DNA from: Alphaproteobacteria bacterium
GTDB taxonomy: Bacteria > Pseudomonadota > Alphaproteobacteria > Micavibrionales > UBA2020
Assembly (NCBI GenBank): GCA_027483355.1
Contig: JAIXUW010000292.1
Coordinates: 68,628-132,627, forward strand
Length of the DNA stretch: 64,000 nt
Direction: 5' to 3'
Part shown: piece after piece, positions 1 through 64,000 of the stretch
Layout of the letters: each line of letters opens with the position of its first letter
Numbering within the stretch: the stretch's first letter is position 1
The notes under the pieces: generated by a model
What the model saw: the letters and a program-made list of their open reading frames with translations, nothing else
Database searches by the model: none
What the model was told of the DNA's origin: nothing
Made by a program: the position numbers and the translations under genes

Positions 1-3000
1 TACCAGCTGAATACGTCTAGTCCATCGTATAGATTGTTGAACCCTTGGGCGGGACAATGGGGACCTTCGTAGTTCACGGCGGTGCCGTTGTAAAGCACGG
101 ATCCGAATCCAGATGAACATTGAGTGCACGTGTTCAGATTATAGTCCGTGTTGCTGACAAACATTCCCAGGAGCGGAGAGCATTTGTTGAAAACGGTGTA
201 CGCAATAAAGTCAAACGCGTCTTTGGTGTAGCATTGAGGGATAAAGAATCCGCATCCAAACGACCAGCCGTAAGTGACGACCATGTGAAGTGGGATCAAG
301 AAGGGAGCTATCGTGCTCAGGAACACTCCAGCCGCGATTGGGTTGACAAAGACAAACACAAATAGGAATATGGTGAATACCACAGTCAGAATCTGTATCC
401 ATCCTCCAGCCCAACTGAATGTTCGTTTAGAGCAGTCCAAGTCCGTGGCGTAGTTACACGAGTACTTGTCGTAGATCGACGACGCAATCTCGCGGTAGTT
501 TGTGGTAATAAAGTCAATGATCGTGTCCACAAACTGAAGAACGGGAATTTGCAAAACATTCTCGATGAAATTGAACGTTTCCCACAATACGTTGACGTCA
601 ACCAGACCCGCGGCTCTCTCTTGCAAATACGTGTTGAATTGCGTCATCAGAGTACCATTTTGCACGAGTTCAGTCGGAAGAGGCACGCCGACCGTTTCTT
701 GGAAGAACCAATCGAGTTTGGGTCCCCAATCAAAGGGAAATCCTACGGCCTCACGAGGCGTGAATCTAAACCATTCGGCGGTACTCAGACCTCGAGCCGG
801 GAATCGAACTGGGTAGTTACCGTATCCAATGCGGACAGTCGTCGCCAAGTTGAACGTGTAGAGCAGAAAGTCCACACATGACAAGAAGGCTGCGGGGAAC
901 CACACCGTATAATATCCAATAGTCCAGAGGACTTGAGACACGATTTTTCCAACGACGTAATCGACGACAATACACTGCTCACAGAGTGTGGCGTCTCCGA
1001 GCTGACAGCCGAGAACGGATCGAGCAAAATCAATGCTTTCATTACGCGACTCTGGGAAGAAAAACTGGCTGCCGATAGACACGGATTCGGCCGTCGCCAT
1101 TCTGTTCTGTTTGCTGCCCAAATACGAATTGCCTACTTTGTTCTGCAAGACTCGAATTTCCACAACGTTGTGCGCGCGCACGGGCTTCAAATGCTTGGGC
1201 ATGGCTCTCATTTGCGCGATAAAACCTGGTTCTGTGCGGATTGCAGAAGCGGACGCGATTAGCGCGTATTGGCGACCGTCGGACAAACGAGACAGTTCGC
1301 CAGTCAACTCGGCCCGCTCGATTGCGGTCAGATTTCTCACTCCCTGAGCTGACATCATGATCTTTTGTTCAATGTCAGGACGCCTATCAATCAAAAGTGC
1401 CTCTCGATGTGTTTTGATTTGCACAATGGGAACTCGGTCGTCTCTCATGGTCGCCTTTTTGCCCGTCGCCTGTTCGTACAATTTGCGTCTAAACGTAATC
1501 GAATTCAACGTAATCGTGCGCTGATCCATCCAGATGTTCTCGTTTTGTAACGCGGTCTCGGCGGCAAGCGGCGTTTTCGTCTGGAAAAGCGACATGTAGA
1601 CTTCACGATCGGCCATCATTCGGGATTCTTCCAAAAAGAACTGAGTGGCTGCTCGAGTCACTGCAGCCGTTACCGTGTTGGATTGGCGGAATAGAGAACC
1701 CGTCTGCCTGGGATCCGTCGTGTTGTACGTTGACAATGGGACGCTAGAGGCAGCGTTTGCAGTTGTCTCCTCCACAACGTAATTGGCGTAGGACATGGCG
1801 TGATCTTGCAAACTAATTGTCGCATTGCCCTCCGAATAATCCTTGTACGTAGGCGTGCTCTGGAATTTCCGCTTCCATTCTCTGTACGCTTCTTGCTCTT
1901 CGTAAAACGTTTTGAACCGATTCTGCGACTGCTGAGCTGCTTTGGGGTCATAAATCACAGTTTCGGTCGTCTCAGTATTCGCAAAGCTCTGCTTGACATC
2001 TGAATTCAATTGATCCCAGTTTCTTTTCACAGACTGAAGCAAACGAGGAATGTTCTCATTATCCAAATGATGCTGGATTCGAGTCGTAAACTCAGTGCTG
2101 TAGGTCACAAACGCAGAAGCCAAAGAATACGTGAGCTGGCGTGCACCGCGAGCTTCGGGAGTTCGGGGCTGGCTCAATTCGGTCAGAACAGACGCAGTTT
2201 CGTTGGCCAAAAACTGGAAATCCTCCGTGATATTGTAGGACGGGTCCAGGAACTTGGTGGACAGAGTCCAGTCGTACTTGACGGAGCAGTTGGCGATATT
2301 GGCCGTCGCGTTACTCAATGAACACCAATAGGGGATGTAGGACGTGTTCAAGCGCGAAAGAGACGCGAACGCGCTTACAGATGCCACGACAAGTCTATGG
2401 AGTCTAGGTTGCTTTTCCAAATGGACCGGCGGCGTAGTCGTTGCCGGGTACTCGTCGGCGTCCATAGATCTCTTTTTCGTATTATAGTAATGCTGGGCCC
2501 ATTGTTCGTTGGCGGCACCGTTTGCAATCATGAATTCGTCGACGCGAGACGCGGCCGATTCCCAAATCGAATCGATGACCTGGCTGAATGTCAAACGAGG
2601 TCCTCTTTCAACACTGGCGTCTACAAGCACGCGTTTTTGTCCAGGAGTGCTTTCAGTTTCCTCCACTGAACGCTTTTTGCGTTTCTTGTTCTCAATTTCC
2701 CACGGATCCCTGTCCATGTAGTTTGAACTGTCTAGCACGTCGTGGAAATCCAGCCCATCTTCAGTAATCGTCCATGTCGAGATGATATCTTGAATGAATT
2801 TAGTGACTCCAGTCAACATCTGACCAAGAACGACGTAGAGATTGGCGTTGACTCGTGATTCGTCGTAGCTTGACACGTACTGGTCACCGTACTGTTTGTA
2901 GACCTCGGCTCTAACATTGCTTTCGTTATTCCAAACGTAGATGGAAGTGGAGCTGTAGTAAGAACCGTCGTCGAGAGACATATTTGTGACAGGATCCATG

Positions 3001-6000
3001 CCTTGAGCGATTCGCAACAATGCCGGGTCCGTGGAAAGATACAATGTGTTGTTGTACTGAATATCGGCGACAGTGTAGATGAAATTCGTGGTGCTCAAAT
3101 AAGATCGGTACAGGACGTCGGCGTAGGTCTGAATTCCGCCCGTGGTGTCTCCGAATCTCGATTTGCCGTAATCAGGATCGAAAAACTCGGGGACATTTCG
3201 TTTGAGATACCAGTCAATCGTCAAAGATTGTCTGTAGTGCTCAAAAAGAACATATGTGAGCTCGGATAGCCCGGGCCCAGGGTACAATTGCCGCATTTCG
3301 TTCTCGTAGTGAGACACATTAAGTCCCATGGCTTTCCATCTCATTTTCCATTCAGTGGACATGACTCGGTCTCGCGTCATGATCTTGTCAAATACAAATT
3401 GAGCGCCAATGACCGTAAATCGCGCAACGTGCGCAAATACATCAAATATACGAATGGGGTTGTACTTTATGTCCTTGGGGAGCCAGGACAAGAATGGAGA
3501 AGAGCTGGCCAGAGACACGGACACGGCAACGGATTGCAGACATTCCGTGTACACGTATACATCTGCGGCACGAAGCTCGCTGTACTTGGTTCCGTTTATG
3601 AAGCGGAAAAACTCGTGGCATGGAGTTCCAGGAGTCCATCCAACGTAGGTGGCGTAATGGGTGGGCAGATCTTCGGCAGTCGGGTTGCGATAGACTCTGA
3701 TAATCTCCGAGGTGCCGTTTGAATAAGTGACATTGAGTTCGAACATGAATCCGAATGCTTTTTGCATAGGCTCGGTCATGTTGACATACGCGTAAAAATC
3801 AGAAGTGCCTCTCTTCTTGTAATTCGTGCCCTCGTCTGCGTTGGCAAGATTGCCCGTTTGGCCTTTCAAAAAGTCGACAATGCGTCGGCAGCCTTTGCAA
3901 GGTTCGCATGAAGAGCAAATGCAGAGTAAACCGCAGACGGCTTCGATAATGGAAGTGATCCATCCCAAAAACAGACCAACGATGGAGAAGAAGATTTGCT
4001 CAAATGTGACACCCACGATTTGGAAGAATTTTTGAATGATCGTAGTAAACGTTCCCGTCGTGAAACCGCCAAAGATGCCTTGAATGACATAGAAAAACAG
4101 TTCTATGATCGCCGTAACCGTATCCCTCAATATAGACCCGAGGCGAATCAAGAACGAGTTGATGAGGCACAAAAACTGCGAAGTGGCAGTGACGTCTGAC
4201 GACGTGATCGCGCTAAGCCAGCAATCGACGGCATGAGCAAACGGGCATAGGGGTGATAATATCTTGTCGATGAAAATAGCGTAAATGTTTGAGATCACAG
4301 AAATCAAAGGACCCTTGCCGTTTACGAATTCGAAATTAGAGCCGTATTGTAGGAAAATGGCGATCAATTCAGGTCCGACTGCCAAGTAATTACCAAGACG
4401 GCATGCAAACGTTGCCATGCATACATTGGGCGTCTGGCGCGTCGGCAAGCTTCTAAATTCTCGAACGGCGCAAAATCCAGGTCTCGTGGCATGGCATTGC
4501 AAATCAATGGGGATTAGATAGGCGATCGTGGTTCCTAGACGACATCCAAAGCGATACGCTGTCTGATTGAAACCCGAGATGTCGAGTGGAGTGACTGGGC
4601 CGAGTTGACCTTGCGAGGTCACGGACACGAACGCTTTGACCACGTTTTTAATGCTTCTCAAAAGCAAAAGGAATCCTCGGATGAATAGCTGCACTAGAGC
4701 CTCGAATGTGGCTCCTAATCCGCACACGAACGACAAGCGGGATCGACATGTGACTGCATCCGCATTGTCAAATCGGTAAATGAACGTGGCAATGTTGCTG
4801 ATTTGAAGGGCTTCGGTTTCAAGCGCGTTCAAGGGCGCGTTGGGAGTGTTGTCCAAAAGATCCAGAATGGATGGATTGTTTTGCTCGTAGGCCCAACGAG
4901 TGTAGGCAAGCAAGTAGATGGGCACTCGGATACCCAAATTCAGAAACACGTTGAGTGCGCTCTGCAAGAATCGACCGATTCCAGGGTCGAGTAATCCAAA
5001 CGTGCATCCGAACGACTTGGCAAATCGCGGAATCTGAGCACTAAATTCCTGCAGTCTGTCACCGTCTCGGACGAAATAGAGAGCCGAGAAATACCCAGGC
5101 CACTTGGTCAACTCTAACAAAGTATACATTTCACCAAACGCCAAGTCTAGAACGATGTAGACCGCGGCGACTAGAGCGCGGCCTAATCCGCCAATAATTG
5201 GTCCAAACTTGATGTTCTGATCTTCACCATAAAACTCGTTTCCTTCGACCACGCATGTTGGAGCAATGTCCAAAAGCCCTTCGGCGCTATCAAAAAAGTT
5301 GATCAAGTTGACACGCAACATGTTAAACGTCAAGAATGTGTTTCCGCCCAATGTGAACCACGAAGGTGCGTAGAATATTAGTCTTAAAGCTTCCCAGAAC
5401 AAGGAAGACGCGGAAGCAAAGAAGAATCCGACAGTCTCGGCATATCGGGACTTGAAAAAGTTGACCAGATATTGGATGTAGCTTTCTGGAGGCTGTGGGA
5501 TCGGAAGCGACCCATTCACATACCCTTTGATATTTCCCAAGTAAATGTCGAACTGGATCACGGTCACGTTTTGAATCCAGAATCCGGCATTTTGCAACGC
5601 GACAGTGGTTAAATCGTTGAATTTCTCAATCGAGGGCCCGGTCTGTTTCAACACAGGCATGAAAAACAGTTGCTGAACAGCTGTCCAAGGAAGGTAAAGA
5701 ATACTGGCCACAGTATTCCTGAGCGACTGTTGTCTGAGTGACTCGCCGATTCCGCCCACAACGTATTTGAGGTACTGACAAGACGGAAGAATCGATCCCG
5801 CGTACAATTCGTATGCAAACTCGAATACATAAGTGAGAGGTTCGTCTAGAGGATACTGAGTGTAGAGGGGATTGCTGTTGATCCAGAACACCAAGCCTAG
5901 AATTAGAGAGGCCACAAATTGCCCGAACAATTTGGCTAAAGTAATAAAATTGGTGACCACAAAGGTCAAAAGCACTCGCGCGGGCCCCCACATGAGAAGG

Positions 6001-6692
6001 TTGTACACTCTGTAGAGCAGCACCGCAATTCCGAGTGAAAGCGTGGGAATCATGACCACGACTATATTTGTGAGCGGCAGTGCCAAAAAGTCGACGGCCA
6101 GTGGTCGAATAGTACATTGCCACGCTTGCACGACTATCGGGACAGTGGTGTCAAATGTTTCTCGAAGTCCGTAAGCGGCGAATGAGAGGCCGCCAAGCAC
6201 AAGAATGGGGAGCGCAAGAGCGACACCGTTTGATCCTGCGCTTTTGACAGAATCCACAAACCCGGATACGAGCAGAACGCCAGTGCCGACCAAGGCACCG
6301 AACGCCGTGCTCAACGACGACACTTCCACTGCTTTGGCACGCTGGCTTTCCAAGTCAGATTCTTGAATTTGGCCTATTGAATCGGCCGTAGTGACTAATG
6401 TCAGGAACCCAGGTGCGTACTTGGCAATGCGAACGCGGCGGGCTTTTTCCTCGGGTGACAACGGCTTTGGTTTTCGCGCCACGAGTGCCCAGAATATACA
6501 GAACAATAGGGCGGTGATAATCATAAAACCTAGAATTTCAGCTCCAATGAGGAGAATGGCGACCGACAACTTGCGTCGGTCCAGAGCCGAGGAGCTTCCG
6601 GTAGCTTTGACCAATAAAGGTACAACAGCCGATGCTAGAGTCCAAGCTGCGCCCAGCGCACTAAAGGCAGGCGGGACAATAGCAGCGGCCAT
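1..6692 (-). CDS. Giant polytopic membrane protein; 5' end complete, 3' end beyond the window (at least 2230 aa)
   Basis: ATG at 6690-6692 (minus) in context GAAAAAAAA-ATG. In my manual translation the frame stays open all the way to position 1. It is missing from the ORF track only because no stop lies in the window, and none of the listed minus ORFs in 1-6700 shares its frame. N-terminus MAAAIVPPAFSALGAAW. It has many ~20-aa hydrophobic segments, numerous NxS/T sequons, the Cys cluster CGLLCICSSCEPCKGC and a KKRKKR|S site. Confidence 0.8.
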   Translation of the reverse strand, partial: MAAAIVPPAFSALGAAWTLASAVVPLLVKATGSSSALDRRKLSVAILLIGAEILGFMIITALLFCIFWALVARKPKPLSPEEKARRVRIAKYAPGFLTLVTTADSIGQIQESDLESQRAKAVEVSSLSTAFGALVGTGVLLVSGFVDSVKSAGSNGVALALPILVLGGLSFAAYGLRETFDTTVPIVVQAWQCTIRPLAVDFLALPLTNIVVVMIPTLSLGIAVLLYRVYNLLMWGPARVLLTFVVTNFITLAKLFGQFVASLILGLVFWINSNPLYTQYPLDEPLTYVFEFAYELYAGSILPSCQYLKYVVGGIGESLRQQSLRNTVASILYLPWTAVQQLFFMPVLKQTGPSIEKFNDLTTVALQNAGFWIQNVTVIQFDIYLGNIKGYVNGSLPIPQPPESYIQYLVNFFKSRYAETVGFFFASASSLFWEALRLIFYAPSWFTLGGNTFLTFNMLRVNLINFFDSAEGLLDIAPTCVVEGNEFYGEDQNIKFGPIIGGLGRALVAAVYIVLDLAFGEMYTLLELTKWPGYFSALYFVRDGDRLQEFSAQIPRFAKSFGCTFGLLDPGIGRFLQSALNVFLNLGIRVPIYLLAYTRWAYEQNNPSILDLLDNTPNAPLNALETEALQISNIATFIYRFDNADAVTCRSRLSFVCGLGATFEALVQLFIRGFLLLLRSIKNVVKAFVSVTSQGQLGPVTPLDISGFNQTAYRFGCRLGTTIAYLIPIDLQCHATRPGFCAVREFRSLPTRQTPNVCMATFACRLGNYLAVGPELIAIFLQYGSNFEFVNGKGPLISVISNIYAIFIDKILSPLCPFAHAVDCWLSAITSSDVTATSQFLCLINSFLIRLGSILRDTVTAIIELFFYVIQGIFGGFTTGTFTTIIQKFFQIVGVTFEQIFFSIVGLFLGWITSIIEAVCGLLCICSSCEPCKGCRRIVDFLKGQTGNLANADEGTNYKKRGTSDFYAYVNMTEPMQKAFGFMFELNVTYSNGTSEIIRVYRNPTAEDLPTHYATYVGWTPGTPCHEFFRFINGTKYSELRAADVYVYTECLQSVAVSVSLASSSPFLSWLPKDIKYNPIRIFDVFAHVARFTVIGAQFVFDKIMTRDRVMSTEWKMRWKAMGLNVSHYENEMRQLYPGPGLSELTYVLFEHYRQSLTIDWYLKRNVPEFFDPDYGKSRFGDTTGGIQTYADVLYRSYLSTTNFIYTVADIQYNNTLYLSTDPALLRIAQGMDPVTNMSLDDGSYYSSTSIYVWNNESNVRAEVYKQYGDQYVSSYDESRVNANLYVVLGQMLTGVTKFIQDIISTWTITEDGLDFHDVLDSSNYMDRDPWEIENKKRKKRSVEETESTPGQKRVLVDASVERGPRLTFSQVIDSIWESAASRVDEFMIANGAANEQWAQHYYNTKKRSMDADEYPATTTPPVHLEKQPRLHRLVVASVSAFASLSRLNTSYIPYWCSLSNATANIANCSVKYDWTLSTKFLDPSYNITEDFQFLANETASVLTELSQPRTPEARGARQLTYSLASAFVTYSTEFTTRIQHHLDNENIPRLLQSVKRNWDQLNSDVKQSFANTETTETVIYDPKAAQQSQNRFKTFYEEQEAYREWKRKFQSTPTYKDYSEGNATISLQDHAMSYANYVVEETTANAASSVPLSTYNTTDPRQTGSLFRQSNTVTAAVTRAATQFFLEESRMMADREVYMSLFQTKTPLAAETALQNENIWMDQRTITLNSITFRRKLYEQATGKKATMRDDRVPIVQIKTHREALLIDRRPDIEQKIMMSAQGVRNLTAIERAELTGELSRLSDGRQYALIASASAIRTEPGFIAQMRAMPKHLKPVRAHNVVEIRVLQNKVGNSYLGSKQNRMATAESVSIGSQFFFPESRNESIDFARSVLGCQLGDATLCEQCIVVDYVVGKIVSQVLWTIGYYTVWFPAAFLSCVDFLLYTFNLATTVRIGYGNYPVRFPARGLSTAEWFRFTPREAVGFPFDWGPKLDWFFQETVGVPLPTELVQNGTLMTQFNTYLQERAAGLVDVNVLWETFNFIENVLQIPVLQFVDTIIDFITTNYREIASSIYDKYSCNYATDLDCSKRTFSWAGGWIQILTVVFTIFLFVFVFVNPIAAGVFLSTIAPFLIPLHMVVTYGWSFGCGFFIPQCYTKDAFDFIAYTVFNKCSPLLGMFVSNTDYNLNTCTQCSSGFGSVLYNGTAVNYEGPHCPAQGFNNLYDGLDVFSW

Positions 6693-6712
6693 TTTTTTTC
6701 GTTCTTTCCTCT

Positions 6713-6721
6713 GTCTATATA
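6713..6721 (-). promoter_or_regulatory. TATA-like element TATATAGAC, about 20-30 nt upstream of the ATG at 6692
   Basis: The minus strand reads CATATATAGACAGAGGAAAGAACGAAAAAAAA-ATG. The same 9-mer recurs upstream of the gene starting at 27508. Confidence 0.4.
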
Positions 6722-6920
6722 TGCGTGTTTTACAGACAAAGGTTCATGTAATCAAATGTGCGCAAAAAATGCGACTCAATGGCAATTATTTCAAAATAAA
6801 TGGGCGAGCTTGAAGAAATCAAATTACCCAAGCAGTTATTTAAAATTTTGCGCTTGGACGGCTCCATGTAACCAGTACATGATTCACAGATTTACAATTC
6901 AAGCCGGTTGTTTTTGTGCA

Positions 6921-9731
6921 ATGTTAAAAGCGGCGTTAGTCGCTCTGATTGCTCTTGGAATCGCAACTGTCACCGCGGCCCCGCTTTCAAATGCCGCCGA
7001 GTCTGGCGTATCGCGCTACTGTGGCGCGGTTCTATACAATCGCTTTAACAATGTAAGCGACATTGTGAACTGCGATTTCATGTCCACGGCGTCGTGGCCC
7101 ACTCAAACAATCATAGTAAACAATGTACCGGTCGTGGCCTCGTTTCCCACAGGTAGATTGCGACTCTCTTTTTTCGGAACGTATCCCATGCCGCCATTTG
7201 CAACTGTGTTGCCTATTGGAGATGATAGAAACGATGTGGTTGCAAGTGATCCCGCCATCATGCAGGCCCCGGACTACTTGACGGATTTCAACGGTTTCAA
7301 TCTGAGAAATTATTGGTTCAATACGAGCATGGTTGGGCGTAAATTCCCCGACATGTTGACCTTTTCTATCCCGTGGTGCGCAGCCAATCTTGACTATGCA
7401 ACTCCATACAGTGGAAACGCGACAATTCAACAGCTATACCCGCCCGATTACCCTGTGTGGTCTAATCCGAGTGACACCACGCTCCCCGAGTGCCGCACGC
7501 CGTTGCTGTTCAACTATAGGCCGATCGGAGGCTCTACTGCCGCACAGCGATTTGATACACATTGCAACGGCACATTTTCTCAAACCTGTTTGCAATCGCC
7601 ACGCCTTAACTTTGGAACAGGGCGTCCTAGCGTGCCGAATGACCCTTTCTACTTGACTCGACCTGAATTGGCCGAACTGAACAATTATCCTAGTTACGCA
7701 CTCAACCCCAAAGTTTCAAGATGGGGTCGCAACTACTATGATGTACCTCCGGATTCAATCGGCAATTTCTGGGGCCGAGGAATCGCGCGCGACCAAGGCG
7801 ACGATATAGTCGGCACCTACACATGGATTCGCCCGCCGAATTGCACCATGGAGCTTTATACTAGCCAGAATAAGACACCGATTATCAATTTTGATTTTGA
7901 AGGGCTGTATGATCAACAGGACGGTGCGCCTGTTCTCATTGAGTGGGATTCCAACACACCTGCTGCCAACGCAAGTAGACCTTGGATGAACAGAGTCAGT
8001 TTTATGCCTGGCCTGTCATGTTTCGCATTGAACCCTAGACCGGCATCCGCCCTGCGGTTTTCGGAATCCAACGTGGCTTTAGTGACCGGCATCTGTCGTG
8101 CTACAGCGCCTTGGAACGCGACCAAATACTCGAGCAGTTTAGACCAATTCGCGTATTTGACATTGACCGGTGGCGTCACTCAACCGTCGTCAATCGCACC
8201 TAACACGGTCGCCGTTCAAATCGCAGTCTACAACCTTCCCTCAGATGGAATGTCCGTTTATACTACAGTCGACGCGGTTCAATACGCTCCCAACGGTACT
8301 ATGGACCCCATTGTGCTTAGAGTGAGCAATAATCTGTTTCTGCAAAACGGAAAGATCTCTCAGTTTACGGTTGATTACACTCAAATCGCAGGATCATTCC
8401 AGAACGTATGGGATCTTTTCCTGACCGTGTTTGCGCCTGACAACACTCCCATTTTGTCATTGAGACTTCCCGAAGATAATTCAATCCCTCCATGTGCTTG
8501 CAGACCAAGCGCGGATGTGTTGGACGGGAACGTGATTTGCGATACGGATTTCAAAGTGATTGAAGACACGATCATTACCAATCCTCTCTTCGTGCCAGGT
8601 CAAACCACAGTTAGACCTAACTGTACTATCGTATTGACTTCGGTTCAAGGCTCTTTCATACGAGGGAACTCGACGATAGAGCAGAATTCATTGTACCAAC
8701 TGAACTTGAATATCAACGGCAGTAGCGACAACGGGTATATTGTAGGCTGGAATGTCATGAATAATGGAGCATTGTCCGTGCAAATAGACACTCCGGAAGG
8801 TCAGACAGCTCAATTCAGAGCGTTTGGCGAGGGTCAGTTTACAATTCAAGCTGCGGTCACAGTGCCCGTTTCACTTTTAAAGGGAACGTGCTTTGTCGAC
8901 ATTCAAGTGTTTAGAACATGCGTGACTCCTGCTATAGCGGCTGGAACTACGGACGCGGATTTGAATCAACTGGTCACGCTCGACGCCACTGTAACATTGA
9001 TTCCTAGTGGCAATGTATACTATGATTACTCGTGGACAATTGACAATGCCGTTCCATTATCTTCATTGGGATCGGCGTCGATAACAAACGCGGCTGCGTC
9101 TGTAATTTGGTTTTCTGCGTCAAGCACGGCGCTCTACACTCTTAAGCTACAACTCGACACATACGACGTGACTTCTCTCTCTCTATTATGCGTTCAGTAC
9201 CGATATATCGACATTGCAGTGTCGAACAAGACGCTGCCGCCGATAGACCCGGGAGTCGCAGACACTGTTGTCATTCCCGATGTATGCTTTGAAAACATTG
9301 GCAATTTTACGAAGCCGATTCCACCAACGGGCGAATACATTAACGGGTTGCCGCCGACTGACCCAGTCAATTTCCAGCCCATCGGCAGCGTCAATTTTGC
9401 TCAAGACGATAGCTGGAAACTTACAAAGCTTGTGAGGAATTTGGCAAGAATGAACTTTTCAGAAGAAGACGAAGGAGTAAGAATGAAGAAGGCCGAGTCG
9501 GAGAACTTGGCCGTTCAAATCGCTTACACGGCCATCCGCGTTATTGTTGGAATCTTTGGCACTGCTCTAGGTATTCTAGTATCCGTATCGTTATACACAT
9601 TGTTGCCACTGTCGGCGCAAGAAAAACTCAGGACGTGTTGCTCGCGCAAGAGCTGCAAAAAATGCAAACGCTGCAAGCCGTGTTGCGGCAAGCCCTGTTG
9701 CGGCAAAAAGAAACACAGAAACCAAAAGTAG
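6921..9731 (+). CDS. Type I membrane glycoprotein, paralogue A (936 aa), with a PKD-like Ig domain and a Cys/Lys-rich cytoplasmic tail
   Basis: Internal ATG of track ORF 6756..9731 that starts a signal peptide (MLKAALVALIALGIATVTAAP). It has many NxS/T sequons and a C-terminal TM segment (IVGIFGTALGILVSVSLYTLL). Its Cys scaffold is shared with the 10869..13463 product. Confidence 0.85.
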   Translation: MLKAALVALIALGIATVTAAPLSNAAESGVSRYCGAVLYNRFNNVSDIVNCDFMSTASWPTQTIIVNNVPVVASFPTGRLRLSFFGTYPMPPFATVLPIGDDRNDVVASDPAIMQAPDYLTDFNGFNLRNYWFNTSMVGRKFPDMLTFSIPWCAANLDYATPYSGNATIQQLYPPDYPVWSNPSDTTLPECRTPLLFNYRPIGGSTAAQRFDTHCNGTFSQTCLQSPRLNFGTGRPSVPNDPFYLTRPELAELNNYPSYALNPKVSRWGRNYYDVPPDSIGNFWGRGIARDQGDDIVGTYTWIRPPNCTMELYTSQNKTPIINFDFEGLYDQQDGAPVLIEWDSNTPAANASRPWMNRVSFMPGLSCFALNPRPASALRFSESNVALVTGICRATAPWNATKYSSSLDQFAYLTLTGGVTQPSSIAPNTVAVQIAVYNLPSDGMSVYTTVDAVQYAPNGTMDPIVLRVSNNLFLQNGKISQFTVDYTQIAGSFQNVWDLFLTVFAPDNTPILSLRLPEDNSIPPCACRPSADVLDGNVICDTDFKVIEDTIITNPLFVPGQTTVRPNCTIVLTSVQGSFIRGNSTIEQNSLYQLNLNINGSSDNGYIVGWNVMNNGALSVQIDTPEGQTAQFRAFGEGQFTIQAAVTVPVSLLKGTCFVDIQVFRTCVTPAIAAGTTDADLNQLVTLDATVTLIPSGNVYYDYSWTIDNAVPLSSLGSASITNAAASVIWFSASSTALYTLKLQLDTYDVTSLSLLCVQYRYIDIAVSNKTLPPIDPGVADTVVIPDVCFENIGNFTKPIPPTGEYINGLPPTDPVNFQPIGSVNFAQDDSWKLTKLVRNLARMNFSEEDEGVRMKKAESENLAVQIAYTAIRVIVGIFGTALGILVSVSLYTLLPLSAQEKLRTCCSRKSCKKCKRCKPCCGKPCCGKKKHRNQK

Positions 9732-9813
9732 AATTTGGGCGTTTCTCCCCCAAAATAAGGTTTTTTATAATGTAAAATACACACACTCAATGAAAAAGAA
9801 AGAGAGTGAAAAA

Positions 9814-10500
9814 TCACATTGTTTTGAAGAACAAATCAATGTCGACCATGCTGTGGCCGTGAAGCGCCTTGAAATGATCCAACAAACTCTCCAAAGCGTT
9901 GGGCAAATTGGGTTGAATCGTAAATGTAGCAATCTGCGCGTTGCCGCTATCGGCAAGCTTGTTGACTCGCGAAACGGCGGTGAAAAACTGCTCGCCCATG
10001 GGACGCGCCATGTAGATTGATCCTTCCGACAGAATATTCAAAAGAACGACACGTTCTAGAGTATTGAGTTCCTGCAGATCCCTCCACTTTTTGACAATGT
10101 CGTAGCCGCACGTGGTAATGTGCACTTGCAGGCCGCAGGAAGCGTACACGAGATCCGTACTCGCCTCACTTGTATACCAGACTCGACACGCGTGATATTT
10201 GGAGTCTTGATGGTTCAAAAATTGCTTCATACCCAAAAGATGAACGACGGACTGAAGTTCGTAGGCGCTGCGGACCAAAAACACTAGTCTGTTCGACCCT
10301 TTGCGGCCCTTGGCCTCGCACCCAAAATTCAGCAACTTGCTAATCTTGGTACCCACTAATTTTGTGAAAATATTGGGCTCATTGAAAATCAAATCCCAGC
10401 CCATGTGCTCCTGTCGCCCGAGGCGAGTGCCCTCAAACAGCGAGTAGAGAGGCCGAGATGATTCGGCGGAATGTCCAATAGGCAAAATAGCAGTGCTCAT
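9814..10500 (-). CDS. Hypothetical protein (228 aa from the first ATG)
   Basis: Track ORF 9814..10812 starts at TTG. The first in-frame ATG is at 10500 (MSTAILPIGHSAESS). It lies between the two glycoprotein paralogues on the opposite strand. I recognise no motif. Confidence 0.55.
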   Translation of the reverse strand: MSTAILPIGHSAESSRPLYSLFEGTRLGRQEHMGWDLIFNEPNIFTKLVGTKISKLLNFGCEAKGRKGSNRLVFLVRSAYELQSVVHLLGMKQFLNHQDSKYHACRVWYTSEASTDLVYASCGLQVHITTCGYDIVKKWRDLQELNTLERVVLLNILSEGSIYMARPMGEQFFTAVSRVNKLADSGNAQIATFTIQPNLPNALESLLDHFKALHGHSMVDIDLFFKTM

Positions 10501-10868
10501 GGTTGATGTGATCGATTGAGAATTTGATCGGAATGAAAAGCGATAGCGGCATGTACAGCGGCCGCGTAGGTTTGACTCGGGGTGGTTTGGGAGGGTGTCT
10601 AGCAAAGTTGAACATTTCAAAGCACTCCTCGGAATCAGTTTTTGCTGGCTATTGCACACGCCGCTATCGCTAAAGTATGCAAATAAATTCAATCTTGTTA
10701 GGGAATGGTATAATATGTTAATCTGTAATTTCTTAGCGACCGCGAAATATTTAGAAGAGCGCCAGGATTTATTGGAGTTGGCGCGCCCTTTTGAGAGAGA
10801 AAAAAATGCCAAGCCGATACGACTCGCGTAATTAAGGTTTCTCTGCGAAAAACTGCATTTGTAGTGCC

Positions 10869-13463
10869 ATGAAATACAAACTAGATAGCTTGTATATTTT
10901 TTTACTGGCCGCTGTGCTCGGACTTGCGTGCCAAACGGCTCGCGCGCAGACTCCCAACCTGTCGTTGCGGCTAAACAAATACTGCGGTGCTAGAATATAC
11001 AATAACGACGTGAGCATCCCTTGTTATTTACTCGCTGGTGGATACAGAGCGTCTCGATTCCTTGGAGTATTTCCCTATCCTGCTACGGTAATTGAGTTTT
11101 ATCCCACGCCGGCTTTGCCGCCGCTAGTTTACAATGGAAGCGTTCTCAATTTTACGTTGGGACCTGAGCCAGTATATCAAAATTATTCGGGCATTCCGCT
11201 CTCAACGCTGTTCAATTTAACGGCGACTCCGCCCGCGCTACCGGGTTCTATCACATTCCCCGTGCCATATTGTGCAGCTACTAGCTTTAGAGTAATTAAC
11301 GGACTTTCAGGCATACAATATACGGCTTTAAATCCTACTACGGGATCGACTGTCCTTCGTTTTTCCGTTCCTGGGGCATCTTCGGAGTGTTTTGAGAGTC
11401 TAATGCTATACAACTACGAGCCTTTGTGTAGCGCAAAGACAACGCAAGAATTCGACACTAATTGCGCGACGGACACGACGTCATTTACGACCTGTGCAAC
11501 AAATCCGCTCAAGCTCACGCCTGTTGTACCTATTAGTCTTCAAAATGTAAACATTACTGCAGCAGGCCAAGTCTCTGCCAACGTAGTTGCCGATTTGATA
11601 AACGGTCAAATTCTACAAACGGGCCAATCTGCGTGCTCCGGATGGGGCACGACACGAAATAGAGCTCTATACGGATTTCCATTTCCTTCAACAGCAGATT
11701 TAGGATTGGCTGCGAGTGATTTGGGCCCACCGGTCCCGTATGCAGGAACAATAACATGGATCAAAAAGCCCGGATGTACTAGCAGCGCATTGGCGTTTCG
11801 AATTGACGGAATACCTCGAACTGACAGATTGACTCCGATTTTGATTCGATCTGACGCAAACGTGAACGAGGCGGCTCGCGTTGCTTACGTACCCGAGATT
11901 CAGTGCAATCAAAACGCGCTTCGGCCCGCGTCCGGTCCACGAAGACAGGCCTACATCAATGTTGCTCCGTATTGTAGAATAGCAGGACAATTTTCCACCA
12001 ATGTCCCAGCGCCTCCGAGTACGGCGTTTTACCCGGAAAAGTCCGGCGGTGTCATCCCACCCGCTAATATCAACGATGGAAACATTGTGTACATGGTGTC
12101 CGCACATAATCTGCCTGACTCTCTTGGTTCGGCTCCGTTTTCCAATGCCGACTACCCGCCGTTGAGCGCCTGGACTCAAATTAGCGCGCTCTATCCCACT
12201 AGCGTGAACCAATCGCGCATTGTGGCCACAGTGTATCCGAGAAACCGATTTAGATCGTTTGTGACTTTGAATCAGAGCTTTGCCGATTTGGAAGATCGAG
12301 CTCTCGTCTACGCCCGGAAATTCAGTCCTTATTCGGACGTGGAGCTTGTGGCATCCGAAGCGCGAATCAACAATATTCCATCATGCAATTGCTACGTACC
12401 TCAAATCAATAGCACAGTGCCGTTTGATTCCAAGGGCGCGATTCCTTGTGACACAAATTACAACGCGATTTTGAACGATATTGTTCCCTACTATTCACAG
12501 CCAACGGGAACCTTTTCGGGAACTCGACCGGCGTGTAATATCAAACTATTGGACGGGTTTTTGAACACACCCAACGGTGTACTTCAATCAGGTCTGTACA
12601 CAGCTCGAGGATTCGCTTCAGGAGCTGATCTGTATGCATGGAGATTCTCGACTGGAACACCGCAAAGTGTAGTCATTGTATCCGGTCAGGGAACTCCGGA
12701 TATTACGTTTCGCGTGTTTTCCTCGAATCAGATTCAGACTCTCGAGCTTATTGTGACTAGGCTGGAACCGACACAAAATTTCACATCCAGATGCACGCTT
12801 GAATTACGCGCGTTCACGGGCGCACCGCAAATTTTTGTGGTCCCAGTGTCGGCTCAAGTTGCTCCAGGCCAAGGGCTAACATTGAACGCGTCGTTGACGT
12901 TTTCACCGACCGGTGAACCTATAACATTCGAATGGTCCGTCTACTTACCGGACACTCAAGCCAATGTACTGACGCAGACCGGTAACACGCCAATCACAAC
13001 GTTCACTACGACCGAAGTGGGCACATATGGAATTAGACTGCGTGTAAGAAATCCTCGAGTCTATTCGGATCAGCAAATCACAATCGTGGTCACTCAGAAC
13101 GCACCGCCGCCCAACACGACCATTGAAATCCCGTCAATCTGCCAGTCCTTTTTCAACAGCGGCAACGTGAGCAATGTGACTTTTCCTCCGTACAATGCCA
13201 CGGATCCCGGTTTCATACCGCAGCCACCTCAAGCAAATTCTGTGCTCGTGCCGCCCATAGACCTGGCGCCCAATCTGACACCCGAACAGATTTTAGACGC
13301 GCGGTTCGACAATGCGTCGGAAATGTTTATAGCTCTTTTAAGAGCGTTTGTGGGAGTTATACTAGCATTAGGAGGTATATTTACAGCGTTTGTAGTATAC
13401 TGGATCGCAAAACGGTTTGTGAAATTGTTGTGCGCCAATATGGGCGATCCCAAAGTGGAATAA
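10869..13463 (+). CDS. Type I membrane glycoprotein, paralogue B (864 aa), with a PKD-like Ig domain
   Basis: ATG start with a signal peptide (MKYKLDSLYIFLLAAVLGLACQTARA). It has many sequons, a TM segment (FVGVILALGGIFTAFVVYWIA) and a short tail. The segment GLTLNASLTFSPTGEPITFEWSV...GTYGIRLRVRN fits the PKD-domain pattern. Confidence 0.85.
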   Translation: MKYKLDSLYIFLLAAVLGLACQTARAQTPNLSLRLNKYCGARIYNNDVSIPCYLLAGGYRASRFLGVFPYPATVIEFYPTPALPPLVYNGSVLNFTLGPEPVYQNYSGIPLSTLFNLTATPPALPGSITFPVPYCAATSFRVINGLSGIQYTALNPTTGSTVLRFSVPGASSECFESLMLYNYEPLCSAKTTQEFDTNCATDTTSFTTCATNPLKLTPVVPISLQNVNITAAGQVSANVVADLINGQILQTGQSACSGWGTTRNRALYGFPFPSTADLGLAASDLGPPVPYAGTITWIKKPGCTSSALAFRIDGIPRTDRLTPILIRSDANVNEAARVAYVPEIQCNQNALRPASGPRRQAYINVAPYCRIAGQFSTNVPAPPSTAFYPEKSGGVIPPANINDGNIVYMVSAHNLPDSLGSAPFSNADYPPLSAWTQISALYPTSVNQSRIVATVYPRNRFRSFVTLNQSFADLEDRALVYARKFSPYSDVELVASEARINNIPSCNCYVPQINSTVPFDSKGAIPCDTNYNAILNDIVPYYSQPTGTFSGTRPACNIKLLDGFLNTPNGVLQSGLYTARGFASGADLYAWRFSTGTPQSVVIVSGQGTPDITFRVFSSNQIQTLELIVTRLEPTQNFTSRCTLELRAFTGAPQIFVVPVSAQVAPGQGLTLNASLTFSPTGEPITFEWSVYLPDTQANVLTQTGNTPITTFTTTEVGTYGIRLRVRNPRVYSDQQITIVVTQNAPPPNTTIEIPSICQSFFNSGNVSNVTFPPYNATDPGFIPQPPQANSVLVPPIDLAPNLTPEQILDARFDNASEMFIALLRAFVGVILALGGIFTAFVVYWIAKRFVKLLCANMGDPKVE

Positions 13464-13475
13464 ACGATATTTCTT

Positions 13476-15200
13476 TTAGTGATAATTTGTTGCAAGTGGG
13501 ATTCGCGGATTCATTCTTCTCCAAACGGTCATGCTTGTTTTTAGTTTGTTTTCTATTGAGTTGATTGGAACTATTGTTTTCTTCACAATTTGTATCAAAT
13601 GTTCAAAAAGCTCTCTTTGTCCGGATTGTCGCATTTCACAGAGCCTTCGTATGTCGCCGGCGCCCGGCGGGTTTTGATCAAACAGAGCGACAAATTCGCC
13701 GAGAACTTCTCGCGTTTCTCGTAAAATGGTGTCTACCTTTTCTGAAAAATATAGCCTGCATTGTCGAAAGTCAACAGTGTCTTCAATCGAGTAGGCATCC
13801 TTGATAGTGTCACGCAGATCTGACAATACGGCGTTTGCTATTTTAGGCGCTATGTCGTAGCCGTCCAAATTTCTTAACTCTCTACGCGCGTCTTCAATTT
13901 GACTTTCTGTTATTTGGATTGCAAATTGTCTAGCGACCTGTGCGGCATATTGGCTAATTTTTAGCTCGGGAGCGTTGTCTATGGACATTCTGTTCCCGTC
14001 GGCGTCGAAAGCCGAATCTTCAAATTCTCTCTTGACCATTAACATGGCAGCGTGCTCTAGCACCGTAGCACCCTCGAATCCACGATCGGTTTTTATGGCA
14101 TCAAATTGTATCTTTTTTCTGCCACGTGGCTGAGCTACTGCGTTATTGTTTCCGCCTTGTCCGCCAGGAAGAGGAGGGAGAGGCGGTGCTGCGGGCGGAC
14201 CGTCTTGTCTGCCAGCGAATAAATTGGCGCCAATCGCGTCGGCATAATCCGCACTCGTGTTGCTTAAGTAATACGAAAACAATCTATAGATTGTCTCAGA
14301 TTGGAAGAACTGGCGAAATTTGGCCAAAAGTGCCTTGATTTTGTCGACGCATCTGTTTTCTGCAAGCTTTGTGTACACTCTGTCGATTTCGTCCCAAAAC
14401 CTTTTCCTCGCGTCGAATGTTAAAATCTGTTTGGCGCAGAATACTGCGTACAGAGTTCTTGTTTGGCGATTCAGCTGAGAAAAAGCAGAGTTTTTAAAGT
14501 TTCCGAAAGCTTTGTCAGGCTTACTTAAGTCGTAGAAAAAATACATCTTTTCCACCATACTTGTCATTGCATCAAATAGACTTTTCTCCGTGCGAGGGCC
14601 TGACAGGTTTTCAACAATTACGTCTGCTGCCAGCTTGTCCAATCGATCAGAGTACCCGGAGTTGTCCATAATAGAACGAACAAAATACACTTTTCCTCTG
14701 AATAGTATGACATTGACAGCTATGGAAAGTCTAAATACGCGTTCGGCCCAAATTCTGTTTTCCTCGTCGGCGTAAGTAAAGTTGTCGTTTGGTTTGGGAT
14801 TATAAGAAAACTTGGGGTCCAAAGACCCAACAAACTGCTTGGGTGTTCGTATTGTCGCTTTTACTTCGGTAAAAGCGGTTTTGATCACACGTTTCGCCGC
14901 GGGGGATTTATCCGTGTTGGACGTTTTTATCTTCATTCTTACAACGTCTTCCGTTTTGACTTCTTGTGCGATTGCAAACAATTCCGTCTGCTCACGCTTG
15001 ACGCCGTAATCAGTTTCTCCCTTCTTTTTTACTCTGTATTCTGTTTCAAGTCCAAGCACCTTGTCTGTTATTTTTGTAACATCGACGACGACCTCGTTCT
15101 TACTGTTAACGAGCACTGGAATTTTTGTTTCCTCGGTCCCCATTAAAAGCAAAATTTCGGCATCTGTAAAGTATTTTGAAAATCTACCTTCCTGCGCCAT
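13476..15200 (-). CDS. Hypothetical protein (574 aa) with an internal poly-proline/glycine linker
   Basis: Track ORF 13476..15233 starts at GTG. The first ATG is at 15200 (MAQEGRFSKYF). It contains PPAAPPLPPLPGGQGGNNN. Its stop lies only 12 nt from the convergent stop of paralogue B. Confidence 0.75.
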   Translation of the reverse strand: MAQEGRFSKYFTDAEILLLMGTEETKIPVLVNSKNEVVVDVTKITDKVLGLETEYRVKKKGETDYGVKREQTELFAIAQEVKTEDVVRMKIKTSNTDKSPAAKRVIKTAFTEVKATIRTPKQFVGSLDPKFSYNPKPNDNFTYADEENRIWAERVFRLSIAVNVILFRGKVYFVRSIMDNSGYSDRLDKLAADVIVENLSGPRTEKSLFDAMTSMVEKMYFFYDLSKPDKAFGNFKNSAFSQLNRQTRTLYAVFCAKQILTFDARKRFWDEIDRVYTKLAENRCVDKIKALLAKFRQFFQSETIYRLFSYYLSNTSADYADAIGANLFAGRQDGPPAAPPLPPLPGGQGGNNNAVAQPRGRKKIQFDAIKTDRGFEGATVLEHAAMLMVKREFEDSAFDADGNRMSIDNAPELKISQYAAQVARQFAIQITESQIEDARRELRNLDGYDIAPKIANAVLSDLRDTIKDAYSIEDTVDFRQCRLYFSEKVDTILRETREVLGEFVALFDQNPPGAGDIRRLCEMRQSGQRELFEHLIQIVKKTIVPINSIENKLKTSMTVWRRMNPRIPLATNYH

Positions 15201-15262
15201 GGCTTTTGCAGTATCAATAGTAAACACGTACACTAAAACACATGGAATTGTATGATAACAGA

Positions 15263-17011
15263 TTAAATTTGTACAAGCCGATCGACACTTGCAGCTGCGT
15301 TGCGAATATCGTACTCTGCTTTACGTCGTTGTTCAATTGCTTCTTCTTCAGTCAAGTCCTTGGAAAGAACGCCGAGAATAGCGCCAATCTTTTCAGTTCG
15401 TTCTCTGGCTTCTGCCGTTCGTCTCTCATCGTCTCTTCGTCTTTGTTCGATATCAGCAGCGTTTGTCGCGCTTGAATTTTGCTGCGCCATTTGACTTGCT
15501 CGGCTGGGACCGGGCAACTTGTACACTGGATTGCGGTCGGTTTTGTAACGTTCCTTAGCAGTCTCGGTTCTTGGGAACGAATATATAATGTCCGCTTCGT
15601 CTAATACAGGTTGTGCGTATCCAAGAACCATCGTCGTTGACTTTATAGTCGCCTTCTTAATATTTCCTTTTCCATCAAGTTCCGGGATTTGGAGCAGAGA
15701 ATATATGTCTTTTAAAACCAAACCGTATTCCTTTTCCAAAGCCGGTTCAAACGCTTCCGTAAACTCTTTTTGCCTTTGTTCGATGTATTGGTCTATATAA
15801 GCGTCGACTGCAACGCCAAGTGCCTTGCCATACAATCGCCCAATGTCCTCCTTCGGCGTTACTCTTTTTTTCGTTTTCAAAGCTTCTTTTCTTTTCTGTA
15901 TAAGATTTCTAACCGCTTTAAATGCGCCTACACGTTTCTGTTGCGTTTCGGCGGTGACGCTAGCCGATGCATCTTCTGCTATTACATCGCCCGTATCGGC
16001 TTCGTATTCGGCTATTTTTGCTTTTAGTGCGTTTACTTCTTCAATCGGAGTTCCAATTATTGTATTCGTGACTTGGATGACAGGAGGAGAATTTTTGGCT
16101 CGTTTTTCAAATGCCCGCAAGCGCGCGACTTTCGCTTTAAGCCTAGAAATATCAGCATATGACGGCTCACGCGCCGCAGTAGTTTCTTGCACCGCGTCCT
16201 CGACGTCTTCTTTTACACGAACAAGACTGTCGTAAACTGCTTGCAAAGGTCGAGTATTTGACCGGTTGACTCCGGCAATATCAGCAGTCAGAGACATGGC
16301 CAATTCTGCATGTTGCTGCAGTCGCGACGTCAGCGCGGCCACTAATCCCTTTTCAATGAGTAATTGCCGGTTTACTTCCCTGTAAGCTTGAACCAGTTCA
16401 GTGTTTTGACGTTTGATCAAGCTCAAGTCGGATTCGAGACCCTGAATCTGCGTTCGCAGGCCGGACGATTCGTTCTGTAGATATATATCTTTTTCTTTTA
16501 GCCCTCTAAGTTCAGCAGTAGCAACTGCCAACGATCGAGTGGTTTGCACGACATTAAGATTTGCACTACGACGGTCGCTGTCGATCTTTTCGTTCTTTTG
16601 TAGCAAAAATTGGACTTCTTTTTCGGCATCTGCCAAATCTCGTTGAACGTCTGCGATCTGGGCTTGTAATTGCGTTTCGCGTTCGGCAGCAGTCGTGATC
16701 CTGTCATTCAACTCGTCAATGTGTCTCTTTTGGTCAAGTGTCTCGGTCTCGAGTTCCGAATTTAGTTGCTCAAGATCTCGGACTTCTATGTCAAGCTGCT
16801 CTTTCAATTCGCGTTCTTGTTGCAGTTTTGCGGTCAAATCCCGGATAACTTCCGCCGTGCTCTTTTTCGTCTGCTCCGCGACAGCTTCCGTCTCGCGTAG
16901 TTTGGATTCAACACTCTCAAATTTACGCTTTTGTTGGCGGAGCTTGTATTTGAGAAGCGCTGTGCTCGGCGCAAAGCCTGCATCCGTAGGCGCGATTTCA
17001 GAGGACTCCAT
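15263..17011 (-). CDS. Long coiled-coil protein (582 aa; alternative start at 17083)
   Basis: Heptad-like E/K/Q/L-rich sequence runs for about 300 aa (LQQERELKEQLDIEVRDLEQLNSELETE...). The track start at 17101 is GTG. In-frame ATGs lie at 17083 (directly preceded by TGTTATAAA) and at 17011 (GTATATAAC about 60 nt upstream). Confidence 0.75.
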   Translation of the reverse strand: MESSEIAPTDAGFAPSTALLKYKLRQQKRKFESVESKLRETEAVAEQTKKSTAEVIRDLTAKLQQERELKEQLDIEVRDLEQLNSELETETLDQKRHIDELNDRITTAAERETQLQAQIADVQRDLADAEKEVQFLLQKNEKIDSDRRSANLNVVQTTRSLAVATAELRGLKEKDIYLQNESSGLRTQIQGLESDLSLIKRQNTELVQAYREVNRQLLIEKGLVAALTSRLQQHAELAMSLTADIAGVNRSNTRPLQAVYDSLVRVKEDVEDAVQETTAAREPSYADISRLKAKVARLRAFEKRAKNSPPVIQVTNTIIGTPIEEVNALKAKIAEYEADTGDVIAEDASASVTAETQQKRVGAFKAVRNLIQKRKEALKTKKRVTPKEDIGRLYGKALGVAVDAYIDQYIEQRQKEFTEAFEPALEKEYGLVLKDIYSLLQIPELDGKGNIKKATIKSTTMVLGYAQPVLDEADIIYSFPRTETAKERYKTDRNPVYKLPGPSRASQMAQQNSSATNAADIEQRRRDDERRTAEARERTEKIGAILGVLSKDLTEEEAIEQRRKAEYDIRNAAASVDRLVQI

Positions 17012-17082
17012 CCGAATTTGCGGTTTTTGAGAACACCACCCGGAATAGACAAATTTGCGTGTTATATACACATGCGATTTCA

Positions 17083-17092
17083 TTTTATAACA
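17083..17092 (-). promoter_or_regulatory. Recurrent 10-mer TGTTATAAAA (copy 1 of 3)
   Basis: Exact 10-mer on the minus strand, abutting the in-frame ATG at 17083. The other copies are at 32132 and 38163, all upstream of minus-strand ORFs. Confidence 0.4.
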
Positions 17093-17116
17093 GGATAACA
17101 CAAAACAACCCGCGCT

Positions 17117-20100
17117 TTAAAGGAGCCCCGTGGCTTGTTTTGCAAACCAATTGCTATAAAAGGGTTTGCCGTTTGCAGAGACGGGTACAGGTTCGGGATC
17201 GGGTTGATTCAACGACGGTAGCGGATTCGTTGGTTCTACGCTGCTCGTGTTCGGCAATATTGACGTTTCGAAAGCCGGCGGCGGTGGCGCTGTAGGAAAA
17301 CTCATGCCAGGCGCCGGGTACGTTTCAGACGAGAACGGCTGTGCAAAACTTGTGTTAGCCGCTGTGGACGTTTCATACAGGGACGGCTGCGCAAAACTTG
17401 TGTTAGACGTCATAGACGTATCGAACGGGACTCGGAGCGAAAAATTCGCAGGCTCCATGTCACTCACGTTGGGTAACATTGACATTCCATAGGGCGACAA
17501 GTTGTCGCTAGGCAACGTGTTTGTACCCGTTGAAGCATACAAGTAGTTTGCGATTGCTGCAGCGGTGCCAACGAGCGCGACGGCTGCTGCGGCCTTGACG
17601 TAAGGCGTGGCCTTTCCAAGCAGACCCATTATTTCCCACCCTTTTGTGACAATCAAGTTTTTCTTTTTCCCCGGATCAACTGCAATTTTGTTCTGGACAA
17701 TGTCGTTGAATTCCTTTTCTTTTACCTTGAGTTTAGTCTCAATCTGAGCCAGTTGCGGCGGCAATTCATCGTCGTCGTCGTCATCGTCTAATGCCAATTG
17801 CACTGTTATAGGGCCAGGTTGATTTGACGAATTTGACCCCGTGTATGCAATTGGTGCGTTTTGAGCGCGGTTCGGTGCCTTTGAAAAGGTATTGCGCTTG
17901 CGTTTTCCGGCGGGCTTTTGCACAACAGGCTGGTTTGTAACGGGCGCAGCCGGAACATTGGGTTGAATAGCAACAGGCACTTGCGGCGCTTGTGGCACTT
18001 GAGGTTGGATGACTGGCGCTTGTGGCACTTGAGGTTGGATGACTGGCGCTTGTGGCACTTGAGGTTGGATGACGGGCGCTTGTGGCACTTGAGGTTGGAT
18101 GACTGGCGCTTGTGGCACTTGTGGTTGGATGACGGGCGCTTGTGGCGCTTGCGGTTGAGCGGGAGGCACTTGAGGTTGCACAACAGGCAGTTGTGGCTGG
18201 CCGGGAGGCGCTTGTGGTTGCACGACGGGCACTTGTGGCTGAACAGCGGGAGCCACTTGTGGCGGAGCGGCAGGCGGGTTTCTTCTAAACCAATTTCCAA
18301 TGCTATTCACAATATCTCCAATCACTGCTGCTTTTTGAGGAACATACGCGGCTGCCTTTCTGAGACTAGACAGTACTTCTCCGGCTTTGCGTGTGAGCTC
18401 GGCGCCGTAGCCTGGTCTCTCGTACAGTTTCCGATACTCTCTAATCCTTTCCCTAAGCTCGCTGACTTCCGTTCTCGCAGCCGAGGCCTCAGATTCGACC
18501 TGTTTAGCACGCGCAGCCACCCTTCTCGCCTTTGCCTTTGCCGATCGAAGTTTCGCCGCGTTCTGACTCGACGCTCGCGAGTTGAATTTCATTCCGGCGA
18601 ATGTATTCTGCATTTCTTTCAATGCATATTCACCCAAGTGACCGGCTCGTTTTGTCAAATGCGACTTGTTCCACAGACTGTAGCGAGCCGTGGACGAGAA
18701 GGTGCTGCCCAAGTCCCACGCGATGAAAAGAGTAGTTTTCGACTTTTCCACATCGGCATTTTTTGCAAAATACGCGCTTATAGCTTTTTCTTCTTCCTCA
18801 AGCGTAATTGGGAGGAAATCAAACTCGGAGGTCGAGAAAATCGGCCGAATGTTGTCTGCCACGTAATTCTCTGCCGCCTTCACGTCGTATGCAGCAATTA
18901 CGACTTTTGTAACGACACCACTGAGAAGGAAAAGTGCTTCTGACATCGCTAACAAAGACACGGCGGGGACGGCAAGCCTGATCACTGGATATCCGTACCG
19001 CGCATCTCTCACGAGATACTCTTTGAAAATGTTTTGGTGGTACAGTGCTTCCATAATCAACTTTGAACCGCTCAAATACTGCTTGAGAGACAGTTCGCCG
19101 ATCAAAGTGCGAGACTGAGCCGATTCACGCAGTTCGGTTGCCGAAAATCCGTAGTTGACAACGGCATCGGGCGACGGGAAGCATCCATCGTAAATGTCGA
19201 ATGCGATCGAGTAGATGGCCGTGGTCACGGGCGCCCATGACTCAGTTGCGGTTTTTGCGAGACTCTGCACTTTGTCGGCCCATTCTTTAACAAGCGGGGT
19301 TGCCGCGTTTTGTGCTTGAAAGTGCTTGCCGATGACTTGCACAGCACGCATCAATTGTTCCACGCTGCCCTCGTATAAGAACGGTTGAAATTGAGCGTCC
19401 AAGATTGCCATACAGAGTTCTTGACCGAGTCCGGTCAAGTTGTAAAAGTCCATTTTGGACAATAGATCCAAAATTTTGTCGGCATAACCTTCCGATGCTT
19501 TGCTATACACTGCAGCGGACTTGATCCACGTGTCCACGAGTTCCTTTTCCAATTTCTCGTAGCTGGGGTCCGGAAGAACCAAATTTCTCGCCGCGTGAAC
19601 CTCGTCCCGAATCGTTGTTATGCTTTCTTCAGAAGCAGTCCAGCCGACCAGAGTGGCTGCAGCGGCAACTTGCACAGTGTCAGTCGAATCGACCTTTGCG
19701 AACACGTCGTATATTTGACGCGCTCGAGGCGGAAGCTGATTGATCATTGCCTGCATTCCGGTAATGGTAATAATCGAAGTGTACGTTCCGTATTTTTCAA
19801 ACGCTTTGGGCTCGCTGTTGAACGCACACGCGACCGCTTGCTGGTATTTTGTGAATATGGACAGATCCGGAAGCTTTGGCTTTTTCTCCTTTGGCGGCTT
19901 TGCATCGGGCGCAGGCGCGTCTTGGTCTCCATTTTCCGGAGCCGACATCTGTTCTGCCTTTCTTTTGCCCTTGGGTTTGGAATTACCGCCGCCGGCTTTT
20001 GGACCCCGAAGTTCAAACAGAGAGTTTGTCGGCGAGACGTCCATGGCGTCCTCCTCGTTCTTTTTCTTTTTAGACGACTTGCTCTCACGCTTGGTCAGAT

Positions 20101-23100
20101 CAATGCTTGTTTTCTCGTCGGGGCTGTCGCGACGTCTTGTTGCAATAGCAAGCAACATTAGCCGAATCGCAAATGCGACTAGCAACAACGAATTGTCGCC
20201 TTTTATGTTGTTTTGACCCATCACTCTACTAAGAGCGCCCAGCACGCGCTGGCAGTGTTCCGTCACCAAGTTTGATCTTTCAAAATATTCCAGCGTTGGC
20301 GTGGAAGTCAAAATCTCGCGGAAAAGTCCAAAGTGCGTTGGCGTTTTCATGGCCAAGCAGACGCCGTCGCAGAACAAGCGCAGATCTGTTTTAGGAGACA
20401 TTGGCGTTCCCTTTTGCACGACCTTCTCGGCGTCCTCGGTGGAAACAAGTTTTTTCTCCATCATAGAACCGCCCCATCTAGTCTGGGAATTTGACACGAG
20501 CATTCTTGGGGGCACTTGCGATTCCGGGACCAGTGCAAATCCGACTTCCGCTGGTATTTTGTCGAACCAACGACTTTGCACATGTTGAGCGTAGTGAATG
20601 ACCGCCTGAGCGTGTTCTTTGTCGCGTCCTTTCAATTGTTCACCGTTGCCGGATACAAGGGCGATGGAAGCCTGAGTAACAAAGCCGGCGTTTTCAAATC
20701 TGTTCACGGATTCTGTGATCAGTGGAATCATCTCATTCGTAATTTCCAAATGCAATCCAATGAGACCTAGATCGGTAGCAAGATGATTGATAAACCCGAC
20801 AAGTGTAACTGTCCTTTCGTCTATCGTTATCCACTCAGATTCGAGAATTCCTCTAATCTTGTTGTAGAGAGAAAAGAGCGGCCCGGGCTGAAACGTGTTC
20901 TCGACAATATGCAACGCTTTCACAAGTGCCGCAAATGCCATGTACACAGAGCACCAAAATCTTGAAATAAAGTGCGTTTGCATTCTCCAGAGCTCGGTGT
21001 CGACAAAAGCCGCTTTGGCGGATCGCAGCGCCATTTGATAAACACTCAAAATGTCCAATGCACGTTGTATGATACGTTCAAACGTAATCGTCGCCATTGA
21101 AGCGTTGAATTCAATGTAGGATGGCACATGGTATGAATACGGCGCATTGTTGGTTTCGAACAAATGTGTTGCAAAAATATCGGAACTGCTCTTCATCCTG
21201 TACACCATGTACTGTAATTTTGCACAATGTGGAATCATAGAGCGCAGTTCTTCGGGAGCAAGCCGAAGCATTTTTGAGGTTTTTGGGATCTGAACCGCAT
21301 TTGCCAAGTTTTTCACCGTGGCAATCAACGCGTCGACCGTGATCCTATTCTGCGGAAATGCAAGATTGAAATGTGACTTTTGGCTGACAAAAGCCGATTT
21401 TACGAGCCGGTAAATTGTCTTGATGGCAGCACCGGACAAATCCAGGTTCCTTGTGCCCGAAATACTCTGCATTGTAAACGGAGACGGGAATTCCATGGTT
21501 GTGCTAGTGCCAAGCATTTCCTTTCTCAGCCTTTCAGCTCGCTCGGCAACGACGCCGTCGGGCGCAATGCGGACAAAATTATTGTCCAGTGCATCGAACG
21601 AGTTAAGAATATCGTCGGGCTTCAGTCTAGAGTCGTCAAATTTCTTTGCCACGGCGATAATCTCTGTGCCCAAGAACTCTAAAAACACATCAAACTGTTC
21701 ACTTGTTTCAGCACTGTTAAACACAGAGGGCAGCCACGGGAACCGCATTGTGAGGCGGTCTACTTCAAGCGACAGATCCACCATGTCTTGAGTCAAATTC
21801 GGAACAGAGCTCTTCTCAATTTTGTACAACACGGCATTGGCTGCAAAATTTGCATCAACAAATCTCTTGTATCGCTTTGCAAACCAGGCGTGCCAACGGC
21901 TGTTAGGATCACGCAATAGAGACATGAGCAGCCGCGCGAATTTTGTGTTTCCGGGCAGCATGTAACAAGGCAGATATAGACTGGGCAGGTTTCCCTGTCC
22001 AAACTTAATGCCCCACGCCTTTTTCATGGCCTCGAAGAGAATTCGTCCTTCGGACGCTTCCTGTTCAAAGGAAACCTTGTCGCCTTCTTGACTTTTAGTC
22101 TCGCATAACTTGAACAAAAGAACAAACGCGCCAATGGATTCGGCAAGCCAAATATGAAATATAGATTCTTCAGTGGACGGAACTGCAGTTCCATCGGCAA
22201 TTTCCGAAAGGTTCTCAAAATACTGCTTCCATTTGTCATTACCCTGAGAGTTTACCGCAGCGTCGATAACCGCAGAGAACCTCAATCCATACAGCAATTT
22301 TGGCGAAGGGTTGGCAACAGCGGACAAAAATTCACTTGCAGAAAGAGCCAACTCTGATTCTTTAACAGTATCCTCTCCTTGTTTTCTCTGAGTAACAAAC
22401 TCGGCGGCACCATAGGTCTCAAGCTTGGCGCCTTCGATTGTGTTGCACAGTCGTGCCAACAAAGCGCTTGGGTAGATTCCAGTTTGCACTGAAAAGGGAA
22501 ATTCAATCCGCTGCGATTCCTTTTGCACAGCATCCTCGTACGAGGAATTCCTCACGGGAATCATATAGTTTTGAGGCAGACACAATGCCGACCCGGCAAG
22601 TTTACCCAGCGAAAGGCTGCCAAGCGGAAGTTTGCTTCCTTCGTCAACGGCGGTGACTACATGGCGAGTGAATACTTGGCTTGTATCGACGCAAAAGGCT
22701 TCTGTGTAACTGTCCGCTTTCACAAGATTGTCTATAACACGTTCGGGATGCATGTCGACAGCCGCAGCGAGGCTGCGCCCTTGAAGATCAGGGCGGAATT
22801 TTTCGCGCAGAATACCTTTTACGTCGTCGAGATCAATGTCAAAGGAGACTTCTCCGCTTTTCGTATCGTCGTAATTAACGTTCTTGTCGGACACCATATA
22901 GAGAATAGCTTCAATGGTCTCGAATCCGTCATCGTCTTCGTCGTCCTCGCCGTTCTTGTCTCCGTTCTTGTCTCCGCCGCCGCCATTATCATCATCCTCG
23001 TCGCTGTCGGCTAAGAACGAGTCTTCCTCGTTTTCGGAAGATGACGCTTTTTTAGCAGGTACAGCTGCAGGGTTGTCCACATCCATAGCGTCGTCAGACT

Positions 23101-24319
23101 CGTCGTCACTGCTGTCTATTTGCTTCCAGCCATCGTCAAATGAATCGTAGTCACTATCTTCAGCAAAAATCGTTTCCGCCGATGCCTTGTATTCGTCTTC
23201 AATTCTTCCTCTCAGCTGGTTTGTCAACACGTCTATTTCTTCGGCGTTATAACTACCGGAATCCGCAAAAATCGTTTTACTGGACCTGTACGCGCGATGA
23301 AGAGCGTAGACCGCCGCAGTTAAGCGCTCTTCGTCCAACGTATCGTCGACTCCCTCGATCATTTCCGGGATCAATGTAACGGGCTTTTGCACATAAGGAG
23401 AAGTATCCGTAGTTGTTGCAATATCAACAGCCGCGAGCTTTAAGCCGAGCAAGATGGCCAAGTCCGCGTAGATGAACCGGAATCTCGGCAGCAATTCAGC
23501 TCTACTTTGAGCCGAAAGTGAAATCCACAACGCTGCCGCGAACGCAGCCGTTTTTATCAAAAGGAAACACGATCTTTTCATACTTTCCGGCAAGAATGCG
23601 CCCATGGCGTCGTCATACGCATAAAACAGTCTATACATGTCCGTGGACAGATTTTTGTATATCAGAGCCACGACAGACGGATCCGTTACGGGTTCTGCGC
23701 ATTCAACGTCTGAGAATTCCGCGGTGAACATGGAAGGCGGAGTTGGAAGCAGACTCTGTTGGTTCACCTTGGTTTGCAGAAACTCGTGCGCTGTTTCAGA
23801 GACGATTCTAGCAAATTTTGCTTGTGCTCCAATTTGATCCGTCAGAATGTAGTCGCATAAGAAAGCGATATAGTGGTATGTCTTTTCCAACGCCAAAGCG
23901 TCAAGAAGAATCGTTTCGTTCGAGGTCATCTCATCGCCGACAAAAATCTGTTTTTGACGATTAACGACCAAGGGCATAAATGTAGCCATGAAATATCCGG
24001 TCTGACCGTTGGCGGAAAACAGAGCATCTCTCCATTGTTTTTGCAAATCACGTTTCTCCGAGTCCGAGTCCGCAAATTCGATTCCAGAATCGTCGTATGA
24101 AAATAACTGAACCAGGCTCTCGGAAAAGGAAGCATACTGCGCAGATGATTGAGCGGCGTTTTTCAACCATGCGTTGTACTCTAGCGCGCGTGCTCGCAAC
24201 TGATTGTAGTTTAGATAGCGCCTATTGCCACCGAAATATTGCTTGTAGTTTTGCGGGTCAAAAAGACTTTGTATAGAACCGAGGTCAACGTCGGAAATCT
24301 TCAAGTTGTTCTCTGACAT
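17117..24319 (-). CDS. Very large tail-anchored protein (2400 aa) with acidic tracts and a PQ-rich tandem repeat
   Basis: The first ATG is at 24319 (MSENNLKISDVDLG); the track start is TTG. It has acidic runs (DSSDDESDD, DDDDDDDE), a basic coiled segment, five PQVPQAPVIQ repeats and a hydrophobic segment near the C-terminus (AAAAVALVGTAAAIANYLY). Confidence 0.85.
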   Translation of the reverse strand: MSENNLKISDVDLGSIQSLFDPQNYKQYFGGNRRYLNYNQLRARALEYNAWLKNAAQSSAQYASFSESLVQLFSYDDSGIEFADSDSEKRDLQKQWRDALFSANGQTGYFMATFMPLVVNRQKQIFVGDEMTSNETILLDALALEKTYHYIAFLCDYILTDQIGAQAKFARIVSETAHEFLQTKVNQQSLLPTPPSMFTAEFSDVECAEPVTDPSVVALIYKNLSTDMYRLFYAYDDAMGAFLPESMKRSCFLLIKTAAFAAALWISLSAQSRAELLPRFRFIYADLAILLGLKLAAVDIATTTDTSPYVQKPVTLIPEMIEGVDDTLDEERLTAAVYALHRAYRSSKTIFADSGSYNAEEIDVLTNQLRGRIEDEYKASAETIFAEDSDYDSFDDGWKQIDSSDDESDDAMDVDNPAAVPAKKASSSENEEDSFLADSDEDDDNGGGGDKNGDKNGEDDEDDDGFETIEAILYMVSDKNVNYDDTKSGEVSFDIDLDDVKGILREKFRPDLQGRSLAAAVDMHPERVIDNLVKADSYTEAFCVDTSQVFTRHVVTAVDEGSKLPLGSLSLGKLAGSALCLPQNYMIPVRNSSYEDAVQKESQRIEFPFSVQTGIYPSALLARLCNTIEGAKLETYGAAEFVTQRKQGEDTVKESELALSASEFLSAVANPSPKLLYGLRFSAVIDAAVNSQGNDKWKQYFENLSEIADGTAVPSTEESIFHIWLAESIGAFVLLFKLCETKSQEGDKVSFEQEASEGRILFEAMKKAWGIKFGQGNLPSLYLPCYMLPGNTKFARLLMSLLRDPNSRWHAWFAKRYKRFVDANFAANAVLYKIEKSSVPNLTQDMVDLSLEVDRLTMRFPWLPSVFNSAETSEQFDVFLEFLGTEIIAVAKKFDDSRLKPDDILNSFDALDNNFVRIAPDGVVAERAERLRKEMLGTSTTMEFPSPFTMQSISGTRNLDLSGAAIKTIYRLVKSAFVSQKSHFNLAFPQNRITVDALIATVKNLANAVQIPKTSKMLRLAPEELRSMIPHCAKLQYMVYRMKSSSDIFATHLFETNNAPYSYHVPSYIEFNASMATITFERIIQRALDILSVYQMALRSAKAAFVDTELWRMQTHFISRFWCSVYMAFAALVKALHIVENTFQPGPLFSLYNKIRGILESEWITIDERTVTLVGFINHLATDLGLIGLHLEITNEMIPLITESVNRFENAGFVTQASIALVSGNGEQLKGRDKEHAQAVIHYAQHVQSRWFDKIPAEVGFALVPESQVPPRMLVSNSQTRWGGSMMEKKLVSTEDAEKVVQKGTPMSPKTDLRLFCDGVCLAMKTPTHFGLFREILTSTPTLEYFERSNLVTEHCQRVLGALSRVMGQNNIKGDNSLLLVAFAIRLMLLAIATRRRDSPDEKTSIDLTKRESKSSKKKKNEEDAMDVSPTNSLFELRGPKAGGGNSKPKGKRKAEQMSAPENGDQDAPAPDAKPPKEKKPKLPDLSIFTKYQQAVACAFNSEPKAFEKYGTYTSIITITGMQAMINQLPPRARQIYDVFAKVDSTDTVQVAAAATLVGWTASEESITTIRDEVHAARNLVLPDPSYEKLEKELVDTWIKSAAVYSKASEGYADKILDLLSKMDFYNLTGLGQELCMAILDAQFQPFLYEGSVEQLMRAVQVIGKHFQAQNAATPLVKEWADKVQSLAKTATESWAPVTTAIYSIAFDIYDGCFPSPDAVVNYGFSATELRESAQSRTLIGELSLKQYLSGSKLIMEALYHQNIFKEYLVRDARYGYPVIRLAVPAVSLLAMSEALFLLSGVVTKVVIAAYDVKAAENYVADNIRPIFSTSEFDFLPITLEEEEKAISAYFAKNADVEKSKTTLFIAWDLGSTFSSTARYSLWNKSHLTKRAGHLGEYALKEMQNTFAGMKFNSRASSQNAAKLRSAKAKARRVAARAKQVESEASAARTEVSELRERIREYRKLYERPGYGAELTRKAGEVLSSLRKAAAYVPQKAAVIGDIVNSIGNWFRRNPPAAPPQVAPAVQPQVPVVQPQAPPGQPQLPVVQPQVPPAQPQAPQAPVIQPQVPQAPVIQPQVPQAPVIQPQVPQAPVIQPQVPQAPVIQPQVPQAPQVPVAIQPNVPAAPVTNQPVVQKPAGKRKRNTFSKAPNRAQNAPIAYTGSNSSNQPGPITVQLALDDDDDDDELPPQLAQIETKLKVKEKEFNDIVQNKIAVDPGKKKNLIVTKGWEIMGLLGKATPYVKAAAAVALVGTAAAIANYLYASTGTNTLPSDNLSPYGMSMLPNVSDMEPANFSLRVPFDTSMTSNTSFAQPSLYETSTAANTSFAQPFSSETYPAPGMSFPTAPPPPAFETSILPNTSSVEPTNPLPSLNQPDPEPVPVSANGKPFYSNWFAKQATGLL
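18001..18150. repeat. Five tandem copies of a 30-bp unit (gaggttggatgactggcgcttgtggcactt), in frame within the 2400-aa CDS
   Basis: Read directly: the units start at 18001, 18031, 18061, 18091 and 18121 with 1-3 substitutions. Degenerate copies flank the array (about 17940-18265). The unit encodes PQVPQAPVIQ on the minus strand. Confidence 0.9.
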
Positions 24320-24470
24320 TATGTATGTCAAAAAAAAAACAAAGAATCCTCGTATCTATACTTCTCTATTACATCCAACTATCCCTATTGCTTTTTCAAT
24401 AACCGTTTTATTTTTTCTTTCAAATATACATACACGGCATCAAATCAACGCAGATCAGAGAAACCCCATA

Positions 24471-26633
24471 TTATATCGATATGGGAAACCGTATATAGTT
24501 GAAGGGCGCGTTGTAAAACAATGTACACAGGTGCACGTATGCATTGTAGTCCAATTCGTCTTCAGCAGGTTCAAACATATACGGTCTAAATATTGACAAT
24601 ATCGCCTTTTCGAATCCTGAATTAGGAACCGAGGACAAAGCATCAATGCGAATTGATTTGGGGTTCAAATTGGAGAGCAGATGGAGAATGCAGTACAGAG
24701 GCGCGCCGATCAAATTCTGAATAGCGTTGACGTGAATTACAAAGGCTTTGCCTGTTGCCTTTTGCAAAACAGTATTGGCTTGAAATTCTCTAAAGCGTGC
24801 GCTGTTGGACGCATCCAGCCCTTCCGGGAACTGCAAGTCGTGATCTCGAATGAACCTTCCTATTTTTGCTTTTAACTCTGTAAAATCCTGCGCTGCTTCG
24901 GATTCGCGAAGAGGAACTGGACGTTCAAACTGCGCCGGCAATTTAGGTTGCTGTTGCTGTTGCGCCATAGAAGCGGCCTCTATCGCAGCGATATTTAGAG
25001 ACTGCTTTGGTTGTGCGACAGGCGGTACGACCGCGGTTGATATTGGACTAAGTCTTTTCTTTCCACTTGATGTGACTGTGATGGTTTGCATTGACAGTAG
25101 TTGCTGTGGCGTGGTTATTGGAATTGGAGTTGGCGCTGGCGCAGGCACTGGCTCTGGAGCCGGAGCAGGAACAGGAGCAGGCTCAGAAGCCGGAGCGGGA
25201 GCAGGAACAGGCAAGTTGACAGGTTGCGGTGCTACTGCCCCGTCACTCAACGCGAGTGCATTGTCAATCTCCGCGTCGGACATGGTTTCCTTGCCAATCG
25301 AAGCCAAAACAGCCGCAAAAAACCGCGATCCAAACGGGCTTAAATTGCGATTACCCAAAAGATTTTTGATTTGAGAAACGAGTCCCCTCTGCGCTATGCG
25401 GCCGGCATCAGGCGGCAACAATTTTCGTAGATCGGTCACCGCGTCGCGGAACACCAGGCGCTTTTCTTCAACAACGTCGTTTTCCAGATCCGGTAGTATT
25501 TCGGTCATATCTTTGACAAAGTCGAGTTTCTTGGCGTCGCCGCTTTCCGCGACAGGAACAGGCACAGGAGTTTGAATTGGCTGGTTCACAGGAAGTTGAG
25601 TCACCGGTGGCGGAATTTCAGGAACAACTTGAGATGGAATCGGTGCAGGAGTGTCGACAATCGCTGGTTGTTCAGGTAAAGCCAGAGGCCGAGATTGTTG
25701 TTGTTGTTGTCGCAACTCTTGCATCGCATTTTTATCATTCGCCACTTCCGCTAGCAAAGTAGCCACTCCTTGAAAGTTATTCGTCTGCTTCAAATACTGA
25801 ACTTTGCTCATGTATCGTTGCAGAAAATGTGCAATGATACTGCTATCGTATGCTTGGTTTTGTATCATCTCAGCGGCAAACTGCTCTTTGTCAAACGGCT
25901 CAATCTGAGCGTCGCCTACGACGCAATACGATAGCGTTTCTTCTAGCTGTTTGGTAATAGGAAACATGGCCAGGTTTGCGGTAGCCATGTATTTCTCCAC
26001 TCTGCTAATCACAGGATTGTCTGAGACAACACCGCGTAACTCGGGTGGTATTAGCGGGATCAAGAACTCATATTGTTCTGCAAAATCGTCGGGTAGTTCC
26101 GGAGAGACCAGCAAGTCGAATAGACACGTTGCAAGCGACGCGTTGCCAAGCTGTTTCTTTTTCCCCATTCGCTGCTTGAACATTTCGACGTTATTGATCA
26201 ATTGTCTTAACTCGTAAATTTTCATGACCGCTGCGTAGAAACTGTCGATAGTTTTCCATTTTAAAGGATTGCAGACGTCGAATACGCTTGTTGCTCTGTC
26301 GAACGCCGACACGGATCCTGCTAAAAAGCCAGCCAATCGAGTGTCAATCGGTCCCCAGTTAGATCGGACGCCAATAATCATTGAGCTCCAAATCTCAGGC
26401 AATGATAACACGAAATACGACTGGAATAACACTCGCGTGGCGTGTTCGCCAAAATAGTACGCCGTCGCTTCGTCCGGCAATCGCAGTTTCCACGCGCTTA
26501 TCGAGGATTCCACTGCGCTTGGATCGGTGATTCTTTTTAAACTGCGAAGGTCGATCACGTAGTTTGTGCTGGATTTGGATATTGCAGCCGCCGCTCGAAC
26601 AAGTGCGTCATTCAACGCAACGGGTAGACTCAT
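24471..26633 (-). CDS. Hypothetical protein (720 aa) with Pro/Ala-rich linkers
   Basis: ATG start (MSLPVALNDALV) and an uninterrupted ORF. It contains PAPAPASEPAPVPAPAPEPVPAPAPTP and a Q-run. I recognise no catalytic motif. Confidence 0.8.
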   Translation of the reverse strand: MSLPVALNDALVRAAAAISKSSTNYVIDLRSLKRITDPSAVESSISAWKLRLPDEATAYYFGEHATRVLFQSYFVLSLPEIWSSMIIGVRSNWGPIDTRLAGFLAGSVSAFDRATSVFDVCNPLKWKTIDSFYAAVMKIYELRQLINNVEMFKQRMGKKKQLGNASLATCLFDLLVSPELPDDFAEQYEFLIPLIPPELRGVVSDNPVISRVEKYMATANLAMFPITKQLEETLSYCVVGDAQIEPFDKEQFAAEMIQNQAYDSSIIAHFLQRYMSKVQYLKQTNNFQGVATLLAEVANDKNAMQELRQQQQQSRPLALPEQPAIVDTPAPIPSQVVPEIPPPVTQLPVNQPIQTPVPVPVAESGDAKKLDFVKDMTEILPDLENDVVEEKRLVFRDAVTDLRKLLPPDAGRIAQRGLVSQIKNLLGNRNLSPFGSRFFAAVLASIGKETMSDAEIDNALALSDGAVAPQPVNLPVPAPAPASEPAPVPAPAPEPVPAPAPTPIPITTPQQLLSMQTITVTSSGKKRLSPISTAVVPPVAQPKQSLNIAAIEAASMAQQQQQPKLPAQFERPVPLRESEAAQDFTELKAKIGRFIRDHDLQFPEGLDASNSARFREFQANTVLQKATGKAFVIHVNAIQNLIGAPLYCILHLLSNLNPKSIRIDALSSVPNSGFEKAILSIFRPYMFEPAEDELDYNAYVHLCTLFYNAPFNYIRFPISI

Positions 26634-26811
26634 TCTTCGGAGTTTCTACCTTCACCAATAAAAAACAATGCCGAGGGCCATGTAAGCTGTGCAAATATTA
26701 AACGTCAAGACAGTTTAAACCGGCCCGTTGGAGTGCAAACGTTTAATTTTCTTGTCGAGCCAAATTCCTTTTTGACGCATTCAGACGGTGTCAAACACAC
26801 AAAAGAAAAAA

Positions 26812-27405
26812 ATGTCACACGAATTCCATGTAGTCAACGATCACGCAGGAACGTGGTGGGAATTGGGCCTGAGTAGCTCCCTGGTCATTTTTGGAAGTCT
26901 CTCAAGCATTCTTCTCAATGTCATCTTTGCTTATTGGGGAGTCGATTTCATGTTCCTATTCTTGCTCACCATGGGTCTGATCCTGTACAAAACCGGGATT
27001 GGTTTAATGCGCAAACTTTTGTCAACCCATACTTCTCGCGGCTACCGCGTTCATATTATGGATGTAACAAGCGCATTTGGTTACATTTTACAATTTTGCT
27101 GGATTCAATACATTTTCATTCTGGGAAGGCAAGCGTACAACCCGGGCACAAGCTTGACCGCAATCGAGGGCATTATTTTGCTCACCGTGTTCATATGCCT
27201 GTTCATCTTCATGGCTCTGTACGGCAAGTTTTCAACTGAACTGGCTCAATCAAACGTGGCATGGCTTCGCCGAAAAGTAGACCAGTGGTCCAAATCTGCC
27301 ATGGATACCATGGCCACGACCTCATTGTACTTTGAACCAAATATACCTATTCAAAACGCGTGGCAGGCTGTTATGCGCCGAAAGAAGGAGCATTCAAATA
27401 AATAG
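26812..27405 (+). CDS. Small multi-pass membrane protein (197 aa)
   Basis: ATG in the context AAAAGAAAAAA-ATG (the track start at 26788 is GTG). It has about four hydrophobic segments (e.g. LVIFGSLSSILLNVIFAYW, IILLTVFICLFIFMALY). Confidence 0.65.
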   Translation: MSHEFHVVNDHAGTWWELGLSSSLVIFGSLSSILLNVIFAYWGVDFMFLFLLTMGLILYKTGIGLMRKLLSTHTSRGYRVHIMDVTSAFGYILQFCWIQYIFILGRQAYNPGTSLTAIEGIILLTVFICLFIFMALYGKFSTELAQSNVAWLRRKVDQWSKSAMDTMATTSLYFEPNIPIQNAWQAVMRRKKEHSNK

Positions 27406-27449
27406 CACGCTGCTTTAAAACGCGAACATGCGAATTGTATTTGTGTATG

Positions 27450-27458
27450 TATATAGAC
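27450..27458 (+). promoter_or_regulatory. TATA-like element TATATAGAC, about 50 nt upstream of the ATG at 27508
   Basis: The same 9-mer occurs at 6713..6721 (minus). It lies in the 100-bp gap before the 416-aa gene. Confidence 0.4.
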
Positions 27459-27507
27459 GATAAAAGAACCCTGCTGAAAAAATGCGTTTTGGCACACTGG
27501 ACACAAA

Positions 27508-28758
27508 ATGTCACTTTTAATCCCGCACGTAGCGCGATCTGTTCCGAGGCGTCTCAATGCCGAAGTCCAAGCTGCCGATATTATCGGAGGCGGTACAGAT
27601 GACCCGTTGCTAGCAGGATTCGAAGCCGAAGAAGAGGCACAGCAGCAGCAGCCGGAGCCTGAACCCGTCACCGTGCCGATTCCCGAATCCTACCAGTCAA
27701 AAGTAACGCGGCAATATATTCAAAAACAGATTGAACTCGAAGGCGGATCGCGTGTATTTGCTTCAAGCCGAAAACCGCCGCCTAAACGCGTGGCAACAGT
27801 TGACCCTTCTGGAATTCCGGCCGCTAAGCGCCGCAAAACGCCAGACAATGTACTTTTAGATGGAACCGACGACGATTTCGACATGAACGGCGGGTTTGGT
27901 GCAGGCCTCGAGCAAACAGACTCTTTGTTTTCGCGGTTCACAAAGCGTGGCCGTGACGCGTTGAATGAGAGAAACGAGGAGCTCGATAATGACATGAGCA
28001 ATGAAGACAAAAACGGAGAAGCCGTGGAAGCGTTATTCAAACAGTGGGCGAGTCGCAATCAAAATGGTCAAGGTGATCTGCCCAACGCAGAACCGAATCT
28101 GTTTCCTCACGACGATGACGACAATGATGATCACCAACACTCGTCTCATCCATTTGAAGAGTGCTTTTTCTGCGTATACGAAGGCAAAGCGGTCCCACCG
28201 GATATTCTGGTGCACTACAAGACAATGCTGTCGTTTTTTGACGAGAAGATAGCGTCAATGCCAGCGTACAAGCTAGCAGAAGCAATCTACAAATACTACG
28301 AGTCGTTTGTCAGGCCCGCGCTGGCCGCTTCGGTTCCTGCAAAATTTCACCAGCGATTGTGCCCAAAAATGTCAGTCGAAATAGTCTACTCTCATATTAT
28401 GATATGCACTCGGGACCCGCGCGTGTTCCAAGCCATGGTGATTGACATGAGCAAGCGTTTAACGTTTAGACTCATGCAGAATTGCGAGACGATGTTAGTG
28501 GCCGATTTTATGAACCGCCACAATGGAAATCCGGCCGTGGCGCTGGACAAGAAAATGCTGACACTTGCAGAGAGATGGATCAGAATCACGGTGTTTCTGT
28601 ACAAATTAGACCCAAGAAAATGCGCTTTTTACAACCCATACAAAGAAAGGCCCATAACGTCCATGGCGTCTCTGGGTCTAATGCCCGTGTATGATCTAAC
28701 GCATGATTTGAAGGAAAAAGATGAAGACAACGACGAATCTCAAGCAAAGCAAAAATAG
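27508..28758 (+). CDS. Hypothetical protein (416 aa): acidic/basic N-terminal half with an NLS-like AAKRRK, and a Cys/His-containing C-terminal domain
   Basis: ATG start in the context ACACAAA-ATG. Motifs: EEEAQQQQPEPEP, PPPKRV, AAKRRK and HPFEECFFCVYEG...HIMIC. Function unknown. Confidence 0.8.
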   Translation: MSLLIPHVARSVPRRLNAEVQAADIIGGGTDDPLLAGFEAEEEAQQQQPEPEPVTVPIPESYQSKVTRQYIQKQIELEGGSRVFASSRKPPPKRVATVDPSGIPAAKRRKTPDNVLLDGTDDDFDMNGGFGAGLEQTDSLFSRFTKRGRDALNERNEELDNDMSNEDKNGEAVEALFKQWASRNQNGQGDLPNAEPNLFPHDDDDNDDHQHSSHPFEECFFCVYEGKAVPPDILVHYKTMLSFFDEKIASMPAYKLAEAIYKYYESFVRPALAASVPAKFHQRLCPKMSVEIVYSHIMICTRDPRVFQAMVIDMSKRLTFRLMQNCETMLVADFMNRHNGNPAVALDKKMLTLAERWIRITVFLYKLDPRKCAFYNPYKERPITSMASLGLMPVYDLTHDLKEKDEDNDESQAKQK

Positions 28759-28784
28759 ACAAAAAACGTGACTTTCTTTTGGTG

Positions 28785-28790
28785 AATAAA
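28785..28790 (+). terminator. AATAAA poly(A)-signal-like hexamer, 27 nt after the stop at 28758
   Basis: Read directly (ggtgAATAAAac). Assigning it as a poly(A) signal is an inference. Confidence 0.4.
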
Positions 28791-28815
28791 ACTTATACAG
28801 TGCACCCGGATGGAC

Positions 28816-30765
28816 TTATTTATTGCCATAAAACCTTTGTAAAGTTCTCGTGTTGACTTGCACGTCGGCGGGGTGAGGTACCTTTGCAAAACTGATATTC
28901 TCAAATTTCCTTGCTCGCGATGCGGCCACGTAGAGCGAGTGATTTCCAAAACATTGACCATTTCCTTCGTTTTGAACATGCACGTTGTTCAATGTCATTC
29001 CTTGCGCTCTATGAACGGTGATAGCGTAGCCTAAGTAGAAGGGCCACTGCACTCGACAGGCAACTTCTTTCGCTTCAGGCACTTTCTTGACCGGGTTGTA
29101 CTTGAACTCGTAGCATGAAAACTTCTGAGGGTAGACAAGAACAGGGATATCCAAATGTTCAAATTTGACAAGCACGCAAGTGCAATTATCTAGACCTCGA
29201 TGCGGAGACTTGGGCGCGACAGCGCATGGCGCAAACAAATCCGAAACCCGATCGCCAGGCTTTTCCTCCCAGTGTTCGGAACATATGCTCAGAAATGACG
29301 ACCAGCCCGAAGACGAGCCATCGGCGTCATGCACGTTGACACGGCAGTGAAGATCAGCATTCTTGCTGCTTGCTCTATTTTCTGCGGCGTAATTCATCAA
29401 ATCAACCAGATCGGCGACTTTAGCTCCGCCACCAAAGTTGAAAACGTAGTTGGATAAAGATGCGCCGGAGTAGTCCGTTGTTTGAAACGTCAAAATGGCC
29501 TGTACAATTCCGCGCGCGCCCTTGACGATTCCACTGTTGACACAAATGTTGTGAATCAAAATCACAGATGCTCCCACGCACAAATCGACAGAATTGGGGA
29601 GAGCGTCGGCCAGGTCGGAAGCGTAGGCTTGGAGCATATACTTCTCTTGAGGCGGGCCCAGAGGGCTGAAATCACACGCAAGTTGATTCGCCAACTTGAA
29701 ATTGCGTTTTTGAGACACGATTCCGTACAGAACACCGTTGATATGCGACGCGAGATCGTTTTGCCCAACGAGCATGACGGGCGCGTCCTTTGGGCTGACT
29801 TTAGCCCTATCTAACACTTTGTCTAATGCGTTGACTTTGATGAGCTCGGAAAACTTGCCCGGGTCCAGGCCTCCAACACGCATAGAGGAGAGAAAATCCT
29901 GAAATCTCTCGTCGTCCTTGGCTCTTTGATTCTGTTCCAACGAGAGCACATGAGGCGCGAAGAGGGCCCATAGTTCGGATTCCCAGCAACATTGGGCTGG
30001 CGCCGTCGGCCGAGACACGGGCTCGAGTTGAAGTGGGTCGCCCACAAGGACGATGGTTGGGAACGAGTTTTTCCACGCCGAGCCCATTTGGGCGAAATTA
30101 CGCAAGAGAGGCATCCAAAAGCTGCCGTTCAGAAAATACTTGTCTTCCGCAGGTTTGGAATCGTATTTGTTCATATTGGACGAGTAGGTCGTTTGTCTAG
30201 ACCCAGAAGAAGCACTTGCCTTGGCGTGATATTCACGCAGAGCGGTTCTGACCTCGGGAAAGTAGTCCCGTGGATCCGTTCTTTTCCAAAACGCGATGCA
30301 GCACATGATAAACCGTGCCATAAAACGATCGAATAGCTCCGCGCTCATCATGCTGATCTCGTCTATCACAACGTACTTTAACTTGCCGCGCAGAGAGAAC
30401 CAAGGTTCAAGCCGTTCGTTGCACGTGGCTTGAAATCGCTTTTTGTTATCGTAACAAATACCTTCTATCCATTTAGAATCAGCGTCCATTAAACAGAACG
30501 CGCGATGAATCGTACAAGCGCGGTGTTCGGAGAAATTAGACGCGGCTTGATTTGTTGTCGCCGTAATCATGACCTCGCCCTCGCTATGATTTTTCAACAA
30601 GTGCTTGACAAGATGAGATTTTCCGGAGCCTCCAGGAGCCGCGAGAAAGTACACAGGAGACACGCGGCTTGTAATGGCATTGTACGCTGCAGCCTGTTCA
30701 CTTGAAAGTGGGCTGGCCTCAGAGACAGCCATTTCTTCGTCAGAGTCGTAAATAACAATGGCCAT
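28816..30765 (-). CDS. PIF1/RecD-like SF1 helicase (649 aa)
   Basis: The motifs appear in order: Walker A AAPGGSGKSH (30616-30642), Walker B VVIDEISMM, GDPLQLEPV, LEQNQRAKDD..F, VGASVILIHN...VKGARGIV, ITVHRAQGMTL and LYVAASRAR. The first ATG is at 30765 (MAIVIYDSDEE); the track start is TTG. Confidence 0.85.
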   Translation of the reverse strand: MAIVIYDSDEEMAVSEASPLSSEQAAAYNAITSRVSPVYFLAAPGGSGKSHLVKHLLKNHSEGEVMITATTNQAASNFSEHRACTIHRAFCLMDADSKWIEGICYDNKKRFQATCNERLEPWFSLRGKLKYVVIDEISMMSAELFDRFMARFIMCCIAFWKRTDPRDYFPEVRTALREYHAKASASSGSRQTTYSSNMNKYDSKPAEDKYFLNGSFWMPLLRNFAQMGSAWKNSFPTIVLVGDPLQLEPVSRPTAPAQCCWESELWALFAPHVLSLEQNQRAKDDERFQDFLSSMRVGGLDPGKFSELIKVNALDKVLDRAKVSPKDAPVMLVGQNDLASHINGVLYGIVSQKRNFKLANQLACDFSPLGPPQEKYMLQAYASDLADALPNSVDLCVGASVILIHNICVNSGIVKGARGIVQAILTFQTTDYSGASLSNYVFNFGGGAKVADLVDLMNYAAENRASSKNADLHCRVNVHDADGSSSGWSSFLSICSEHWEEKPGDRVSDLFAPCAVAPKSPHRGLDNCTCVLVKFEHLDIPVLVYPQKFSCYEFKYNPVKKVPEAKEVACRVQWPFYLGYAITVHRAQGMTLNNVHVQNEGNGQCFGNHSLYVAASRARKFENISFAKVPHPADVQVNTRTLQRFYGNK

Positions 30766-30950
30766 TGAAGTTTTAGAGAACTGTCTGTGAAAATGCAAAC
30801 AAAATCTGGCAGATGTAGTGGGCGAGGGGATATAGGCGCGCGCGCACAAAAAGAACGACAAGGTGCGCCACAACGAGAACTTTAGTTAATTGTATTTTTT
30901 TATTGCGTATTCCTAAAACGTATCTAATTACGTACCCTACTTATTCAAGA

Positions 30951-31268
30951 ATGCAAAAAGTGGAGCGGTCCCTTGTTCTTGCCATTGTCTCTACGCGGTT
31001 CACGAAATTCGGCGGCCGTGCCATAACGACACATGAAACTACCTTGAATCCTTCTAATTTGTTCTCGGTTCTTCAGGACAACGACGAGGACTTTTTCGAC
31101 AAAGTCGTCCAACCCAATATAAGCCATCTTATTGAACGCGAAATCGATTACGTTGCTTGCTACGAGCAAATAACTGGAGGCGCTTTCAACTTTACCAGAA
31201 AGGCGCTACGCAGCCTAGAAAAAAGCGCCGTGGTAAGGCTCGTTTCCTCCTCGGTCCTTTGTGAATAA
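30951..31268 (+). CDS. Possible small protein (105 aa)
   Basis: First ATG inside track ORF 30903..31268. It fills the gap between two minus-strand genes. No motif recognised, so support is weak. Confidence 0.35.
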   Translation: MQKVERSLVLAIVSTRFTKFGGRAITTHETTLNPSNLFSVLQDNDEDFFDKVVQPNISHLIEREIDYVACYEQITGGAFNFTRKALRSLEKSAVVRLVSSSVLCE

Positions 31269-31403
31269 TCGTACCTAGTTTTTTTCTATACGCGTGTGTG
31301 TATACTATGTAAATATATGTGTATAATCGGTGGCATCAAAACGTTTTGTCGGAGAAAGTGGCAATGAAAAATTGCATTTTTTCGGCGCCGGCATCGCATA
31401 ATA

Positions 31404-32126
31404 TCAATTTAACACATCGTTATTGTCGTCATCGTCATTTCGGTCATCTTCGTGTCTGGACTCGTCGTCGGAATTGGATCGCCGGACCTCGGTGTGGCGG
31501 CCTTGCCCTAAATTATCATCGTCGCCGTCTTCTGCAAGAGAGTCGTCGTCGCTGTTGGCATTCCCGCGCTTGCGCTTCTTGGACTTTTCTTCAAATGTCA
31601 AAACAAGCTTGTTTTCAACCCACTTGTATTTCCAATTGTTCTGAAGAAGCCATTTCGTGACGAATGACGCGCGGTATCTCAAAATGGGATAATAATCGGA
31701 CGGCAGGTCTGCAATCTTGGAGTCGCGCAAATCACTATCCGTAATCTCCAAAACTTTCAAATACGGATTGTGTCTCAATTCGCCGCGAATGTACGACGTC
31801 AAGAGACCGAGTATGCGGTCTTGTGCCTTGGTAGAATCATACCAGACCTTGGAGCGAAGTGTTTTGTTTTTATAATCGATGGCATCTTGAAATGTAAAAC
31901 TTGTCTTTTGATCCGAGTGATTGTTGCTCGAAGAGGACGTGATTGGACCGTCGTGCGGATCGTAACGCCGCTGGGAATAGGGATTGTAGTCATTATCGTA
32001 GCCATTATCGCGATAAGGTCTTGGAGCTTGAAGATTCTGGCCTCTAGAATACGGAGCGACAGATGAAGCTCGGCGAGGTCTGTTGTCGCGTCCTCCGCTA
32101 CCGTTGTTAAACGATCGAGACGACAT
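31404..32126 (-). CDS. Hypothetical protein (240 aa): R/G/N/Y-rich N-terminus, globular core, highly acidic C-terminal tail
   Basis: ATG at 32126 (MSSRSFNNGSGGRDN), preceded by GTGTTATAAAAGCCTA. C-terminal tail: DDDSLAEDGDDD...EDDRNDDDDNND. The charge pattern suggests nucleic-acid or chromatin binding, but this is inference only. Confidence 0.65.
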   Translation of the reverse strand: MSSRSFNNGSGGRDNRPRRASSVAPYSRGQNLQAPRPYRDNGYDNDYNPYSQRRYDPHDGPITSSSSNNHSDQKTSFTFQDAIDYKNKTLRSKVWYDSTKAQDRILGLLTSYIRGELRHNPYLKVLEITDSDLRDSKIADLPSDYYPILRYRASFVTKWLLQNNWKYKWVENKLVLTFEEKSKKRKRGNANSDDDSLAEDGDDDNLGQGRHTEVRRSNSDDESRHEDDRNDDDDNNDVLN

Positions 32127-32131
32127 TAGGC

Positions 32132-32141
32132 TTTTATAACA
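32132..32141 (-). promoter_or_regulatory. Recurrent 10-mer TGTTATAAAA (copy 2 of 3)
   Basis: Exact 10-mer, 5 nt upstream of the ATG at 32126. Confidence 0.4.
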
Positions 32142-32242
32142 CTCACGCGCACACAAAGACCAATGGTAATGCTAGAATGAGAGATTTGCGTTTAATTTTA
32201 CAATTGGCAACAATGCAAAACAAAAAAAACTCGGGGGAAGAA

Positions 32243-32641
32243 TCACACGTTGCTGTGTTGATTTTCAACTGCGACGGCGGCTACTTTCAGAGGATACATG
32301 CAGGATATAAGCACATTAATCACAGTCTGCTCGAATTGCTGCACGTCCATGGGCAGCTGGGCGATTTTGGAAACGTGAAGGTATTGCGCCGAATGCAATT
32401 CGATCAAATTCTGGGTCAGCAATGGATATTCTTGTTTGACTCGTGCCATAAGTTCATTGTTGCTGTATCCTGCGATGAACAGATCGTACAGACCGGCTTT
32501 TCTGGCCAGCGCGGGCAAGGGCGCAGCCGCAGAAGTCGACGGATTTGTTGATCTAACGAGTAAATGAGTGGGAAGTCGAGGCCGGCCATTTGGGATGTTT
32601 ACTTTAGCACGAAAGCACTTTTTGGTGTTTCCGGTAGACAT
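32243..32641 (-). CDS. Small hypothetical protein (132 aa; a longer 193-aa form from the ATG at 32824 is possible)
   Basis: The track ORF starts at TTG (32875). In-frame ATGs lie at 32824 and 32641. The longer form would overlap the divergent 81-aa ORF by 33 nt, so the start is unresolved. Confidence 0.45.
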   Translation of the reverse strand: MSTGNTKKCFRAKVNIPNGRPRLPTHLLVRSTNPSTSAAAPLPALARKAGLYDLFIAGYSNNELMARVKQEYPLLTQNLIELHSAQYLHVSKIAQLPMDVQQFEQTVINVLISCMYPLKVAAVAVENQHSNV

Positions 32642-32791
32642 TCGAAGAGCCAAGAACGTTTGTATTAAATCCGTTTTTGAGAAACTTGCAATTGGAATGC
32701 ACCAAAGTCGTGTTTTGTTGAGATTGAAGGGGCAAAAGGGGGTGGAGGTTTTTCCACACAGCGCTGGATTTTCCGATCTAAACTCAAAAAA

Positions 32792-33037
32792 ATGTCGTTT
32801 GAAACAACGGAATCGGAATATCATCCACTGGTGAACGATTTCTCGCCGCCCGGCGTGATATACGAAAAATGCCAAGACACGGGATTCCTTCCTTCTTTCC
32901 TGACAACTACAGTATTCAAAGGCGACGTGGCCATGTCTGTTTTGATTTTGCTACTGGCTCTACTATGGCCGTGGTTTATCGGGACGATTAGAAACATGGC
33001 GAGTCAGCCTGCGCCAAAAACAAAGAAACTCATTTGA
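32792..33037 (+). CDS. Small single-pass membrane protein (81 aa)
   Basis: ATG in the context CTCAAAAAA-ATG, typical of this window. It has a clear TM segment (MSVLILLLALLWPWFIGTI) followed by a basic tail. Confidence 0.45.
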   Translation: MSFETTESEYHPLVNDFSPPGVIYEKCQDTGFLPSFLTTTVFKGDVAMSVLILLLALLWPWFIGTIRNMASQPAPKTKKLI

Positions 33038-33058
33038 TAACTTACTCAGGCTTTTTTT

Positions 33059-34480
33059 TTACTGAGCACTGGTCGTTTTTCTGTACAATTCCTGTATGTG
33101 CCAGGTGCACCATTGTAATATATGATCTTTCATGTTATCAGCGGCCCACTTGATTCTAGAGGTACACGCGTTGAATGTATCAGCGTTTGACAGTTCTTCT
33201 CGTTCCCTTTGGAAAAAAACTTCCATCTTTTTCGCGTCAATCGGAACGTTCAAATCGTCCGTTCCTTCATCGTCGTAGTATCTTTTGTCCAGGAGCTGGT
33301 AGGGAAAATACCCATCCCAGTCTATAGTATGCAAAAGTTGATGCATGCCTCCGCTGGCTACGAAATTGTCCTTTCGAGCGAATTCTTTGGGCAGAACATG
33401 ATGCCTGCTCACAAAGAACGTGTTCTGCTCGACCGACAGCGGAGTAGAGTACCCGTAATGGCACGCAATCAAACTCGCAACTTGCATGCACATTGTTCTG
33501 TACATCAAATACTGTTCAGGGTTCGCCGCGTGTCCCCACAAACTAAAGTAGAACTGCAGATATAGACCTAGCCACACTTCCTTGTTGTAATACGTTTCAA
33601 AGTAGTGTTGAAATTTGAAGTCCGTGGCCTCGAAAATAGACTTTGAATTCGAGGCAAAGCTCTGCGATTGACTCCACATGGCTTGAGATTGAACTCGAGC
33701 CGCCTGAATCGCCGATTTGACCCAAGGCATGTTCATGAACACGTGTTGCGGCAGAGACAAATGAGTCTGGCTCCACAGCTGCATGAACACGGTTTCCGAG
33801 TTTCGTGCATTCGCTTTGCGACTCGTAACGGGGTCAATGTAATGCGAAGGGAGAACTTTGACATCCAATCGAGTCGGGCCCTGGCAAATGTCATAGACAT
33901 GAAAAACAATCTCGGACACGTAGTAGGGCTCGATTTCTTCCACAATTTGCTTGATCGAAAACGAGAATCGCTTGTTGTGTCCCAAAATATAAGCAAAACA
34001 GTCGGCGGATGCAAGTGACGACGACAGATTGTAAGTGCGCGTGTTCAATTTGATCGACGACGCGGTATCCGACGCGGAAGGTTCCAGATCACTTATAGAC
34101 GCTTTTAAAAGCCTACTGGCAAGTACGTCGATCAAGGATTGAGCCGTGCTTTCCACGACGGGGACGTGTGCTAGTCCGCGCGCCATAGAACTCGTTCTAT
34201 ATGCATTATCGCTTCCAAGTACAATCTCGGATTCGTGATCGACAATATCTACATCGTTTGCCTTGATTTTCTGCAAAAGCGTCTCCGTGCGCCGAATATC
34301 GTCGTCGTCAAGCGCGTGGTAGCCCGAGGTTCGGGGCTGCGTCACCCAATACGCGATAGTAGTGTACACGGCTGTTGGATCCGCGACTAGAGCAAATGCT
34401 AGAAATTCAGCAACGGCCGCGGGCTTGGCAAACGCGGGGATATTGGATAGTTTTTCTAGATTTGACTCTTCTAGGTCCAT
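33059..34480 (-). CDS. Hypothetical protein (473 aa)
   Basis: First ATG at 34480 (MDLEESNLEKL); the track start is GTG. It is a long uninterrupted ORF with no motif I recognise. Confidence 0.8.
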   Translation of the reverse strand: MDLEESNLEKLSNIPAFAKPAAVAEFLAFALVADPTAVYTTIAYWVTQPRTSGYHALDDDDIRRTETLLQKIKANDVDIVDHESEIVLGSDNAYRTSSMARGLAHVPVVESTAQSLIDVLASRLLKASISDLEPSASDTASSIKLNTRTYNLSSSLASADCFAYILGHNKRFSFSIKQIVEEIEPYYVSEIVFHVYDICQGPTRLDVKVLPSHYIDPVTSRKANARNSETVFMQLWSQTHLSLPQHVFMNMPWVKSAIQAARVQSQAMWSQSQSFASNSKSIFEATDFKFQHYFETYYNKEVWLGLYLQFYFSLWGHAANPEQYLMYRTMCMQVASLIACHYGYSTPLSVEQNTFFVSRHHVLPKEFARKDNFVASGGMHQLLHTIDWDGYFPYQLLDKRYYDDEGTDDLNVPIDAKKMEVFFQREREELSNADTFNACTSRIKWAADNMKDHILQWCTWHIQELYRKTTSAQ

Positions 34481-34613
34481 ATTTGGATATTTAACACGCG
34501 CGTGCACACACGGCCAATGTTATAATAAATCAAAGGACATTGATTCTCGAAAAAGAAGAGCTGGCAGCTCAGAACAATCCCCCAACTGCGCGTGTGTGCT
34601 CGCAAGAAAAAAA

Positions 34614-36125
34614 ATGTACGCATCATCCAACAAATCTGCAATGCCTGCAGTCAGCAGTGTTCAATTGAAATCAGTCACGCTCACGGGCATTGAAGTTCCC
34701 GATCCGGCGACGGCAACCAAATCGTTTCTCAAGCATGTCAACGACACCTCGCTTCTCTACTGCTTTTTCAGCGCTCGATTGGCTGCAAATGCTGCTTCGC
34801 ATGAAGACATCTGCGAACTCGTACGACTAGTTCCCCAAAATATACATCAGTCGATGATAGAAACGGCCGGAGGCGATAGCGTCTATTTGCGGATGCAGCC
34901 ACCCGGTCTCCAAATCTGCGACAACTTGGCTGTTGAAAGTCTGAAAATGGCCTTTGCGGCTCCATGCCCGTTTTACGACCCTGGCCCGTGTAGAGAAGCA
35001 GAAAACTGGGTGCGCGAAAGGCTTTATCAATCGTCGTCCACAAGACGCAAATTTGAGATCGCTTTACATGAAATGGTGGACGATTCGACAGCGGGAAAAT
35101 TGGCCAAAGCAATCGGCATTGAAAGAGCGCCCTTGGCTCGAACTGCAGTTCAGTCAAACGAACTCATGTTTGCTAATACTAAGGGCACACTGATTGCCAA
35201 ATCAAATCAACTTTTACAAATTACGGACTCTGGCAATGTCTCGGCGCTGAAAACATTGGCCGGGATGATGTTCTTCCACTTTCTTACGGGCGAAAAACTA
35301 GTGTCCGGTGCCCTAGACGATTCTTTAGCCGGTAAACTGGAAGAAATTCTGTCCAAGACAACATTGAGACTCACGGACATACTGGTTCTGTTCGGGATTA
35401 CTCCGTCGAGCTCCAACCCATTCGAGTCAGAGCCCGCTACGTGTATACCACAACGATTATGGAAACTGGGATACAATGTGACACTTCATGCCATGTTGTC
35501 CGAAGACAAATGCTCGTTTGCTACTCTGAAAACGTTTTTCCAATCGCTGGATTTCTTGGCGTTGGCAGACGAGCATTTGAAATACGCTCGGATGCACATC
35601 TACGACACGCTCAAGGTTTGTATCCACAACAAATGCCTTAAATGGCTCAAACTCACGGATCTACAGCTCTTGTTGAACGTCACAAGCGCTGACGTTCTTG
35701 TCGAGCATATGCGGTCACTGGACGATTTTCTCTTCCTCTCCGAACTGGTGGAACCCCTGCTGACGTACAAAGTCTGGACGCTAGATCTGAAACTCAATGT
35801 CGGTAATTTGCAAGCTCGATTTGCTCGAAATAGAGCAGCCACTGAAGTGAACGAGGAAGAAGCGTTTAAGGTGTTAGAAATGCTTCAATGGCCGGCTAAT
35901 GAAGCCAAGCGGCTGGCTCGACTTGCAAACCCCAAACCCGTACCTGTGATCAATTTTGGAAGCACGTCGTTGTCGTCGTCCACGGCACTCGCGACACCTA
36001 CAGCACCTATTATTTCAAATCCAGTTCCAGTCCCTGCTGCGGAACCCCCGTCAAACGACCCACGGTCAAAACTACGCGCCGCAGCGCTTAGATTGACACA
36101 ACGCTCGAACGCGACGGGAAATTGA
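34614..36125 (+). CDS. Hypothetical protein (503 aa)
   Basis: ATG in the context CAAGAAAAAAA-ATG (MYASSNKSAMP). The upstream part of track ORF 34362..36125 overlaps the divergent gene and lacks an ATG. Confidence 0.8.
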   Translation: MYASSNKSAMPAVSSVQLKSVTLTGIEVPDPATATKSFLKHVNDTSLLYCFFSARLAANAASHEDICELVRLVPQNIHQSMIETAGGDSVYLRMQPPGLQICDNLAVESLKMAFAAPCPFYDPGPCREAENWVRERLYQSSSTRRKFEIALHEMVDDSTAGKLAKAIGIERAPLARTAVQSNELMFANTKGTLIAKSNQLLQITDSGNVSALKTLAGMMFFHFLTGEKLVSGALDDSLAGKLEEILSKTTLRLTDILVLFGITPSSSNPFESEPATCIPQRLWKLGYNVTLHAMLSEDKCSFATLKTFFQSLDFLALADEHLKYARMHIYDTLKVCIHNKCLKWLKLTDLQLLLNVTSADVLVEHMRSLDDFLFLSELVEPLLTYKVWTLDLKLNVGNLQARFARNRAATEVNEEEAFKVLEMLQWPANEAKRLARLANPKPVPVINFGSTSLSSSTALATPTAPIISNPVPVPAAEPPSNDPRSKLRAAALRLTQRSNATGN

Positions 36126-36152
36126 GTTTTTATATTAAAGAACTACAAGGTG

Positions 36153-36557
36153 ATGGCTAACAATTGCCAAGAAACAACAGAAAATGCTGTTGAGTTGACG
36201 GAATCCGATGAAATAGAAAAATACGTGCAAGAAATTATAGACAAATTCCCGCCAACCATGGGGCCTGGTTATGAAACACCCATTCATTTGAGTCAGCTAA
36301 ACTTTAAGCTGAAACACTTGGACAAAATACAGGACAGCCTACAGGCTAAAGGAATTTGGATGCGCCCTTACTGGGACTACAAAGACAATTTAATGGGATA
36401 CGATTTTGGATACGAAGTAGCCGTCGACGATTCCCTATGGAGTGGCGCGCGACCAATTAGCACTTCTCGGCAGGTGTTTTTACTTGGTTGTATCGTAGCG
36501 GTATTAATATACATGTATCAACGGTGTCTCGTGTCTACATTAAACCAAAATGAGTAA
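36153..36557 (+). CDS. Tail-anchored small protein (134 aa), paralogue 1
   Basis: C-terminal TM segment (VFLLGCIVAVLIYMY). It shares the core KGIWMRPYWDYKDN..GYDFGY with the next gene (RGVWTKPYFKYNGKRIGHTFRF). Confidence 0.6.
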   Translation: MANNCQETTENAVELTESDEIEKYVQEIIDKFPPTMGPGYETPIHLSQLNFKLKHLDKIQDSLQAKGIWMRPYWDYKDNLMGYDFGYEVAVDDSLWSGARPISTSRQVFLLGCIVAVLIYMYQRCLVSTLNQNE

Positions 36558-36630
36558 CCCTTGTCCCCTCGCTTACTTTAACCAAAAACCGTGGCCCGCC
36601 ATGTGCAAGTAAACCAAATAAGTCAACAAA

Positions 36631-37050
36631 ATGACTGAAGTCAGAAAAAAGTGGGAGCAATCTCACTCTGTGTTTAAAACAGAACAAATGCAGGAAATTG
36701 TGAAAATAGCTGACGCCGTCGTGGAAAAGGTTCCTCCCGGCGACTCCGAAGAGCCTGAAATTATGTTGACTGACATGGAGTTGGAACTGAAATACAAGAG
36801 CGCGCCCCTTTTGGAAGCTGAACTTTATCGCAGAGGCGTCTGGACGAAACCGTACTTTAAGTACAACGGGAAACGCATCGGTCACACCTTTCGATTTCAA
36901 GGCGTCCCAAGTTCCGATGCATGGTCTACATTTACGCATTTTATTGCACACAAATTCTGGCAAAACCCTGCAGATTTTGTTCTCACCATTCTTCTCTGCG
37001 TTGTCTGTATCGGATTTGTTGCATTGGCGTACACGGCCTCGAGAAAGTAA
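36631..37050 (+). CDS. Tail-anchored small protein (139 aa), paralogue 2
   Basis: ATG start and a C-terminal TM segment (FVLTILLCVVCIGFVALAY). The sequence resembles the 36153..36557 product. Confidence 0.6.
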   Translation: MTEVRKKWEQSHSVFKTEQMQEIVKIADAVVEKVPPGDSEEPEIMLTDMELELKYKSAPLLEAELYRRGVWTKPYFKYNGKRIGHTFRFQGVPSSDAWSTFTHFIAHKFWQNPADFVLTILLCVVCIGFVALAYTASRK

Positions 37051-37070
37051 TTAAAGGGTAGCATTTTCTC

Positions 37071-37964
37071 TTATTCCAACTTCCTTGTTTTACTCGGGGT
37101 TATGACCTTCCATGCAAAGTAGGCGAACGCAACGGCAAAGGACAGAGGCACGGCTAGCACAATGGCGACCTTGAAAAGTTCGAATACAGTCTCTACTCCC
37201 ATGATTCGAAGTAAAAATGGTAGTATTGGAAACACGCCACCGATTGGAGACCATTCGCCTAGTCCTTCGCCCAGCGCTTTGAGCACTGTTGTTTGCGCGT
37301 CCGCCTTGGTGTAGTCGTTTTTTTCCGAGTGACACCTGGCTTCTCCGCCCTTCTCCTTTTTGCATTTTTCGAATTTATCCTGTGTAGTCTCGCGATGTGA
37401 ATCCAATTTACCGTATTCAGCGCTGGCCAGAATAATTATAGAGACCACGTGAAACAATATGAATGCTATTGCGACGTAAAGCCGGATTTTGCGCTTCGGC
37501 GGCTCAGTATTACGTTTTTTAGATACACGCTTTGCATTTGGAGACTTTCCGCTTGATGTATGCTCGGCCAGGGAGCGGTTTAGGCGTTTTTCGATAGAAC
37601 TCGGGCTCTGTTTTCTATTCAAAGCAGGGGCGTTACACACGAGCTCGCTCTCTGTTAATTCGTTTTCCGAATCACTCTCATGTTCAGAATGCTCTACCTC
37701 ATCCAAATCATCCTCGCGGATCCACTGCGCGGCTCTGACAATTGACTTTTGCGCCACCTTGAGCAAAGCCCATATCCAGGACATGATGTTTATCACAAAT
37801 ATGGGAATGTGTGCATTTAGGTTCAACATCCGGCCCCATTCAAAGAAGCTAGAGGCGTATCCGGAAAAATATTGGTCCCACCATGTTCGTAATAGAGAAT
37901 GTCCTATTTTAGATATGAAAAACGAGCCAATTGTCTTGGCTATAGCGATTCCGAATTGGAGCAT
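37071..37964 (-). CDS. Multi-pass membrane protein (297 aa from the first ATG; the ORF is open up to a GTG at 38090)
   Basis: Hydrophobic segments lie at both ends (IFVINIMSWIWALL, LYVAIAFILFHVVSIIILA, VAIVLAVPLSFAVAFAYFAW) around an acidic/basic loop. The antisense 180-aa ORF looks non-protein-like. Confidence 0.65.
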   Translation of the reverse strand: MLQFGIAIAKTIGSFFISKIGHSLLRTWWDQYFSGYASSFFEWGRMLNLNAHIPIFVINIMSWIWALLKVAQKSIVRAAQWIREDDLDEVEHSEHESDSENELTESELVCNAPALNRKQSPSSIEKRLNRSLAEHTSSGKSPNAKRVSKKRNTEPPKRKIRLYVAIAFILFHVVSIIILASAEYGKLDSHRETTQDKFEKCKKEKGGEARCHSEKNDYTKADAQTTVLKALGEGLGEWSPIGGVFPILPFLLRIMGVETVFELFKVAIVLAVPLSFAVAFAYFAWKVITPSKTRKLE

Positions 37965-38162
37965 TGAGAAAATCGATAGCGGCAAGTGCAACGGCCGGCC
38001 CAGTGTTGTTCGGGGTGCTCCGCGTCCCTGACTCGTAGCGAGTGAGTTTCCAAAGCAGTTGTCGCTTGTCGTTTTCTGCGCCCGCTGCACTGGTCGCTAT
38101 CGCAAAAGTTTACGGACAAATTGGATATACATTCCTTTGTTTTAGTAAAAACTATTTCGTAA

Positions 38163-38172
38163 TTTTATAACA
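38163..38172 (-). promoter_or_regulatory. Recurrent 10-mer TGTTATAAAA (copy 3 of 3)
   Basis: Exact 10-mer in the AT-rich gap upstream of the 37071..38090 ORF. Confidence 0.35.
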
Positions 38173-38288
38173 TCCGCCGATGTATACATGGCCGGGAATT
38201 TTTGATCTCGTCATCTGCGCGTATTTTACAATGCAATCATGCAGCCATAAGTTCTATAAAATCATAATACATTTATATACAATATTCG

Positions 38289-38519
38289 TTAGGACACATC
38301 CATGGCGTCGGGGTCGGCGGGAATATTTGCGTGTTCTTGAACGGAGTCCGGTGCATTTTCAGGAGATTGAGCATTGCTAGAATGTGGCACTTGAGTCGAC
38401 AAGTTTAATAACTGAACGCGACGCTTGCATAATCCGCTGCCGTCGGACTTGACGTAAAACGGCGCCGCCGGCCTGTAGCTCTTTTGCGCGGCGATAATCG
38501 CTTCCCGTCTGTCCGCCAT
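38289..38519 (-). CDS. Possible small protein (76 aa)
   Basis: ATG at 38519 (MADRREAIIAAQK) with CATATAGAATTATC about 20 nt upstream. It is short and has no recognised motif. Confidence 0.35.
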   Translation of the reverse strand: MADRREAIIAAQKSYRPAAPFYVKSDGSGLCKRRVQLLNLSTQVPHSSNAQSPENAPDSVQEHANIPADPDAMDVS

Positions 38520-38558
38520 GGCGCTTGATAATTCTATATGTACACACACAAATTGCGT

Positions 38559-41351
38559 TTATTTCGTGGCTTGTAAATAAACAAAAGTGCTTTCTTGCCC
38601 GAATACAGGGAACAGGCGGAGCGTTTGAGTCACGTGTGGGCTGTTGGGCTCAGCGCCAGCGACCTCTTTGAACCGAGGTAGCAACTTGGGGACTTTCTCA
38701 GAAGCCCGTTCTCCCTCCACCATCATGATACGAGCGTCGATCACACGCAATGCAAAGTCCTTTGTTGGTTTCGATTCAGATCCATAGAAGGGCACGGCTA
38801 CATTACGATTCTGCGTGTCCTCGTAGGAAGAAAATTCTTGCGAGCCAAGCACGATTGGCGGGCGCTGGGCCACAATATCCAAATCTTCAATACAAGCGTC
38901 AAGTGACTCAAGTGCGGCTTTTGGAGCTCTCAAAAACGGATGGCAGAGCTTGTGTTGAGCGCGTACGGCGAAAAAGTTCTTTTCCGGGCGCAGGCATCCC
39001 AACAAAAAGTCTTCCATAGGCACACCGAATCTATTTGTGCCACTTTCAATCCATGTAGAGTAGGACGCGGCTCCAGCGACCGACGGGCCGATTTTGAGCT
39101 GCTTAGTCGCGTACTTGAGCAGCGTAACGTTGACCGTGTGGCAGATATCGCGCCAGAATACGGTAGAATAACGATCGTGATCAATGTCGACAACGACAAT
39201 GCGTTTTCTGGAATCAGGATGTCCCGCCATGAGTCTCAGAACGTGAATATCCTTGATGCGAGCGGACATTTCGCCAATGTCCATTGAATAGTCGCGCATT
39301 TTTCCGGCGTATTGAATTGCGGCAATATCTCGATCAAATACCTTTCTTCTGTACTCACTAATCGTGTCGTAGGTCTCGGCGGATTTCAAGCGCGGCGTCA
39401 AGTACACGCTTGTGGCGACAAGTTGAGTCGAAACGGGGAATGTGGATTCCAATACGATTCCAGGAGGCACAAACACTTCAAGGGAGTTGGCGACATTAAC
39501 GAACCCTAGAGCCTTGGCGGACTGCTCGGCTTTCATCTTGTAAAAGTCAAGAGCCGTTCTGATCGCTTCCGGGTTCTCCCGAGCCGCGATCTTGTCGAAT
39601 TCAGATTCCCGGCCCATGATTTCGTACATTTGAAGCGAGGGGACGAGCAGACTGCATTGGTGGAAGCCAAGCTTGGCTCTTGCAGAATCGGGCGAGTCAA
39701 ACTTGAGCAGAGCAAGCATTTGATAGTCTCGGCTTGTGAACTCTCTGGCTGCCTTGTTCTGATCGATTTCAGTTGCCACTTCAAGCAATTTGCTTCCAGG
39801 ATAGTCGGCCGTGGTCGAAGTACTCGCTGACAAGTACTGGTAGTGAGTGTGCAAGAACTTGGCCAGGATTTCTAGCACGCCTGTCGTGTCGTATGCTTGG
39901 ATCTTATTGCTTGGGGACTTTGAACCATCGACCAGACTGATAAGCATGTCCCATGTTTCGCGTGTGGTCACTTCCAAGTCTTCACAATCGCCCGAGTCAG
40001 ACTGACCAGTGACTCTATTTTCATCACATGATTCGGTTCCTTTCACGCGAATCTCTCCTCCTTCATACGAAGCGATAAAATCACTTCTGTATTTGCCCAT
40101 GAACCCCGGGAGAGTGAGCATGTGTGCAATAACATCCCGGGCGGCGACTAGCCCAGCGATGGAAACTTCGTTGCTCCATTTTGATGGGTCCGCGCTCAAA
40201 AACGGCGTTAGAACGGCTTGGAGTTCCGATGGAGCGATCGAGTAGGCGTCACATGCGGTCTGAAGAATCGTGCTCAAGAACCGAACTTTGTTTGCGAAAA
40301 ACATGTTGATATCGCCTCTCGAGAGCGAGTAGAACCACACAGGCAACTTGAGGGACTCGGCTCTAGTTCTCATTTCGTGAGTTGTCAACAATCCGTACGT
40401 AATCCACCATGGTACGTGGAAACGAGCCATTCCGGGCAATTTGGGCAGAATTTGACCTTGGTTCAAGGCCGTCGGAGTTGCCGCGTTGAGTTCAGCCAAG
40501 CTCATTTTTTCGGCAGCCCCAAATGAATAGTAACCCGAATAAAGCTTAGTCTGCACAGTCTCGATATGTTTTTCAAATTCGGCAAACGCCTTGTTTTGCT
40601 TGCGAGAAAACGAAGTCCATTCTAGCATCACAGCACGCGCCAGTTTTGCCCACAATGAATCGGCGGCCATAACGACGTCGTATCGGGATTTCAGTCTCGC
40701 GTTTTGAGTCAAGTGAAGTCCGCGATCGACGTCACTGCCGTTTCCCACTAAGGGAGACTCGCAAATCGCGTTCTTTGTTGTCAAAGCATGACAAATATCC
40801 CATGCATTGAAATAGTATTCGCCAATTTGAGTGGGGCGCAACTCGTTCTGGTTAGTGTAGAGCGCCACACCGTTTTTAGCGGCCATTGTCTTCTCGTCAT
40901 TAGACAGTGCTTCCACGGCGCATCTGTACATGAGACTAATACGAATACCTTTTCTCATAGCATGATCGACTTGTGAATCTTGATCAGAGTGGATTTTGAC
41001 CCCGGAGGCAGCGCCAGGGATTTCGCCGTCAATGGCCGAAAAATCGTCTTCTTCTACGCACTTTTTGTACGCGGCCAGAGAACACAAAAATGGCTTATTC
41101 GTCGTAAAAAACGATTTCATGTTCAACATGACAGTTAGACGATCGCGTGAGTCGCTGCCAAGCTTGGAGGGATCCTTCATGCCCTGGACTATTTCGGGCG
41201 ATGCCAAAATAGGGAGGCGGGCGTAGGGATCCCGCTGGACATCGTAGACGTAAATGTAAGCGGACGGGAATAAGGACTTAAACTCGCTGGGAATGGGCGG
41301 GATCGAGATCTCAAACGCGAAAAAGTCTTCTTTCCTAACCGGCGTCGACAT
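38559..41351 (-). CDS. Large hypothetical protein (930 aa) with a Q-x5-C motif (GQSDSGDCEDL)
   Basis: ATG in the context AAAAAAGAAAAAAA-ATG and an uninterrupted ORF. The motif lies at residues 449-461 (39969-40007). A protease assignment is speculative. Confidence 0.85.
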   Translation of the reverse strand: MSTPVRKEDFFAFEISIPPIPSEFKSLFPSAYIYVYDVQRDPYARLPILASPEIVQGMKDPSKLGSDSRDRLTVMLNMKSFFTTNKPFLCSLAAYKKCVEEDDFSAIDGEIPGAASGVKIHSDQDSQVDHAMRKGIRISLMYRCAVEALSNDEKTMAAKNGVALYTNQNELRPTQIGEYYFNAWDICHALTTKNAICESPLVGNGSDVDRGLHLTQNARLKSRYDVVMAADSLWAKLARAVMLEWTSFSRKQNKAFAEFEKHIETVQTKLYSGYYSFGAAEKMSLAELNAATPTALNQGQILPKLPGMARFHVPWWITYGLLTTHEMRTRAESLKLPVWFYSLSRGDINMFFANKVRFLSTILQTACDAYSIAPSELQAVLTPFLSADPSKWSNEVSIAGLVAARDVIAHMLTLPGFMGKYRSDFIASYEGGEIRVKGTESCDENRVTGQSDSGDCEDLEVTTRETWDMLISLVDGSKSPSNKIQAYDTTGVLEILAKFLHTHYQYLSASTSTTADYPGSKLLEVATEIDQNKAAREFTSRDYQMLALLKFDSPDSARAKLGFHQCSLLVPSLQMYEIMGRESEFDKIAARENPEAIRTALDFYKMKAEQSAKALGFVNVANSLEVFVPPGIVLESTFPVSTQLVATSVYLTPRLKSAETYDTISEYRRKVFDRDIAAIQYAGKMRDYSMDIGEMSARIKDIHVLRLMAGHPDSRKRIVVVDIDHDRYSTVFWRDICHTVNVTLLKYATKQLKIGPSVAGAASYSTWIESGTNRFGVPMEDFLLGCLRPEKNFFAVRAQHKLCHPFLRAPKAALESLDACIEDLDIVAQRPPIVLGSQEFSSYEDTQNRNVAVPFYGSESKPTKDFALRVIDARIMMVEGERASEKVPKLLPRFKEVAGAEPNSPHVTQTLRLFPVFGQESTFVYLQATK

Positions 41352-41435
41352 TTTTTTCTTTTTTCAAACGCGCGGCCCTATTTACAAAGTTAGCCAACGC
41401 ATCGTATCAAAAATTGAACTTTTCTAGTCGTAATA

Positions 41436-41441
41436 TTTATT
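41436..41441 (-). terminator. AATAAA hexamer about 15 nt after the stop of the methyltransferase gene
   Basis: The minus strand reads ...GGCGGAAAATAAATATT. Assigning it as a poly(A) signal is an inference. Confidence 0.4.
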
Positions 41442-41455
41442 TTCCGCCGAAGAAT

Positions 41456-42709
41456 TCAATCTACGCTAAGTCTATACACAAAACCCGGATTGGATTTTGT
41501 GTTCCACGCGACGTCAATTCCAGGCACTTCGCGGACCAATGTGGCGCGCACATTCTCTACCATGAAACTCAATTGAAACACAGACTCGTTTTTGTTTCGT
41601 CGTGAAGCGCCGAGAGCACACGTCGTAATAATGTAGTGTTCTTTTGCTTGCACGTTTTCTTTCTTTCCCAGGAGAGCCGTGGCCAATCGATAAAGAATAG
41701 CTTGCTCTAAAGTGTAAAACTTGATGCCGTCAACGTTGAGAGCCGCAGTGCGGCGATTGGATCCTGAATGGACCGTGTCGAAATTGTCATTCGTCATGTA
41801 GTAAATGTTAGCCGCCATGTAGTAGGGCATAGCTGAGGGCGCGGTCGCGTCCTGGCATACAAGCCAATAGTTGGGATCTGTGCTCGAATAAAACTCTCGG
41901 TTCACGTAATTTCCAATTTGAACCAATTCAGGCACGCATTCGATTCCAATAGACGGAATGCCGATCGTAGTCGCCACTTGAGCGACAAGACTGCCTGTCC
42001 CGGCGCCGATATCTAACAGCATATCGTTTGGTCCCCATGGTTTAACACAATTTTTGTCGTTTCTGCTTGTTCCAAACACCGCGGCCACGCCTTCGGGCAA
42101 CGTGACTCCAAATTGTAGCGGATCTCTCGCGCCCGCGTTTGAAGTTTTGTACAGACAGTACGCGGGATACTTTTGACACGCAGAGCGTCGCGCTGCACAA
42201 AATGTAGAATAGGGCACGCCCGGAACAGGAAACCGATGGTTTAGCGTGTAGAAAATCTGCCCGTCTTCTTGCGGTGTGTACAAAATCCGATTCAAATACT
42301 CGACTTTGGAGGAGGTCTCCTTGTCTGCAAAAGTAGTGCTTATCTTGACTTCAGCTGGTACGATGGACGGCGCCAGCAGGCTGGCATGTGAAAACTCGAA
42401 TAGGAGTCTTTGATTTCCATGTGTGGCAATGTACGTAAAATCGGGTGTGAATCCAACAGAAAAGAGCCCCTGCTCTTCTTCTATCAGGACGCCCTTGCGT
42501 ATCGTAACACCCGCGTATTTCATAATGCAATCTGATAAATTGATATTCACAGAGTAAACTGCATTGAGAGTAGGCACCAGTCTCTTAATATGAGAGGCGG
42601 GGACGGCGTTTCCGGTGATAAACGCAAAATAATCGAATGTTCCGCTTTGCGAGAGCATAATATCTCTCGAATCTATTCGAAACAATTCATCGAATAATAT
42701 CGCAGTCAT
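41456..42709 (-). CDS. Class I SAM-dependent methyltransferase (417 aa) with DOT1-like motif order
   Basis: Motif I is MLLDIGAGTGSLVAQVA (about 41991-42020), followed by the post-I acidic SIGIE, then CQDAT and IYYMTNDNF. Compare DOT1 FVDLGSGVGQVVLQVA...GVE...GDF...VIFVNNFAF, recalled from memory. ATG start (MTAILFDELF). Confidence 0.8.
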   Translation of the reverse strand: MTAILFDELFRIDSRDIMLSQSGTFDYFAFITGNAVPASHIKRLVPTLNAVYSVNINLSDCIMKYAGVTIRKGVLIEEEQGLFSVGFTPDFTYIATHGNQRLLFEFSHASLLAPSIVPAEVKISTTFADKETSSKVEYLNRILYTPQEDGQIFYTLNHRFPVPGVPYSTFCAARRSACQKYPAYCLYKTSNAGARDPLQFGVTLPEGVAAVFGTSRNDKNCVKPWGPNDMLLDIGAGTGSLVAQVATTIGIPSIGIECVPELVQIGNYVNREFYSSTDPNYWLVCQDATAPSAMPYYMAANIYYMTNDNFDTVHSGSNRRTAALNVDGIKFYTLEQAILYRLATALLGKKENVQAKEHYIITTCALGASRRNKNESVFQLSFMVENVRATLVREVPGIDVAWNTKSNPGFVYRLSVD

Positions 42710-42753
42710 TAGTGAATATCAATAGTCGCAAATCGCGCGCTGGCGGGTGAAAA

Positions 42754-43019
42754 GTTGCGACGATCGCAACGACGATGGTTCGGATCCGCCATAGAAAAGT
42801 CGACTTCCTCCAAATCCATCAGAATATTCTCGGAATGTTTTAATTGTAATTCTAATATATATTAGACGCACTTTGTCTTAATTCACCTAGTGAATTCAAG
42901 CGAGGAGAGGCAAACGAAAAAAATAGGGCCAAGTCACGATGGCCAAAAAAAATTTTTTGGGCCGGGGCCCCGGGCGGAAATTTTTTTTTCGGACCATCGT
43001 GAGTAGGACCGATTTTTTT
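42754..43019. repeat. Cluster of palindromes/hairpins and A/T homopolymers in an ORF-poor gap
   Basis: Read directly: GTTGCGA-cga-TCGCAAC (42754-42770); the perfect 16-bp palindrome TCTAATATATATTAGA (42851-42866); AATTCAC-cta-GTGAATT (42880-42896); GGCCA-n8-TGGCC (42927-42944); GGCCA8T6GGGCC (42941-42963); CCGGGGCCCCGG (42962-42973); T9 (42981-42989); T7 (43013-43019). Confidence 0.8.
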
Positions 43020-43374
43020 GGGATCTCGCATAGCCGGTTTAGCATTATCACATACTAGGTCCCATAAATTTTTATTTGATATGTATACACCTAAATATGA
43101 GTTTTCCAACATTCGGAATCAATAGACGCGAGAACAGAGTTTGCTCGCCGCGGATATTAACAGGTATTCATATTCAAAAAGCACATGAGTTTCATGATTT
43201 GAGTAAGACTTAAATGCGTAAATGACGCTTAAATCAAATTTAGAACGAAACGCCAGAAAAACTGTCCAAACGAGGTCGTTGCGATCGTACGGATTTTTCG
43301 CGCTTAGGCACTTTGTAGATTTCGCGGCATATATTTTACAATATAGATACATGATTATGTGACAGTATTAAACT

Positions 43375-43430
43375 CGCAAATCGCAAATTTATGGCAATGG
43401 GGGCGCAAAACAGCGCAAATAATGCGCAAA
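43375..43430. repeat. Array of five CGCAAA hexamers within 56 bp
   Basis: tCGCAAAtCGCAAAttt...ggCGCAAAacagCGCAAAtaatgCGCAAAaatt, ending 2 nt before the stop codon (43433-43435) of the 114-aa minus-strand gene. Confidence 0.75.
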
Positions 43431-43432
43431 AA

Positions 43433-43777
43433 TTACGAAGACTTGGAGCGCTGCGCGCCGAACGCCACCTTCTTATAAGTGGCTATTGCATTAAGCAAAT
43501 CTGCTTTTTGAAACCGCCAATACAAGTTGGTATCGGTTTCGTGAGGCCATGAGATAATAATGGGCCCTCCGGCGTCGGAAATTTCAATGGGCTCTAGGGG
43601 CACTTTATCGCTGCCCTGAAGTTGAAACGTGATGTAGACTGTATGTCTGGTTTCTTCGTATATACTTACTTTTGGCATGAATTCGTAAAACTCTCGTATC
43701 AATTCCGAGACGAATTCAGCGGCCAGCCTGAATCTGGCAGCGCGACTGGGCTCGTTTGCGGGTGCTGCTGACGACAT
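43433..43777 (-). CDS. Small hypothetical protein (114 aa)
   Basis: ATG start (MSSAAPANEPSRAARF). The composition looks protein-like. No motif recognised. Confidence 0.6.
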   Translation of the reverse strand: MSSAAPANEPSRAARFRLAAEFVSELIREFYEFMPKVSIYEETRHTVYITFQLQGSDKVPLEPIEISDAGGPIIISWPHETDTNLYWRFQKADLLNAIATYKKVAFGAQRSKSS

Positions 43778-43871
43778 TGTTGTTTACACACCACACGCCC
43801 GCAGACACGTAAAAACCCGCTGTGCTTTTTTGATATAGAGAAAAACTGTGTACAAAAAACATTTATATATA

Positions 43872-44891
43872 CTACATTGCCGATGGCGAGGCGGGGGGTT
43901 CGGGAAGCGCAGGGCGCCGGGCAGATACTCTGATCTCTGCGACATTTTCCTTTCGAACAACGGCGTATTTTGAAGGGTTTCGAATGCCGTTATAGTCAGA
44001 AATGTCTTGGATGTGCGCCAAGATTCTATTAAAGAGAGTTACGGCGTCCACAGGGGTGACAAATTCGACAAACAACTCTACGCGCTCAATCTTTCTTCCA
44101 TTGCGCACGTACGTCTCCACTTCTTCAAAAGTCAATACCTGAAAATCCGAGGGGGTCCAAAGCTGATCCCTTTTTTCTTTCACCTTCTGTTCTTTCCTCG
44201 CGGCAAACGCCCATTTTGTAAAGTTTATAGCCTCGTCGCGCAATACGTCTTTGACAAAATCGGCCAATCTCCGATCTAGACGGAACGACTGCGTGGGCAG
44301 ATTTAAAGCTTCCCATTGATATTGAATTCCATGGGAATACAACATAAACCACAATGGGGAGCTCAACTCGACGACAATCGGCGTGTACTGCAAGAATCTT
44401 TGACATGCAAGATCGAAAAAATAGAGTTGAATGTTCTCAAACCTCTTTTTCGCGACCTGCCGGCCCCACGCCGTCATGTTAAAAAGATCAATGTATTCCA
44501 TGTTGCCGTTGAAATACGATTGGTTGTATTCATCCCACATTTCTTTTGCGAGCTGGAGTCTGAGATCTACAATGGATTCAACGTCACCAGGTCCCGAGTT
44601 GTAGCTCTCGGGATCGAGGAGATAGCGGAATTTAGACTCACGCGATAAGCGATCAAAGAAAAAATTTCTTTGATTGGGGAGCTTGGTTTTCTGTTGCTTT
44701 GCTATTTTCAGCGCTTCTATGTACGCTTGCTTCTCTTCCTGTGCATTCTCTAATTGCACCCGCCTGCGCTGTTCGCGCCACTCTTCAAATTCCTTTTGTT
44801 GCCTGTCCATGCTTGGTCCGGAATCAACGTCCATGACGTCTTCGGTACTGTCGTCGGTATCGATCTCAATACCATCGTCGTCGTCCTCCAT
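43872..44891 (-). CDS. Hypothetical protein (339 aa) with a highly acidic N-terminus
   Basis: ATG in the context GCGCGCAAAAAA-ATG. It starts MEDDDDGIEIDTDDSTEDVMDVD, followed by a basic coiled segment. Confidence 0.75.
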   Translation of the reverse strand: MEDDDDGIEIDTDDSTEDVMDVDSGPSMDRQQKEFEEWREQRRRVQLENAQEEKQAYIEALKIAKQQKTKLPNQRNFFFDRLSRESKFRYLLDPESYNSGPGDVESIVDLRLQLAKEMWDEYNQSYFNGNMEYIDLFNMTAWGRQVAKKRFENIQLYFFDLACQRFLQYTPIVVELSSPLWFMLYSHGIQYQWEALNLPTQSFRLDRRLADFVKDVLRDEAINFTKWAFAARKEQKVKEKRDQLWTPSDFQVLTFEEVETYVRNGRKIERVELFVEFVTPVDAVTLFNRILAHIQDISDYNGIRNPSKYAVVRKENVAEIRVSARRPALPEPPASPSAM

Positions 44892-45413
44892 TTTTTGCGC
44901 GCGATTGGTTACAAAAATAACTGAGACACAGAAAAGAAATTAGACTCAAGAATAGAAATGTTCATTTTATTCTTTTTGAAAATCGGCACCCCCCCTCACC
45001 CGCTTGTTTTGCGCCCGAGTACAAAAATAGAAATTTTTGTAGCCCCAGTGTAGCTACCTCAGTCTGTTCCGCGCATTACTCGGAACTTGCTATCTTCTAT
45101 CGCCACAATTACATTGTGTTTTTGTTTGTCATCCAAACCAATAATTAAGAACATCCACCGCCATGGGTGCGCACACGGCCGCGGACAGCTTAGCGACTTT
45201 TCGACTTTTGTAAAAACGCGCTAATGTTTTATCTCTAATTTTCTATTAGCTCAAAAAAATACAGACATTGCATTTTCGGCATTCCGCCCCGATGATCTCG
45301 GTCTGGGCAGCCTCGGCAACGCCACTTCTCTTTTGGAGCACCGTCGCGCCGACGGTCGAGCCGGGCCTGCCTTTTTCGCAGGCTCTAGATCCGCTGGCAC
45401 ACTTGCCGATATC

Positions 45414-46832
45414 ATGCGCCTTGCTCCTGAAGCAAGAAGCCGGTTATTTAGTCCGGATGATTCTGCACACGTGAAGAAAATGGAGATCAGCAACCTTCTC
45501 CCGTGCGAGTACGAAGCGTTTTGCAATGTTCTTCGCGGCCGCAACTCTACATTCGCAGGCTCGGATCCTTCTTACAATAATATTATTGAGACGTTAGTGT
45601 TTACCGATTTCAACGACCCTGCTCTCTTCCAATACGCGATGCAGCACATGAAAATGGCCGAGTTTTCGTCCTCCGTGTCCTACATCATTTTCAGGGATGC
45701 CACGTTTTTGAATATGAATAAGAAGACTGGCGAGGATCTAGCCGTGTTTTTGCATCAATTCCCGTGTTTGAAGCACGTGGAGTTCGACGACTCGATCGAC
45801 TTGCGCCCCATTCGGTTCCGAGTCGACCAATTCAACATGGACGAATGTGTCATTCAGTTCTGGATTGGTTGCTTCACGCGTATGTTTCTTCCCAACGTAA
45901 GCGTGTTGATATTGGACAGTCCAAAGTCGTATTTGGACGGACGCGTCGCGGCTGCCATTCTGACCATGTTCAAGAGCTCGTTCCTGCCTTCACTCACCAC
46001 GTTGACGTTCATATGGGCGCGAGAGCTTATTTTCCGCTCCGCGATGCAGCACACGCCGATGGCGCCTGCGTCCTCTACGTTCAAGGAGGCCACGGTCGCG
46101 ACCCAATTTGCCAGCACGATTTCCGCGTTTTGGAGCGAATTGTTTCAATGTACGCCTCGGCTTTACGAGCTTGAGATCGCGTCTTGGATGGACAAGTCTC
46201 AACCTGGCTCGTCGGACTGTGAGTCTACATGCGAGCTGCGGTTCCAAGCACTGCGCGTGTCGCCTACTGCGGGCAAGATTCCTTTGTTCATTTACAAGCT
46301 TTGTTTTGGAATTTCGACTCTGTACAATGCTGGTCAGGACGACGATCTTGACAGTGCTTCATTGCGCCCGGACGAGAAAAAAATGGCGCTTGGCCGCATC
46401 AAGTACAAGGATTTCACTGATGTCTGCTCCGAATTTCGCGTTGAACTTTGCGTTTCCTCTTTCAGCCGATGCTTCCATTTGTATTCGCCGATTCACGAAT
46501 CGAGCCCGGTTATGCCTTCTCAACTAGCCGTTGCGTTTCAGCACACTCTGAGTGAACCGGTTGCGTCTTGGTCTGACCAGGCATGTCAGAACGTTGCGGC
46601 TCGACTCAACGAAATGGTGCCCCAAAGAACGACGTCTCGTTGTGAATCTGTTCTTTTCCAGTGGCCCGCGTCAATGGAGTTTGCCGAGTTCCACGACGCC
46701 GGACAAGGGTTCTACTGCACTGATGTGTGGAGAGGATGTGATATAAGTGACTGCGACTCTGGCTGCGATTGCGGCTGCGAAAGCGAGATTGAGGGCGGGA
46801 ATGAACAAAATGAAGACGTGATGCAAGTGTAA
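45414..46832 (+). CDS. Hypothetical protein (472 aa; alternative start at 45480) with LRR-like repeats and an acidic Cys-rich C-terminus
   Basis: The track start at 45333 is TTG. ATGs lie at 45414 and at 45480 (context GAAGAAA-ATG). It has repeated LxxLxL-type segments (FPCLKHVEFDDSIDL, LPNVSVLILDSP, LPSLTTLTFIW, TPRLYELEIASW) and the tail CDISDCDSGCDCGCESE. Confidence 0.7.
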   Translation: MRLAPEARSRLFSPDDSAHVKKMEISNLLPCEYEAFCNVLRGRNSTFAGSDPSYNNIIETLVFTDFNDPALFQYAMQHMKMAEFSSSVSYIIFRDATFLNMNKKTGEDLAVFLHQFPCLKHVEFDDSIDLRPIRFRVDQFNMDECVIQFWIGCFTRMFLPNVSVLILDSPKSYLDGRVAAAILTMFKSSFLPSLTTLTFIWARELIFRSAMQHTPMAPASSTFKEATVATQFASTISAFWSELFQCTPRLYELEIASWMDKSQPGSSDCESTCELRFQALRVSPTAGKIPLFIYKLCFGISTLYNAGQDDDLDSASLRPDEKKMALGRIKYKDFTDVCSEFRVELCVSSFSRCFHLYSPIHESSPVMPSQLAVAFQHTLSEPVASWSDQACQNVAARLNEMVPQRTTSRCESVLFQWPASMEFAEFHDAGQGFYCTDVWRGCDISDCDSGCDCGCESEIEGGNEQNEDVMQV

Positions 46833-47001
46833 AATTGCGGAAAAGCGACTTGATACTCGGCGTGTATGTCAAATACAGTCGCGCAAAATTAAACACTATG
46901 CAAAAAACATACTACATGTTTGCATTGGCTATATTGTTCTTCTTTTTTGCCCATAACATGCTACATAAATAGCGTTTCAAACCGCAATCGTACTACGAGA
47001 A

Positions 47002-47991
47002 ATGTCTTTTTATAGAGCCAAACTGCATACACACTCGTTTTTTGAGGCAAAAACCGCTGACTACGATGTCGACCACAAAGATTCTGCACAAGTCGGTGAA
47101 ACAAAATCAATACTGTCGTCGTCGGATCTGTGCAAATTTCTTGCCGGCGTGGTAATCGTATCCACATTGGCAATAAGTATTGCCGCGCTTGTGTTATCCA
47201 TTAACGTGTCCACAAACAAATCTGATGGGTCAAACACGAAAAATAATGCCGTATTGGTTGGAAACGGTCCACCCAATGCGTCGGTGCAACAACAAGGATT
47301 CAATCTCTACTTTGATTATTCTACACTTACTTTGTATGCTTTGTTAAACGTCACGCAAACGCAGGCGTGTCAATATCCGCGATGTCACATGGGAGCCGTT
47401 GTATTGGCGGACAACGCGTTATGGTTTCCCGTTAACAACGCGCCTGTATCAAGCGTGTTTTTGTTAAGATGGGGAGGTCTATCTCCATATCAAAACGGTT
47501 CAGTGTGGTATTTTACAAACCAAACCCAGAGTAACGCGGTATTCGCACGGCAACCTGTGTTGACTTGGGGCACTCTTCCTAATACAACTGTGCAAATTGT
47601 ACCTGGAACAACATCTCGTTCTGACGGTTACATATCGTCTGTGCCTATCAAAACACTGCGATTATACGCAACTTTGCAGTATAGCTCACAGTCGACATCG
47701 GGTCGCATGCTTGCCAATCTGTTACTGAATAACACGGTAGTAAACGGAAATTGGCTAATGGTGGGCAACAACAACAATTTAAGAGCATCGACTACTGTCG
47801 AGTGGTCTAATATACCACCTAATACTCTTATACATTTCAATCTGGGATCCGCAACAACAGCAGGACCGCCCACAAACGCAGGCTGTCTGGCGTTTGTCGA
47901 ACTCGATGATTACCCAAAAAGCCCTATTTTTCAAAAACTGGCATCTGAAGTCGAGTTTTATGATATCGGGTTTAATCATACTGACATATAG
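47002..47991 (+). CDS. Type II (signal-anchor) membrane glycoprotein (329 aa)
   Basis: ATG start, an N-terminal cytosolic stretch of about 55 aa, then a TM segment (FLAGVVIVSTLAISIAALVLSI) and an ectodomain with about 10 NxS/T sequons. Confidence 0.75.
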   Translation: MSFYRAKLHTHSFFEAKTADYDVDHKDSAQVGETKSILSSSDLCKFLAGVVIVSTLAISIAALVLSINVSTNKSDGSNTKNNAVLVGNGPPNASVQQQGFNLYFDYSTLTLYALLNVTQTQACQYPRCHMGAVVLADNALWFPVNNAPVSSVFLLRWGGLSPYQNGSVWYFTNQTQSNAVFARQPVLTWGTLPNTTVQIVPGTTSRSDGYISSVPIKTLRLYATLQYSSQSTSGRMLANLLLNNTVVNGNWLMVGNNNNLRASTTVEWSNIPPNTLIHFNLGSATTAGPPTNAGCLAFVELDDYPKSPIFQKLASEVEFYDIGFNHTDI

Positions 47992-48008
47992 CAACATCAT
48001 ATACATAT

Positions 48009-48014
48009 AATAAA
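48009..48014 (+). terminator. AATAAA hexamer 18 nt after the stop at 47991
   Basis: Read directly (catatAATAAAgaaa). Assigning it as a poly(A) signal is an inference. Confidence 0.4.
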
Positions 48015-48151
48015 GAAATCGTTATTGTTTTTTGGGGTAGTTATATATTAAAATTTGGCTCGTGTAAATAAGCATCATATAGTTTCAGGGGGATGTATGT
48101 TATATTTTCTTTTCGCAGTAGGTGTGTGAAAAAAAAAGAAAAACGCATCCG

Positions 48152-50998
48152 ATGTCTTCGGGCTTTACTCGATTGCTCGAGTTATGCGGCGGTGACGCTA
48201 AAAAAGCCAAAGCGCTCCAATCTCAGATCGTTGCACGATACGTTAGAACAGAAGCCGTGTTTGGAGGAACGCGCTCTATACTAGACGATGGGTATAGTTT
48301 CAATGCACTGGCGGCTCGAGCTTCGGGCAAGGGCGAGCGTTTTAAACGCAAACGCGAAGACGACGACGACGACGACGACAACAATTCCGAGGACGATATG
48401 CAAGTAGACGCGTTTGACGAGGTCGTGGGTATTGAACCGACGCCTGGCAAGCGCGCAAAGCCTGAGTCCCAAAACGGCGACGACATGCAAGTCGATGATT
48501 CGCCCGCAACTGTTGCCGAAAATCCCGCGTTGCAAGGCGAAGAATACGGCATGGTCACTATGGGCGAGAATCAAGACATGAAAATTCCATTGGATATTGT
48601 GAAAAGAGTCATGATGGACGTGACCATGATTGCCGGTGTGAAACGCAAACTTCGCGATCTGGAAACGCAGGAACGTGAGAATTACACTCGCCCCATGTGT
48701 CTTGTCGATTTTAAGAAAGATATCACTATGCATGACGAGTATGAAAAGGAAATTCTACTGCTCTGCATGTGTTTTTCGCCACGCCTGCGTATTTTCACAC
48801 TTGTGAGCTATTTGACCGGAAAGACGCGCAAATTCGGACTCGAACCATACATGTTCTCTGCTGAAGACGACTTTGTCGTTGCTTTGGAAAAATCGGCTGT
48901 TTTAAGTGAGTCGATCAACGCCCTGCGCGAGATTCTTGACCAAAGACTCGCTCCTTCTCAACGAAACTTTGCAAAGGACATACTCCAATATCTGGAACAA
49001 GCAACTCGAGTAAAATCGCTGAAAGACGCACTTGATTGGATTGAGCAGGCGAGCCCGTATTTTCTCGACCTTCAACTTTCTTTGCTTGCCGCGTGGAGAG
49101 AGAGATACATTGGCAATTTTTTGCCCATGGCAGTGCGGCAAATTCAAGGAATGAATGCACGATACTTGAATACGTTGAACGCGACGATAACGCAGATAGC
49201 CGAAAAGGCGCATGTGTACATCGAAGGCGGTTATGAAGACTTACTTGAGAATGACGACGTCGACCCATGCAACGAACTCATCGCAAGCGAGTTTTACAAA
49301 CCTCTTCTGATTAGAAGACATCCTAATGGGTTCTTTGCGGCGCCTTTGTTCGACCTAGCGATTTTGCGCAAAATTGCACCACCCCCGGGCCACGAACTGG
49401 ACACTATTTTGAACAATAGCGCCATTGCAAAACTATGGGCTGACTATCGATCAGGAGCCCTTACTGCCGAAAATGGCATCCCTTTGCTCAGAACCGAACT
49501 TAGGCGGGTAAAAGACGCCTTTGACGATTCATATAAACGAGATACAATGCCTGAAGCCATCGTTGAGCAAACTCTGCAATCCCTTGAGACGTTCAAGGCG
49601 GCCTACCCACCTCGTGTTTGGAACTCAAGACGAGACGAGTGTATTCTCAGTACACTTAAACTATTTTTGATTGACGAATGCGAGCGCGGAAATCAGGCAT
49701 TTACATTGCGCCGGTGGCTGCTGGGTTCTAAAAACTTCCGTATTGGATCGACGGCTCCGGCAATGGACGCTCTAGTCAAATTCCACACACACGAGTATAT
49801 AATCACTCGGCTCAGTTTGATAGAAGTGCTATCTAAAATAGCAAATGACGCCGCGCAAAGAGTGGGAATGCCGAATCACAATATCGAGTTGGAGAGCAAC
49901 TTTGCCTCTAGCATTGTAATGTGTTACTCTAACACCAGCATTTTACTCAAGCAATTTAGAGAGTATGATTCGAAAATGCCCTTTGTGCTAGCAGATTGCA
50001 CTTGGTTTGCTGAAAACGATATTGCCATTGCAAGTCTCAGATATATAGACTTTGAGTGGAGGCGTCGCACTAAGAACAGGGTGCCGCCTGGTCTCCTAGA
50101 TGCTTTCTCGATATTGTTTGCCCAACACATTACGGATACGCCTCGAGAATTTGATCAAAACATGCGAAGGCCTTTTCGTATATTTCTAAGCAGCTTTTGG
50201 GCTTATTATTCTGTATACGTTTCAAGAGAGCCGTGGGTGGCTCAAAGACCTGATGTAACAAACCTCCTCGCTATGCTGCCAGATCTGGGTCATGCCATGC
50301 TCGATGCTACATGTAAGCGGCATAAAAAGCAAAAGACTGCCACTGACGTAATGACACTGGCCATCATTGGAAAACTACTGTTCACAAAACGTGTCCCTTT
50401 GGACACCAGGCAACTTCGCTTGCGTGATTTCTGTGTGTACTTGGCATCGTACTGGCAGAGAGAAAGCGTGCCGGTGATCAACTTTGCCAAACTCATGCGT
50501 GAATTTGACTTGCAGCAAACGACGGCGGACTCTGCAGAAGTGCACGGGCTTGCAATGCGTGCCAAACAGGAATTTTCTCTGGCCAAGTTAGAGAACGCTG
50601 GAAATGTAGAAGAAGTCTTGCGGCACAAGAATGCTGGCTTGATCGTGCTTCGGGACTTGTTTACTCACCCAAAGTATTGGTCTGTCTACGGCGGCGATAA
50701 ACTTTCAAGCGATGTCCAGTTAGTACGGCAGATGGTTCTTGCCTCGTTCGATGTGTATACAGTATCTGCCGACTACACGTCCTTATGGAATGAATTTCAA
50801 GACATCACCAGCCAATCCAGAGAAGAAAGACGTTTACTGAACATGTTTCTGACTGGCGAGATTTCTTGCTACGGATACATCACGGGCGAATTGACACCGT
50901 TCGACACTGAGGCAGCAGAAGTGCAGAAATATGCCATGATGTCGGTTGACCAATATCGTGAATCGGAAGAGTATCAGTATTGGAAGGACGTGATTTAA
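48152..50998 (+). CDS. Large hypothetical protein (948 aa) with an acidic N-terminal region
   Basis: First ATG at 48152 (MSSGFTRLLELCGG); the track start is GTG. It contains KRKREDDDDDDDNNSEDDMQVD and PGKRAKPE. The rest is predicted helical and I do not recognise it. Confidence 0.85.
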   Translation: MSSGFTRLLELCGGDAKKAKALQSQIVARYVRTEAVFGGTRSILDDGYSFNALAARASGKGERFKRKREDDDDDDDNNSEDDMQVDAFDEVVGIEPTPGKRAKPESQNGDDMQVDDSPATVAENPALQGEEYGMVTMGENQDMKIPLDIVKRVMMDVTMIAGVKRKLRDLETQERENYTRPMCLVDFKKDITMHDEYEKEILLLCMCFSPRLRIFTLVSYLTGKTRKFGLEPYMFSAEDDFVVALEKSAVLSESINALREILDQRLAPSQRNFAKDILQYLEQATRVKSLKDALDWIEQASPYFLDLQLSLLAAWRERYIGNFLPMAVRQIQGMNARYLNTLNATITQIAEKAHVYIEGGYEDLLENDDVDPCNELIASEFYKPLLIRRHPNGFFAAPLFDLAILRKIAPPPGHELDTILNNSAIAKLWADYRSGALTAENGIPLLRTELRRVKDAFDDSYKRDTMPEAIVEQTLQSLETFKAAYPPRVWNSRRDECILSTLKLFLIDECERGNQAFTLRRWLLGSKNFRIGSTAPAMDALVKFHTHEYIITRLSLIEVLSKIANDAAQRVGMPNHNIELESNFASSIVMCYSNTSILLKQFREYDSKMPFVLADCTWFAENDIAIASLRYIDFEWRRRTKNRVPPGLLDAFSILFAQHITDTPREFDQNMRRPFRIFLSSFWAYYSVYVSREPWVAQRPDVTNLLAMLPDLGHAMLDATCKRHKKQKTATDVMTLAIIGKLLFTKRVPLDTRQLRLRDFCVYLASYWQRESVPVINFAKLMREFDLQQTTADSAEVHGLAMRAKQEFSLAKLENAGNVEEVLRHKNAGLIVLRDLFTHPKYWSVYGGDKLSSDVQLVRQMVLASFDVYTVSADYTSLWNEFQDITSQSREERRLLNMFLTGEISCYGYITGELTPFDTEAAEVQKYAMMSVDQYRESEEYQYWKDVI

Positions 50999-51106
50999 CT
51001 TCGCCTTCAGGCGATGCATACGTGGCACGCTAAAAACGCCAACTAGTTTTTTCTTTGTGTGCATGTAAAAAACCCGCGCCAGTATTTGTTATTGTACACA
51101 CACCTT

Positions 51107-51643
51107 TTACGTAAAATATATACAAACTATGCAAACAGAACACAGTAGGCCGCATATGTCGCTCGACTTGTCCCCTATTTCATACACCGGATCCGGGTTT
51201 TGTAGAAAGTCATATTGTAAAAATAAGAAGCCAACTTCTATAAGATTTCCAACGCTCGGCAAATACTTGACGAAGCCCAAGCAAATCCAGCGGTAGATAG
51301 CAGCGCTTGGAATAATCAAAAAGCACGCAAATTCCAACAATGTGAATATATCAAACAAGTTTTGAAACATTTTTTTGGCCAAACTTGCGTCTGGATCGTC
51401 AGATTTGCCGCGCAGACTTTCGTAGGTTTGTATGAATTTATACTTGCTCCATTGATCAATTCTGTGTGCTAAATACACAATCAAGATTATCTGTACAGCT
51501 ATAGTCACGATTGCTGTAGCAAGCGCAAACTTGCGGTAGCTTTCAGAGCGGCTCCAAGGCAGCCACACTCCGTTTTCAATGTCCACGCCGTGTACAATAC
51601 GCGCTTCTTGAACGAGAACATTGATTCTTTGTGAATGAGGCAT
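51107..51643 (-). CDS. Small multi-pass membrane protein (178 aa)
   Basis: First ATG at 51643 (MPHSQRINVL); the track start is TTG. It has hydrophobic segments (FALATAIVTIAVQIILIVYLA, LLEFACFLIIPSAAIY) and ends in a Cys-rich hydrophobic tail. Confidence 0.6.
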   Translation of the reverse strand: MPHSQRINVLVQEARIVHGVDIENGVWLPWSRSESYRKFALATAIVTIAVQIILIVYLAHRIDQWSKYKFIQTYESLRGKSDDPDASLAKKMFQNLFDIFTLLEFACFLIIPSAAIYRWICLGFVKYLPSVGNLIEVGFLFLQYDFLQNPDPVYEIGDKSSDICGLLCSVCIVCIYFT

Positions 51644-52032
51644 TTTCACACACGTTTTGAATTTCAAACAAAAGAATGGTGCACCCGGTGCTGAGCCCAC
51701 AAAAAAAGTCGCCGACCAGCCTGCGCTGTTCAAAAGTGCGCGGGTGCCACTGGGAAATTGGTTGTGGTTGGGCGGGGAAGAAGCCGCGAAGATGGTTTGT
51801 TAATCTTAGAAGTGAATCAAGGTTGGTCTCTCCCCTTGCGAAATATAGATTAAATTCGTAAAGATGGGCTGTAAGAAAGAGCGCTATGGTGCGGTGTCGA
51901 CAGGTGTTGTTCTATCTAATTATCGTATCGCGGTACATGCGCCCAGGCCTAGATCGCCGACCGCCACAACCTTTTTTACGCACTCACTCACTCGCTCACT
52001 CACGCACTCACTCAGAAGCATTTGACTTTTTT

Positions 52033-52038
52033 TTTATT
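52033..52038 (-). terminator. AATAAA hexamer about 30 nt after the stop of the 52069..53397 gene
   Basis: The minus strand reads ATTACAATAAAAAAAAAGTC. This is an inference. Confidence 0.4.
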
Positions 52039-52068
52039 GTAATATGTACACGCGTGAAAAGTGTCAAA

Positions 52069-53397
52069 TCACCAATCCTCTTCCGGTACTAGTTCATGCG
52101 CCGGAGCCACTTGCCTTATAAAATCCTCGTCCAACCACTCGAGCTTGAATGACTTGTGACATAGCGTATATTCTCCATTCTCTGCTAGTGTGGGAGCGTG
52201 TCGAAACACGATTTTTGTCTTTTGAGCCCACAGAGGCCCCGAAAAAGTACCGTCTTCCGCTCTCTTGACTCCGGCTGAAACTTGGCAGTACTGTCCTTTT
52301 GCATCCGTCGTACTAATCGAAAATTGTGTCGGGTTGCCAATACCACATGTGATATCAAATCGCGCGCCGATGTGTCCGGCTGGAACGTTCCACGTATCGC
52401 ATGTATTCTGGCCCGAAAATGCCCATTGTCGATTATCCGTGTATTTTTTCTTTTTCTCTGTCTTTTCAAAGACGAATTTGGACGGAACGGGCGCGAAATG
52501 AACAAGTTGTCGCAGATAATCAAACTTCCATTCGGCCTCGATGTCTTCTAACGTCCCATCGTCCAATATAGTTTTGTACAACGGCTTCCACAAACCCATG
52601 TCGGAATCTCCATTTGGTTGCATAGCAACGGCAAGGAAGAGCCACGTAAGTGCGTTGCGATGTCGCGCCGCAGAGTCGGTTTTGATATTGTCGTCCGTCA
52701 AACAGCTCCACTGGTTATAATTCCAAAACACGGTTTGAAGGTCTTCCCAGACACATTCATAGATCTTCTCGGTGTCGGGTCCTGACATTATCACTCGGAA
52801 TTGCTCTATATCTTCCTCCGATTCAGGGTCCATAAACCGAAAAACCCGCGACATGCTCCACCGATTAGGCTTCACTTTCATGGCAGTTTTGACCAAATTG
52901 CTAATGTCCATACCCAAGAGGTAGAGAAACAGTTCACCGGATGGTCTGTCGACGCAGTCATATTCTCCAAATATTGCGTCGCTTGTTTGCCAAAATTCCT
53001 TTTTTTCGGAAACAGTGAGAGGGTTCACGTTCTCGTAGATACGCTCGAGGACGGTGATCCACGATTCCAAAGTCCATCCGGCCTTTCTGTAATCGAAATA
53101 TACGGCGGAATTGTCGTTTGACGACCACGCGCCTTGTAAGCGCGATTTAAACACGGGTAGAATGCTCAATATCAGGGCGTGTGCCGGCACCAAAACAGAG
53201 TCGGCGTCTTCGTTCTCGATTCTTACGGCGTCCGCCTCCGAATCGTCTCGCTCGTACACGATAATGTAGACGTCGGTTCTAAACGTCTTCCAAGGCACGT
53301 TTTTTGCGATTCGTGTAACCGCGGGCACGTTGGGTTTGTGCCGCTTTGCCGCTGGCGGTTCTAACTCGGCATCTTGCGCGACAACGAGCTGCGCCAT
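52069..53397 (-). CDS. BTB/POZ-like protein, paralogue 1 (442 aa)
   Basis: ATG start. NLS-like AAKRHK, then DVYIIV...VLVPAHALILSILPVFKSRLQGAW...WITVLERIY, which fits the BTB pattern (D-V-x-hydrophobic..aH..vL...S.yF). It is collinear with the two genes upstream. Confidence 0.8.
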   Translation of the reverse strand: MAQLVVAQDAELEPPAAKRHKPNVPAVTRIAKNVPWKTFRTDVYIIVYERDDSEADAVRIENEDADSVLVPAHALILSILPVFKSRLQGAWSSNDNSAVYFDYRKAGWTLESWITVLERIYENVNPLTVSEKKEFWQTSDAIFGEYDCVDRPSGELFLYLLGMDISNLVKTAMKVKPNRWSMSRVFRFMDPESEEDIEQFRVIMSGPDTEKIYECVWEDLQTVFWNYNQWSCLTDDNIKTDSAARHRNALTWLFLAVAMQPNGDSDMGLWKPLYKTILDDGTLEDIEAEWKFDYLRQLVHFAPVPSKFVFEKTEKKKKYTDNRQWAFSGQNTCDTWNVPAGHIGARFDITCGIGNPTQFSISTTDAKGQYCQVSAGVKRAEDGTFSGPLWAQKTKIVFRHAPTLAENGEYTLCHKSFKLEWLDEDFIRQVAPAHELVPEEDW

Positions 53398-53540
53398 GCT
53401 CCGCTTGTGACTATATTAATTCTATTCCAAAGCGCGATTGTTGCTTCAAAGCGCCGGTGCTCTGGTCTACGAATAGGAAAAATGAGAAGGGGAAAGTGCG
53501 GGCGTGCAGGGGATGTATCACGAAAAGACACCAAAATCCA

Positions 53541-53546
53541 TTTATT
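53541..53546 (-). terminator. AATAAA hexamer overlapping the TAA stop of the 53542..54789 gene
   Basis: The minus strand reads GTTGAATAAATGG. This is an inference. Confidence 0.35.
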
Positions 53547-54789
53547 CAACCCACTTTAAACGCAACGAATGACACACGATGATAAAATGAGGCATTCCAC
53601 TGCGATATACCCGTAGCGGTTCACGAACACAAGGTTCCAGCATCTGACTCCATAAAGGAGCTTTTTTTACGCCAGACTCGGTTTCTTTCTCGTCAACGGT
53701 CCACTTAATTCCACCCGAGTAGAAATCGTAAGCACCTGCCTGAGTAATGCGCGAGACGCCGAGAATGTTCTCTTTAAACGCAAACTCTCTCTTTTTCAGG
53801 CCTCTTCCGGCAAGGGCCAAAATAGAATGCGAAGTCTGGTCTTTCAATAAAAGAAAGTCGCGCCCTGCGACTGAATACGAAGACTTATCCTCGTTGCCCG
53901 ATAGATGCTGAAAACACGGCAGAAACAGCGCTAGCAACGCGTAATATTCCACATTGCTCTTCCCGTCGTGTTTGCCATAAAGGCAAGAAAACCCGCCTCT
54001 ATCGCAGCTATTAATAACCGCCTCCGACGTCTCGCAATCCATGTTACTACACGCGACTAGAAGAAAAAGCCATGTAAACACGCGGTACACGTGTTCCAAA
54101 TTCACCACCGGAAGAATATCGTCGCGTGGTGTGCACAGGGGCTCTAGGCAATTCGATATTCCGCCTATCATCATCTTATCAAACTTGTCCACGCGCGTCA
54201 ACATATCCTTGAATGTTAACATGTCTTCTCTTGAATCGTGAGAATAGTTGTTCACAAAGACGGGTATCAAGATGTCTCTAGCGACACACTTGTCCAACTC
54301 GCCGACAAGGGAAGGAAAATCGGTTGCCAGCAGGAACAGGAATAAATCGTGCTCGGATCTAAATGGAACCGAGGACTCGTAAAACGAGATTATAAACCGT
54401 TCTCTGGCCTTAGTTCTATCGACGCCAGCAGACAGTGGATTAAATCGACATGCGCGGCGTATCACGCCCGTCCAAACGGAGGCATCCCATTCGCAATCGG
54501 AGAAATCAAAATGAACATCTCGTGTAGAAATAGCCCAACTTCCGTCGAGCACCGCGGCGCATGTAGGAAAGTGCGCCATGAGCACTGCGTGAACCGGCAA
54601 GCGAATGAGCTCGGGATCGTCTGATGTTTCTTCGCTAATCTTCGTTGGCACGACAATGTAGCAATCGGCCTTGTATGTGACCCAAGGCGCGTTATCTAAC
54701 ACGGGGACGGCGTCAAAGGCGTTTTCAAACCGCTGGCGCTTCGGGGCGCTTTCCGTGACCACCGCATCCGCGCTTGCAACAGTGTCCAT
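53542..54789 (-). CDS. BTB/POZ-like protein, paralogue 2 (415 aa)
   Basis: First ATG at 54789 (MDTVASADAV); the track start is TTG. It contains APKRQRF, then DCYIVV...IRLPVHAVLMAHFPTCAAVLDGSW...WTGVIRRAC. Confidence 0.8.
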   Translation of the reverse strand: MDTVASADAVVTESAPKRQRFENAFDAVPVLDNAPWVTYKADCYIVVPTKISEETSDDPELIRLPVHAVLMAHFPTCAAVLDGSWAISTRDVHFDFSDCEWDASVWTGVIRRACRFNPLSAGVDRTKARERFIISFYESSVPFRSEHDLFLFLLATDFPSLVGELDKCVARDILIPVFVNNYSHDSREDMLTFKDMLTRVDKFDKMMIGGISNCLEPLCTPRDDILPVVNLEHVYRVFTWLFLLVACSNMDCETSEAVINSCDRGGFSCLYGKHDGKSNVEYYALLALFLPCFQHLSGNEDKSSYSVAGRDFLLLKDQTSHSILALAGRGLKKREFAFKENILGVSRITQAGAYDFYSGGIKWTVDEKETESGVKKAPLWSQMLEPCVREPLRVYRSGMPHFIIVCHSLRLKWVE

Positions 54790-54894
54790 TTTTGTGAGAT
54801 TCGTGAGTATACAATGAAATGCGTGCTTTGTATAGCGTGTCAGATACAATAAATTGGGTTAAACCGTGAACCCATGTGCGTTTTTTGGTACTGG

Positions 54895-54912
54895 AAAATT
54901 GCGCGCAATTTT
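54895..54912. repeat. Perfect 18-bp palindrome AAAATTGCGCGCAATTTT in an intergenic gap
   Basis: Read directly. It lies between the start of paralogue 2 and the stop of paralogue 3 and contains GCGCAA on both strands. Confidence 0.8.
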
Positions 54913-55017
54913 GCACACTTACCCAAATTGGACCAATCGACGCTGGCTCACTGGAAATACCACAGCAAAGAAATATACATTAGTACATCAATACATGCCT
55001 AATACACGTTGATGAGA

Positions 55018-56292
55018 TTACACAAACACGAGCGAGTATGAGTTACAATAAACCATGTACTCTGGCATAGCGGAGATTTTCAACCCTCTAGTGTATCTAT
55101 GCTGCACTTTGAACACTTGAAAAATGGGCAAATTTTTGGTAGACCCAAAAGGCCACACCACATTGCTCTCAGTTGTAGGTCTCGCTGATCTTAAGCAACA
55201 GGGGCCTTCAAACACAACGTCTTCCAAAACAAATGTCCAAAATTCGTGAGGTGCGTCGGGGATGACCACGTGAGATGGAGACCCGGCGTAGATGGCACTT
55301 TCGGCCTCCAGCATTTTGTGTTTTAACTCTGCGGCGTTGGAGTCGGATCGGAGAAAATGGGAGCAGCACGGTTTGAAACACCACATTGCCATGTTCAAAT
55401 CCTGCAGTTGCTTTGATTGAAACTTTGAAGCCACTTCCTTGTCAAATCGCTCCATAAATGTCTTGACAGCGCTGTGATCACTGGGCGCCAACCCGCACAA
55501 AATTAGCAACCAGCGGATCAAATTCATCATGGGTGGCAGAATTTCCACATCCTCGGGCCCTGATCCTCCAGAGCCGAATTGTTTCATGTAGTGTTCCGAT
55601 TTTTCCGTGCATGCCAGAACAAAGCACTTCAAGAGATAATACACTTCTTGAGTCGCAACAGCGGCGTCGTATATTCTTTTGAATGACTGCAGCGACTCCA
55701 AGTCCAACGCAGAGTGAGTTTCGACAAAGGCGGAAGCGACAGCGGTCAGGGCCTGAGAACCACCCACCTTGATGCATTTGAGCACCATGCTTGGAATATC
55801 CTCGCCCAAAAGGTACGCAAACAAGGCCATTTCGCAAGGAGGACCGTCGTCATCATCAAACGTCCAATCAAACTGCTGAAAAAGGTCTTCAGCGTCGGTG
55901 AAGAACGGGTTGATTTTGTACACTCGCTGCAGACATGCGATCCAAGTGCTCGTGGAATGCTCGAGACCACTGCAGTCAATGTTATTGTTGTCGTTGTCGT
56001 TTTTAGACGCTCCAGACGCAGAAGCCCAACTTCCAGTAAGGCGGCGTTGAAAAAACGGTAAAATCGCGAGTTGCACACGGTGCACCGGGATCCGCTCCAG
56101 CGTCTTGATTCCTTCTTCCGAAATTGCAGATGGAGCAACGATGAACAAGTCGGACATATAAGTGGACCAAGGAACAAATTCGACCACGGGAAGGGACGCA
56201 AACGCCTCCTCGTCCTGGCGTTTGGCTCGCTTGGCAGCAGAAGCAACCTCGGCGGACGGCGCGGGTGCGTCAGATGTTATAACGGAATCCAT
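55018..56292 (-). CDS. BTB/POZ-like protein, paralogue 3 (424 aa)
   Basis: First ATG at 56292 (MDSVITSDAPAP). It contains AAKRAKRQ, then DLFIVAP...ERIPVHRVQLAILPFFQRRLTGSW...WIACLQRVY. Confidence 0.8.
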   Translation of the reverse strand: MDSVITSDAPAPSAEVASAAKRAKRQDEEAFASLPVVEFVPWSTYMSDLFIVAPSAISEEGIKTLERIPVHRVQLAILPFFQRRLTGSWASASGASKNDNDNNNIDCSGLEHSTSTWIACLQRVYKINPFFTDAEDLFQQFDWTFDDDDGPPCEMALFAYLLGEDIPSMVLKCIKVGGSQALTAVASAFVETHSALDLESLQSFKRIYDAAVATQEVYYLLKCFVLACTEKSEHYMKQFGSGGSGPEDVEILPPMMNLIRWLLILCGLAPSDHSAVKTFMERFDKEVASKFQSKQLQDLNMAMWCFKPCCSHFLRSDSNAAELKHKMLEAESAIYAGSPSHVVIPDAPHEFWTFVLEDVVFEGPCCLRSARPTTESNVVWPFGSTKNLPIFQVFKVQHRYTRGLKISAMPEYMVYCNSYSLVFV

Positions 56293-56701
56293 GATTGAGT
56301 AGATGCTGTTCGAATATGCACTACCAAGAATGAATGGAATTTGTGTACGCGGCCCGAACAGCGCAGCGCGGATTTTTTTTTGCTCGGGGTGGGGAGACAC
56401 AGCGGCGTTTTTATTCTCCGCACACACGCGCGCGAAAAAAACAGTTTGCTTTCACTCCCTCGAGTTTGAATTTGAATTTAGACTGTTACAAGTTTTATAC
56501 AAACAGATTGTGCGTGTGTTTTTATAAATGTTACGATAAAATACGTTTGATTTGGCGTCGGCGCGATTTTTGTGCGCTCGCCGGGCAAAAGAAAAATTTG
56601 TAGCGGCTTTCCTCGCGCTCTTTTCTATTCGGAAAAATTCACACTAGATTCCCTATTCTAATCCCTGTTCATTTCTCAGTATCGTGAGAAAATCTAGCCC
56701 C

Positions 56702-58339
56702 ATGTCCGCGCCTTTTACTTTGTACGACCTCCCGGACGAACTACTCACCAACCACATCATCCAACATTTGGATTTCACAAGCCGTCGCTGTCTAACATGC
56801 GCAGGCAAACGCGGTCGCGACATGGTGGTTGCTACACGCGGCGTGATTCATCGACCCGGAGCATGGGGCGCTTCTGCCTCTCCTCCTCTTCCCAACAATC
56901 TTTGGGTATTTTACGAGGCATGCACACGTACCTATGCCTTTGCATGCACCAACAGCTGCGAGCCTATCCTGCGTTACAAAATGGGCTGGCTGACCGTGCC
57001 CTTTGTTGGCTCCAGGCAAGTTCTCCGCGCCTTTGACTGGATGTCTCTTCGCGTGGGATTCGCGTTTTTGGCATCCCCTCGCGATTTTGCGAGCGTGGTA
57101 TGGTGTTACATTAGGAAAGATTCGCGAAAGCATTGTCTCGGATTGCAGGATTTGCTCCACCGCCAAGTGCCGCAGGTCAACGACGACGTTGTTGACATTA
57201 CTCCTGCGCTCAGATATTTCGAAGCCGTTTGCGGTTATATGGCGAAATCGGAGAAGGATTTGTTTAGGATTTTTGCGCTATTGTTCAAGCGCCGCCTTTC
57301 GACATTTGAAGAGGCCTGGGACACGGTCGGCCGTGACGCGCCTGACGGAAATCAGGACGAGTGGCTTACAAAGAAATGCATTAGATTGGAGCTTAATGCA
57401 ATGTGCCACGCTTGGTCGTATCTCCAAATTCTTTGCGCGACTCTTCGCGAGAGGACCATTTCTTCTTCTTCTGCGGATGCCGAAGCCACTGATATGACTG
57501 CCGCAATTCGACTGCGAAGTTTTTACAACGAACTGCCTTGGCAGCATTATAGCGACAGCGACGACATTGTGGAGAATACCATAGCCTGGCCTGGATGCAC
57601 TTTTCAGGATGTTTCTCAGTTTTATTCGGAGACGGCTCAAGTCAACACCGCCTACTCAAAGTGCAAGGATGAGATGACGGAGTGCATTTTTAAGCTTGTT
57701 GCCCCATGCGAATCGAAAGACGCCCGACTTCTAGCTGGTGATCGGGGTCAGACCGTTTACGGATCAGAACCTGCAAATGCTTTGCTCTACATCTCAGCGG
57801 CTGTGCGCTATTACGCATTGGACCCCTGTATGAGCGAATATGACGAGAAGTTTCGTGTCTCCATTCACCGCGCTGTGAAACGCGATCTGCTCGTTTCTAC
57901 TGAACTTCCCGCGCACATCACAGCGCAGATGAATCGAACAATGTTTGTGCCTCTCCCATTTCACTTTAAGAGCGAATTCGATGCAGCCACGGCGAACGTG
58001 GACAAGTACGTTGCTTATTTTGCTTCATGCAACGGACATTTTCAGTTTTGGGACCCGGCATTGGTGGATGCCTCTATCAACGCGGGCAACATTCCTTATC
58101 TGTCTCGCAAAGAAACCATCTTGTTGATTCGGAGAATGGGCAGACGTACGTTGGGTCTCGTGTCTGACGCCGACGAATTCTTCCCTTTGGATCCCGAGCG
58201 CGATGACGATGACTATTGGGGACATGGCACGACCTTAAATTGGAACCTGATGCTACTTGATGGCACTGTGGTAGAAGAATTGTGCAAGCGAAACCCTGTT
58301 CAGGTGGGGTGGATTCATAACACACGCGTTTGGCGCTAG
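56702..58339 (+). CDS. F-box protein (545 aa)
   Basis: First ATG at 56702. The N-terminus MSAPFTLYDLPDELLTNHIIQHLDFTSRRCLTCAGKRGRDMV fits the F-box consensus (LPdEll..I...L......l..vck.w). I do not recognise the C-terminal 500 aa. Confidence 0.8.
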   Translation: MSAPFTLYDLPDELLTNHIIQHLDFTSRRCLTCAGKRGRDMVVATRGVIHRPGAWGASASPPLPNNLWVFYEACTRTYAFACTNSCEPILRYKMGWLTVPFVGSRQVLRAFDWMSLRVGFAFLASPRDFASVVWCYIRKDSRKHCLGLQDLLHRQVPQVNDDVVDITPALRYFEAVCGYMAKSEKDLFRIFALLFKRRLSTFEEAWDTVGRDAPDGNQDEWLTKKCIRLELNAMCHAWSYLQILCATLRERTISSSSADAEATDMTAAIRLRSFYNELPWQHYSDSDDIVENTIAWPGCTFQDVSQFYSETAQVNTAYSKCKDEMTECIFKLVAPCESKDARLLAGDRGQTVYGSEPANALLYISAAVRYYALDPCMSEYDEKFRVSIHRAVKRDLLVSTELPAHITAQMNRTMFVPLPFHFKSEFDAATANVDKYVAYFASCNGHFQFWDPALVDASINAGNIPYLSRKETILLIRRMGRRTLGLVSDADEFFPLDPERDDDDYWGHGTTLNWNLMLLDGTVVEELCKRNPVQVGWIHNTRVWR

Positions 58340-58396
58340 GCATATTGTTTGTTTATTTTGTCTTGTCTATAAATCTTCATTTTTTTGTATCTTGGA

Positions 58397-60349
58397 ATGG
58401 ATCTCGTTCAATACCGCAATTGGTGCTGGCCAGACTCGGGCGACGATTTTCACGCGTGGTTGCGGGCCCACCCGACGATCCCGTATTTTGACCATGAAAA
58501 ATTCCGACTCATGAAAGTGCAAGAGTACTCGAGATACTATGAAGAACTCAAAATGAGCAAGGCGCCCATTTTCACGTCGGGTTTACTCGGCTCGCGCCGT
58601 CCCAAGGAAGTAAACGTGACGCTGTTAGTCATGGAATGTCAATTGTTGGACAGATACGCGTTAGTTCGATCCATGAACAAATTGGGCGAAGAGGAGACTA
58701 TTGCGATCGAGCCCACTGCCGAGTACAAGGCAGCGCCGTTCAACATTAACATCAATCGGTATTTTGAGCGGTTCTTTGTAGAAGACGGTTGCGCGATTCA
58801 GGAAAATCAAAGAGGAAGTGAAAAGACGATTCGAGGATCGTTTGGTAAACCATTCAATTGCTTGTACAGCATTACAGCACACGGAGTGATCACATGTCAG
58901 CTGTCCAAAGAAAGCATTCAATGTATGCTTACGGCCATGCTGGCTTTGGAGACTTTAATCCAACGCGTTGAGCAGGTGCATCGACCGACGGCGACTCCGT
59001 TTACTGTGCGCCACGCCCGCATAGCTACGATGCAAGCCACATGTGATTTCGGAGTCAAAGCCGATGTGCATGCTCTGAAATTCTGGAACCCTTGGAGTAC
59101 AAAGGAGTATACTAAAAATACGACGGCTGGGTTTGAAAGCACAGACACTGACACTGGTGCGACTTCCTCAAACTCGCCTGCGAAACAAGGCAATAGTGGC
59201 AGCGGTAGCAGTAGTAGTAGAAAGAAAAGCGGACTAGAATCCAAAATGAATATCCAATTCAACAATATTGTGTATTACACGGCGAGCTCGGCGAGTTTCC
59301 GTCAAATGTGCATTCCCAAGCCTCCGTTTTTCGCCATGACCAACGAAACGCGATACGAAGCCGAAAAGGACTTTTTGGTCGGCAATTTGACACCCGTCTC
59401 ACCCGAGGCAGGCTATGTGAGCAGGGAAGACAAGTTGCCCTGTCGCCCCACGACGATTTCGACTGTTTTCATGGCTCAACACGGCAAATCCACAGTTTCT
59501 TGCATCAATTGCACGAGTTGGATCGAGTGCCTGGCGGGGTTTACGGAGCTTTACGAGCAAATTCTGTTTTGTGAATACGCCGGACGATTGATCGAGCCCG
59601 CGCTGTCCGAATGCCGATCTATGATTGTTAATTGCAAGGAGTCTCTAAACAAGTTTATGTATCAAAAGGATCTGGCCGATATCGTATGCGAGCACTTTAA
59701 GAAAACGTTTTGTCCTGTATGGAGTTCCATTGTCGTGTTCCCGTCGGACAAAATCACGCCCGAATTCGCGCGAGAAATACAAGATATTGTGAGCTCGACG
59801 CTCGTAAATTCATTCTACAACTGCAGGAATCACACGACCAAGGAGCATTACTCGGCCGACTTGTTCAAGGGATTAGAGATCGAGCTCAATGAACGAATCG
59901 AGGCGGAACTCAGAATACAAGAAGAACTGAAAATGAGACTTAATTCCGACAAATTCTACGACGTGAAACGAGCAAAGGGTGGTGCAAAAGGCGCGGCGGC
60001 CAATAATTCTACCGCCTCAGCCGCGGCGGCTGCAAGTCGTGCGACCAATCTACGCGCTCGAGGTCAGACTACGGCCAAAAATGGCGCTGTAGCAAAACAA
60101 GGCGCGAAACGACGCGTCGTGTACTTGAATTCCACTCCTCTGCCGCTCACCTCGACTCCAAGCCACCATCACTTTGAAGACGAATACGCTTCGTCTGATG
60201 TGGCGCCCAAGGCGAGCCAATCTTGCCCCAAATGCATCATGGGACTTTTACTGCTGCACTTGCCCTACATTAGACAAGATGAAATTCACTTTATGGACAA
60301 GATAAGAGGCGTGACCGACAATATGTGGCTGTATTTACAAACTAAATGA
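58397..60349 (+). CDS. Hypothetical protein (650 aa)
   Basis: First ATG at 58397 (MDLVQYRNWCW) with CTATAAATC about 30 nt upstream. It has a Ser-rich patch (GNSGSGSSSSRKKSG). Its 3' end overlaps the convergent gene by 15 nt. Confidence 0.8.
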   Translation: MDLVQYRNWCWPDSGDDFHAWLRAHPTIPYFDHEKFRLMKVQEYSRYYEELKMSKAPIFTSGLLGSRRPKEVNVTLLVMECQLLDRYALVRSMNKLGEEETIAIEPTAEYKAAPFNININRYFERFFVEDGCAIQENQRGSEKTIRGSFGKPFNCLYSITAHGVITCQLSKESIQCMLTAMLALETLIQRVEQVHRPTATPFTVRHARIATMQATCDFGVKADVHALKFWNPWSTKEYTKNTTAGFESTDTDTGATSSNSPAKQGNSGSGSSSSRKKSGLESKMNIQFNNIVYYTASSASFRQMCIPKPPFFAMTNETRYEAEKDFLVGNLTPVSPEAGYVSREDKLPCRPTTISTVFMAQHGKSTVSCINCTSWIECLAGFTELYEQILFCEYAGRLIEPALSECRSMIVNCKESLNKFMYQKDLADIVCEHFKKTFCPVWSSIVVFPSDKITPEFAREIQDIVSSTLVNSFYNCRNHTTKEHYSADLFKGLEIELNERIEAELRIQEELKMRLNSDKFYDVKRAKGGAKGAAANNSTASAAAAASRATNLRARGQTTAKNGAVAKQGAKRRVVYLNSTPLPLTSTPSHHHFEDEYASSDVAPKASQSCPKCIMGLLLLHLPYIRQDEIHFMDKIRGVTDNMWLYLQTK

Positions 60350-61096
60350 ACTCAGTTCTTCCCCGTCTCTTGAAATCTGCGCGGTCGTTTGCTGCTGTGA
60401 AGACAATTCAAACTCGGCGACGCTGATGCGTGGCGGCTCGAGAGGCACGGGTGGCATGTCGGTCAGCAACAAATCCGGGCCGGCATACTCCACATGTACG
60501 AGTGGATCTGAAGCTGGTAATATGGACTCTCCCAGTTCTTCTAGCGCTTCGTCGAGAGACATATCCGCTGTGGGATCCAAGTTGACAAATTCGTGCTTTG
60601 TTTCTTCAATCACCGCGTCCATGTCCTCGATCACGTCGGCCAGTTCGTCTGTATGCGCCACGTAAGCTCTCTCGGTTTGTTCGATTTGAGGCAAAGCTGC
60701 TTTTCCAAGTCTAGCCGTGGCCAAAGTCAACTGAGCCGCGTTGGCAATCGTCCTTTCTTTCATAATCGTTTCCTGAACTTTGTTTGCCGTCGCCAGCACC
60801 GTCTGTATTCTTTTCAAATCATGTTTTGCAGTGTCAATGTCACGCTTGAGAGCCACGCAACTTTGACTGAGCCGTCGCGCTTGCTCTTTGGACTTTGGGT
60901 CGTCGCGCAAAAGAAGTTTTTTGAGCACCAACGTGTCATTATGAAATCTTGATTCCTTCTCTTGAACCATGACCTGAATCCGCATAGCGTCTTGGAGCAC
61001 TCGTTGGTGCTTGGAAAGAGTCTCGGATTCGAGTGGCGACCGATGAGCAACTTGGGTTCCACGTTTAGAGCCGCGATTCGCACCAGCGTACGCCAT
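60335..61096 (-). CDS. Snf7/ESCRT-III-like (CHMP2/Vps2-type) protein (253 aa)
   Basis: First ATG at 61096 (MAYAGANRGSKRG). It has a basic helical N-terminal half and an acidic C-terminal half. HQRVLQDAMR, then 96 aa, then LPQIEQTERAYVAHTDELADVIEDMDAVIEE...DEALEELGESI parallels human CHMP2A NQRALNRAMR, 92 aa, LPQIQKIMMEFERQAEIMDMKEEMMNDAIDD...SQVLDELGLSL (CHMP2A recalled from memory). Confidence 0.75.
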   Translation of the reverse strand: MAYAGANRGSKRGTQVAHRSPLESETLSKHQRVLQDAMRIQVMVQEKESRFHNDTLVLKKLLLRDDPKSKEQARRLSQSCVALKRDIDTAKHDLKRIQTVLATANKVQETIMKERTIANAAQLTLATARLGKAALPQIEQTERAYVAHTDELADVIEDMDAVIEETKHEFVNLDPTADMSLDEALEELGESILPASDPLVHVEYAGPDLLLTDMPPVPLEPPRISVAEFELSSQQQTTAQISRDGEELSSFSL

Positions 61097-61125
61097 TTTC
61101 ACTCTTTTTTCCTATTGCCAAAGTC

Positions 61126-63333
61126 CTATTTACGCGGCACGAACTCGGGCGGTAGTCGATCTGCTAATAGCTGTGGCTGTGGGCGATAGTCTTGTATCCT
61201 CTGCAGCAATTCTCTTAGCAGTCTCGCAGACGATTTCGCAGACACTAGCGTTTCAATTGGTCCGCTTCCAGTTTCCTTTCGAACGACGAGAATAAATTTG
61301 GCTACGAATTCCGCAAACAGAGACTTGAATCCAGTATCGGGCATTGTAATCGTCGGCATCGGGTCAAAATACTGCCAGTTCATATCAAACCCACGCACGG
61401 AGGTTTTCATGTGCGAAGTTGCGGTTTGAATCGCGGCTTGCACGACTGGAGAAAATCTAAACGTGCCACTCATGACCGGGTCAACACGACGTGCTACTTG
61501 AGCTATGATTGCCTTTTTTGCGGCTTCCTGAGAAATATAATCCTTGATTTGGGGCAGTGAAAAGATTTGCTGCCTGGTTTCGTCAATCTGCATGCGATTT
61601 TGCTCGACTTTTTTCACAGAGGCTGCTTGGATGGGTTCCATGAGCATAGCGACAACTTCGTGTACGAATTGATACATCAAAACGTTGACAATGACCGCGA
61701 AGCGCAGATCAAAGTAAATGTTTATACGATATTCGGCTACAAAATTGTAGAGCATGCACGCTAATGAAAGCAGAATTTCCGCTTTACTCAGTCTCGCGGG
61801 GTCGTTGAATAGAAACCCAATATTTGTACTTGCAAAGTTAGGTATGTCGCGAATTAGCCCAAGAGCTTCACGCGGCTCTCCGAGTTTCACGAGGCATTCT
61901 TGTATTTTTACTTGCAATTCATTGGTGTCGCTGTGTCGAGACAGTTGGTGCAAAATATGCGCGCACTTTTTGAACACGTCGGATAATGCAGTTTCCTTTT
62001 CCAAATACACTGCCAAATTAGAGATGGCAGTTTTGAGGGGCGTCAAGTCCTCTATCTTCTGCAATTCGGGTTGCACAAATTTCAACAATCCTGTAGCAAC
62101 CTCGGCCTTTCTTTTGCTTGCTTCGGCGCTGTTTGAACCTTTGTATTTATACTTGACCGCAGACAGCGCGGTTCGCGCCAACTCGTCGGCCGTGTCCGCA
62201 ATCTGACCGGCGCGGAAATTTACAAATGGAACACGGTCGCCATCGGAGTCAATACTTGATTCTGTATACGGGGTGTATTCTAGTGTCACCGTAGAATCGC
62301 CTTTGTAAGGAACGCTCAGAGTAAATAGGTTGACATATTTGGAAAGGCTTGCCAGTGCCTCGTTGGATGCAAAATCTGGCGCAGTGGCTTCGGTTTTAAT
62401 CGTTTCCCATATATCGCCCAAAATCGATGTGTATGCGTCGTTTGCGTTTCCAAGACCAGTGCCAGGCGCAAACGCCGACTTGATGGACTCAAGTTTAGAA
62501 CTTGCCAGGTATCTGTCGAGTGCTCCATTCGGACCTAAAATTTGCACTTTTGCGCGATAATGCCCCTGTGCCGACTGGAGGGTGAGTCCGTTGCCAATCT
62601 TTCTCACCAGGTCATCGATTTTTTGTATAAACTGAGGCCCTGAAAAGGACTTGATAGGTGGCATGACAAGATTGACAGCTTGTCCAATTTCGCTGACGAT
62701 AGCGTTTAGCGCGGTTTGATTCATCGCCAAGAGACTATCGGATTGTTTAGCCACGGGTATAAAATTTTTGAGATCTTTTAGAAAATCGCGCATGAAATCC
62801 GAAAATTGGTTTTTGACAATGGTCGTGTAGTCGGATCTCAGCAACAAGTCGGTTGTTTGAACTTGCAAATTGCCTTGAATGCCAATCAAGAATTGGTATG
62901 TCGGATCGGCTAATAGCAAAGCCAGACGAGCGTCAAGAAGTTCAAACACTTCGTCGCTAAATGCTTTTTGTATACGCGCTGTGTCTGTTTCTTTACTCGT
63001 GGCATTTTCTACGAATCGATTGTAAATCCGAAGATCCTTTGCGTCCGTCGGCACCGCGTTCACCCATTCGGCTTTAAACCTGTCGCCGGCTTCAGCCGAC
63101 GCTCTATCCACAGCATATCCGTCTACTGTTGGAACAAGATACTTGGCCGCGCCTGTAGCAAGCGTTGGCACGACGAATGGCTTTGAAAAGTCAGCTTCTC
63201 TTGCCGCGGCTATGTGATCGTCCGAATCACTCTGTTCTATCTTCTGCCTCTTGGGCGCTCTAATTTCGTCAACGTAAGCGCTTGATTCGGGTACCGCTCC
63301 GCTGCGATACCAAGGAACGTTTGAAGCGGACAT
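61126..63333 (-). CDS. Large hypothetical protein (735 aa) with an N-terminal NLS-like APKRQK
   Basis: ATG start (MSASNVPWYRSGAV) and an uninterrupted ORF. No motif recognised. Confidence 0.85.
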   Translation of the reverse strand: MSASNVPWYRSGAVPESSAYVDEIRAPKRQKIEQSDSDDHIAAAREADFSKPFVVPTLATGAAKYLVPTVDGYAVDRASAEAGDRFKAEWVNAVPTDAKDLRIYNRFVENATSKETDTARIQKAFSDEVFELLDARLALLLADPTYQFLIGIQGNLQVQTTDLLLRSDYTTIVKNQFSDFMRDFLKDLKNFIPVAKQSDSLLAMNQTALNAIVSEIGQAVNLVMPPIKSFSGPQFIQKIDDLVRKIGNGLTLQSAQGHYRAKVQILGPNGALDRYLASSKLESIKSAFAPGTGLGNANDAYTSILGDIWETIKTEATAPDFASNEALASLSKYVNLFTLSVPYKGDSTVTLEYTPYTESSIDSDGDRVPFVNFRAGQIADTADELARTALSAVKYKYKGSNSAEASKRKAEVATGLLKFVQPELQKIEDLTPLKTAISNLAVYLEKETALSDVFKKCAHILHQLSRHSDTNELQVKIQECLVKLGEPREALGLIRDIPNFASTNIGFLFNDPARLSKAEILLSLACMLYNFVAEYRINIYFDLRFAVIVNVLMYQFVHEVVAMLMEPIQAASVKKVEQNRMQIDETRQQIFSLPQIKDYISQEAAKKAIIAQVARRVDPVMSGTFRFSPVVQAAIQTATSHMKTSVRGFDMNWQYFDPMPTITMPDTGFKSLFAEFVAKFILVVRKETGSGPIETLVSAKSSARLLRELLQRIQDYRPQPQLLADRLPPEFVPRK

Positions 63334-63551
63334 GTTCTTACGCCAGATCCACGTTCAAACCATGCTCATGGCACTTTTAAATGGTATGACTCTAAATAGA
63401 AAAAAGGAATACAATTTTGCGCAATTAGTAATTTAAATAAGAACCGTGCTCATGTCCCTGTTTTCCGACGCGTGGTATTTTTCAACAGCCAAAACCACCA
63501 AGATCCTCGCCGCGAGTAAAAAAAAAAGAAGAAGACTCGAGTGCACAGCAC

Positions 63552-64000
63552 ATGAACGCCGCCGAGGAGGATACGGTGCGACAGCATGTCAACAAAGTTC
63601 GCCAGGTTGCGAGTAGCGAATTCAAGCTCGCGGCGCTGTTTATGATTGAAAAAGCATATCGGCTGCCTGATGAAAATCGCTTGAACTTTATAAAACAATG
63701 CGTTGCATGCTATGATGGAGATATTGCAATGGTCTGGAGCCCAGACGACGCCTTGCTTCCGCCCGATTTGGGAACAGACAATGTCGACGCTGTAGAAAAT
63801 CAAAGAACAGAATTGGCATCGATTTTATATGACAATTTGAACCCTTGGGACAAGGGTACACTAGAAGTGTTTGATGGCAACGTCGCAGCTAGGCGGCTGT
63901 GGCGCTCGTTCTTGTTCCTTCTGCGATTCAAAATTGCATTGGAAAATATGACGCCGCAAATGGGCCAAAACCAAAATGACGCTATCGTGGCCGATAGACA
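63552..64000 (+). CDS. Hypothetical protein; 5' end complete, 3' end beyond the window (at least 149 aa)
   Basis: The ATG at 63552 (MNAAEEDTVRQHVNKVRQVASSEF...) stays open to 64000 in my translation. It is not in the ORF track because it has no stop. The listed antisense ORF 63450..63803 looks spurious. Confidence 0.6.
   Translation, partial: MNAAEEDTVRQHVNKVRQVASSEFKLAALFMIEKAYRLPDENRLNFIKQCVACYDGDIAMVWSPDDALLPPDLGTDNVDAVENQRTELASILYDNLNPWDKGTLEVFDGNVAARRLWRSFLFLLRFKIALENMTPQMGQNQNDAIVADR

Follow-up and report, generated by a model that had tools for sequence, protein, structure and literature searches.

A gene-dense 64-kb DNA segment that probably belongs to a large dsDNA virus, or a virus-like element, of a marine eukaryote

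The stretch of 64 kb analysed here (hereafter the window), which represents 22% of a contig of 292,368 bp, is probably a segment of the genome of a large dsDNA virus that has a marine eukaryote as its host, or else of a virus-like element that is episomal, or was recently integrated, in such a host. The initial annotation had proposed a large eukaryotic dsDNA virus or an island derived from one. The core of this reading is supported by the avoidance of poly(A) signals within genes, Kozak-like translation starts, several predicted glycoproteins and a collinear scaffold from the Tara Oceans metagenomes; the viral status itself is what we infer from this combination, no hallmark gene having been found in the window.

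With a minimum length of 100 aa and the first ATG taken as the start, the window contains 35 non-overlapping ORFs, which are distributed on both strands with frequent strand switches and occupy 90.6% of its length. Between them lie 34 spacers whose lengths range from -15 to 723 nt (median about 125 nt). The dense arrangement of uninterrupted ORFs described initially is thus recovered with a slightly lower count than the 38 or so then proposed, and the five largest complete products (991 aa for ORF2, 864 for ORF4, 2400 for ORF7, 930 for ORF20 and 948 for ORF26) correspond to those previously reported. The lack of RNA and housekeeping genes was also confirmed: ARAGORN found no tRNA in the window, no Rfam family reached its gathering score, with no match to rRNA, and no housekeeping gene is present among the 35 products. 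Only two of these products passed a Pfam cut-off, one as a PIF1/Dda-type SF1 helicase and the other through a PKD domain.

Several of the large products are without annotation. ORF1 (3-6692, minus strand), whose C-terminus is cut by the window edge, encodes at least 2230 aa, as noted at first, and is predicted to be a multi-pass membrane protein, a hydropathy scan placing most of its many hydrophobic segments within residues 1-920; no Pfam or PDB match was found for it. The unannotated co-directional block formed by ORF5 to ORF8 (13476-26633, minus strand) comprises ORF5 (574 aa), ORF6 (606 aa, with a coiled-coil-like composition), ORF7, which matches only itself and in which positions 17985-18157 encode a tandem repeat of 10 aa, and ORF8 (720 aa, with Pro/Ala-rich linkers). 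The longest non-coding gap of the window (42710-43432) harbours an imperfect palindrome of about 80 nt (42927-43010) with a DNA fold of -26.9 kcal/mol (z -5.6), flanked by the arms of a second inverted repeat (42749-42773 and 43275-43299). This palindrome is a candidate origin or bidirectional control element.

The signals surrounding and avoided by the genes are of eukaryotic type. On the sense strand of the ORFs, AATAAA and ATTAAA each occur three times, against 12.5 +/- 3.0 and 15.6 +/- 3.1 times, respectively, in synonymous-codon shuffles, a four- to five-fold depletion reached by none of 200 shuffles, and their reverse complements in the ORFs show no depletion. When AAUAAA and AUUAAA are used as poly(A) signals they are, as a consequence, avoided inside mRNAs, and it is on this coding-strand depletion that the argument for poly(A) signals rests. 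AATAAA or its complement is present in 17 of 33 spacers, and AATAAA followed by GT-rich tracts is seen in spacers; AATAAA is equally frequent upstream and downstream of genes because the spacers are shared. An A is found at position -3 of 21 of the 35 starts and a purine at 26 of them, while the upstream sequences contain practically no GGAGG or AGGAG, leaving no Shine-Dalgarno motif. Neither the ATNAC motif nor the baculovirus late promoter TAAG (1.19 per kb upstream, 1.05 per kb in coding sequence) is enriched upstream of the window genes. Poly(A)-signal avoidance, the purine at -3 and the missing Shine-Dalgarno motif, taken together, would correspond to nuclear gene expression of the Pol II type.

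The best annotated gene of the window is ORF11 (28816-30765, minus strand, 649 aa), which can be solidly predicted from its sequence to encode an SF1B helicase of the PIF1/RecD/Dda type, as initially proposed. It scored above the Pfam cut-offs for PIF1 (42.7 bits for 25.9), AAA_30 (51.3 for 27), UvrD_C_2 (30.0 for 27.4) and also AAA_19, and below that of Pif1_2B (19.8 bits for 23.9); a match of 21 bits to Herpes_Helicase was sub-threshold. The Walker A motif APGGSGKS at residue 43, the sole one in the window, and the succession of AAA_30, PIF1, 2B and UvrD_C_2 domains match the architecture of PIF1/RecD/Dda helicases, and the protein is similar to the PHROG Dda-like helicase (1e-46). Its best outside homologues are at most 24% identical over long alignments, and its 649 aa exceed the length usual for viral PIF1-like proteins, which measured 409-566 aa in all matches but one. 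The second putative enzyme, ORF21 (41456-42709, minus strand), may be a DOT1-like SAM-dependent methyltransferase. Its motif I, LLDIGAGTGSLV, aligns with methyltransferases of the PDB. The DOT1 label given initially stands in part: the window copy scored 19 bits for a Pfam cut-off of 23, over profile positions 42-91 only, whereas its Tara orthologue, 44% identical and similarly adjacent to the ORF20 homologue, has a DOT1 match on record.

Several of the products are predicted to be directed to membranes. ORF4 (10869-13463, plus strand) is a predicted type I membrane glycoprotein with a signal peptide of the cleavable type, MKYKLDSLYIFLLAAVLGLACQTARAQ, a C-terminal transmembrane segment, 17 sequons and, at residues 663-741, the PKD domain already recognised in the initial annotation (26.5 bits for a Pfam cut-off of 23.5). 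ORF2 (6756-9731, plus strand) is its paralogue (23% identity over about 850 aa, BLASTP E 1e-19) and likewise a predicted type I glycoprotein, with 16 N-x-S/T sites, 31 Cys and, near the C-terminus, a transmembrane segment that precedes a Cys/Lys-rich tail; its true start is probably Met42 (6879), judging from the signal peptide that this start would provide, and a 950-aa version is on record. In the group ORF24 to ORF26 (45414-50998, plus strand), ORF24 has a Cys-rich C-terminus, ORF25 is a predicted type II membrane glycoprotein with nine sequons in 329 aa and ORF26 carries an acidic tract. The sequon density of ORF2, ORF4 and ORF25 is 2.3-3.9 times the window average. ORF17 and ORF18 (36153-37050, plus strand) are tandem paralogues of 134 and 139 aa (BLASTP E 5e-9), each with one C-terminal hydrophobic anchor, which suggests tail-anchored proteins, and ORF19 (37071-37964, minus strand) is a predicted membrane protein with about three hydrophobic segments.

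The third family of paralogues, real like the two formed by ORF2/ORF4 and ORF17/ORF18, groups ORF28, ORF29 and ORF30 (52069-56292, minus strand), three tandem genes for proteins of 415-442 aa related with E values of 1e-14 to 1e-20 (BLASTP) and for which no outside homologue was found. The BTB/POZ domain initially attributed to them found no support, with no Pfam match at E<=10 and an hhalign probability of 0.16% for an alignment that does coincide with the canonical motif; the AF2 model of the ORF28 family (pLDDT 38) was unusable. The same applies to the F-box of ORF31 (56702-58339, plus strand, 545 aa, N-terminus LYDLPDELLTNHIIQHLD), for which the LPDELL-type motif was seen by eye only and no Pfam match was obtained at E<=10. 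ORF33 (60335-61096, minus strand, 253 aa), with a long helical hairpin and an acidic tail, had been called Snf7-like. Sequence comparisons failed to recover this relationship, with no Pfam match at E<=10 and an hhalign probability of 0.2% against CHMP sequences. At the fold level, the AF2 model (pLDDT 70.7) forms a long hairpin for which ESCRT-III-superfamily structures make up 12 of the 15 top ranks of a Foldseek search of the PDB, at E values of 0.09-0.4, and a Snf7 family protein is ranked second in BFVD (E 0.013), so that an ESCRT-III/Snf7-like fold is weakly suggested by the model. With the BTB, F-box and Snf7 labels unsupported by sequence, what remains of the argument from host-derived acquisitions is mainly PIF1, PKD and the DOT1-like methyltransferase.

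The window had also been described as dominated by orphan genes. This description goes too far, at least 10 of its genes having homologues in related contigs. The closest relative is the Tara Oceans scaffold_7 (208,465 bp), which is collinear with ORFs 14-26 of the window at 22-78% identity, has a similar GC content (0.47) and was present in three samples; it behaves as an abundant discrete replicon. The most conserved sequence between the two is the C-terminal 132 aa of ORF14 (32243-32824, minus strand; 32243-32641 from Met62), with 78.5% identity over 121 aa and a pN/pS of 0.24. The divergent pair formed by ORF15 (33059-34480, minus strand) and ORF16 (34614-36125, plus strand) retains its arrangement in the Tara relative (40-42% identity, E ~1e-102 to 1e-104, pN/pS 0.50), ORF19 is kept there with 29-38% identity (E 3e-37), and ORF24 and ORF26 have diverged homologues. 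The pS values are saturated, at 0.74-0.83, and pN amounts to 0.18-0.42, a pattern indicating that the window genes are real and under constraint.

Four families extend to more distant contigs and define the lineage. ORF20 (38559-41351, minus strand), its signature gene, belongs to a family of 758-1071 aa with invariant D455-C456-E457 and H564 and the aligned motifs GKYRSD, ESTxPVS and FGVPxED; an exhaustive phmmer search retrieved 10 representatives, the best one (56% identity) being on the Tara scaffold. It has no Pfam, PDB or PHROG match, and we can only guess at a Cys-His enzyme. The second lineage-wide family is that of ORF32 (58397-60349, plus strand, 650 aa), with the aligned motifs WPxSG, ECQL, IQR and LLLLHLP...IHF and phmmer E values of 9e-25 to contig L016 and 4e-8 to L011; no PDB match was found for it, and in the distant relatives the ORF32-like gene stands head-to-head with the ORF20-like gene. 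Weaker conservation links ORF10 (27508-28758, plus strand), which has an acidic, disordered N-terminus containing KRRK and ends in a conserved H-x3-C-x2-C domain, to the ORF at 14046-15458 of contig L009 (phmmer E 2e-4), where the H..C..C motif aligns. ORF34 (61126-63333, minus strand, 735 aa) is weakly similar (phmmer E 2.7e-4) to a 1243-aa protein adjoining the ORF32-like gene in a distant relative. In the distant contigs, giant ORFs and genes of the dNK, SNF2, RING and YqaJ types adjoin the ORF20- and ORF32-like genes, a combination that large eukaryotic DNA viruses typically possess. The lineage is rarely sampled: its detectable relatives are a few contigs from ocean metagenomes and sequencing runs, and no relative of the window was found in IMG/VR.

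In agreement with the initial annotation, sequence searches against Pfam, PHROG and the PDB, which covered the window and some 130 kb of related loci, recovered no gene for a capsid, for packaging or for a polymerase, whether an HK97 or double-jelly-roll capsid protein, a terminase, an A32 ATPase, a portal, PolB or RNAP. Our leading specific guess, which we hold tentatively as a possibility, is a nuclear-replicating mirusvirus (Mirusviricota) that would carry a herpes-like HK97 capsid module elsewhere in its genome, use host polymerases and have few annotatable genes. Published mirusvirus genomes average 265 kb with a GC content of 25-72%, the Okeanovirales and Styxvirales are without PolB and RNAP and have Pfam matches in only 13-14% of their genes, and Snf7, Snf2 ATPases and RING proteins are among the core functions, PIF1-like helicases being annotated in several genomes (PMC12768974). 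The size, the GC content, the low fraction of Pfam matches and the lack of any PolB or RNAP in view all match these features, and like the window the Okeanovirales and Styxvirales are marine, with genomes of 200-400 kb, few annotatable genes and a predicted reliance on the host nucleus. The ORF11 helicase, the nuclear-type expression signals, the marine Tara and mOTUs-type assemblies as source and the SNF2 and Sina_RING genes that occur in relatives, outside the window, point in the same direction, as would the weakly suggested ESCRT-III-like fold of the ORF33 model, whose second-ranked BFVD entry is also listed as the structural match of a mirusvirus Snf7 (PMC12768974). Against this affiliation, the window gave no Pfam, PHROG or PDB sequence match to the HK97 MCP with tower, triplex 1 or 2, portal or maturation protease, proteins that normally need dedicated HMMs or structures for detection, and none to a terminase by Pfam within this 22% of the contig, its only Walker A motif being that of the helicase. 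TBP, histone and heliorhodopsin are also absent from the window by Pfam. The nuclear mirusvirus orders are described as intron-rich (about 0.2 introns per kb), whereas uninterrupted ORFs make up 90.6% of the window, and mirusvirus Snf7 proteins pass the Pfam model failed by ORF33 (PMC12768974).

It is also conceivable, if unlikely, that the window, the Tara scaffold and the contigs of the ORF20 family constitute a nucleus-dependent marine lineage outside Mirusviricota, Nucleocytoviricota, Herpesvirales and Naldaviricetes. Such a lineage would have its own core, made of the four families conserved among the relatives, and its particle genes would have no relationship, or none that can be recognised, with the capsid and packaging proteins known so far. 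Herpesvirales, especially those of fish and molluscs, resemble the window in their nuclear, host-type TATA and AATAAA signals, type I glycoproteins, giant proteins without assigned function and SF1 helicase; they differ from it in that the window helicase is PIF1/Dda-like and not UL5-like, no herpes core gene was seen and the relatives come from plankton metagenomes.

We consider still less likely a member of the Nucleocytoviricota that has lost its transcription and replication enzymes, in the manner of skiaviruses or phaeoviruses, and has its double-jelly-roll capsid and A32 genes outside the window. The Skiavirales, large viruses of protists, lack RNAP and in most cases PolB, and have a tiny core including a YqaJ recombinase (bioRxiv 10.64898/2026.07.28.741200); like the window lineage they have many accessory genes without assigned function, and a YqaJ gene adjoins the ORF20-like gene in the related contigs L016 and L012. 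Two other observations favour this affiliation: among outside PIF1-type helicases with examined contigs, the closest two are encoded on metagenomic contigs resembling giant viruses, which also speaks for the viral reading in general, and ORF23 has a sub-threshold Pfam match to DUF5900, an accession named by a sole paper, which concerns NCLDVs. Against it stands the lack of any match to Capsid_NCLDV, A32, VLTF3, A22, D5, PolB or RNAP in the Pfam tables of the window and related loci; the Skiavirales possess a double-jelly-roll MCP, A32, VLTF3, A22, WLM and Herpes_ori_bp, of which the window showed none. Neither the ORF20 nor the ORF32 family is known as an NCLDV core gene, and the 292-kb contig and its open-ocean relatives contrast with skiavirus genomes of 190-252 kb found only with thraustochytrids (bioRxiv 10.64898/2026.07.28.741200).

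A large nuclear DNA virus of the arthropod type, similar to a nimavirus or another member of the Naldaviricetes and infecting a marine animal, for instance a copepod, appears very unlikely. With its size close to 300 kb, many products longer than 800 aa, a gene set spread over both strands and few domains that can be recognised, the element would resemble white spot syndrome virus; the GT-rich tracts following AATAAA in the spacers resemble animal poly(A) sites, and dNK genes occur in the relatives. Conversely, no per os infectivity factor (p74, pif1-3 or pif5) was found by Pfam in the window, TAAG and ATNAC are not enriched upstream of its genes, and none of the 10 proteins retrieved by the exhaustive ORF20 search was named as viral by its source. 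Finally, a region of a compact cellular eukaryote (protist, microsporidian or nucleomorph), which can hold dense intron-less ORFs, or a prokaryotic element (jumbo phage or megaplasmid), to which the phage Dda-like match of the helicase could point, is highly improbable given 35 consecutive genes without a housekeeping, ribosomal or tRNA gene and with two Pfam-level annotations, no Shine-Dalgarno motif, frequent strand switching, signal-peptide and N-glycan features, sense-strand-specific avoidance of AAUAAA, no PHROG match for nine other proteins, and the absence of the sequence from the GTDB species-representative genomes.

As a large dsDNA virus or virus-like element of a marine eukaryote, the element would rely on RNA polymerase II of the host for transcription, starting from A/T-rich promoters that resemble TATA boxes, and the 3' ends of its mRNAs would be formed at AAUAAA or AUUAAA in the short spacers by the host machinery for cleavage and polyadenylation. 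This host-type ending of the mRNAs points to a nuclear phase, and no viral RNA polymerase was seen in the window. The element itself would bring the SF1B helicase, for DNA replication or recombination, and the DOT1-like methyltransferase. The host secretory pathway would produce the two type I glycoproteins, one of them with the PKD domain, the type II glycoprotein, the two tail-anchored proteins and several multi-pass proteins, a set that would suit an enveloped particle or the remodelling of host membranes, and into which the possible ESCRT-III-like ORF33 would fit too. Replication would take place in the nucleus and virions may be produced by this lineage, which the conserved unannotated proteins of the ORF20, ORF32, ORF10 and ORF34 families define.

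The window is almost entirely coding, 35 non-overlapping ORFs (counted from the first ATG, minimum 100 aa) covering 90.6% of its 64 kb with frequent strand switches. The initial annotation had described such a dense layout on both strands with very large products, which holds, its estimate of about 38 ORFs coming down to 35 under this count. The largest products have 991, 864, 2400, 930 and 948 aa, and an ORF truncated at the left window edge spans at least 2230 codons. The 34 spacers have a median length of about 125 nt (range -15 to 723 nt) and are poorer in GC than the coding sequence (0.415 vs 0.484), while the GC content along the window is flat (0.46-0.50) and CpG is not depleted (observed/expected 1.26). 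The reported lack of tRNA and rRNA agrees with ARAGORN, which predicted no tRNA in the window, and with Rfam, none of whose families reached its gathering score there. Three paralogue families were likewise borne out by BLASTP (ORF2/ORF4, ORF17/ORF18 and ORF28/29/30).

Several repeats were noticed within this layout. ORF7 (minus strand) contains 5.8 copies of a 30-nt unit with 95% match (17985-18157), which encode a 10-aa tandem repeat of the 2400-aa protein and are adjoined by degenerate 21/42-nt repeats. Read on the antisense strand, 32 nt of the helicase gene ORF11 (30280-30311) show 91% identity with ORF24 (45623-45654) and 72% with a second ORF24 copy located 405 nt further on (46028-46059). 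Both ORF24 copies encode F-x2-AMQH, so ORF24 has an internal repeat, and the match in the helicase gene may be a coincidence. The longest non-coding gap (42710-43432) contains an imperfect palindrome of about 80 nt (42927-43010) with the layout CACGATGGCC-A8T6-GGGCCGGGGCCCCGGGCGG-A3T9-CGGACCATCGTG, which folds as DNA at -26.9 kcal/mol (z -5.6) and is bracketed by a 25-nt inverted repeat (42749-42773 / 43275-43299, 501 nt apart). This element occurs once in the window and could be a candidate origin or bidirectional control element.

The sequence is already public, and we found no description of it. Exact copies of the window proteins are recorded on an NCBI contig (292,368 bp) and on short Logan contigs from SRR16126875 and SRR16126878; these Logan contigs show 100% identity with the window even in the spacers. 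An exact 50-mer of the window is absent from both GTDB representative genomes and IMG/VR. The gene calls of the public protein collection use GTG or internal starts, indicating a prokaryote-style caller, and thus give no information on the record's own annotation. ORF30 (55018-56427) is recorded as a 469-aa product, which necessarily has a GTG start, and ORF2 (6756-9731) as one of 950 aa beginning at an internal ATG, a start that is probably right since it gives a signal peptide.

The signals surrounding the genes are of eukaryotic type. Translation starts carry an A at -3 in 21 of 35 cases and lack Shine-Dalgarno motifs upstream. Of 33 spacers, 17 contain AATAAA or its complement, 10 have A8/T8 runs and 8 have GTGTGTG; all three are rare or absent in coding sequence, where GTGTGTG occurs twice in 58 kb. 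The GT-rich tracts (GTGTGTG, GAGTGAGTGCGTGAGTG) often adjoin TATA-like or AATAAA elements, for example in the spacers at 51978-52014, 31290-31330 and 38500-38558, and may be promoter elements or downstream poly(A) elements. When synonymous codons were permuted within each gene (200 shuffles), AATAAA was strongly depleted on the sense strand of the ORFs (3 observed, 12.5 +/- 3.0 expected), as did ATTAAA (3 observed, 15.6 +/- 3.1 expected), with no shuffle as low in either case, whereas their reverse complements were not depleted (29 and 24 of the 200 shuffles as low, respectively). This strand-specific avoidance of both canonical poly(A) signals inside mRNAs is expected if transcripts undergo eukaryotic cleavage and polyadenylation. 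Promoter motifs of baculovirus type (TAAG), WSSV type (ATNAC) and mimivirus type (AAAATTGA) were not enriched upstream of the window genes.

Nearly all window products remained without Pfam annotation at E<=0.01. ORF11 (28816-30765, minus strand) is an SF1B helicase, with AAA_30, PIF1, AAA_19 and UvrD_C_2 above Pfam cut-offs and the Walker A motif APGGSGKS; its match to the Dda-like helicase family (1e-46) was the sole PHROG match among the window proteins searched. A PKD domain in ORF4 also exceeds the Pfam cut-off, so that the PIF1-like and PKD labels of the initial annotation are both retained. Its DOT1 label stands in part: ORF21 has a clear SAM-binding motif I and an orthologue with a recorded DOT1 match on a Tara Oceans scaffold, but scores 19 bits, under the cut-off of 23. 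The BTB, F-box and Snf7 labels, by contrast, were motif impressions lacking verification, without any Pfam match in the window even at E<=10, and hhalign comparisons of ORF33 and of the ORF28-30 alignment with CHMP and BTB sequences were not significant. The AlphaFold model of the ORF28 family is unusable (pLDDT 38). That of ORF33 (pLDDT 70.7) predicts a long helical hairpin, for which 12 of the 15 top Foldseek ranks in the PDB were structures of the ESCRT-III superfamily (CHMP1B, Asgard ESCRT-IIIB, Loki CHMP4-7, CHMP2A/3, Vipp1), yet at E values of only ~0.1-0.4, and the second-best BFVD match was a "Snf7 family protein" (E 0.013). An ESCRT-III-like fold of ORF33 is a possible lead. Sequence searches of the PDB with ORF1, 7, 20, 21, 26 and 33 and with the ORF20 and ORF32 family profiles returned nothing below E 0.02.

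Some products have the features of membrane glycoproteins. ORF4 combines a textbook signal peptide with a transmembrane segment at its C-terminal end and 17 N-x-S/T sites, and ORF2 has the same layout when read from Met42. The type II protein ORF25 carries 9 such sites in its 329 aa, the window average being 0.70 sites per 100 aa. The cytoplasmic tail of ORF2 (9550-9731), absent from its paralogue ORF4, has an extremely high content of Cys and Lys (CCSRKSCKKCKRCKPCCGKPCCGKKKHRNQK) and could serve for palmitoylation or metal binding.

The lineage of the window could be traced through ORF20 (38559-41351, minus strand). Word-indexed searches were of little help: the helicase retrieved only distant PIF1 proteins (best 24% identity), and ORF7 and the ORF28-30 profile only themselves. 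An exhaustive HMMER search with ORF20 recovered 10 representatives among 1.84 billion protein clusters; at the protein level the lineage is rarely sampled. The closest (56% identity) is encoded by TARA_SAMEA4397004_METAG-scaffold_7, a scaffold of 208,465 bp present in three samples and among the largest of its Tara Oceans sample. The 19 kb compared, with a GC content of 0.47, shows collinearity with the window at identities of 78% for ORF14, 40% for ORF15, 42% for ORF16, 29% for ORF19, 55% for ORF20, 44% for ORF21, 26% for ORF24 and 22% for ORF26. Synonymous divergence is saturated (pS 0.74-0.83) and pN low (0.18-0.42), indicating real genes under long-term constraint. The C-terminal 132 aa of ORF14 (32243-32641) are by far the most conserved part (78% vs 22-56% for the other shared genes) and match no family; as conservation begins at the internal Met62, the true gene probably encodes 132 aa.

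The ORF20 family extends to Logan runs SRR28285599, SRR17938973 and SRR24908177, to GCA_006365035.1 and GCA_006365135.1 (NCBI), to an ENA KRAE22-1 scaffold and to one JGI contig, the more distant contigs having a GC content of 0.47-0.56. The ORF32 family is represented there as well (E 9e-25), along with weak matches to ORF10 and ORF34. With at least ten window genes having relatives, the term "orphan" of the initial annotation was too strong. Two distant relatives carry their ORF32-like and ORF20-like genes as divergent, head-to-head neighbours (contig L011, 7325-12922; contig L016, 265-5296), while ORF32 (58397-60349, plus strand) lies 17 kb from ORF20 in the window, which points to a conserved pair rearranged in the window genome. 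The neighbours of ORF20-like genes encode deoxynucleoside kinase (dNK), SNF2 ATPase, Sina-type RING, DUF285 and YqaJ recombinase, together with giant ORFs (1243-2041 aa) and products without Pfam match. The dNK gene, absent from the window, lies near the ORF20-like gene in contigs L009 (1047-7611), L014 (965-8365) and L010 (10417-11394), and in two of them adjoins a giant ORF (1775 or 2041 aa). No relative emerged when IMG/VR was scanned with the ORF20 profile, with ORF14 or with the helicase, and a JGI scan gave one 4.6-kb Tara contig. The two nearest outside helicase homologues examined for context (24-27% identity) belong to giant-virus-like contigs, L004 (JGI 3300050206) and L006/L007 (ENA ERZ25070185, ERZ25072740), with genes for thymidylate synthase, PARG, D123, glutaredoxin, SWIB and glycosyltransferase.

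In the alignment of the ORF20 family, D455-C456-E457 and H564 are invariant and several motifs are conserved. Pfam, PDB and PHROG gave no match, and a Cys-His enzyme would be our guess. A mirusvirus MCP was considered and rejected for ORF20, whose 930 aa exceed the ~700 aa listed for a demutovirus MCP, and because a true MCP should retrieve far more relatives than were found.

The window is probably part of a large dsDNA virus, or of a virus-like episome, whose host is a marine eukaryote. It would be expressed through the host nuclear machinery and would belong to a sparsely sampled lineage. We infer the virus status from the architecture, from the genes present and from how the Tara relative behaves, and not from a capsid or packaging gene, as none was found; as initially noted, the window shows no gene for a capsid, a polymerase or packaging. 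The original proposal is partly supported, its virus-like, eukaryotic reading now standing on firmer ground than before.

Affiliation with the nuclear-type mirusviruses (Okeanovirales, Styxvirales) is a tentative possibility. PMC12768974 describes these groups as marine and reports mirusvirus genomes averaging 265 kb with 25-72% GC, nuclear orders without PolB and RNAP and with only 13-14% of genes annotated by Pfam, core functions including Snf7, Snf2 and RING, and PIF1-like helicases in several genomes. The PIF1-type helicase, the possibly ESCRT-III-like ORF33, the SNF2 and RING genes of the relatives and the expression signals would fit the nuclear type. However, the nuclear orders are intron-rich whereas the window is almost entirely uninterrupted ORF, ORF33 does not match the Pfam Snf7 model and the HK97 module was not seen. 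That the lineage lies outside all established groups is somewhat unlikely. A polymerase-less member of Nucleocytoviricota is unlikely: skiaviruses are also without RNAP and mostly without PolB and have YqaJ in their core, but carry NCLDV capsid genes, none of which was seen here, and their size (190-252 kb) and tie to thraustochytrids make this identity improbable (bioRxiv 10.64898/2026.07.28.741200). A nimavirus-like animal virus is very unlikely, no per os infectivity factor (PIF) genes having been found in the window by Pfam and neither TAAG nor ATNAC being enriched. A cellular or prokaryotic origin is likewise very unlikely.

Whatever its placement, the strand-specific avoidance of poly(A) signals provides a simple test of eukaryotic nuclear expression, requiring only sequence and usable on other unclassified contigs. 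Marine eukaryotes host large DNA viruses that rely wholly on the nucleus, such as nuclear mirusviruses and skiaviruses; these were recognised only in recent times and are found chiefly by capsid-gene fishing. The lineage of the window was reached by the opposite route, through a conserved protein of unassigned function. If it has a known capsid module, it would extend a young phylum and offer new conserved genes to study, notably the 930-aa protein with invariant Cys and His; if it has none, capsid-centred surveys would be overlooking whole groups of large viruses.

What the first reader, a model, noticed from the sequence alone, without database searches (positions are those of the whole stretch)
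1..6692. Giant polytopic membrane protein (at least 2230 aa) that is invisible in the ORF track
The largest gene start in the window is missed because the ORF leaves the window. My translation shows about 10 or more hydrophobic segments in the first 1000 aa. These are followed by a cysteine cluster (CGLLCICSSCEPCKGC, 3882-3941), a roughly 1000-aa sequon-rich hydrophilic domain, and further TM segments near residue 2100. I know of no family it matches. Its position, divergent from a pair of type I glycoproteins, suggests an envelope, entry or channel role.
Basis: partly seen in the sequence, partly recalled or inferred. Interest (0 to 1): 0.6.

Follow-up and report, generated by a model that had tools for sequence, protein, structure and literature searches.

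The report
Giant viral multi-anchored membrane glycoprotein family
The window's left end encodes most of a real 2,481-residue membrane glycoprotein that founds an unannotated family. The family is conserved across a group of poorly known large DNA viruses, or virus-like elements, of eukaryotes, and it resembles no known protein in sequence or predicted fold.

Summary
Window 3-6692 (minus strand) is an uninterrupted 2,230-codon reading frame starting at the ATG at 6692, which has a TATATA 29 nt upstream. The complete protein is 2,481 aa (P0001).

It is not an orphan. I found 12 full-length relatives of 2,129-2,851 aa, an N-terminally truncated one, and four more divergent giants. They come from marine and soil metagenomes and from unidentified sequencing runs. 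None is named. In the contigs I compared, it is the only gene recognisable by BLAST across all of them.

The "10 or more membrane spans in the first 1000 aa" is an over-count. A fairly confident AlphaFold model, helix hydropathy, 27 conserved cysteines and conserved N-glycosylation sites indicate:
- a short N-terminal membrane cluster;
- a large all-alpha luminal domain;
- a hydrophobic hairpin;
- about 1,170 aa of glycosylated ectodomain;
- two further hydrophobic anchor blocks and an acidic tail.

An N-Y-x-(basic)-R motif follows the hairpin in all 13 aligned members, and a second dibasic site ends the next domain.

My best reading, which is inferred, is a virion or envelope glycoprotein precursor cut by a furin/kexin-type protease and acting in entry or envelopment. 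Pfam, PDB sequences, PDB folds and viral folds gave no real match. The virus lineage is unresolved.

The parts
6716..6721 (-). TATATA element 29 nt upstream of the start codon. The A-rich context AAAAAAA precedes the ATG.
   Evidence: TATAWA lies within 120 nt upstream of 8 of 35 window genes, against about 6% expected by chance.
1..6692 (-). Codons 1-2230 of a 2,481-codon gene. Bases 1-2 belong to codon 2231, and the stop codon lies outside the window.
5877..6671 (-). N-terminal hydrophobic cluster, residues 8-272. Candidate spans are 8-28, 44-71, 124-149, 156-174, 203-226 and 247-272. The number and orientation of spans are not settled.
   Evidence: Hydropathy. Family-wide charge bias of the loops, e.g. 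loop 227-246 has 24 K+R and 0 D+E.
4119..5876 (-). Domain A, residues 273-858. An all-alpha, cysteine-rich domain with conserved sequons at N375 and N393, probably luminal or external.
   Evidence: AlphaFold model, pLDDT about 85 over this part. Helices are amphipathic. Thirteen conserved Cys lie in this domain, and N393 is a sequon in 12 of 13 members.
4221..4247 (-). Invariant motif C816-P-x-x-H820-x-x-D823-C824 (LSPLCPFAHAVDCW).
   Evidence: Invariant columns of the 13-sequence alignment A5.
3918..4118 (-). Hydrophobic hairpin, residues 859-925, inferred to be two spans.
   Evidence: Hydropathy and long model helices at 836-875 and 879-923. Glycosylation and cysteine evidence on both sides requires an even number of spans.
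3888..3935 (-). Cysteine cluster CGLLCICSSCEPCKGC, residues 920-935. Only C920 and C929 are invariant in the family.
3810..3824 (-). N957-Y-K-K-R961. N957 and Y958 are invariant and are followed by a basic pair. This is a candidate furin/kexin-type cleavage site.
   Evidence: The motif occurs in 13 of 13 aligned members at the same place in the architecture.
2703..3809 (-). Domain B, residues 962-1330. It has the highest sequon density in the family and conserved W1019, C1025, C1051, W1070-L-P1072 and D1102. Its core (about residues 1017-1146) also occurs as stand-alone secreted proteins of 256-277 aa.
2670..2687 (-). K1336-K-R-K-K-R1341, a second candidate cleavage site with the R-x-K-R consensus. 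Relatives carry N[FY]KR or RxKR at the end of domain B.
   Evidence: and sequences.
1023..2669 (-). Domain C, residues 1342-1890. This is the least conserved part (about 50% identity to P0002). It is hydrophilic, with conserved sequons at N1449 and N1461 and conserved C1457.
402..1022 (-). Domain D, residues 1891-2097. It is strongly conserved, with invariant C1896, C1904 and C2079 and a conserved sequon at N2012.
276..401 (-). Hydrophobic block, residues 2098-2139, probably two spans joined by a 4-residue turn.
1..275 (-). Start of the cysteine-rich domain E, residues 2140-2310. The rest of domain E, the last hydrophobic block (2311-2347) and the acidic tail lie outside the window.
6756..9731 (+). 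Divergent neighbour: a type I glycoprotein. The likely true start is the Met at 6921, which gives a signal peptide. It has a C-terminal span, 16 sequons and a Cys/Lys-rich tail. It is a paralogue of 10869-13463.
10869..13463 (+). Second type I glycoprotein, with a PKD domain. Homologues flank the giant gene in L001 and L005.

Best explanation
This is the precursor of a very large structural membrane glycoprotein of an uncharacterised large double-stranded DNA virus, or virus-like element, of a eukaryote.

Proposed course of events:
1. The protein is inserted into the endoplasmic reticulum membrane through an N-terminal cluster of spans.
2. It exposes a disulfide-bonded all-alpha domain to the lumen (residues about 273-858).
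3. It dips back through a hydrophobic hairpin (859-925).
4. It then exposes about 1,170 aa of N-glycosylated ectodomain.
5. It is anchored again by two C-terminal hydrophobic blocks that flank a cysteine-rich loop, and it ends in an acidic tail.
6. In the secretory pathway, a furin/kexin-type protease cuts after the conserved N-Y-K-K-R961 and after R-K-K-R1341. This yields a membrane-embedded N-terminal subunit, a released or non-covalently held middle piece (domain B), and a C-terminal anchored subunit.
7. The complex ends up in the viral membrane. There it acts in entry (attachment, then membrane fusion or penetration) and/or envelopment, probably together with the adjacent PKD-type type I glycoproteins.

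Shown here:
- The gene is real and under purifying selection.
- The family and its conserved architecture exist.
- The cysteines, sequons and dibasic motifs are conserved.
- The N-terminal domain is predicted as all-alpha.
- No known relative was found.

Inferred, not shown: the topology, the cleavage, the location in the particle, and the role in entry.
For: - Real gene: 2,230 stop-free codons, with pN/pS 0.17-0.45 along the whole length.
- Family: an exhaustive profile search of 1.84 billion representative proteins found 22 proteins. Eleven are full-length giants of 2,129-2,851 aa; P0002 makes twelve relatives of P0001, because it falls in P0001's 50% cluster. Three more distant giants also matched. 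A further divergent giant, P0147, was found.
- Architecture: all 16 share the layout of an N-terminal hydrophobic cluster, a 760-1,630-aa hydrophilic stretch, and two C-terminal hydrophobic blocks.
- Core status: in the contigs compared, it is the only gene recognisable by BLAST across all of them.
- Luminal exposure:
  - There are 27 conserved cysteines. All but C305 lie in domain A, the segment after the hairpin, or domains B-E; C305 is in the cluster-to-A transition.
  - There are none in about 1,000 aa of tails and none in loops 29-123, summed over the family.
  - Conserved sequons sit at N375, N393, N1449, N1461 and N2012.
  - Sequon density is 1.1-1.75 per 100 aa in domains B-D, against 0 in the hydrophobic blocks.
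- Fold: the AlphaFold model of residues 181-1330 has mean pLDDT 74 (about 85 for residues 181-920) and is all-alpha. Only 3-4 of its helices are hydrophobic enough to span a membrane.
- Processing: N957 and Y958 are invariant and are followed by K/R-R in 10-12 of 13 members. A second N[FY]KR or RxKR site ends domain B. The chance expectation for N[YF]K[KR]?R is about 0.02 per protein (my estimate from typical residue frequencies).
- Acidic tail: at least 10 D/E in a 12-residue window in 5 members and 5-7 in another 6. Acidic-cluster tails direct Golgi retrieval of furin and of the herpesvirus glycoproteins gE and gB (established knowledge).
- Context: a divergent pair of paralogous type I glycoproteins with a PKD domain recurs next to the gene in L001 and L005.
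- Eukaryote-type signals: TATA and AATAAA elements are enriched around the window's genes.
Against: - There is no expression, proteomic or particle evidence.
- The source is not proven to be a virus. No capsid, portal, terminase or polymerase gene was recognised in the window or in any related contig.
- The topology is not settled. The K/R-rich loop 72-123 and the strongly positive loop 227-246 cannot both be cytosolic if there are six N-terminal spans.
- The last hydrophobic block is 37 aa here but 50-66 aa in relatives, so the side on which the tail lies is uncertain.
- Neither candidate cleavage site is followed by a hydrophobic fusion-peptide-like segment (GTSDFYAY; SVEETEST).
- Dibasic pairs are common in long proteins. 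Only the N-Y-prefixed motif is clearly non-random.
- The C-terminal half could not be modelled (pLDDT 31).
Confidence: 0.45

Rival explanations
1. It is a membrane protein of the infected cell rather than of the particle. It could be a scaffold that remodels endoplasmic reticulum, nuclear-envelope or Golgi membranes for assembly or egress, or a transporter or channel.
For: - It has several separate hydrophobic anchor regions and a large helical domain.
- It has an acidic tail of the kind used for intracellular sorting.
- No fusion-peptide-like segment follows the dibasic sites.
Against: - Most of the mass is hydrophilic, glycosylation-site-rich and cysteine-rich, which is typical of exposed ectodomains rather than transporters.
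- No transporter or channel family matched by sequence or fold.
- The most variable part is the long ectodomain, which fits exposure to host selection.
Confidence: 0.2
2. It is an uncleaved giant surface adhesin or coat protein: a spike or fibril that binds the host surface or cell wall, with no role in membrane fusion. On this reading the N-Y-K-R motifs are structural.
For: - The ectodomain is long, variable and glycosylated.
- The neighbours carry PKD domains, which are common in adhesion proteins.
- Domain B also exists as small secreted proteins in other virus-like contigs.
Against: - N957 and Y958 plus the basic pair are invariant in a poorly ordered linker (pLDDT below 50 at model residues 759-788). 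That is where a processing site would be expected, not a structural core.
- An adhesin would not need three separate anchor regions and a highly conserved 600-aa membrane-proximal domain.
Confidence: 0.15
3. The locus is cellular, from a compact protist genome or a non-viral giant mobile element. The protein would then be a host surface or organelle membrane protein.
For: - No virus hallmark gene was recognised anywhere.
- No relatives were found in the IMG/VR viral collection.
- The source contig sits unnamed in NCBI.
Against: - Only 3-4 of about 44 tightly packed, intron-free genes have any Pfam signal, which is far too few for cellular DNA.
- There are no tRNA genes.
- The window holds lineage-specific paralogue families, a Pif1-like helicase and, in a relative, a primase.
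- Relatives span 32-59% GC while keeping the same dense layout.
- The contig length of 292 kb is typical of a large virus genome.
Confidence: 0.08
4. It is an artefact: a chance open frame, an assembly chimera, or several genes or exons fused by mistake.
For: No transcript data are available, and the gene leaves the window.
Against: - The chance of such a frame is about 1e-32.
- Purifying selection acts on every 200-codon block.
- The same colinear architecture is found in 16 independent assemblies.
Confidence: 0.01

Closest known systems
Furin-cleaved viral entry glycoproteins (class I fusion proteins; herpesvirus gB and gH/gL)
   Same: - Large N-glycosylated, disulfide-rich ectodomains.
- Conserved basic cleavage motifs.
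- Acidic cytoplasmic-type tails.
- Genes clustered with other envelope glycoprotein genes.
   Different: - No sequence or fold match.
- This protein is three to five times larger.
- It is anchored by three or four separate hydrophobic regions instead of one span.
- It has no hydrophobic peptide after the cleavage sites.
- Its membrane-proximal domain is an all-alpha fold with no match in the libraries searched.
Multi-span glycoprotein precursors of RNA viruses (bunyavirus M-segment polyprotein, e.g. the Crimean-Congo haemorrhagic fever virus precursor; flavivirus and pestivirus envelope regions)
   Same: One long chain threads the membrane several times. Host proteases, including furin or SKI-1 types, cut it into several glycoproteins that stay together in the envelope (established knowledge).
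   Different: - Those are RNA-virus polyproteins, cut mainly by signal peptidase.
- They have beta-rich class II fusion domains.
- No similarity was detected here.
- Cleavage of the present protein is only inferred.
Phage tape measure and internal virion proteins
   Same: They gave weak, non-significant hits: PDB 8v3w_B (E 8e-4, over the hydrophobic hairpin only) and several entries in the viral fold library. They share very long helices and glycine-rich hydrophobic stretches.
   Different: - TM-scores are 0.06-0.13 and fold probabilities at most 0.3.
- The matches cover compositionally biased segments only.
- Tape measure proteins are not glycosylated, disulfide-bonded membrane proteins.
Pfam PF19226 (DisA glycoprotein) and PF05473 (UL45)
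   Same: These are the only Pfam families that surfaced for any of the 13 members.
   Different: - One member each, at E 0.029 and 0.037.
- For P0001 the DisA score is 14 bits against a cut-off of 27.
- The P0001 DisA match covers the hydrophobic hairpin only.
- I treat both as chance.
Multi-subunit entry machineries of large DNA viruses (poxvirus entry-fusion complex; baculovirus and nudivirus per os infectivity factors)
   Same: Conserved, cysteine-rich membrane proteins that are core genes of large DNA viruses and mediate entry (established knowledge).
   Different: - Those are many small proteins rather than one giant chain.
- No Pfam family of either system matched the giant protein or the neighbours scanned.

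Membership tests
Herpesvirus glycoproteins gB / gH / gM (Pfam families) | Significant match to the family profile. | tested here: not met
   No Pfam family at E <= 0.01 for P0001. None of these families matched any of the 13 members at E <= 0.05.
Class I viral fusion protein | Type I topology: a cleaved signal peptide and a single C-terminal span. | tested here: not met
   Nine hydrophobic segments in at least four separate regions.
Class I viral fusion protein | Basic cleavage site immediately followed by a hydrophobic fusion peptide. | tested here: not met
   Basic sites are present (R961, R1341), but the following residues are polar: GTSDFYAY and SVEETEST.
Class I viral fusion protein | Two heptad-repeat regions that form a six-helix bundle. 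| not tested
   No coiled-coil predictor was available. The C-terminal half gave a low-confidence model (pLDDT 31).
Class II / III fusion proteins (flavivirus E, HAP2, gB, GP64) | Characteristic beta-rich ectodomain fold. | tested here: inconclusive
   Residues 181-1330 are all-alpha with only one short beta hairpin and match no such structure. Residues 1331-2400 could not be modelled.
Glycoprotein polyprotein precursor cut by host proprotein convertases | Conserved luminal R/K-x-K/R-R or K-R site between folded modules. | tested here: met
   The N-Y-x-basic-R motif occurs in 13 of 13 members after the hairpin. RKKR1341, or N[FY]KR/RxKR in relatives, ends domain B.
Glycoprotein polyprotein precursor cut by host proprotein convertases | Demonstrated cleavage products. 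| not testable with these tools
   This needs protein chemistry.
Phage tape measure protein | Significant profile or fold match over most of the length, in a tail gene context. | tested here: not met
   The single PDB sequence hit covers 120 hydrophobic residues. Fold TM-scores are at most 0.13. There is no tail gene context.
Known channel or transporter families | Match to a transporter or channel profile or fold. | tested here: not met
   No Pfam match. Foldseek hits to OSCA and Na+-pyrophosphatase have E above 1 and TM-scores of 0.16 or less.
New family defined here (giant multi-anchored glycoprotein) | - Length 1,900-2,900 aa.
- An N-terminal hydrophobic cluster.
- An all-alpha Cys-rich domain with C-P-x-x-H-x-x-D-C.
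- A hairpin followed by N-Y-x-basic-R.
- A W-x-P-x-x-x-C ... W-L-P-x-D-x-x-Y-N module.
- Two C-terminal hydrophobic blocks flanking a Cys-rich loop. | tested here: met
   Alignment A5 of 13 members and its invariant columns. Architecture in 16 members. The three to four most distant members keep the architecture and the module-B match but lack the N-Y-K-R motif.

The most novel reading that the evidence does not exclude
The gene is the signature entry machine of a so-far unrecognised lineage of large eukaryotic DNA viruses. On this reading, a single 2,000-2,900-aa chain is processed into a multi-subunit complex. It combines membrane anchoring, receptor-facing glycoprotein and membrane-penetration functions in an all-alpha architecture unrelated to the three known classes of viral fusion proteins. 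It could then serve as the marker gene for finding this lineage, which lacks recognisable hallmark genes in the roughly 250 kb of window and related contigs examined here.
Probability: 0.2. Interest if true: 0.85.

Novelty: new variant of a known kind. Interest (0 to 1): 0.62.

Why it matters
Entry and envelope proteins are unknown for most newly discovered large DNA viruses of protists and other eukaryotes.

This family is large and strongly conserved. In the contigs compared, it is the only gene recognisable by BLAST across all of them. It could therefore serve as a practical marker for a group of genomes that standard hallmark-gene screens appear to miss, since there were no hits in IMG/VR.

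Its N-terminal 740 residues give a confident predicted fold with no match in the PDB or in the viral structure library. If the protein proves to be the entry or fusion machine, it would add a new architecture to the short list of known viral fusogens.

Even on the most conservative reading, it is a well-defined new protein family with testable features: two conserved cleavage motifs, 27 conserved cysteines and five conserved glycosylation sites.

Tried and rejected
Searches on the protein that found nothing useful:
- Pfam on the protein and on all 13 family members gave nothing above noise.
- PDB sequence search with two-sequence and 13-sequence profiles gave only acidic-tail and hydrophobic-segment matches.
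- A word-indexed homologue search with the single protein found only one relative. Repeating it with the family profile added just one more, so that search was largely wasted. The exhaustive HMMER search found the family.
- hhalign between the seven regions of the protein found no internal duplication.

Structure work:
- Modelling residues 1331-2400 with two sequences gave pLDDT 31, which is unusable.
- Foldseek against the PDB and the viral library gave no significant match.

Attempts to identify the virus:
- Pfam on about 30 window ORFs.
- Pfam on neighbours in L003, L005 and L014.
- PHROGs on 10 window ORFs.
- A motif scan for polymerase and Walker A motifs.
- A homologue search with the helicase, which returned only generic Pif1-like proteins.
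- Sample-accession and contig-length searches in the literature.

Hypotheses about the source that I considered and could not confirm:
- I read papers on mirusviruses and on SmDNAV-like "ariadnaviruses".
- I could neither confirm nor exclude that the window belongs to either group.
- The AurliV-1 mirusvirus GC content (45.0%) and the ariadnavirus genome sizes implied by the paper's protein counts and gene densities (my estimate, about 220-260 kb) do not match well.
- Alloherpesvirus, malacoherpesvirus and nimavirus origins also lack support. There were no hits to their Pfam families, and relatives occur in soil and in 32-59% GC genomes.

Other:
- I could not settle the N-terminal topology by the positive-inside rule, because the constraints conflict.

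Full report

Translating window 1-6692 on the minus strand gives 2,230 codons without a stop. The ORF-listing tool omits it only because it runs off the window. The ATG at 6692 is the first ATG after an in-frame stop 17 codons upstream. With the window's stop-codon frequency of 0.033, the chance of such a frame is about 1e-32.

A TATATA element lies 29 nt upstream, and the start has an A-rich context. An identical protein of 2,481 aa (P0001) is on record from a 292,368-bp NCBI contig, so the window lacks the last 251 codons.

Against the closest relative (P0002, 66% identity, Tara Oceans scaffold, locus L001), synonymous sites are saturated (pS 0.71-0.86). Non-synonymous differences stay at 0.14-0.34 in every 200-codon block. 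The whole frame is therefore a protein under purifying selection.

The long hydrophilic, sequon-rich stretch (residues 927-2094, 17 of 22 sequons) and the hydrophobic block near residue 2100 are also confirmed.

**2. A family, not an orphan.**

Word-indexed searches found only P0002. An exhaustive profile search of 1.84 billion representative proteins, using residues 1-1150, found 22 proteins:
- Eleven full-length giants of 2,129-2,851 aa, counting P0001. P0002 falls in P0001's 50% cluster, which makes twelve relatives of P0001.
- An N-terminally truncated member (P0134) and three shorter fragments.
- Three more distant giants of 1,873-2,178 aa that match only residues about 1017-1143.
- Four small secreted proteins of 256-277 aa that consist of that same module.

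None carries a name.

The members come from marine (Tara) and JGI metagenomes, from unidentified public sequencing runs, and from one NCBI assembly. Their contigs range from 32% to 59% GC.

In an all-against-all comparison of the window with five related contigs, the giant is the only gene recognisable by BLAST in all of them. It behaves as a core gene of this group.

**3. Anatomy.**

The 13-sequence alignment A5 has these invariant residues: C816-P817-x-x-H820-x-x-D823-C824, C842, C920, C929, N957-Y958, W1019, C1025, C1051, P1072, D1102, C1457, C1896, C1904, C2079, C2147 and P2152.

In all, 27 cysteine positions are conserved in at least 9 of 13 members. Five sequons are conserved: N375, N393, N1449, N1461 and N2012.

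Summed over the family:
- Cysteine density is 2.3-3.5 per 100 aa in domains A (273-858), D (1891-2097) and E (2140-2310).
- It is zero in about 1,000 aa of C-terminal tails and zero in loops 29-123.
- Sequon density is 1.75, 1.10 and 1.30 per 100 aa in domains B, C and D, and zero in the hydrophobic blocks.

An AlphaFold model of residues 181-1330, built from a 19-sequence alignment, has mean pLDDT 74 (about 85 for residues 181-920). It is almost entirely helical, with many helices of 30-50 residues. Only helices 183-232, 237-272, 879-923 and marginally 498-526 are hydrophobic enough to span a membrane. The helices between 283 and 835 are amphipathic, with charged residues.

That region is mostly a folded, probably luminal, all-alpha domain bracketed by an N-terminal span cluster and a hairpin at 859-925. 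Glycosylation-site and cysteine evidence on both sides of the hairpin requires an even number of spans there.

The architecture recurs in all 16 giants examined: an N-terminal hydrophobic cluster, a long hydrophilic stretch, then two C-terminal hydrophobic blocks about 130-230 aa apart. There is no internal duplication.

**4. Candidate processing sites.**

Directly after the hairpin, every one of the 13 aligned members has N-Y-[KLM]-(basic)-R. In the window protein this is N957-Y-K-K-R961. A basic pair occurs in 10-12 of 13 members in these columns.

At the end of domain B, six members have N-[FY]-K-R. The window protein has K-K-R-K-K-R1341, which fits the furin consensus. P0002 and P0123 have K-K-K-R and R-R-K-R. 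From the sequences, the other four also have a K-R or R-K-R at this point.

The first site lies in a poorly ordered linker of the model, with pLDDT below 50. I read these as cleavage sites for a furin/kexin-type protease of the secretory pathway. This is an inference from the known specificity of those enzymes. Neither site is followed by a hydrophobic peptide.

**5. Tail and neighbours.**

The C-terminal tail is acidic. Five members have at least 10 D/E in a 12-residue window, and six more have 5-7. By analogy with furin and herpesvirus gE and gB, such clusters act as cytoplasmic sorting signals.

The side on which the tail lies is not certain, because the last hydrophobic block is 37 aa here and 50-66 aa in relatives.

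The divergent neighbour at 6756-9731 and the gene at 10869-13463 are paralogous type I glycoproteins. Each has a signal peptide, a C-terminal span and 16-17 sequons, and one has a PKD domain. Homologues flank the giant gene in L001 and L005.

**6. Comparison with what is known.**

Nothing real matched:
- Pfam: no family for the protein. Two sub-threshold chance hits appeared among the 13 members.
- PDB sequences, with profiles: only the acidic tail and one hydrophobic-segment match to a phage tape measure protein.
- Foldseek against 350,542 PDB chains: best E 0.43, generic alpha-solenoids.
- Foldseek against the viral predicted-structure library: best E 0.005, with TM-score 0.07.

**7. What carries it?**

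The window has about 44 tightly packed genes without evident introns and no tRNA genes. TATA and AATAAA elements are enriched around its genes.

Almost nothing in it is recognisable. The signals are a Pif1-like helicase, the PKD domain, and weak DOT1-like and DUF5900 hits. A relative encodes a primase small subunit. PHROGs found nothing.

This pattern, the 292-kb contig length and the lineage-specific paralogue families point to a large DNA virus or virus-like element of a eukaryote that is transcribed by host-type machinery. No capsid or packaging gene was recognised, so this stays an inference.

I could not place it among mirusviruses, SmDNAV-like viruses, herpes-like viruses or nimaviruses.

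**8. Verdict.**

This is a real, complete-in-database, 2,481-aa membrane glycoprotein and the founding member of an unannotated family.

The best-supported reading (confidence about 0.45) is a virion or envelope glycoprotein precursor, multiply anchored, processed at two conserved basic sites, and working in entry or envelopment with the adjacent PKD glycoproteins.

Rival readings are an infected-cell membrane remodeller or transporter (0.2), an uncleaved adhesin or coat protein (0.15), a cellular protein (0.08) and an artefact (0.01).

In kind, it is a new variant of a viral membrane glycoprotein, with an architecture and predicted fold not seen before. I score interest at 0.62.

Noticed in passing
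window 17955-18194 (inside the 2,400-codon ORF 17117-24319, minus strand): A tandem array of about eight 30-nt units, up to 98% identical over shifted 90-nt copies, encoding a 10-residue repeat inside the second giant ORF of the window. Other contigs of the group also carry a second giant gene of 2,005-3,149 aa within about 10 kb of the membrane giant. Only those of L003 and L015 are clearly homologous to each other.
   Followed up: partly
window 52069-53397, 53542-54789, 55018-56292 (all minus strand): Three adjacent paralogous genes of 415-442 aa (23-31% identity) with no Pfam match. This is a lineage-specific multigene family.
   Followed up: partly
window 36153-36557 and 36631-37050 (plus strand): Two adjacent small paralogues of 134 and 139 aa, 25% identical.
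   Followed up: no
window 56702-58339 (plus strand): The N-terminus, MSAPFTLYDLPDELLTNHIIQHLD, looks like an F-box motif. Pfam reported no hit at E <= 0.01.
   Followed up: no
window 9650-9731 (C-terminal tail of ORF 6756-9731): The type I glycoprotein ends in a Cys/Lys-rich tail, CCSRKSCKKCKRCKPCCGKPCCGKKK, which looks like a palmitoylation-type cluster. Its real start is probably the Met at 6921, which gives a signal peptide; the L001 homologue aligns from there.
   Followed up: partly
window 28816-30765 (minus strand): A Pif1/RecD-like superfamily 1 helicase, the only replication protein recognised in the window. The identical protein is present in sequencing run SRR16126875, which may reveal the host.
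   Followed up: partly
window 41456-42709 and 43872-44891 (minus strand): Weak sub-threshold Pfam hits to DOT1 histone methyltransferase (E 0.0011) and DUF5900 (E 0.002).
   Followed up: no
window 42943-42992: A 50-nt palindrome combining A/T runs and a GC-rich core (CCAAAAAAAATTTTTTGGGCCGGGGCCCCGG...). It lies in a region with only small ORFs.
   Followed up: no
L014 10001-10834 (and P0139, P0142, P0143): The core of domain B (residues about 1017-1146 of the giant) also exists as stand-alone secreted proteins of 256-277 aa. In L014 the gene sits in a dense, virus-like contig that also encodes an SNF2-type helicase, so the module is shared with another kind of large virus.
   Followed up: partly
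whole window 1-64000: Only 3-4 of about 44 ORFs give any Pfam signal, and none matches PHROGs. TATAWA and AATAAA elements are enriched near gene ends (8 of 35 and 9 of 35 genes, against 6-7% expected). This suggests host RNA polymerase II-type transcription.
   Followed up: partly

Follow-up and report, generated by a model that had tools for sequence, protein, structure and literature searches.

Protelomerase target sites, such as telRL of phage N15, have a perfectly palindromic centre with inverted recognition repeats on its flanks. In herpes simplex virus, oriS of HSV-1 contains three OBP boxes of decreasing affinity, of which Box 1 and Box 2 are inverted around a spacer (PMC12543377). The homologous regions (hrs) of baculoviruses are built differently, with imperfect palindromes of about 30 bp inside repeats; single-copy, palindrome-rich origins outside the hrs are also on record in baculoviruses (PMC6669502).

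The window analyzed in this study, that is, the whole stretch of 64,000 nucleotides, is part of a 292-kb record that represents an unclassified large dsDNA virus-like genome. A non-coding gap in this window holds one composite palindrome, for which the core of a replication origin is our best, though tentative, reading. Its layout is similar to that of oriS and oriL: a single intergenic dyad lies near a promoter, two inverted boxes surround a spacer, a weaker third box is found nearby, and the boxes are kept among relatives while the surrounding DNA diverges; initiator binding is presumed here. However, oriS and oriL have a short A/T spacer, whereas the spacer here is 53-59 bp long and consists of a G/C palindromic centre with flanking A/T tracts. 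The box sequence is also unrelated, and a Pfam search of the window proteins, which represent 22% of the genome and nearly all of which are orphans, detected no origin-binding protein (UL9-like SF2 helicase). The sole replication-type gene in the window encodes a Pif1-like helicase and lies 12 kb off; its one weak, partial Herpes_Helicase match is the only tie to the Herpesvirales in the window and does not establish membership. Similar to the baculovirus non-hr origins (AcMNPV HindIII-K, SeMNPV, and OpMNPV), the locus is single-copy and combines palindromes, direct repeats, and AT-rich stretches (PMC6669502). Those origins were defined by replication assays and by accumulation in defective genomes. 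The window yielded no baculovirus core gene.

The only close relatives of this genome are a 208-kb TARA Oceans scaffold (L007), sampled over 19 kb, and a Logan short-read contig (L008), sampled over 15 kb, both marine and both distant. They share 38-56% protein identity with the window, and the gene order is unchanged.

Coding status of the gap

The gap and the two open reading frames within it are as follows.

42710..43432, no strand: non-coding gap, from the gene map and the six-frame coding score
42852..43112, minus strand: ORF of 86 aa, annotated as a gene in public collections; non-coding in our judgement
43119..43352, minus strand: ORF of 77 aa, annotated as a gene in public collections; non-coding in our judgement

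The gap is bounded by the stop of a 114-aa gene (43433-43777, minus strand) and the ATG of a 417-aa DOT1-like methyltransferase gene (41456-42709, minus strand). The first-pass annotation described it as the longest stretch without a convincing ORF, and this description holds: with 723 bp it is the longest non-coding stretch of the window on the gene map, and the runner-up of 594 bp contains a small conserved ORF. The six-frame coding score is below zero over all of 42660-43380. The 86-aa and 77-aa ORFs score -0.048 and -0.040, respectively, whereas 99% of true coding chunks score at least 0.015, the 1st percentile that served as the yardstick. A tblastn search with both ORFs against the relatives gave no match, and in the six-frame comparison with the relatives, matches fell on the palindrome alone and across all frames. 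The two ORFs in the public gene sets are probably spurious. Separately, an apparent 4.3-kb ORF-free stretch at the start of the window is really a giant minus-strand ORF that runs past the window edge.

A single composite palindrome

The palindrome and the third box that accompanies it have the following parts; gene sense is that of the minus strand.

42905..43030, no strand: imperfect composite palindrome, centre 42967/42968, size about 100-126 bp
42994..43006, minus strand: upstream arm box, gene-sense CTACTCACGATGG, shared with L007 and L008
42930..42942, minus strand: downstream arm box, gene-sense CCATCGTGACTTG, a degenerate copy of CCATCGTGAGTAG
42959..42977, no strand: G/C-only core GGGCCGGGGCCCCGGGCGG, including the perfect 12-bp palindrome CCGGGGCCCCGG (42962-42973)
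42945..42958, minus strand: A6T8 in gene sense (A8T6 on the plus strand), a T run just upstream of the downstream arm box
42978..42989, no strand: AAA-T9 on the plus strand (gene-sense A9-TTT), with T9 at 42981-42989
42917..42923, no strand: outer A7 tract, pairing with the outer T7 at 43013..43019
42770..42778, minus strand: degenerate third box, gene-sense CCATCGTCG, 164 nt downstream of the downstream arm box

Five items that had been listed separately (GGCCA-n8-TGGCC, A8T6, the GC dodecamer, T9, and T7) are pieces of this single imperfect palindrome. Its seed-extended arms, 42917-42967 and 42969-43019, are 51 nt each and 75% complementary. Folded as DNA, the palindrome reaches -35.3 kcal/mol (z -5.65 against shuffles), and among all 140-nt folds in the 64 kb it is the strongest, with a z of -5.6 compared with -3.6 for the second. 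The 19-nt core is the longest G/C-only run in the window. Two inverted boxes, 53-59 bp apart, flank this perfectly palindromic G/C core and its A/T tracts; the 13-bp box has the consensus (C/T)CA(T/C)CGTGAGTAG, and a T run precedes most copies. AAA-T9 pairs with A8T6 in the window genome only. The ATG of the 417-aa gene follows the third box at a distance of about 60-70 nt. Of the eight 30-bp segments with the lowest stability in the window, three fall in the gap, on either side of the palindrome.

TRF detected no tandem array around the palindrome; its two hits, both weak and short, lie at the distal edge of the gap (43374-43388 and 43403-43432). No further copy of the arm motif exists in the 64-kb window, the 19 kb of L007, or the 15 kb of L008, and no dispersed repeat family was found within the window. 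At the functional core of the gap lies a single-copy dyad element rather than many independent palindromes. These results also bear on the likeness to homologous-region enhancers that had been proposed for the gap, together with a search for repeats of the block elsewhere. On an hr reading, the element would belong to a dispersed family of palindromic repeats of the baculovirus/WSSV type that act as enhancers and origins. An imperfect, intergenic palindrome in a large dsDNA virus, with a putative enhancer and origin role, does recall an hr; however, hrs are multi-copy tandem arrays dispersed round the genome, whereas this element has no tandem units and is single-copy in the sampled DNA. The hr reading is disfavoured and highly improbable.

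Conservation in marine relatives

The gap is orthologous in L007, where it spans 698 bp (7666-8363). L007 and L008 are the two independent relatives with the locus (n = 2), and L008, compared over 280 nt, ends inside the palindrome. In both, the palindrome occupies the corresponding position, roughly 260 nt ahead of the DOT1-like methyltransferase gene; from the palindrome centre to the ATG there are 259 nt here and 261 nt in L007. The conserved inverted arms read CTACTCACGATG(G) and CCATCGTGAGTAG. The former is an exact 12-mer match of the upstream box at L007 8060-8071, and the latter, the reverse complement of the upstream box, is an exact 13-mer at L008 8-20; we estimate that chance alone would give about 0.06 exact 12-mer matches for the pair of gaps and, for the 280 nt of L008, about 0.006 exact matches of 13 nt. 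The downstream box aligns with L007 8130-8142 (TCACCGTGAGTAG) and with L008 8-20. The arm pair of L007 itself is complementary at 13/14 positions, and the arm stem shows one compensatory change (G-C to A-T) and two wobble-compatible changes. The core of L007 is a different G/C-rich sequence that is still perfectly palindromic over 14 bp (CCGGGTCGACCCGG). The sense-strand T run is kept, as T8 in the window, T10 in L007, and at least T6 in L008, whereas L007 carries T6 at the position of AAA-T9, and the complementarity of the A/T tracts is not conserved. Degenerate copies of the third box are located 162 nt downstream in L007 (8292-8304) and 163 nt downstream in L008 (171-183); the retention of this box in all three genomes is suggestive only.

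The identity of the gap alignment peaks on the palindrome, at 0.70 over 40 columns compared with 0.43 overall. Two other orthologous intergenic regions showed no conservation (z 0.1-0.7), indicating that neutral DNA is saturated at this distance. The arms are kept almost unchanged in two distant relatives, which indicates a working DNA signal. The gap is non-coding and, as judged from this conservation, harbours a cis-element under selection. The suggestion of an "origin or regulatory hub" fits this result in general terms. The L007 hairpin is weak (z -1.7) and falls outside the eight strongest 140-nt folds scanned there. Thus the box sequence is kept but the stability of the hairpin is not, which points to recognition of the duplex sequence over a stable hairpin.

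The informative comparisons were those of syntenic gaps only, as whole-window sharing of exact k-mers with the relatives is too noisy. In the more distant relatives L015 and L016 (27-28% identity), the gene order is lost and the motif is absent. Logan contigs of SRR16126875/78/79 are 100% identical to the window and hence have no comparative value. A pattern scan of IMG/VR for the box pair gave four chance matches, all inside phage coding DNA.

Small elements and hairpin density

The gap contains further small elements, most of them outside the palindrome.

42754-42770: hairpin GTTGCGA-CGA-TCGCAAC, inside the left member of the 25-nt inverted pair
42851..42866, no strand: 16-bp perfect palindrome TCTAATATATATTAGA, AT-rich, not pure A/T
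42880..42896, no strand: 7-bp-stem hairpin AATTCAC-CTA-GTGAATT
42927-42944: GGCCA-n8-TGGCC
42941-42963: GGCC-A8T6-GGGCC
42749..42773, no strand: 25-nt inverted pair, left member, exact 13-mer core CGATCGCAACGAC
43275..43299, no strand: 25-nt inverted pair, right member (GTCGTTGCGATCG...)
43375..43430, plus strand: CGCAAA x5 array, reading UUUGCG x5 in the 3' flank of the 114-aa gene
43194..43234, minus strand: short colinear conserved blocks ATTTAAGCG, TACGCATTTA, and TCAAATCAT, in the distal half of the gap

All of the hairpins and palindromes reported in the first-pass annotation, as well as T9, T7, and CGCAAA x5, are present at their positions; the "perfect 16-bp AT palindrome" is indeed perfect but AT-rich rather than pure A/T. 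Most small hairpins of the gap are species-specific. The flanking 25-nt inverted pair is absent from L007, and the hairpin AATTCAC-CTA-GTGAATT was not found in the relatives. CGCAA occurs nine times in the gap (the array and four more copies) against 2.3 expected; the CGCAAA array is missing from the L007 gap, where two copies correspond to the background density. The distances separating the ATTTAAGCG, TACGCATTTA, and TCAAATCAT blocks differ by 8 and 12 nt from one genome to the other and thus do not preserve the reading frame. The AT-rich palindromes of L007 (ACAATATTGT) and L008 (CAATATTG) are located 37-46 nt downstream of the arm, and TCTAATATATATTAGA is possibly a TATA-like promoter element of the 417-aa gene.

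The crowding of palindromes that had drawn attention to the gap was confirmed in part. Over the whole gap, short hairpins are modestly above chance: there are eight perfect hairpins with stems of at least 6 bp, compared with 4.9 +/- 2.3 in dinucleotide shuffles (67/500 reach eight), and four with stems of at least 7 bp, compared with 1.3 (33/500). The 270-bp sub-window alone stands out, with seven versus 2.1 and four versus 0.6 for the same stem lengths (counts reached by 9/1000 and 6/1000 shuffles), but it was chosen post hoc. The density of symmetric elements had been described as not seen in other gaps; on the contrary, the gaps at 44892-45413 (nine hairpins with stems of at least 6 bp in 522 bp) and 54790-55017 (six in 228 bp) are denser per kb. 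A/T homopolymers are common in the intergenic DNA of this genome generally (A5/T5: 55 observed versus 17 expected).

Hairpin counts that shuffles can reach over the whole gap, and homopolymers that are common in every gap, are what would be seen if the symmetry had arisen by chance in an AT-rich spacer or in a decayed gene remnant without function. However, the sequence and position of the box are kept in three genomes in which other spacers are saturated, and the fold of the palindrome is an outlier. Conservation thus disfavours an element without function, the least probable of the explanations that we considered.

Candidate functions of the element

Paired protein-binding boxes that form a single-copy origin core represent the best reading of the sequence, which we hold tentatively. 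The boxes would be recognition sites of a virus-encoded, sequence-specific DNA-binding protein, and the element would be the core of a lytic replication origin within a promoter-bearing intergenic region. A protein bound to the two inverted boxes would bend and destabilize the intervening and flanking A/T tracts, as at oriS of herpes simplex virus. Easily melted AT-rich DNA borders the element on either side. We infer both protein binding and origin function from this arrangement. The iteron-like CGCAA copies of this genome (9 versus 2.3 expected) favour an origin. In contrast, the centre of the dyad is G/C-rich, unlike the A/T-rich origins of herpesviruses, and the symmetry of the A/T tracts is lost in L007. 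A skew inflection, which had been proposed as a check, is also missing: the cumulative GC skew has no inflection at 42.9-43.0 kb and turns near 44-45 kb, where the gene strand switches, although GC skew is a weak test for origins in viruses of such kind. If the element is an origin, paired initiator boxes placed around a dyad, as in herpesviruses, would be known from a new virus lineage as well.

Gene-specific transcriptional control is an equally good fit to the constant distance to the ATG and to the presence of a third box about 60-100 nt ahead of that codon. In that case, which we consider possible and nearly as likely as an origin, the boxes would be operator or enhancer sites at which a viral regulator controls the DOT1-like methyltransferase gene. 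The sense T run, together with the G/C hairpin, would also terminate the transcripts of the 339-aa and 114-aa genes, making the gap a boundary of terminator plus promoter. The distance from the palindrome centre to the ATG (259 versus 261 nt), the degenerate third box 162-164 nt downstream and near the ATG in 3/3 genomes, and a TATA-like AT-rich palindrome 37-65 nt downstream of the arm in 3/3 genomes are all consistent with a promoter-linked role. Termination would be in line with the T runs, of which only the sense-strand one is conserved (T8, T10, and at least T6), and with a consensus scan that gave terminator-like sites on the minus strand. The core order of A8T6, G/C palindrome, and A3T9 in this genome also resembles that of bidirectional intrinsic terminators; however, the left A tract is T6 in L007, and A3-6 stands between the stem and the T run. 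Moreover, T runs (T5+) within 60 nt past stop codons show no orientation bias (15 sense versus 11 antisense), so termination at T runs is not a demonstrated rule in this genome, and the palindrome is located more than 400 nt past the upstream stop codon, whereas typical gaps are about 100 nt. For a regulator, it is unusual that the box occurs at no other gene in the sampled DNA, and two 13-bp boxes, separated by 53-59 bp with a G/C palindrome between them, make an elaborate design for one promoter. A rule based on poly(A) signals was also considered and rejected: AATAAA/ATTAAA is found downstream of eight genes in sense and seven in antisense.

The arms could also be the stem of a structured non-coding RNA, or of a pre-miRNA-like hairpin, transcribed from the gap. 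The minus-strand RNA folds at -46 kcal/mol (z -3.8), and both species retain the arm stem, with its one compensatory pair and two wobble-compatible changes, although the compensatory change is a single case (n = 1) and symmetric protein sites would co-vary alike. Contig L004 spans the entire gap, which counts for a transcript only if the Logan runs are RNA-seq. On the other hand, the hairpin of L007, as noted above, is not among its strongest folds, and the spacer of 53-59 nt, with its G/C and homopolymer runs, differs from pre-miRNA loops. The sense T8-10 between the arms would stop Pol III-type or T-run-sensitive polymerases ahead of the second arm. No match to Rfam was obtained with E up to 1, and no known RNA families or tRNAs were found. 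An RNA product is very unlikely.

Two short-read contigs, L005 and L008, terminate within the palindrome, as might be expected at a DNA-processing site used for telomere or concatemer resolution, site-specific recombination, genome isomerization, or packaging. A symmetric viral enzyme would recognize the inverted boxes in the arms and cut at or near the palindromic G/C centre. The centre is perfectly palindromic in both species despite its different sequence (12 bp in CCGGGGCCCCGG and 14 bp in CCGGGTCGACCCGG), and with the conserved inverted boxes on its flanks it follows the plan of protelomerase sites. However, contig breaks at palindromes of G/C plus homopolymers are a frequent sequencing artefact, and the site is spanned without interruption in three assemblies, namely the TARA scaffold, L004, and the 292-kb record. 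On either side lie ordinary unique genes rather than inverted terminal repeats, the arms are 53-59 bp apart, unlike those of protelomerase sites, and neither the window nor the flanking DNA of the relatives yielded a recombinase or protelomerase domain. Such a site is very unlikely; if the palindrome were one, a hitherto undescribed clade of marine large dsDNA viruses would have a hairpin-ended or invertible genome.

Whichever function applies, the conserved non-coding element offers one of the few experimental approaches to replication or gene control in this clade. The 13-bp box could be used as a probe to pull down the putative binding protein, the element of about 130 bp is a defined fragment for origin or reporter assays, and the box-core-box pattern could serve as a metagenome marker for further members of the clade.

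Source genome

Nearly all proteins of this genome are orphans. Pfam searches of the window proteins returned only the Pif1-like helicase, a PKD domain, and a weak DOT1 match. A sequence search of three window proteins against the PDB gave nothing, a word-indexed search gave no homologue of the 417-aa neighbour, and no relative was found in IMG/VR. A phage origin was considered and rejected, with no DNA similarity to 50,697 phage records and no PHROG match for 10 proteins. The AlphaFold model of a neighbouring 930-aa protein has a pLDDT of 32 and is unusable; the family of this protein has about 11 representatives among 1.8 billion.

Coding status of the gap

The gap at 42710-43432 lies between two minus-strand genes, with a stop at 43433 and a start at 42709; it therefore flanks the 114-aa gene on the 3' side and the 417-aa gene on the 5' side.

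41456-42709, minus strand: 417-aa gene, start at 42709, weak DOT1-like methyltransferase match
42905-43030: imperfect palindrome, centre at 42967/8, 51-nt arms
43433-43777, minus strand: 114-aa gene, stop at 43433
Within the gap: 86-aa ORF, called in public gene sets, coding score -0.048
Within the gap: 77-aa ORF, called in public gene sets, coding score -0.040

A Markov coding score with period three, for which the long ORFs served as training set, was negative from 42660 to 43380. Both small ORFs scored lower than 99% of true coding segments (first percentile 0.015) and fell within the spurious-ORF distribution, and neither had a tblastn match in relatives. Six-frame comparison with relatives gave matches in all frames of both strands, all of them confined to the palindrome; this pattern indicates nucleotide conservation rather than peptide conservation. 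The gap is non-coding and is the longest such stretch of the window, as the first-pass annotation had proposed. At the left edge, 4.3 kb that seemed free of ORFs were rejected as a longer gap: they belong to a giant minus-strand ORF (more than 2,230 aa; window 1-6692, start at 6692) that runs past the window edge and has no Pfam match. Because the ORF listing leaves this ORF out, ORFs seem misleadingly scarce in the first 5.6 kb. The second-longest gap, 37965-38558 (594 bp), is partly coding: it includes a short ORF of about 63-86 aa that is conserved in L007, the TARA Oceans relative (12898-13089; local alignment z 9.5).

Structure of the palindrome

The palindromes, hairpins, homopolymers and CGCAAA array listed in the first-pass annotation were all found at the coordinates given. 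The observation was real but mis-parsed: GGCCA-n8-TGGCC, A8T6, the GC dodecamer, T9 and T7 are parts of one imperfect palindrome, which reads on the minus strand CTACTCACGATGG-TCCG-A9TTT-CCGCCCGGGGCCCCGGCCC-A6T8-GG-CCATCGTGACTTGGCC. Its centre is the longest G/C-only run of the window and adjoins one of the four A/T-only runs of at least 14 nt. Of the eight 30-bp duplex segments with the lowest stability in the window, three fall within the gap, to either side of the palindrome. Folded as single-stranded DNA, 42900-43035 reached -35.3 kcal/mol (z -5.65), a clear outlier among all 140-nt folds across the window (z -5.6, next -3.6).

The palindrome density of the gap is less exceptional than once claimed: a post-hoc 270-bp sub-window is the only part that stands out in hairpin count. 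The whole gap has 8 perfect hairpins with stems of at least 6 bp, versus 4.9 in shuffles (at least 7 bp: 4 versus 1.3). Nor is such density absent from other gaps, since 44892-45413 and 54790-55017 carry at least as many 6-bp-or-longer hairpins per kb, and A/T homopolymers are enriched throughout the intergenic DNA of this genome. The gap at 44892-45413 is a divergent-promoter gap and shows no conservation with the orthologous L007 spacer (z 0.4).

L008 (1-20) and L005 (identical to window 41426-43004), two short-read contigs independent of each other, break off within the palindrome, at its T run and its box. The probable cause is a failure of assembly or coverage over a G/C-plus-homopolymer dyad, with real DNA ends as a lesser possibility; that the element serves as a DNA-processing site is quite improbable.

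Conservation in relatives

The neighbouring 930-aa protein has orthologues at 55-56% identity in two relatives, the 208-kb TARA Oceans scaffold L007 (also JGI L013 and L014) and the 15-kb Logan contig L008. Orthologues of the 417-, 930-, 297-, 503- and 473-aa proteins (38-56% identity) stand in the same order; those of the two upstream genes are too diverged for detection. After the DOT1-like gene start in L007 was corrected to 8364, its upstream gap measured 698 bp versus 723 bp in the window, and contained the same element, CTACTCACGATGAC-T6-GCCCGAGGCCCGGCCCGGGTCGACCCGGTCGGCC-A3T10-CGG-TCACCGTGAGTAGGCC. L008 starts inside the element (T6-G-CCATCGTGAGTAG). The palindrome centre lies 259 nt from the ATG in the window and 261 nt in L007. 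Gap alignment identity peaked on the palindrome at 0.70 over 40 columns, versus 0.43 overall; the best local alignment of the gaps reached z 4.6 against shuffles, whereas two other orthologous spacers gave 0.1-0.7. One compensatory G-C to A-T change is kept in the arm stem. Chance symmetry is thus a remote explanation.

Conserved features:
Box sequence (13-bp arm motif)
Inverted box arrangement, spacer 53 nt versus 59 nt
Perfectly palindromic G/C centre, differing in sequence
Sense-strand T run ahead of the downstream box
AT-rich palindrome at a further 37-65 nt
Degenerate third box at 162-164 nt downstream (suggestive only, since L007 aligns with L008 in that stretch)

Features not conserved:
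A/T-tract complementarity
Overall hairpin stability (L007 z -1.7, outside the eight strongest L007 140-nt folds)
CGCAAA x5 array
25-nt inverted pair 42749-42773 / 43275-43299, with an exact 13-mer core

The array and the inverted pair are statistically real here and specific to this genome. CGCAA occurs 9 times versus 2.3 expected, with five copies inside 56 nt; in L007 the repeated sequence is instead GCGCTAC/GTAGCGC (three copies), which forms the outer portion of that genome's box. In relatives at 27-28% identity, gene order and motif are both lost.

Candidate function of the element

The element adds a new case to a known kind, the conserved viral dyad-symmetry element, in a virus clade that is uncharacterised. 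Conservation extends to the sequence of the boxes and not to the energy of the hairpin, which argues that the arms are duplex DNA sites read by a sequence-specific protein; action as an RNA hairpin is very unlikely. Across the 64-kb window, 19 kb of L007 and 15 kb of L008, the box has no copy outside this locus, and the window contains no dispersed repeat family. The likeness to homologous-region (hr) enhancers drawn earlier is thus lost, and an hr has little probability. The broader proposal of an origin or regulatory hub is supported in part, as box conservation indicates a functional cis-element.

We tentatively rank a replication origin core first, a reading that may well be wrong. The ranking follows from architecture. 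One copy in the DNA sampled, boxes paired in inverted orientation about a spacer, a weaker third site, easily melted flanks and a place in the largest gap together resemble herpes-type dyad origins most closely (PMC12543377) and the single-copy baculovirus non-hr origins more loosely (PMC6669502). GC skew, in which an inflection had been sought, gave no support for an origin at the site, and is a weak test here. Ranked second, and nearly as probable, is a gene-proximal regulatory and terminator element. It accounts equally well for the fixed ATG distance, the third box on the promoter side and the T run that is specific to one strand, but no T-run or poly(A)-signal rule is demonstrable for this genome. 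In DNA viruses an origin is often found in the same place as a promoter.

Genomic setting

The window is part of a 292,368-bp public record. It has no phage DNA similarity, its proteins no PHROG matches and its genes no Shine-Dalgarno pattern; each gene is set apart by its own spacer. Only three Pfam-level assignments were obtained among some 34 genes (Pif1-like helicase, PKD domain, weak DOT1 match). The relatives are of TARA Oceans origin and carry a Sina-type RING gene. We infer that the source of the window is a large dsDNA virus, so far unclassified, that infects a marine eukaryote.

Clustered at 50%, the 930-aa protein family comprises about 11 representatives, every one of which comes from a metagenome or a raw-read assembly. 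The clade members sampled were L007 (TARA_SAMEA4397004_METAG-scaffold_7), L008 (SRR11430616) and the more distant L015 (SRR17938973) and L016 (SRR24908177). Sina_RING, dNK, YqaJ, DOT1-like and Pif1-like genes were found in relatives; the DNA sampled showed no hallmark gene for a capsid or polymerase. The L007 scaffold ends at 19240-19257 with 15 consecutive C, either an artefact of sequencing (poly-G) or a feature of a genome terminus. The Pif1/RecD-like SF1 helicase (28816-30765, minus strand) matches Pfam Herpes_Helicase over a short C-terminal stretch (E 1e-4), a faint hint of a herpes-like replication module rather than evidence. A 2,400-aa orphan ORF (17117-24319, minus strand) carries an in-frame 30-bp x 5.8 tandem repeat (95% matches) at 17985-18157 and further 21/42/48-bp repeats.

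Many window genes have A-runs directly before the ATG (e.g. 41352-41365, 44892-44905, 34600-34613 and 26800-26811). GTGTG, GCGCGC and ATTAAAC/GTTTAAT motifs are enriched upstream of genes, and GCGCAAAA has five copies outside the gap, each of which precedes a gene (four genes in all) and is oriented in sense. The virus may use these as promoter or leader elements.
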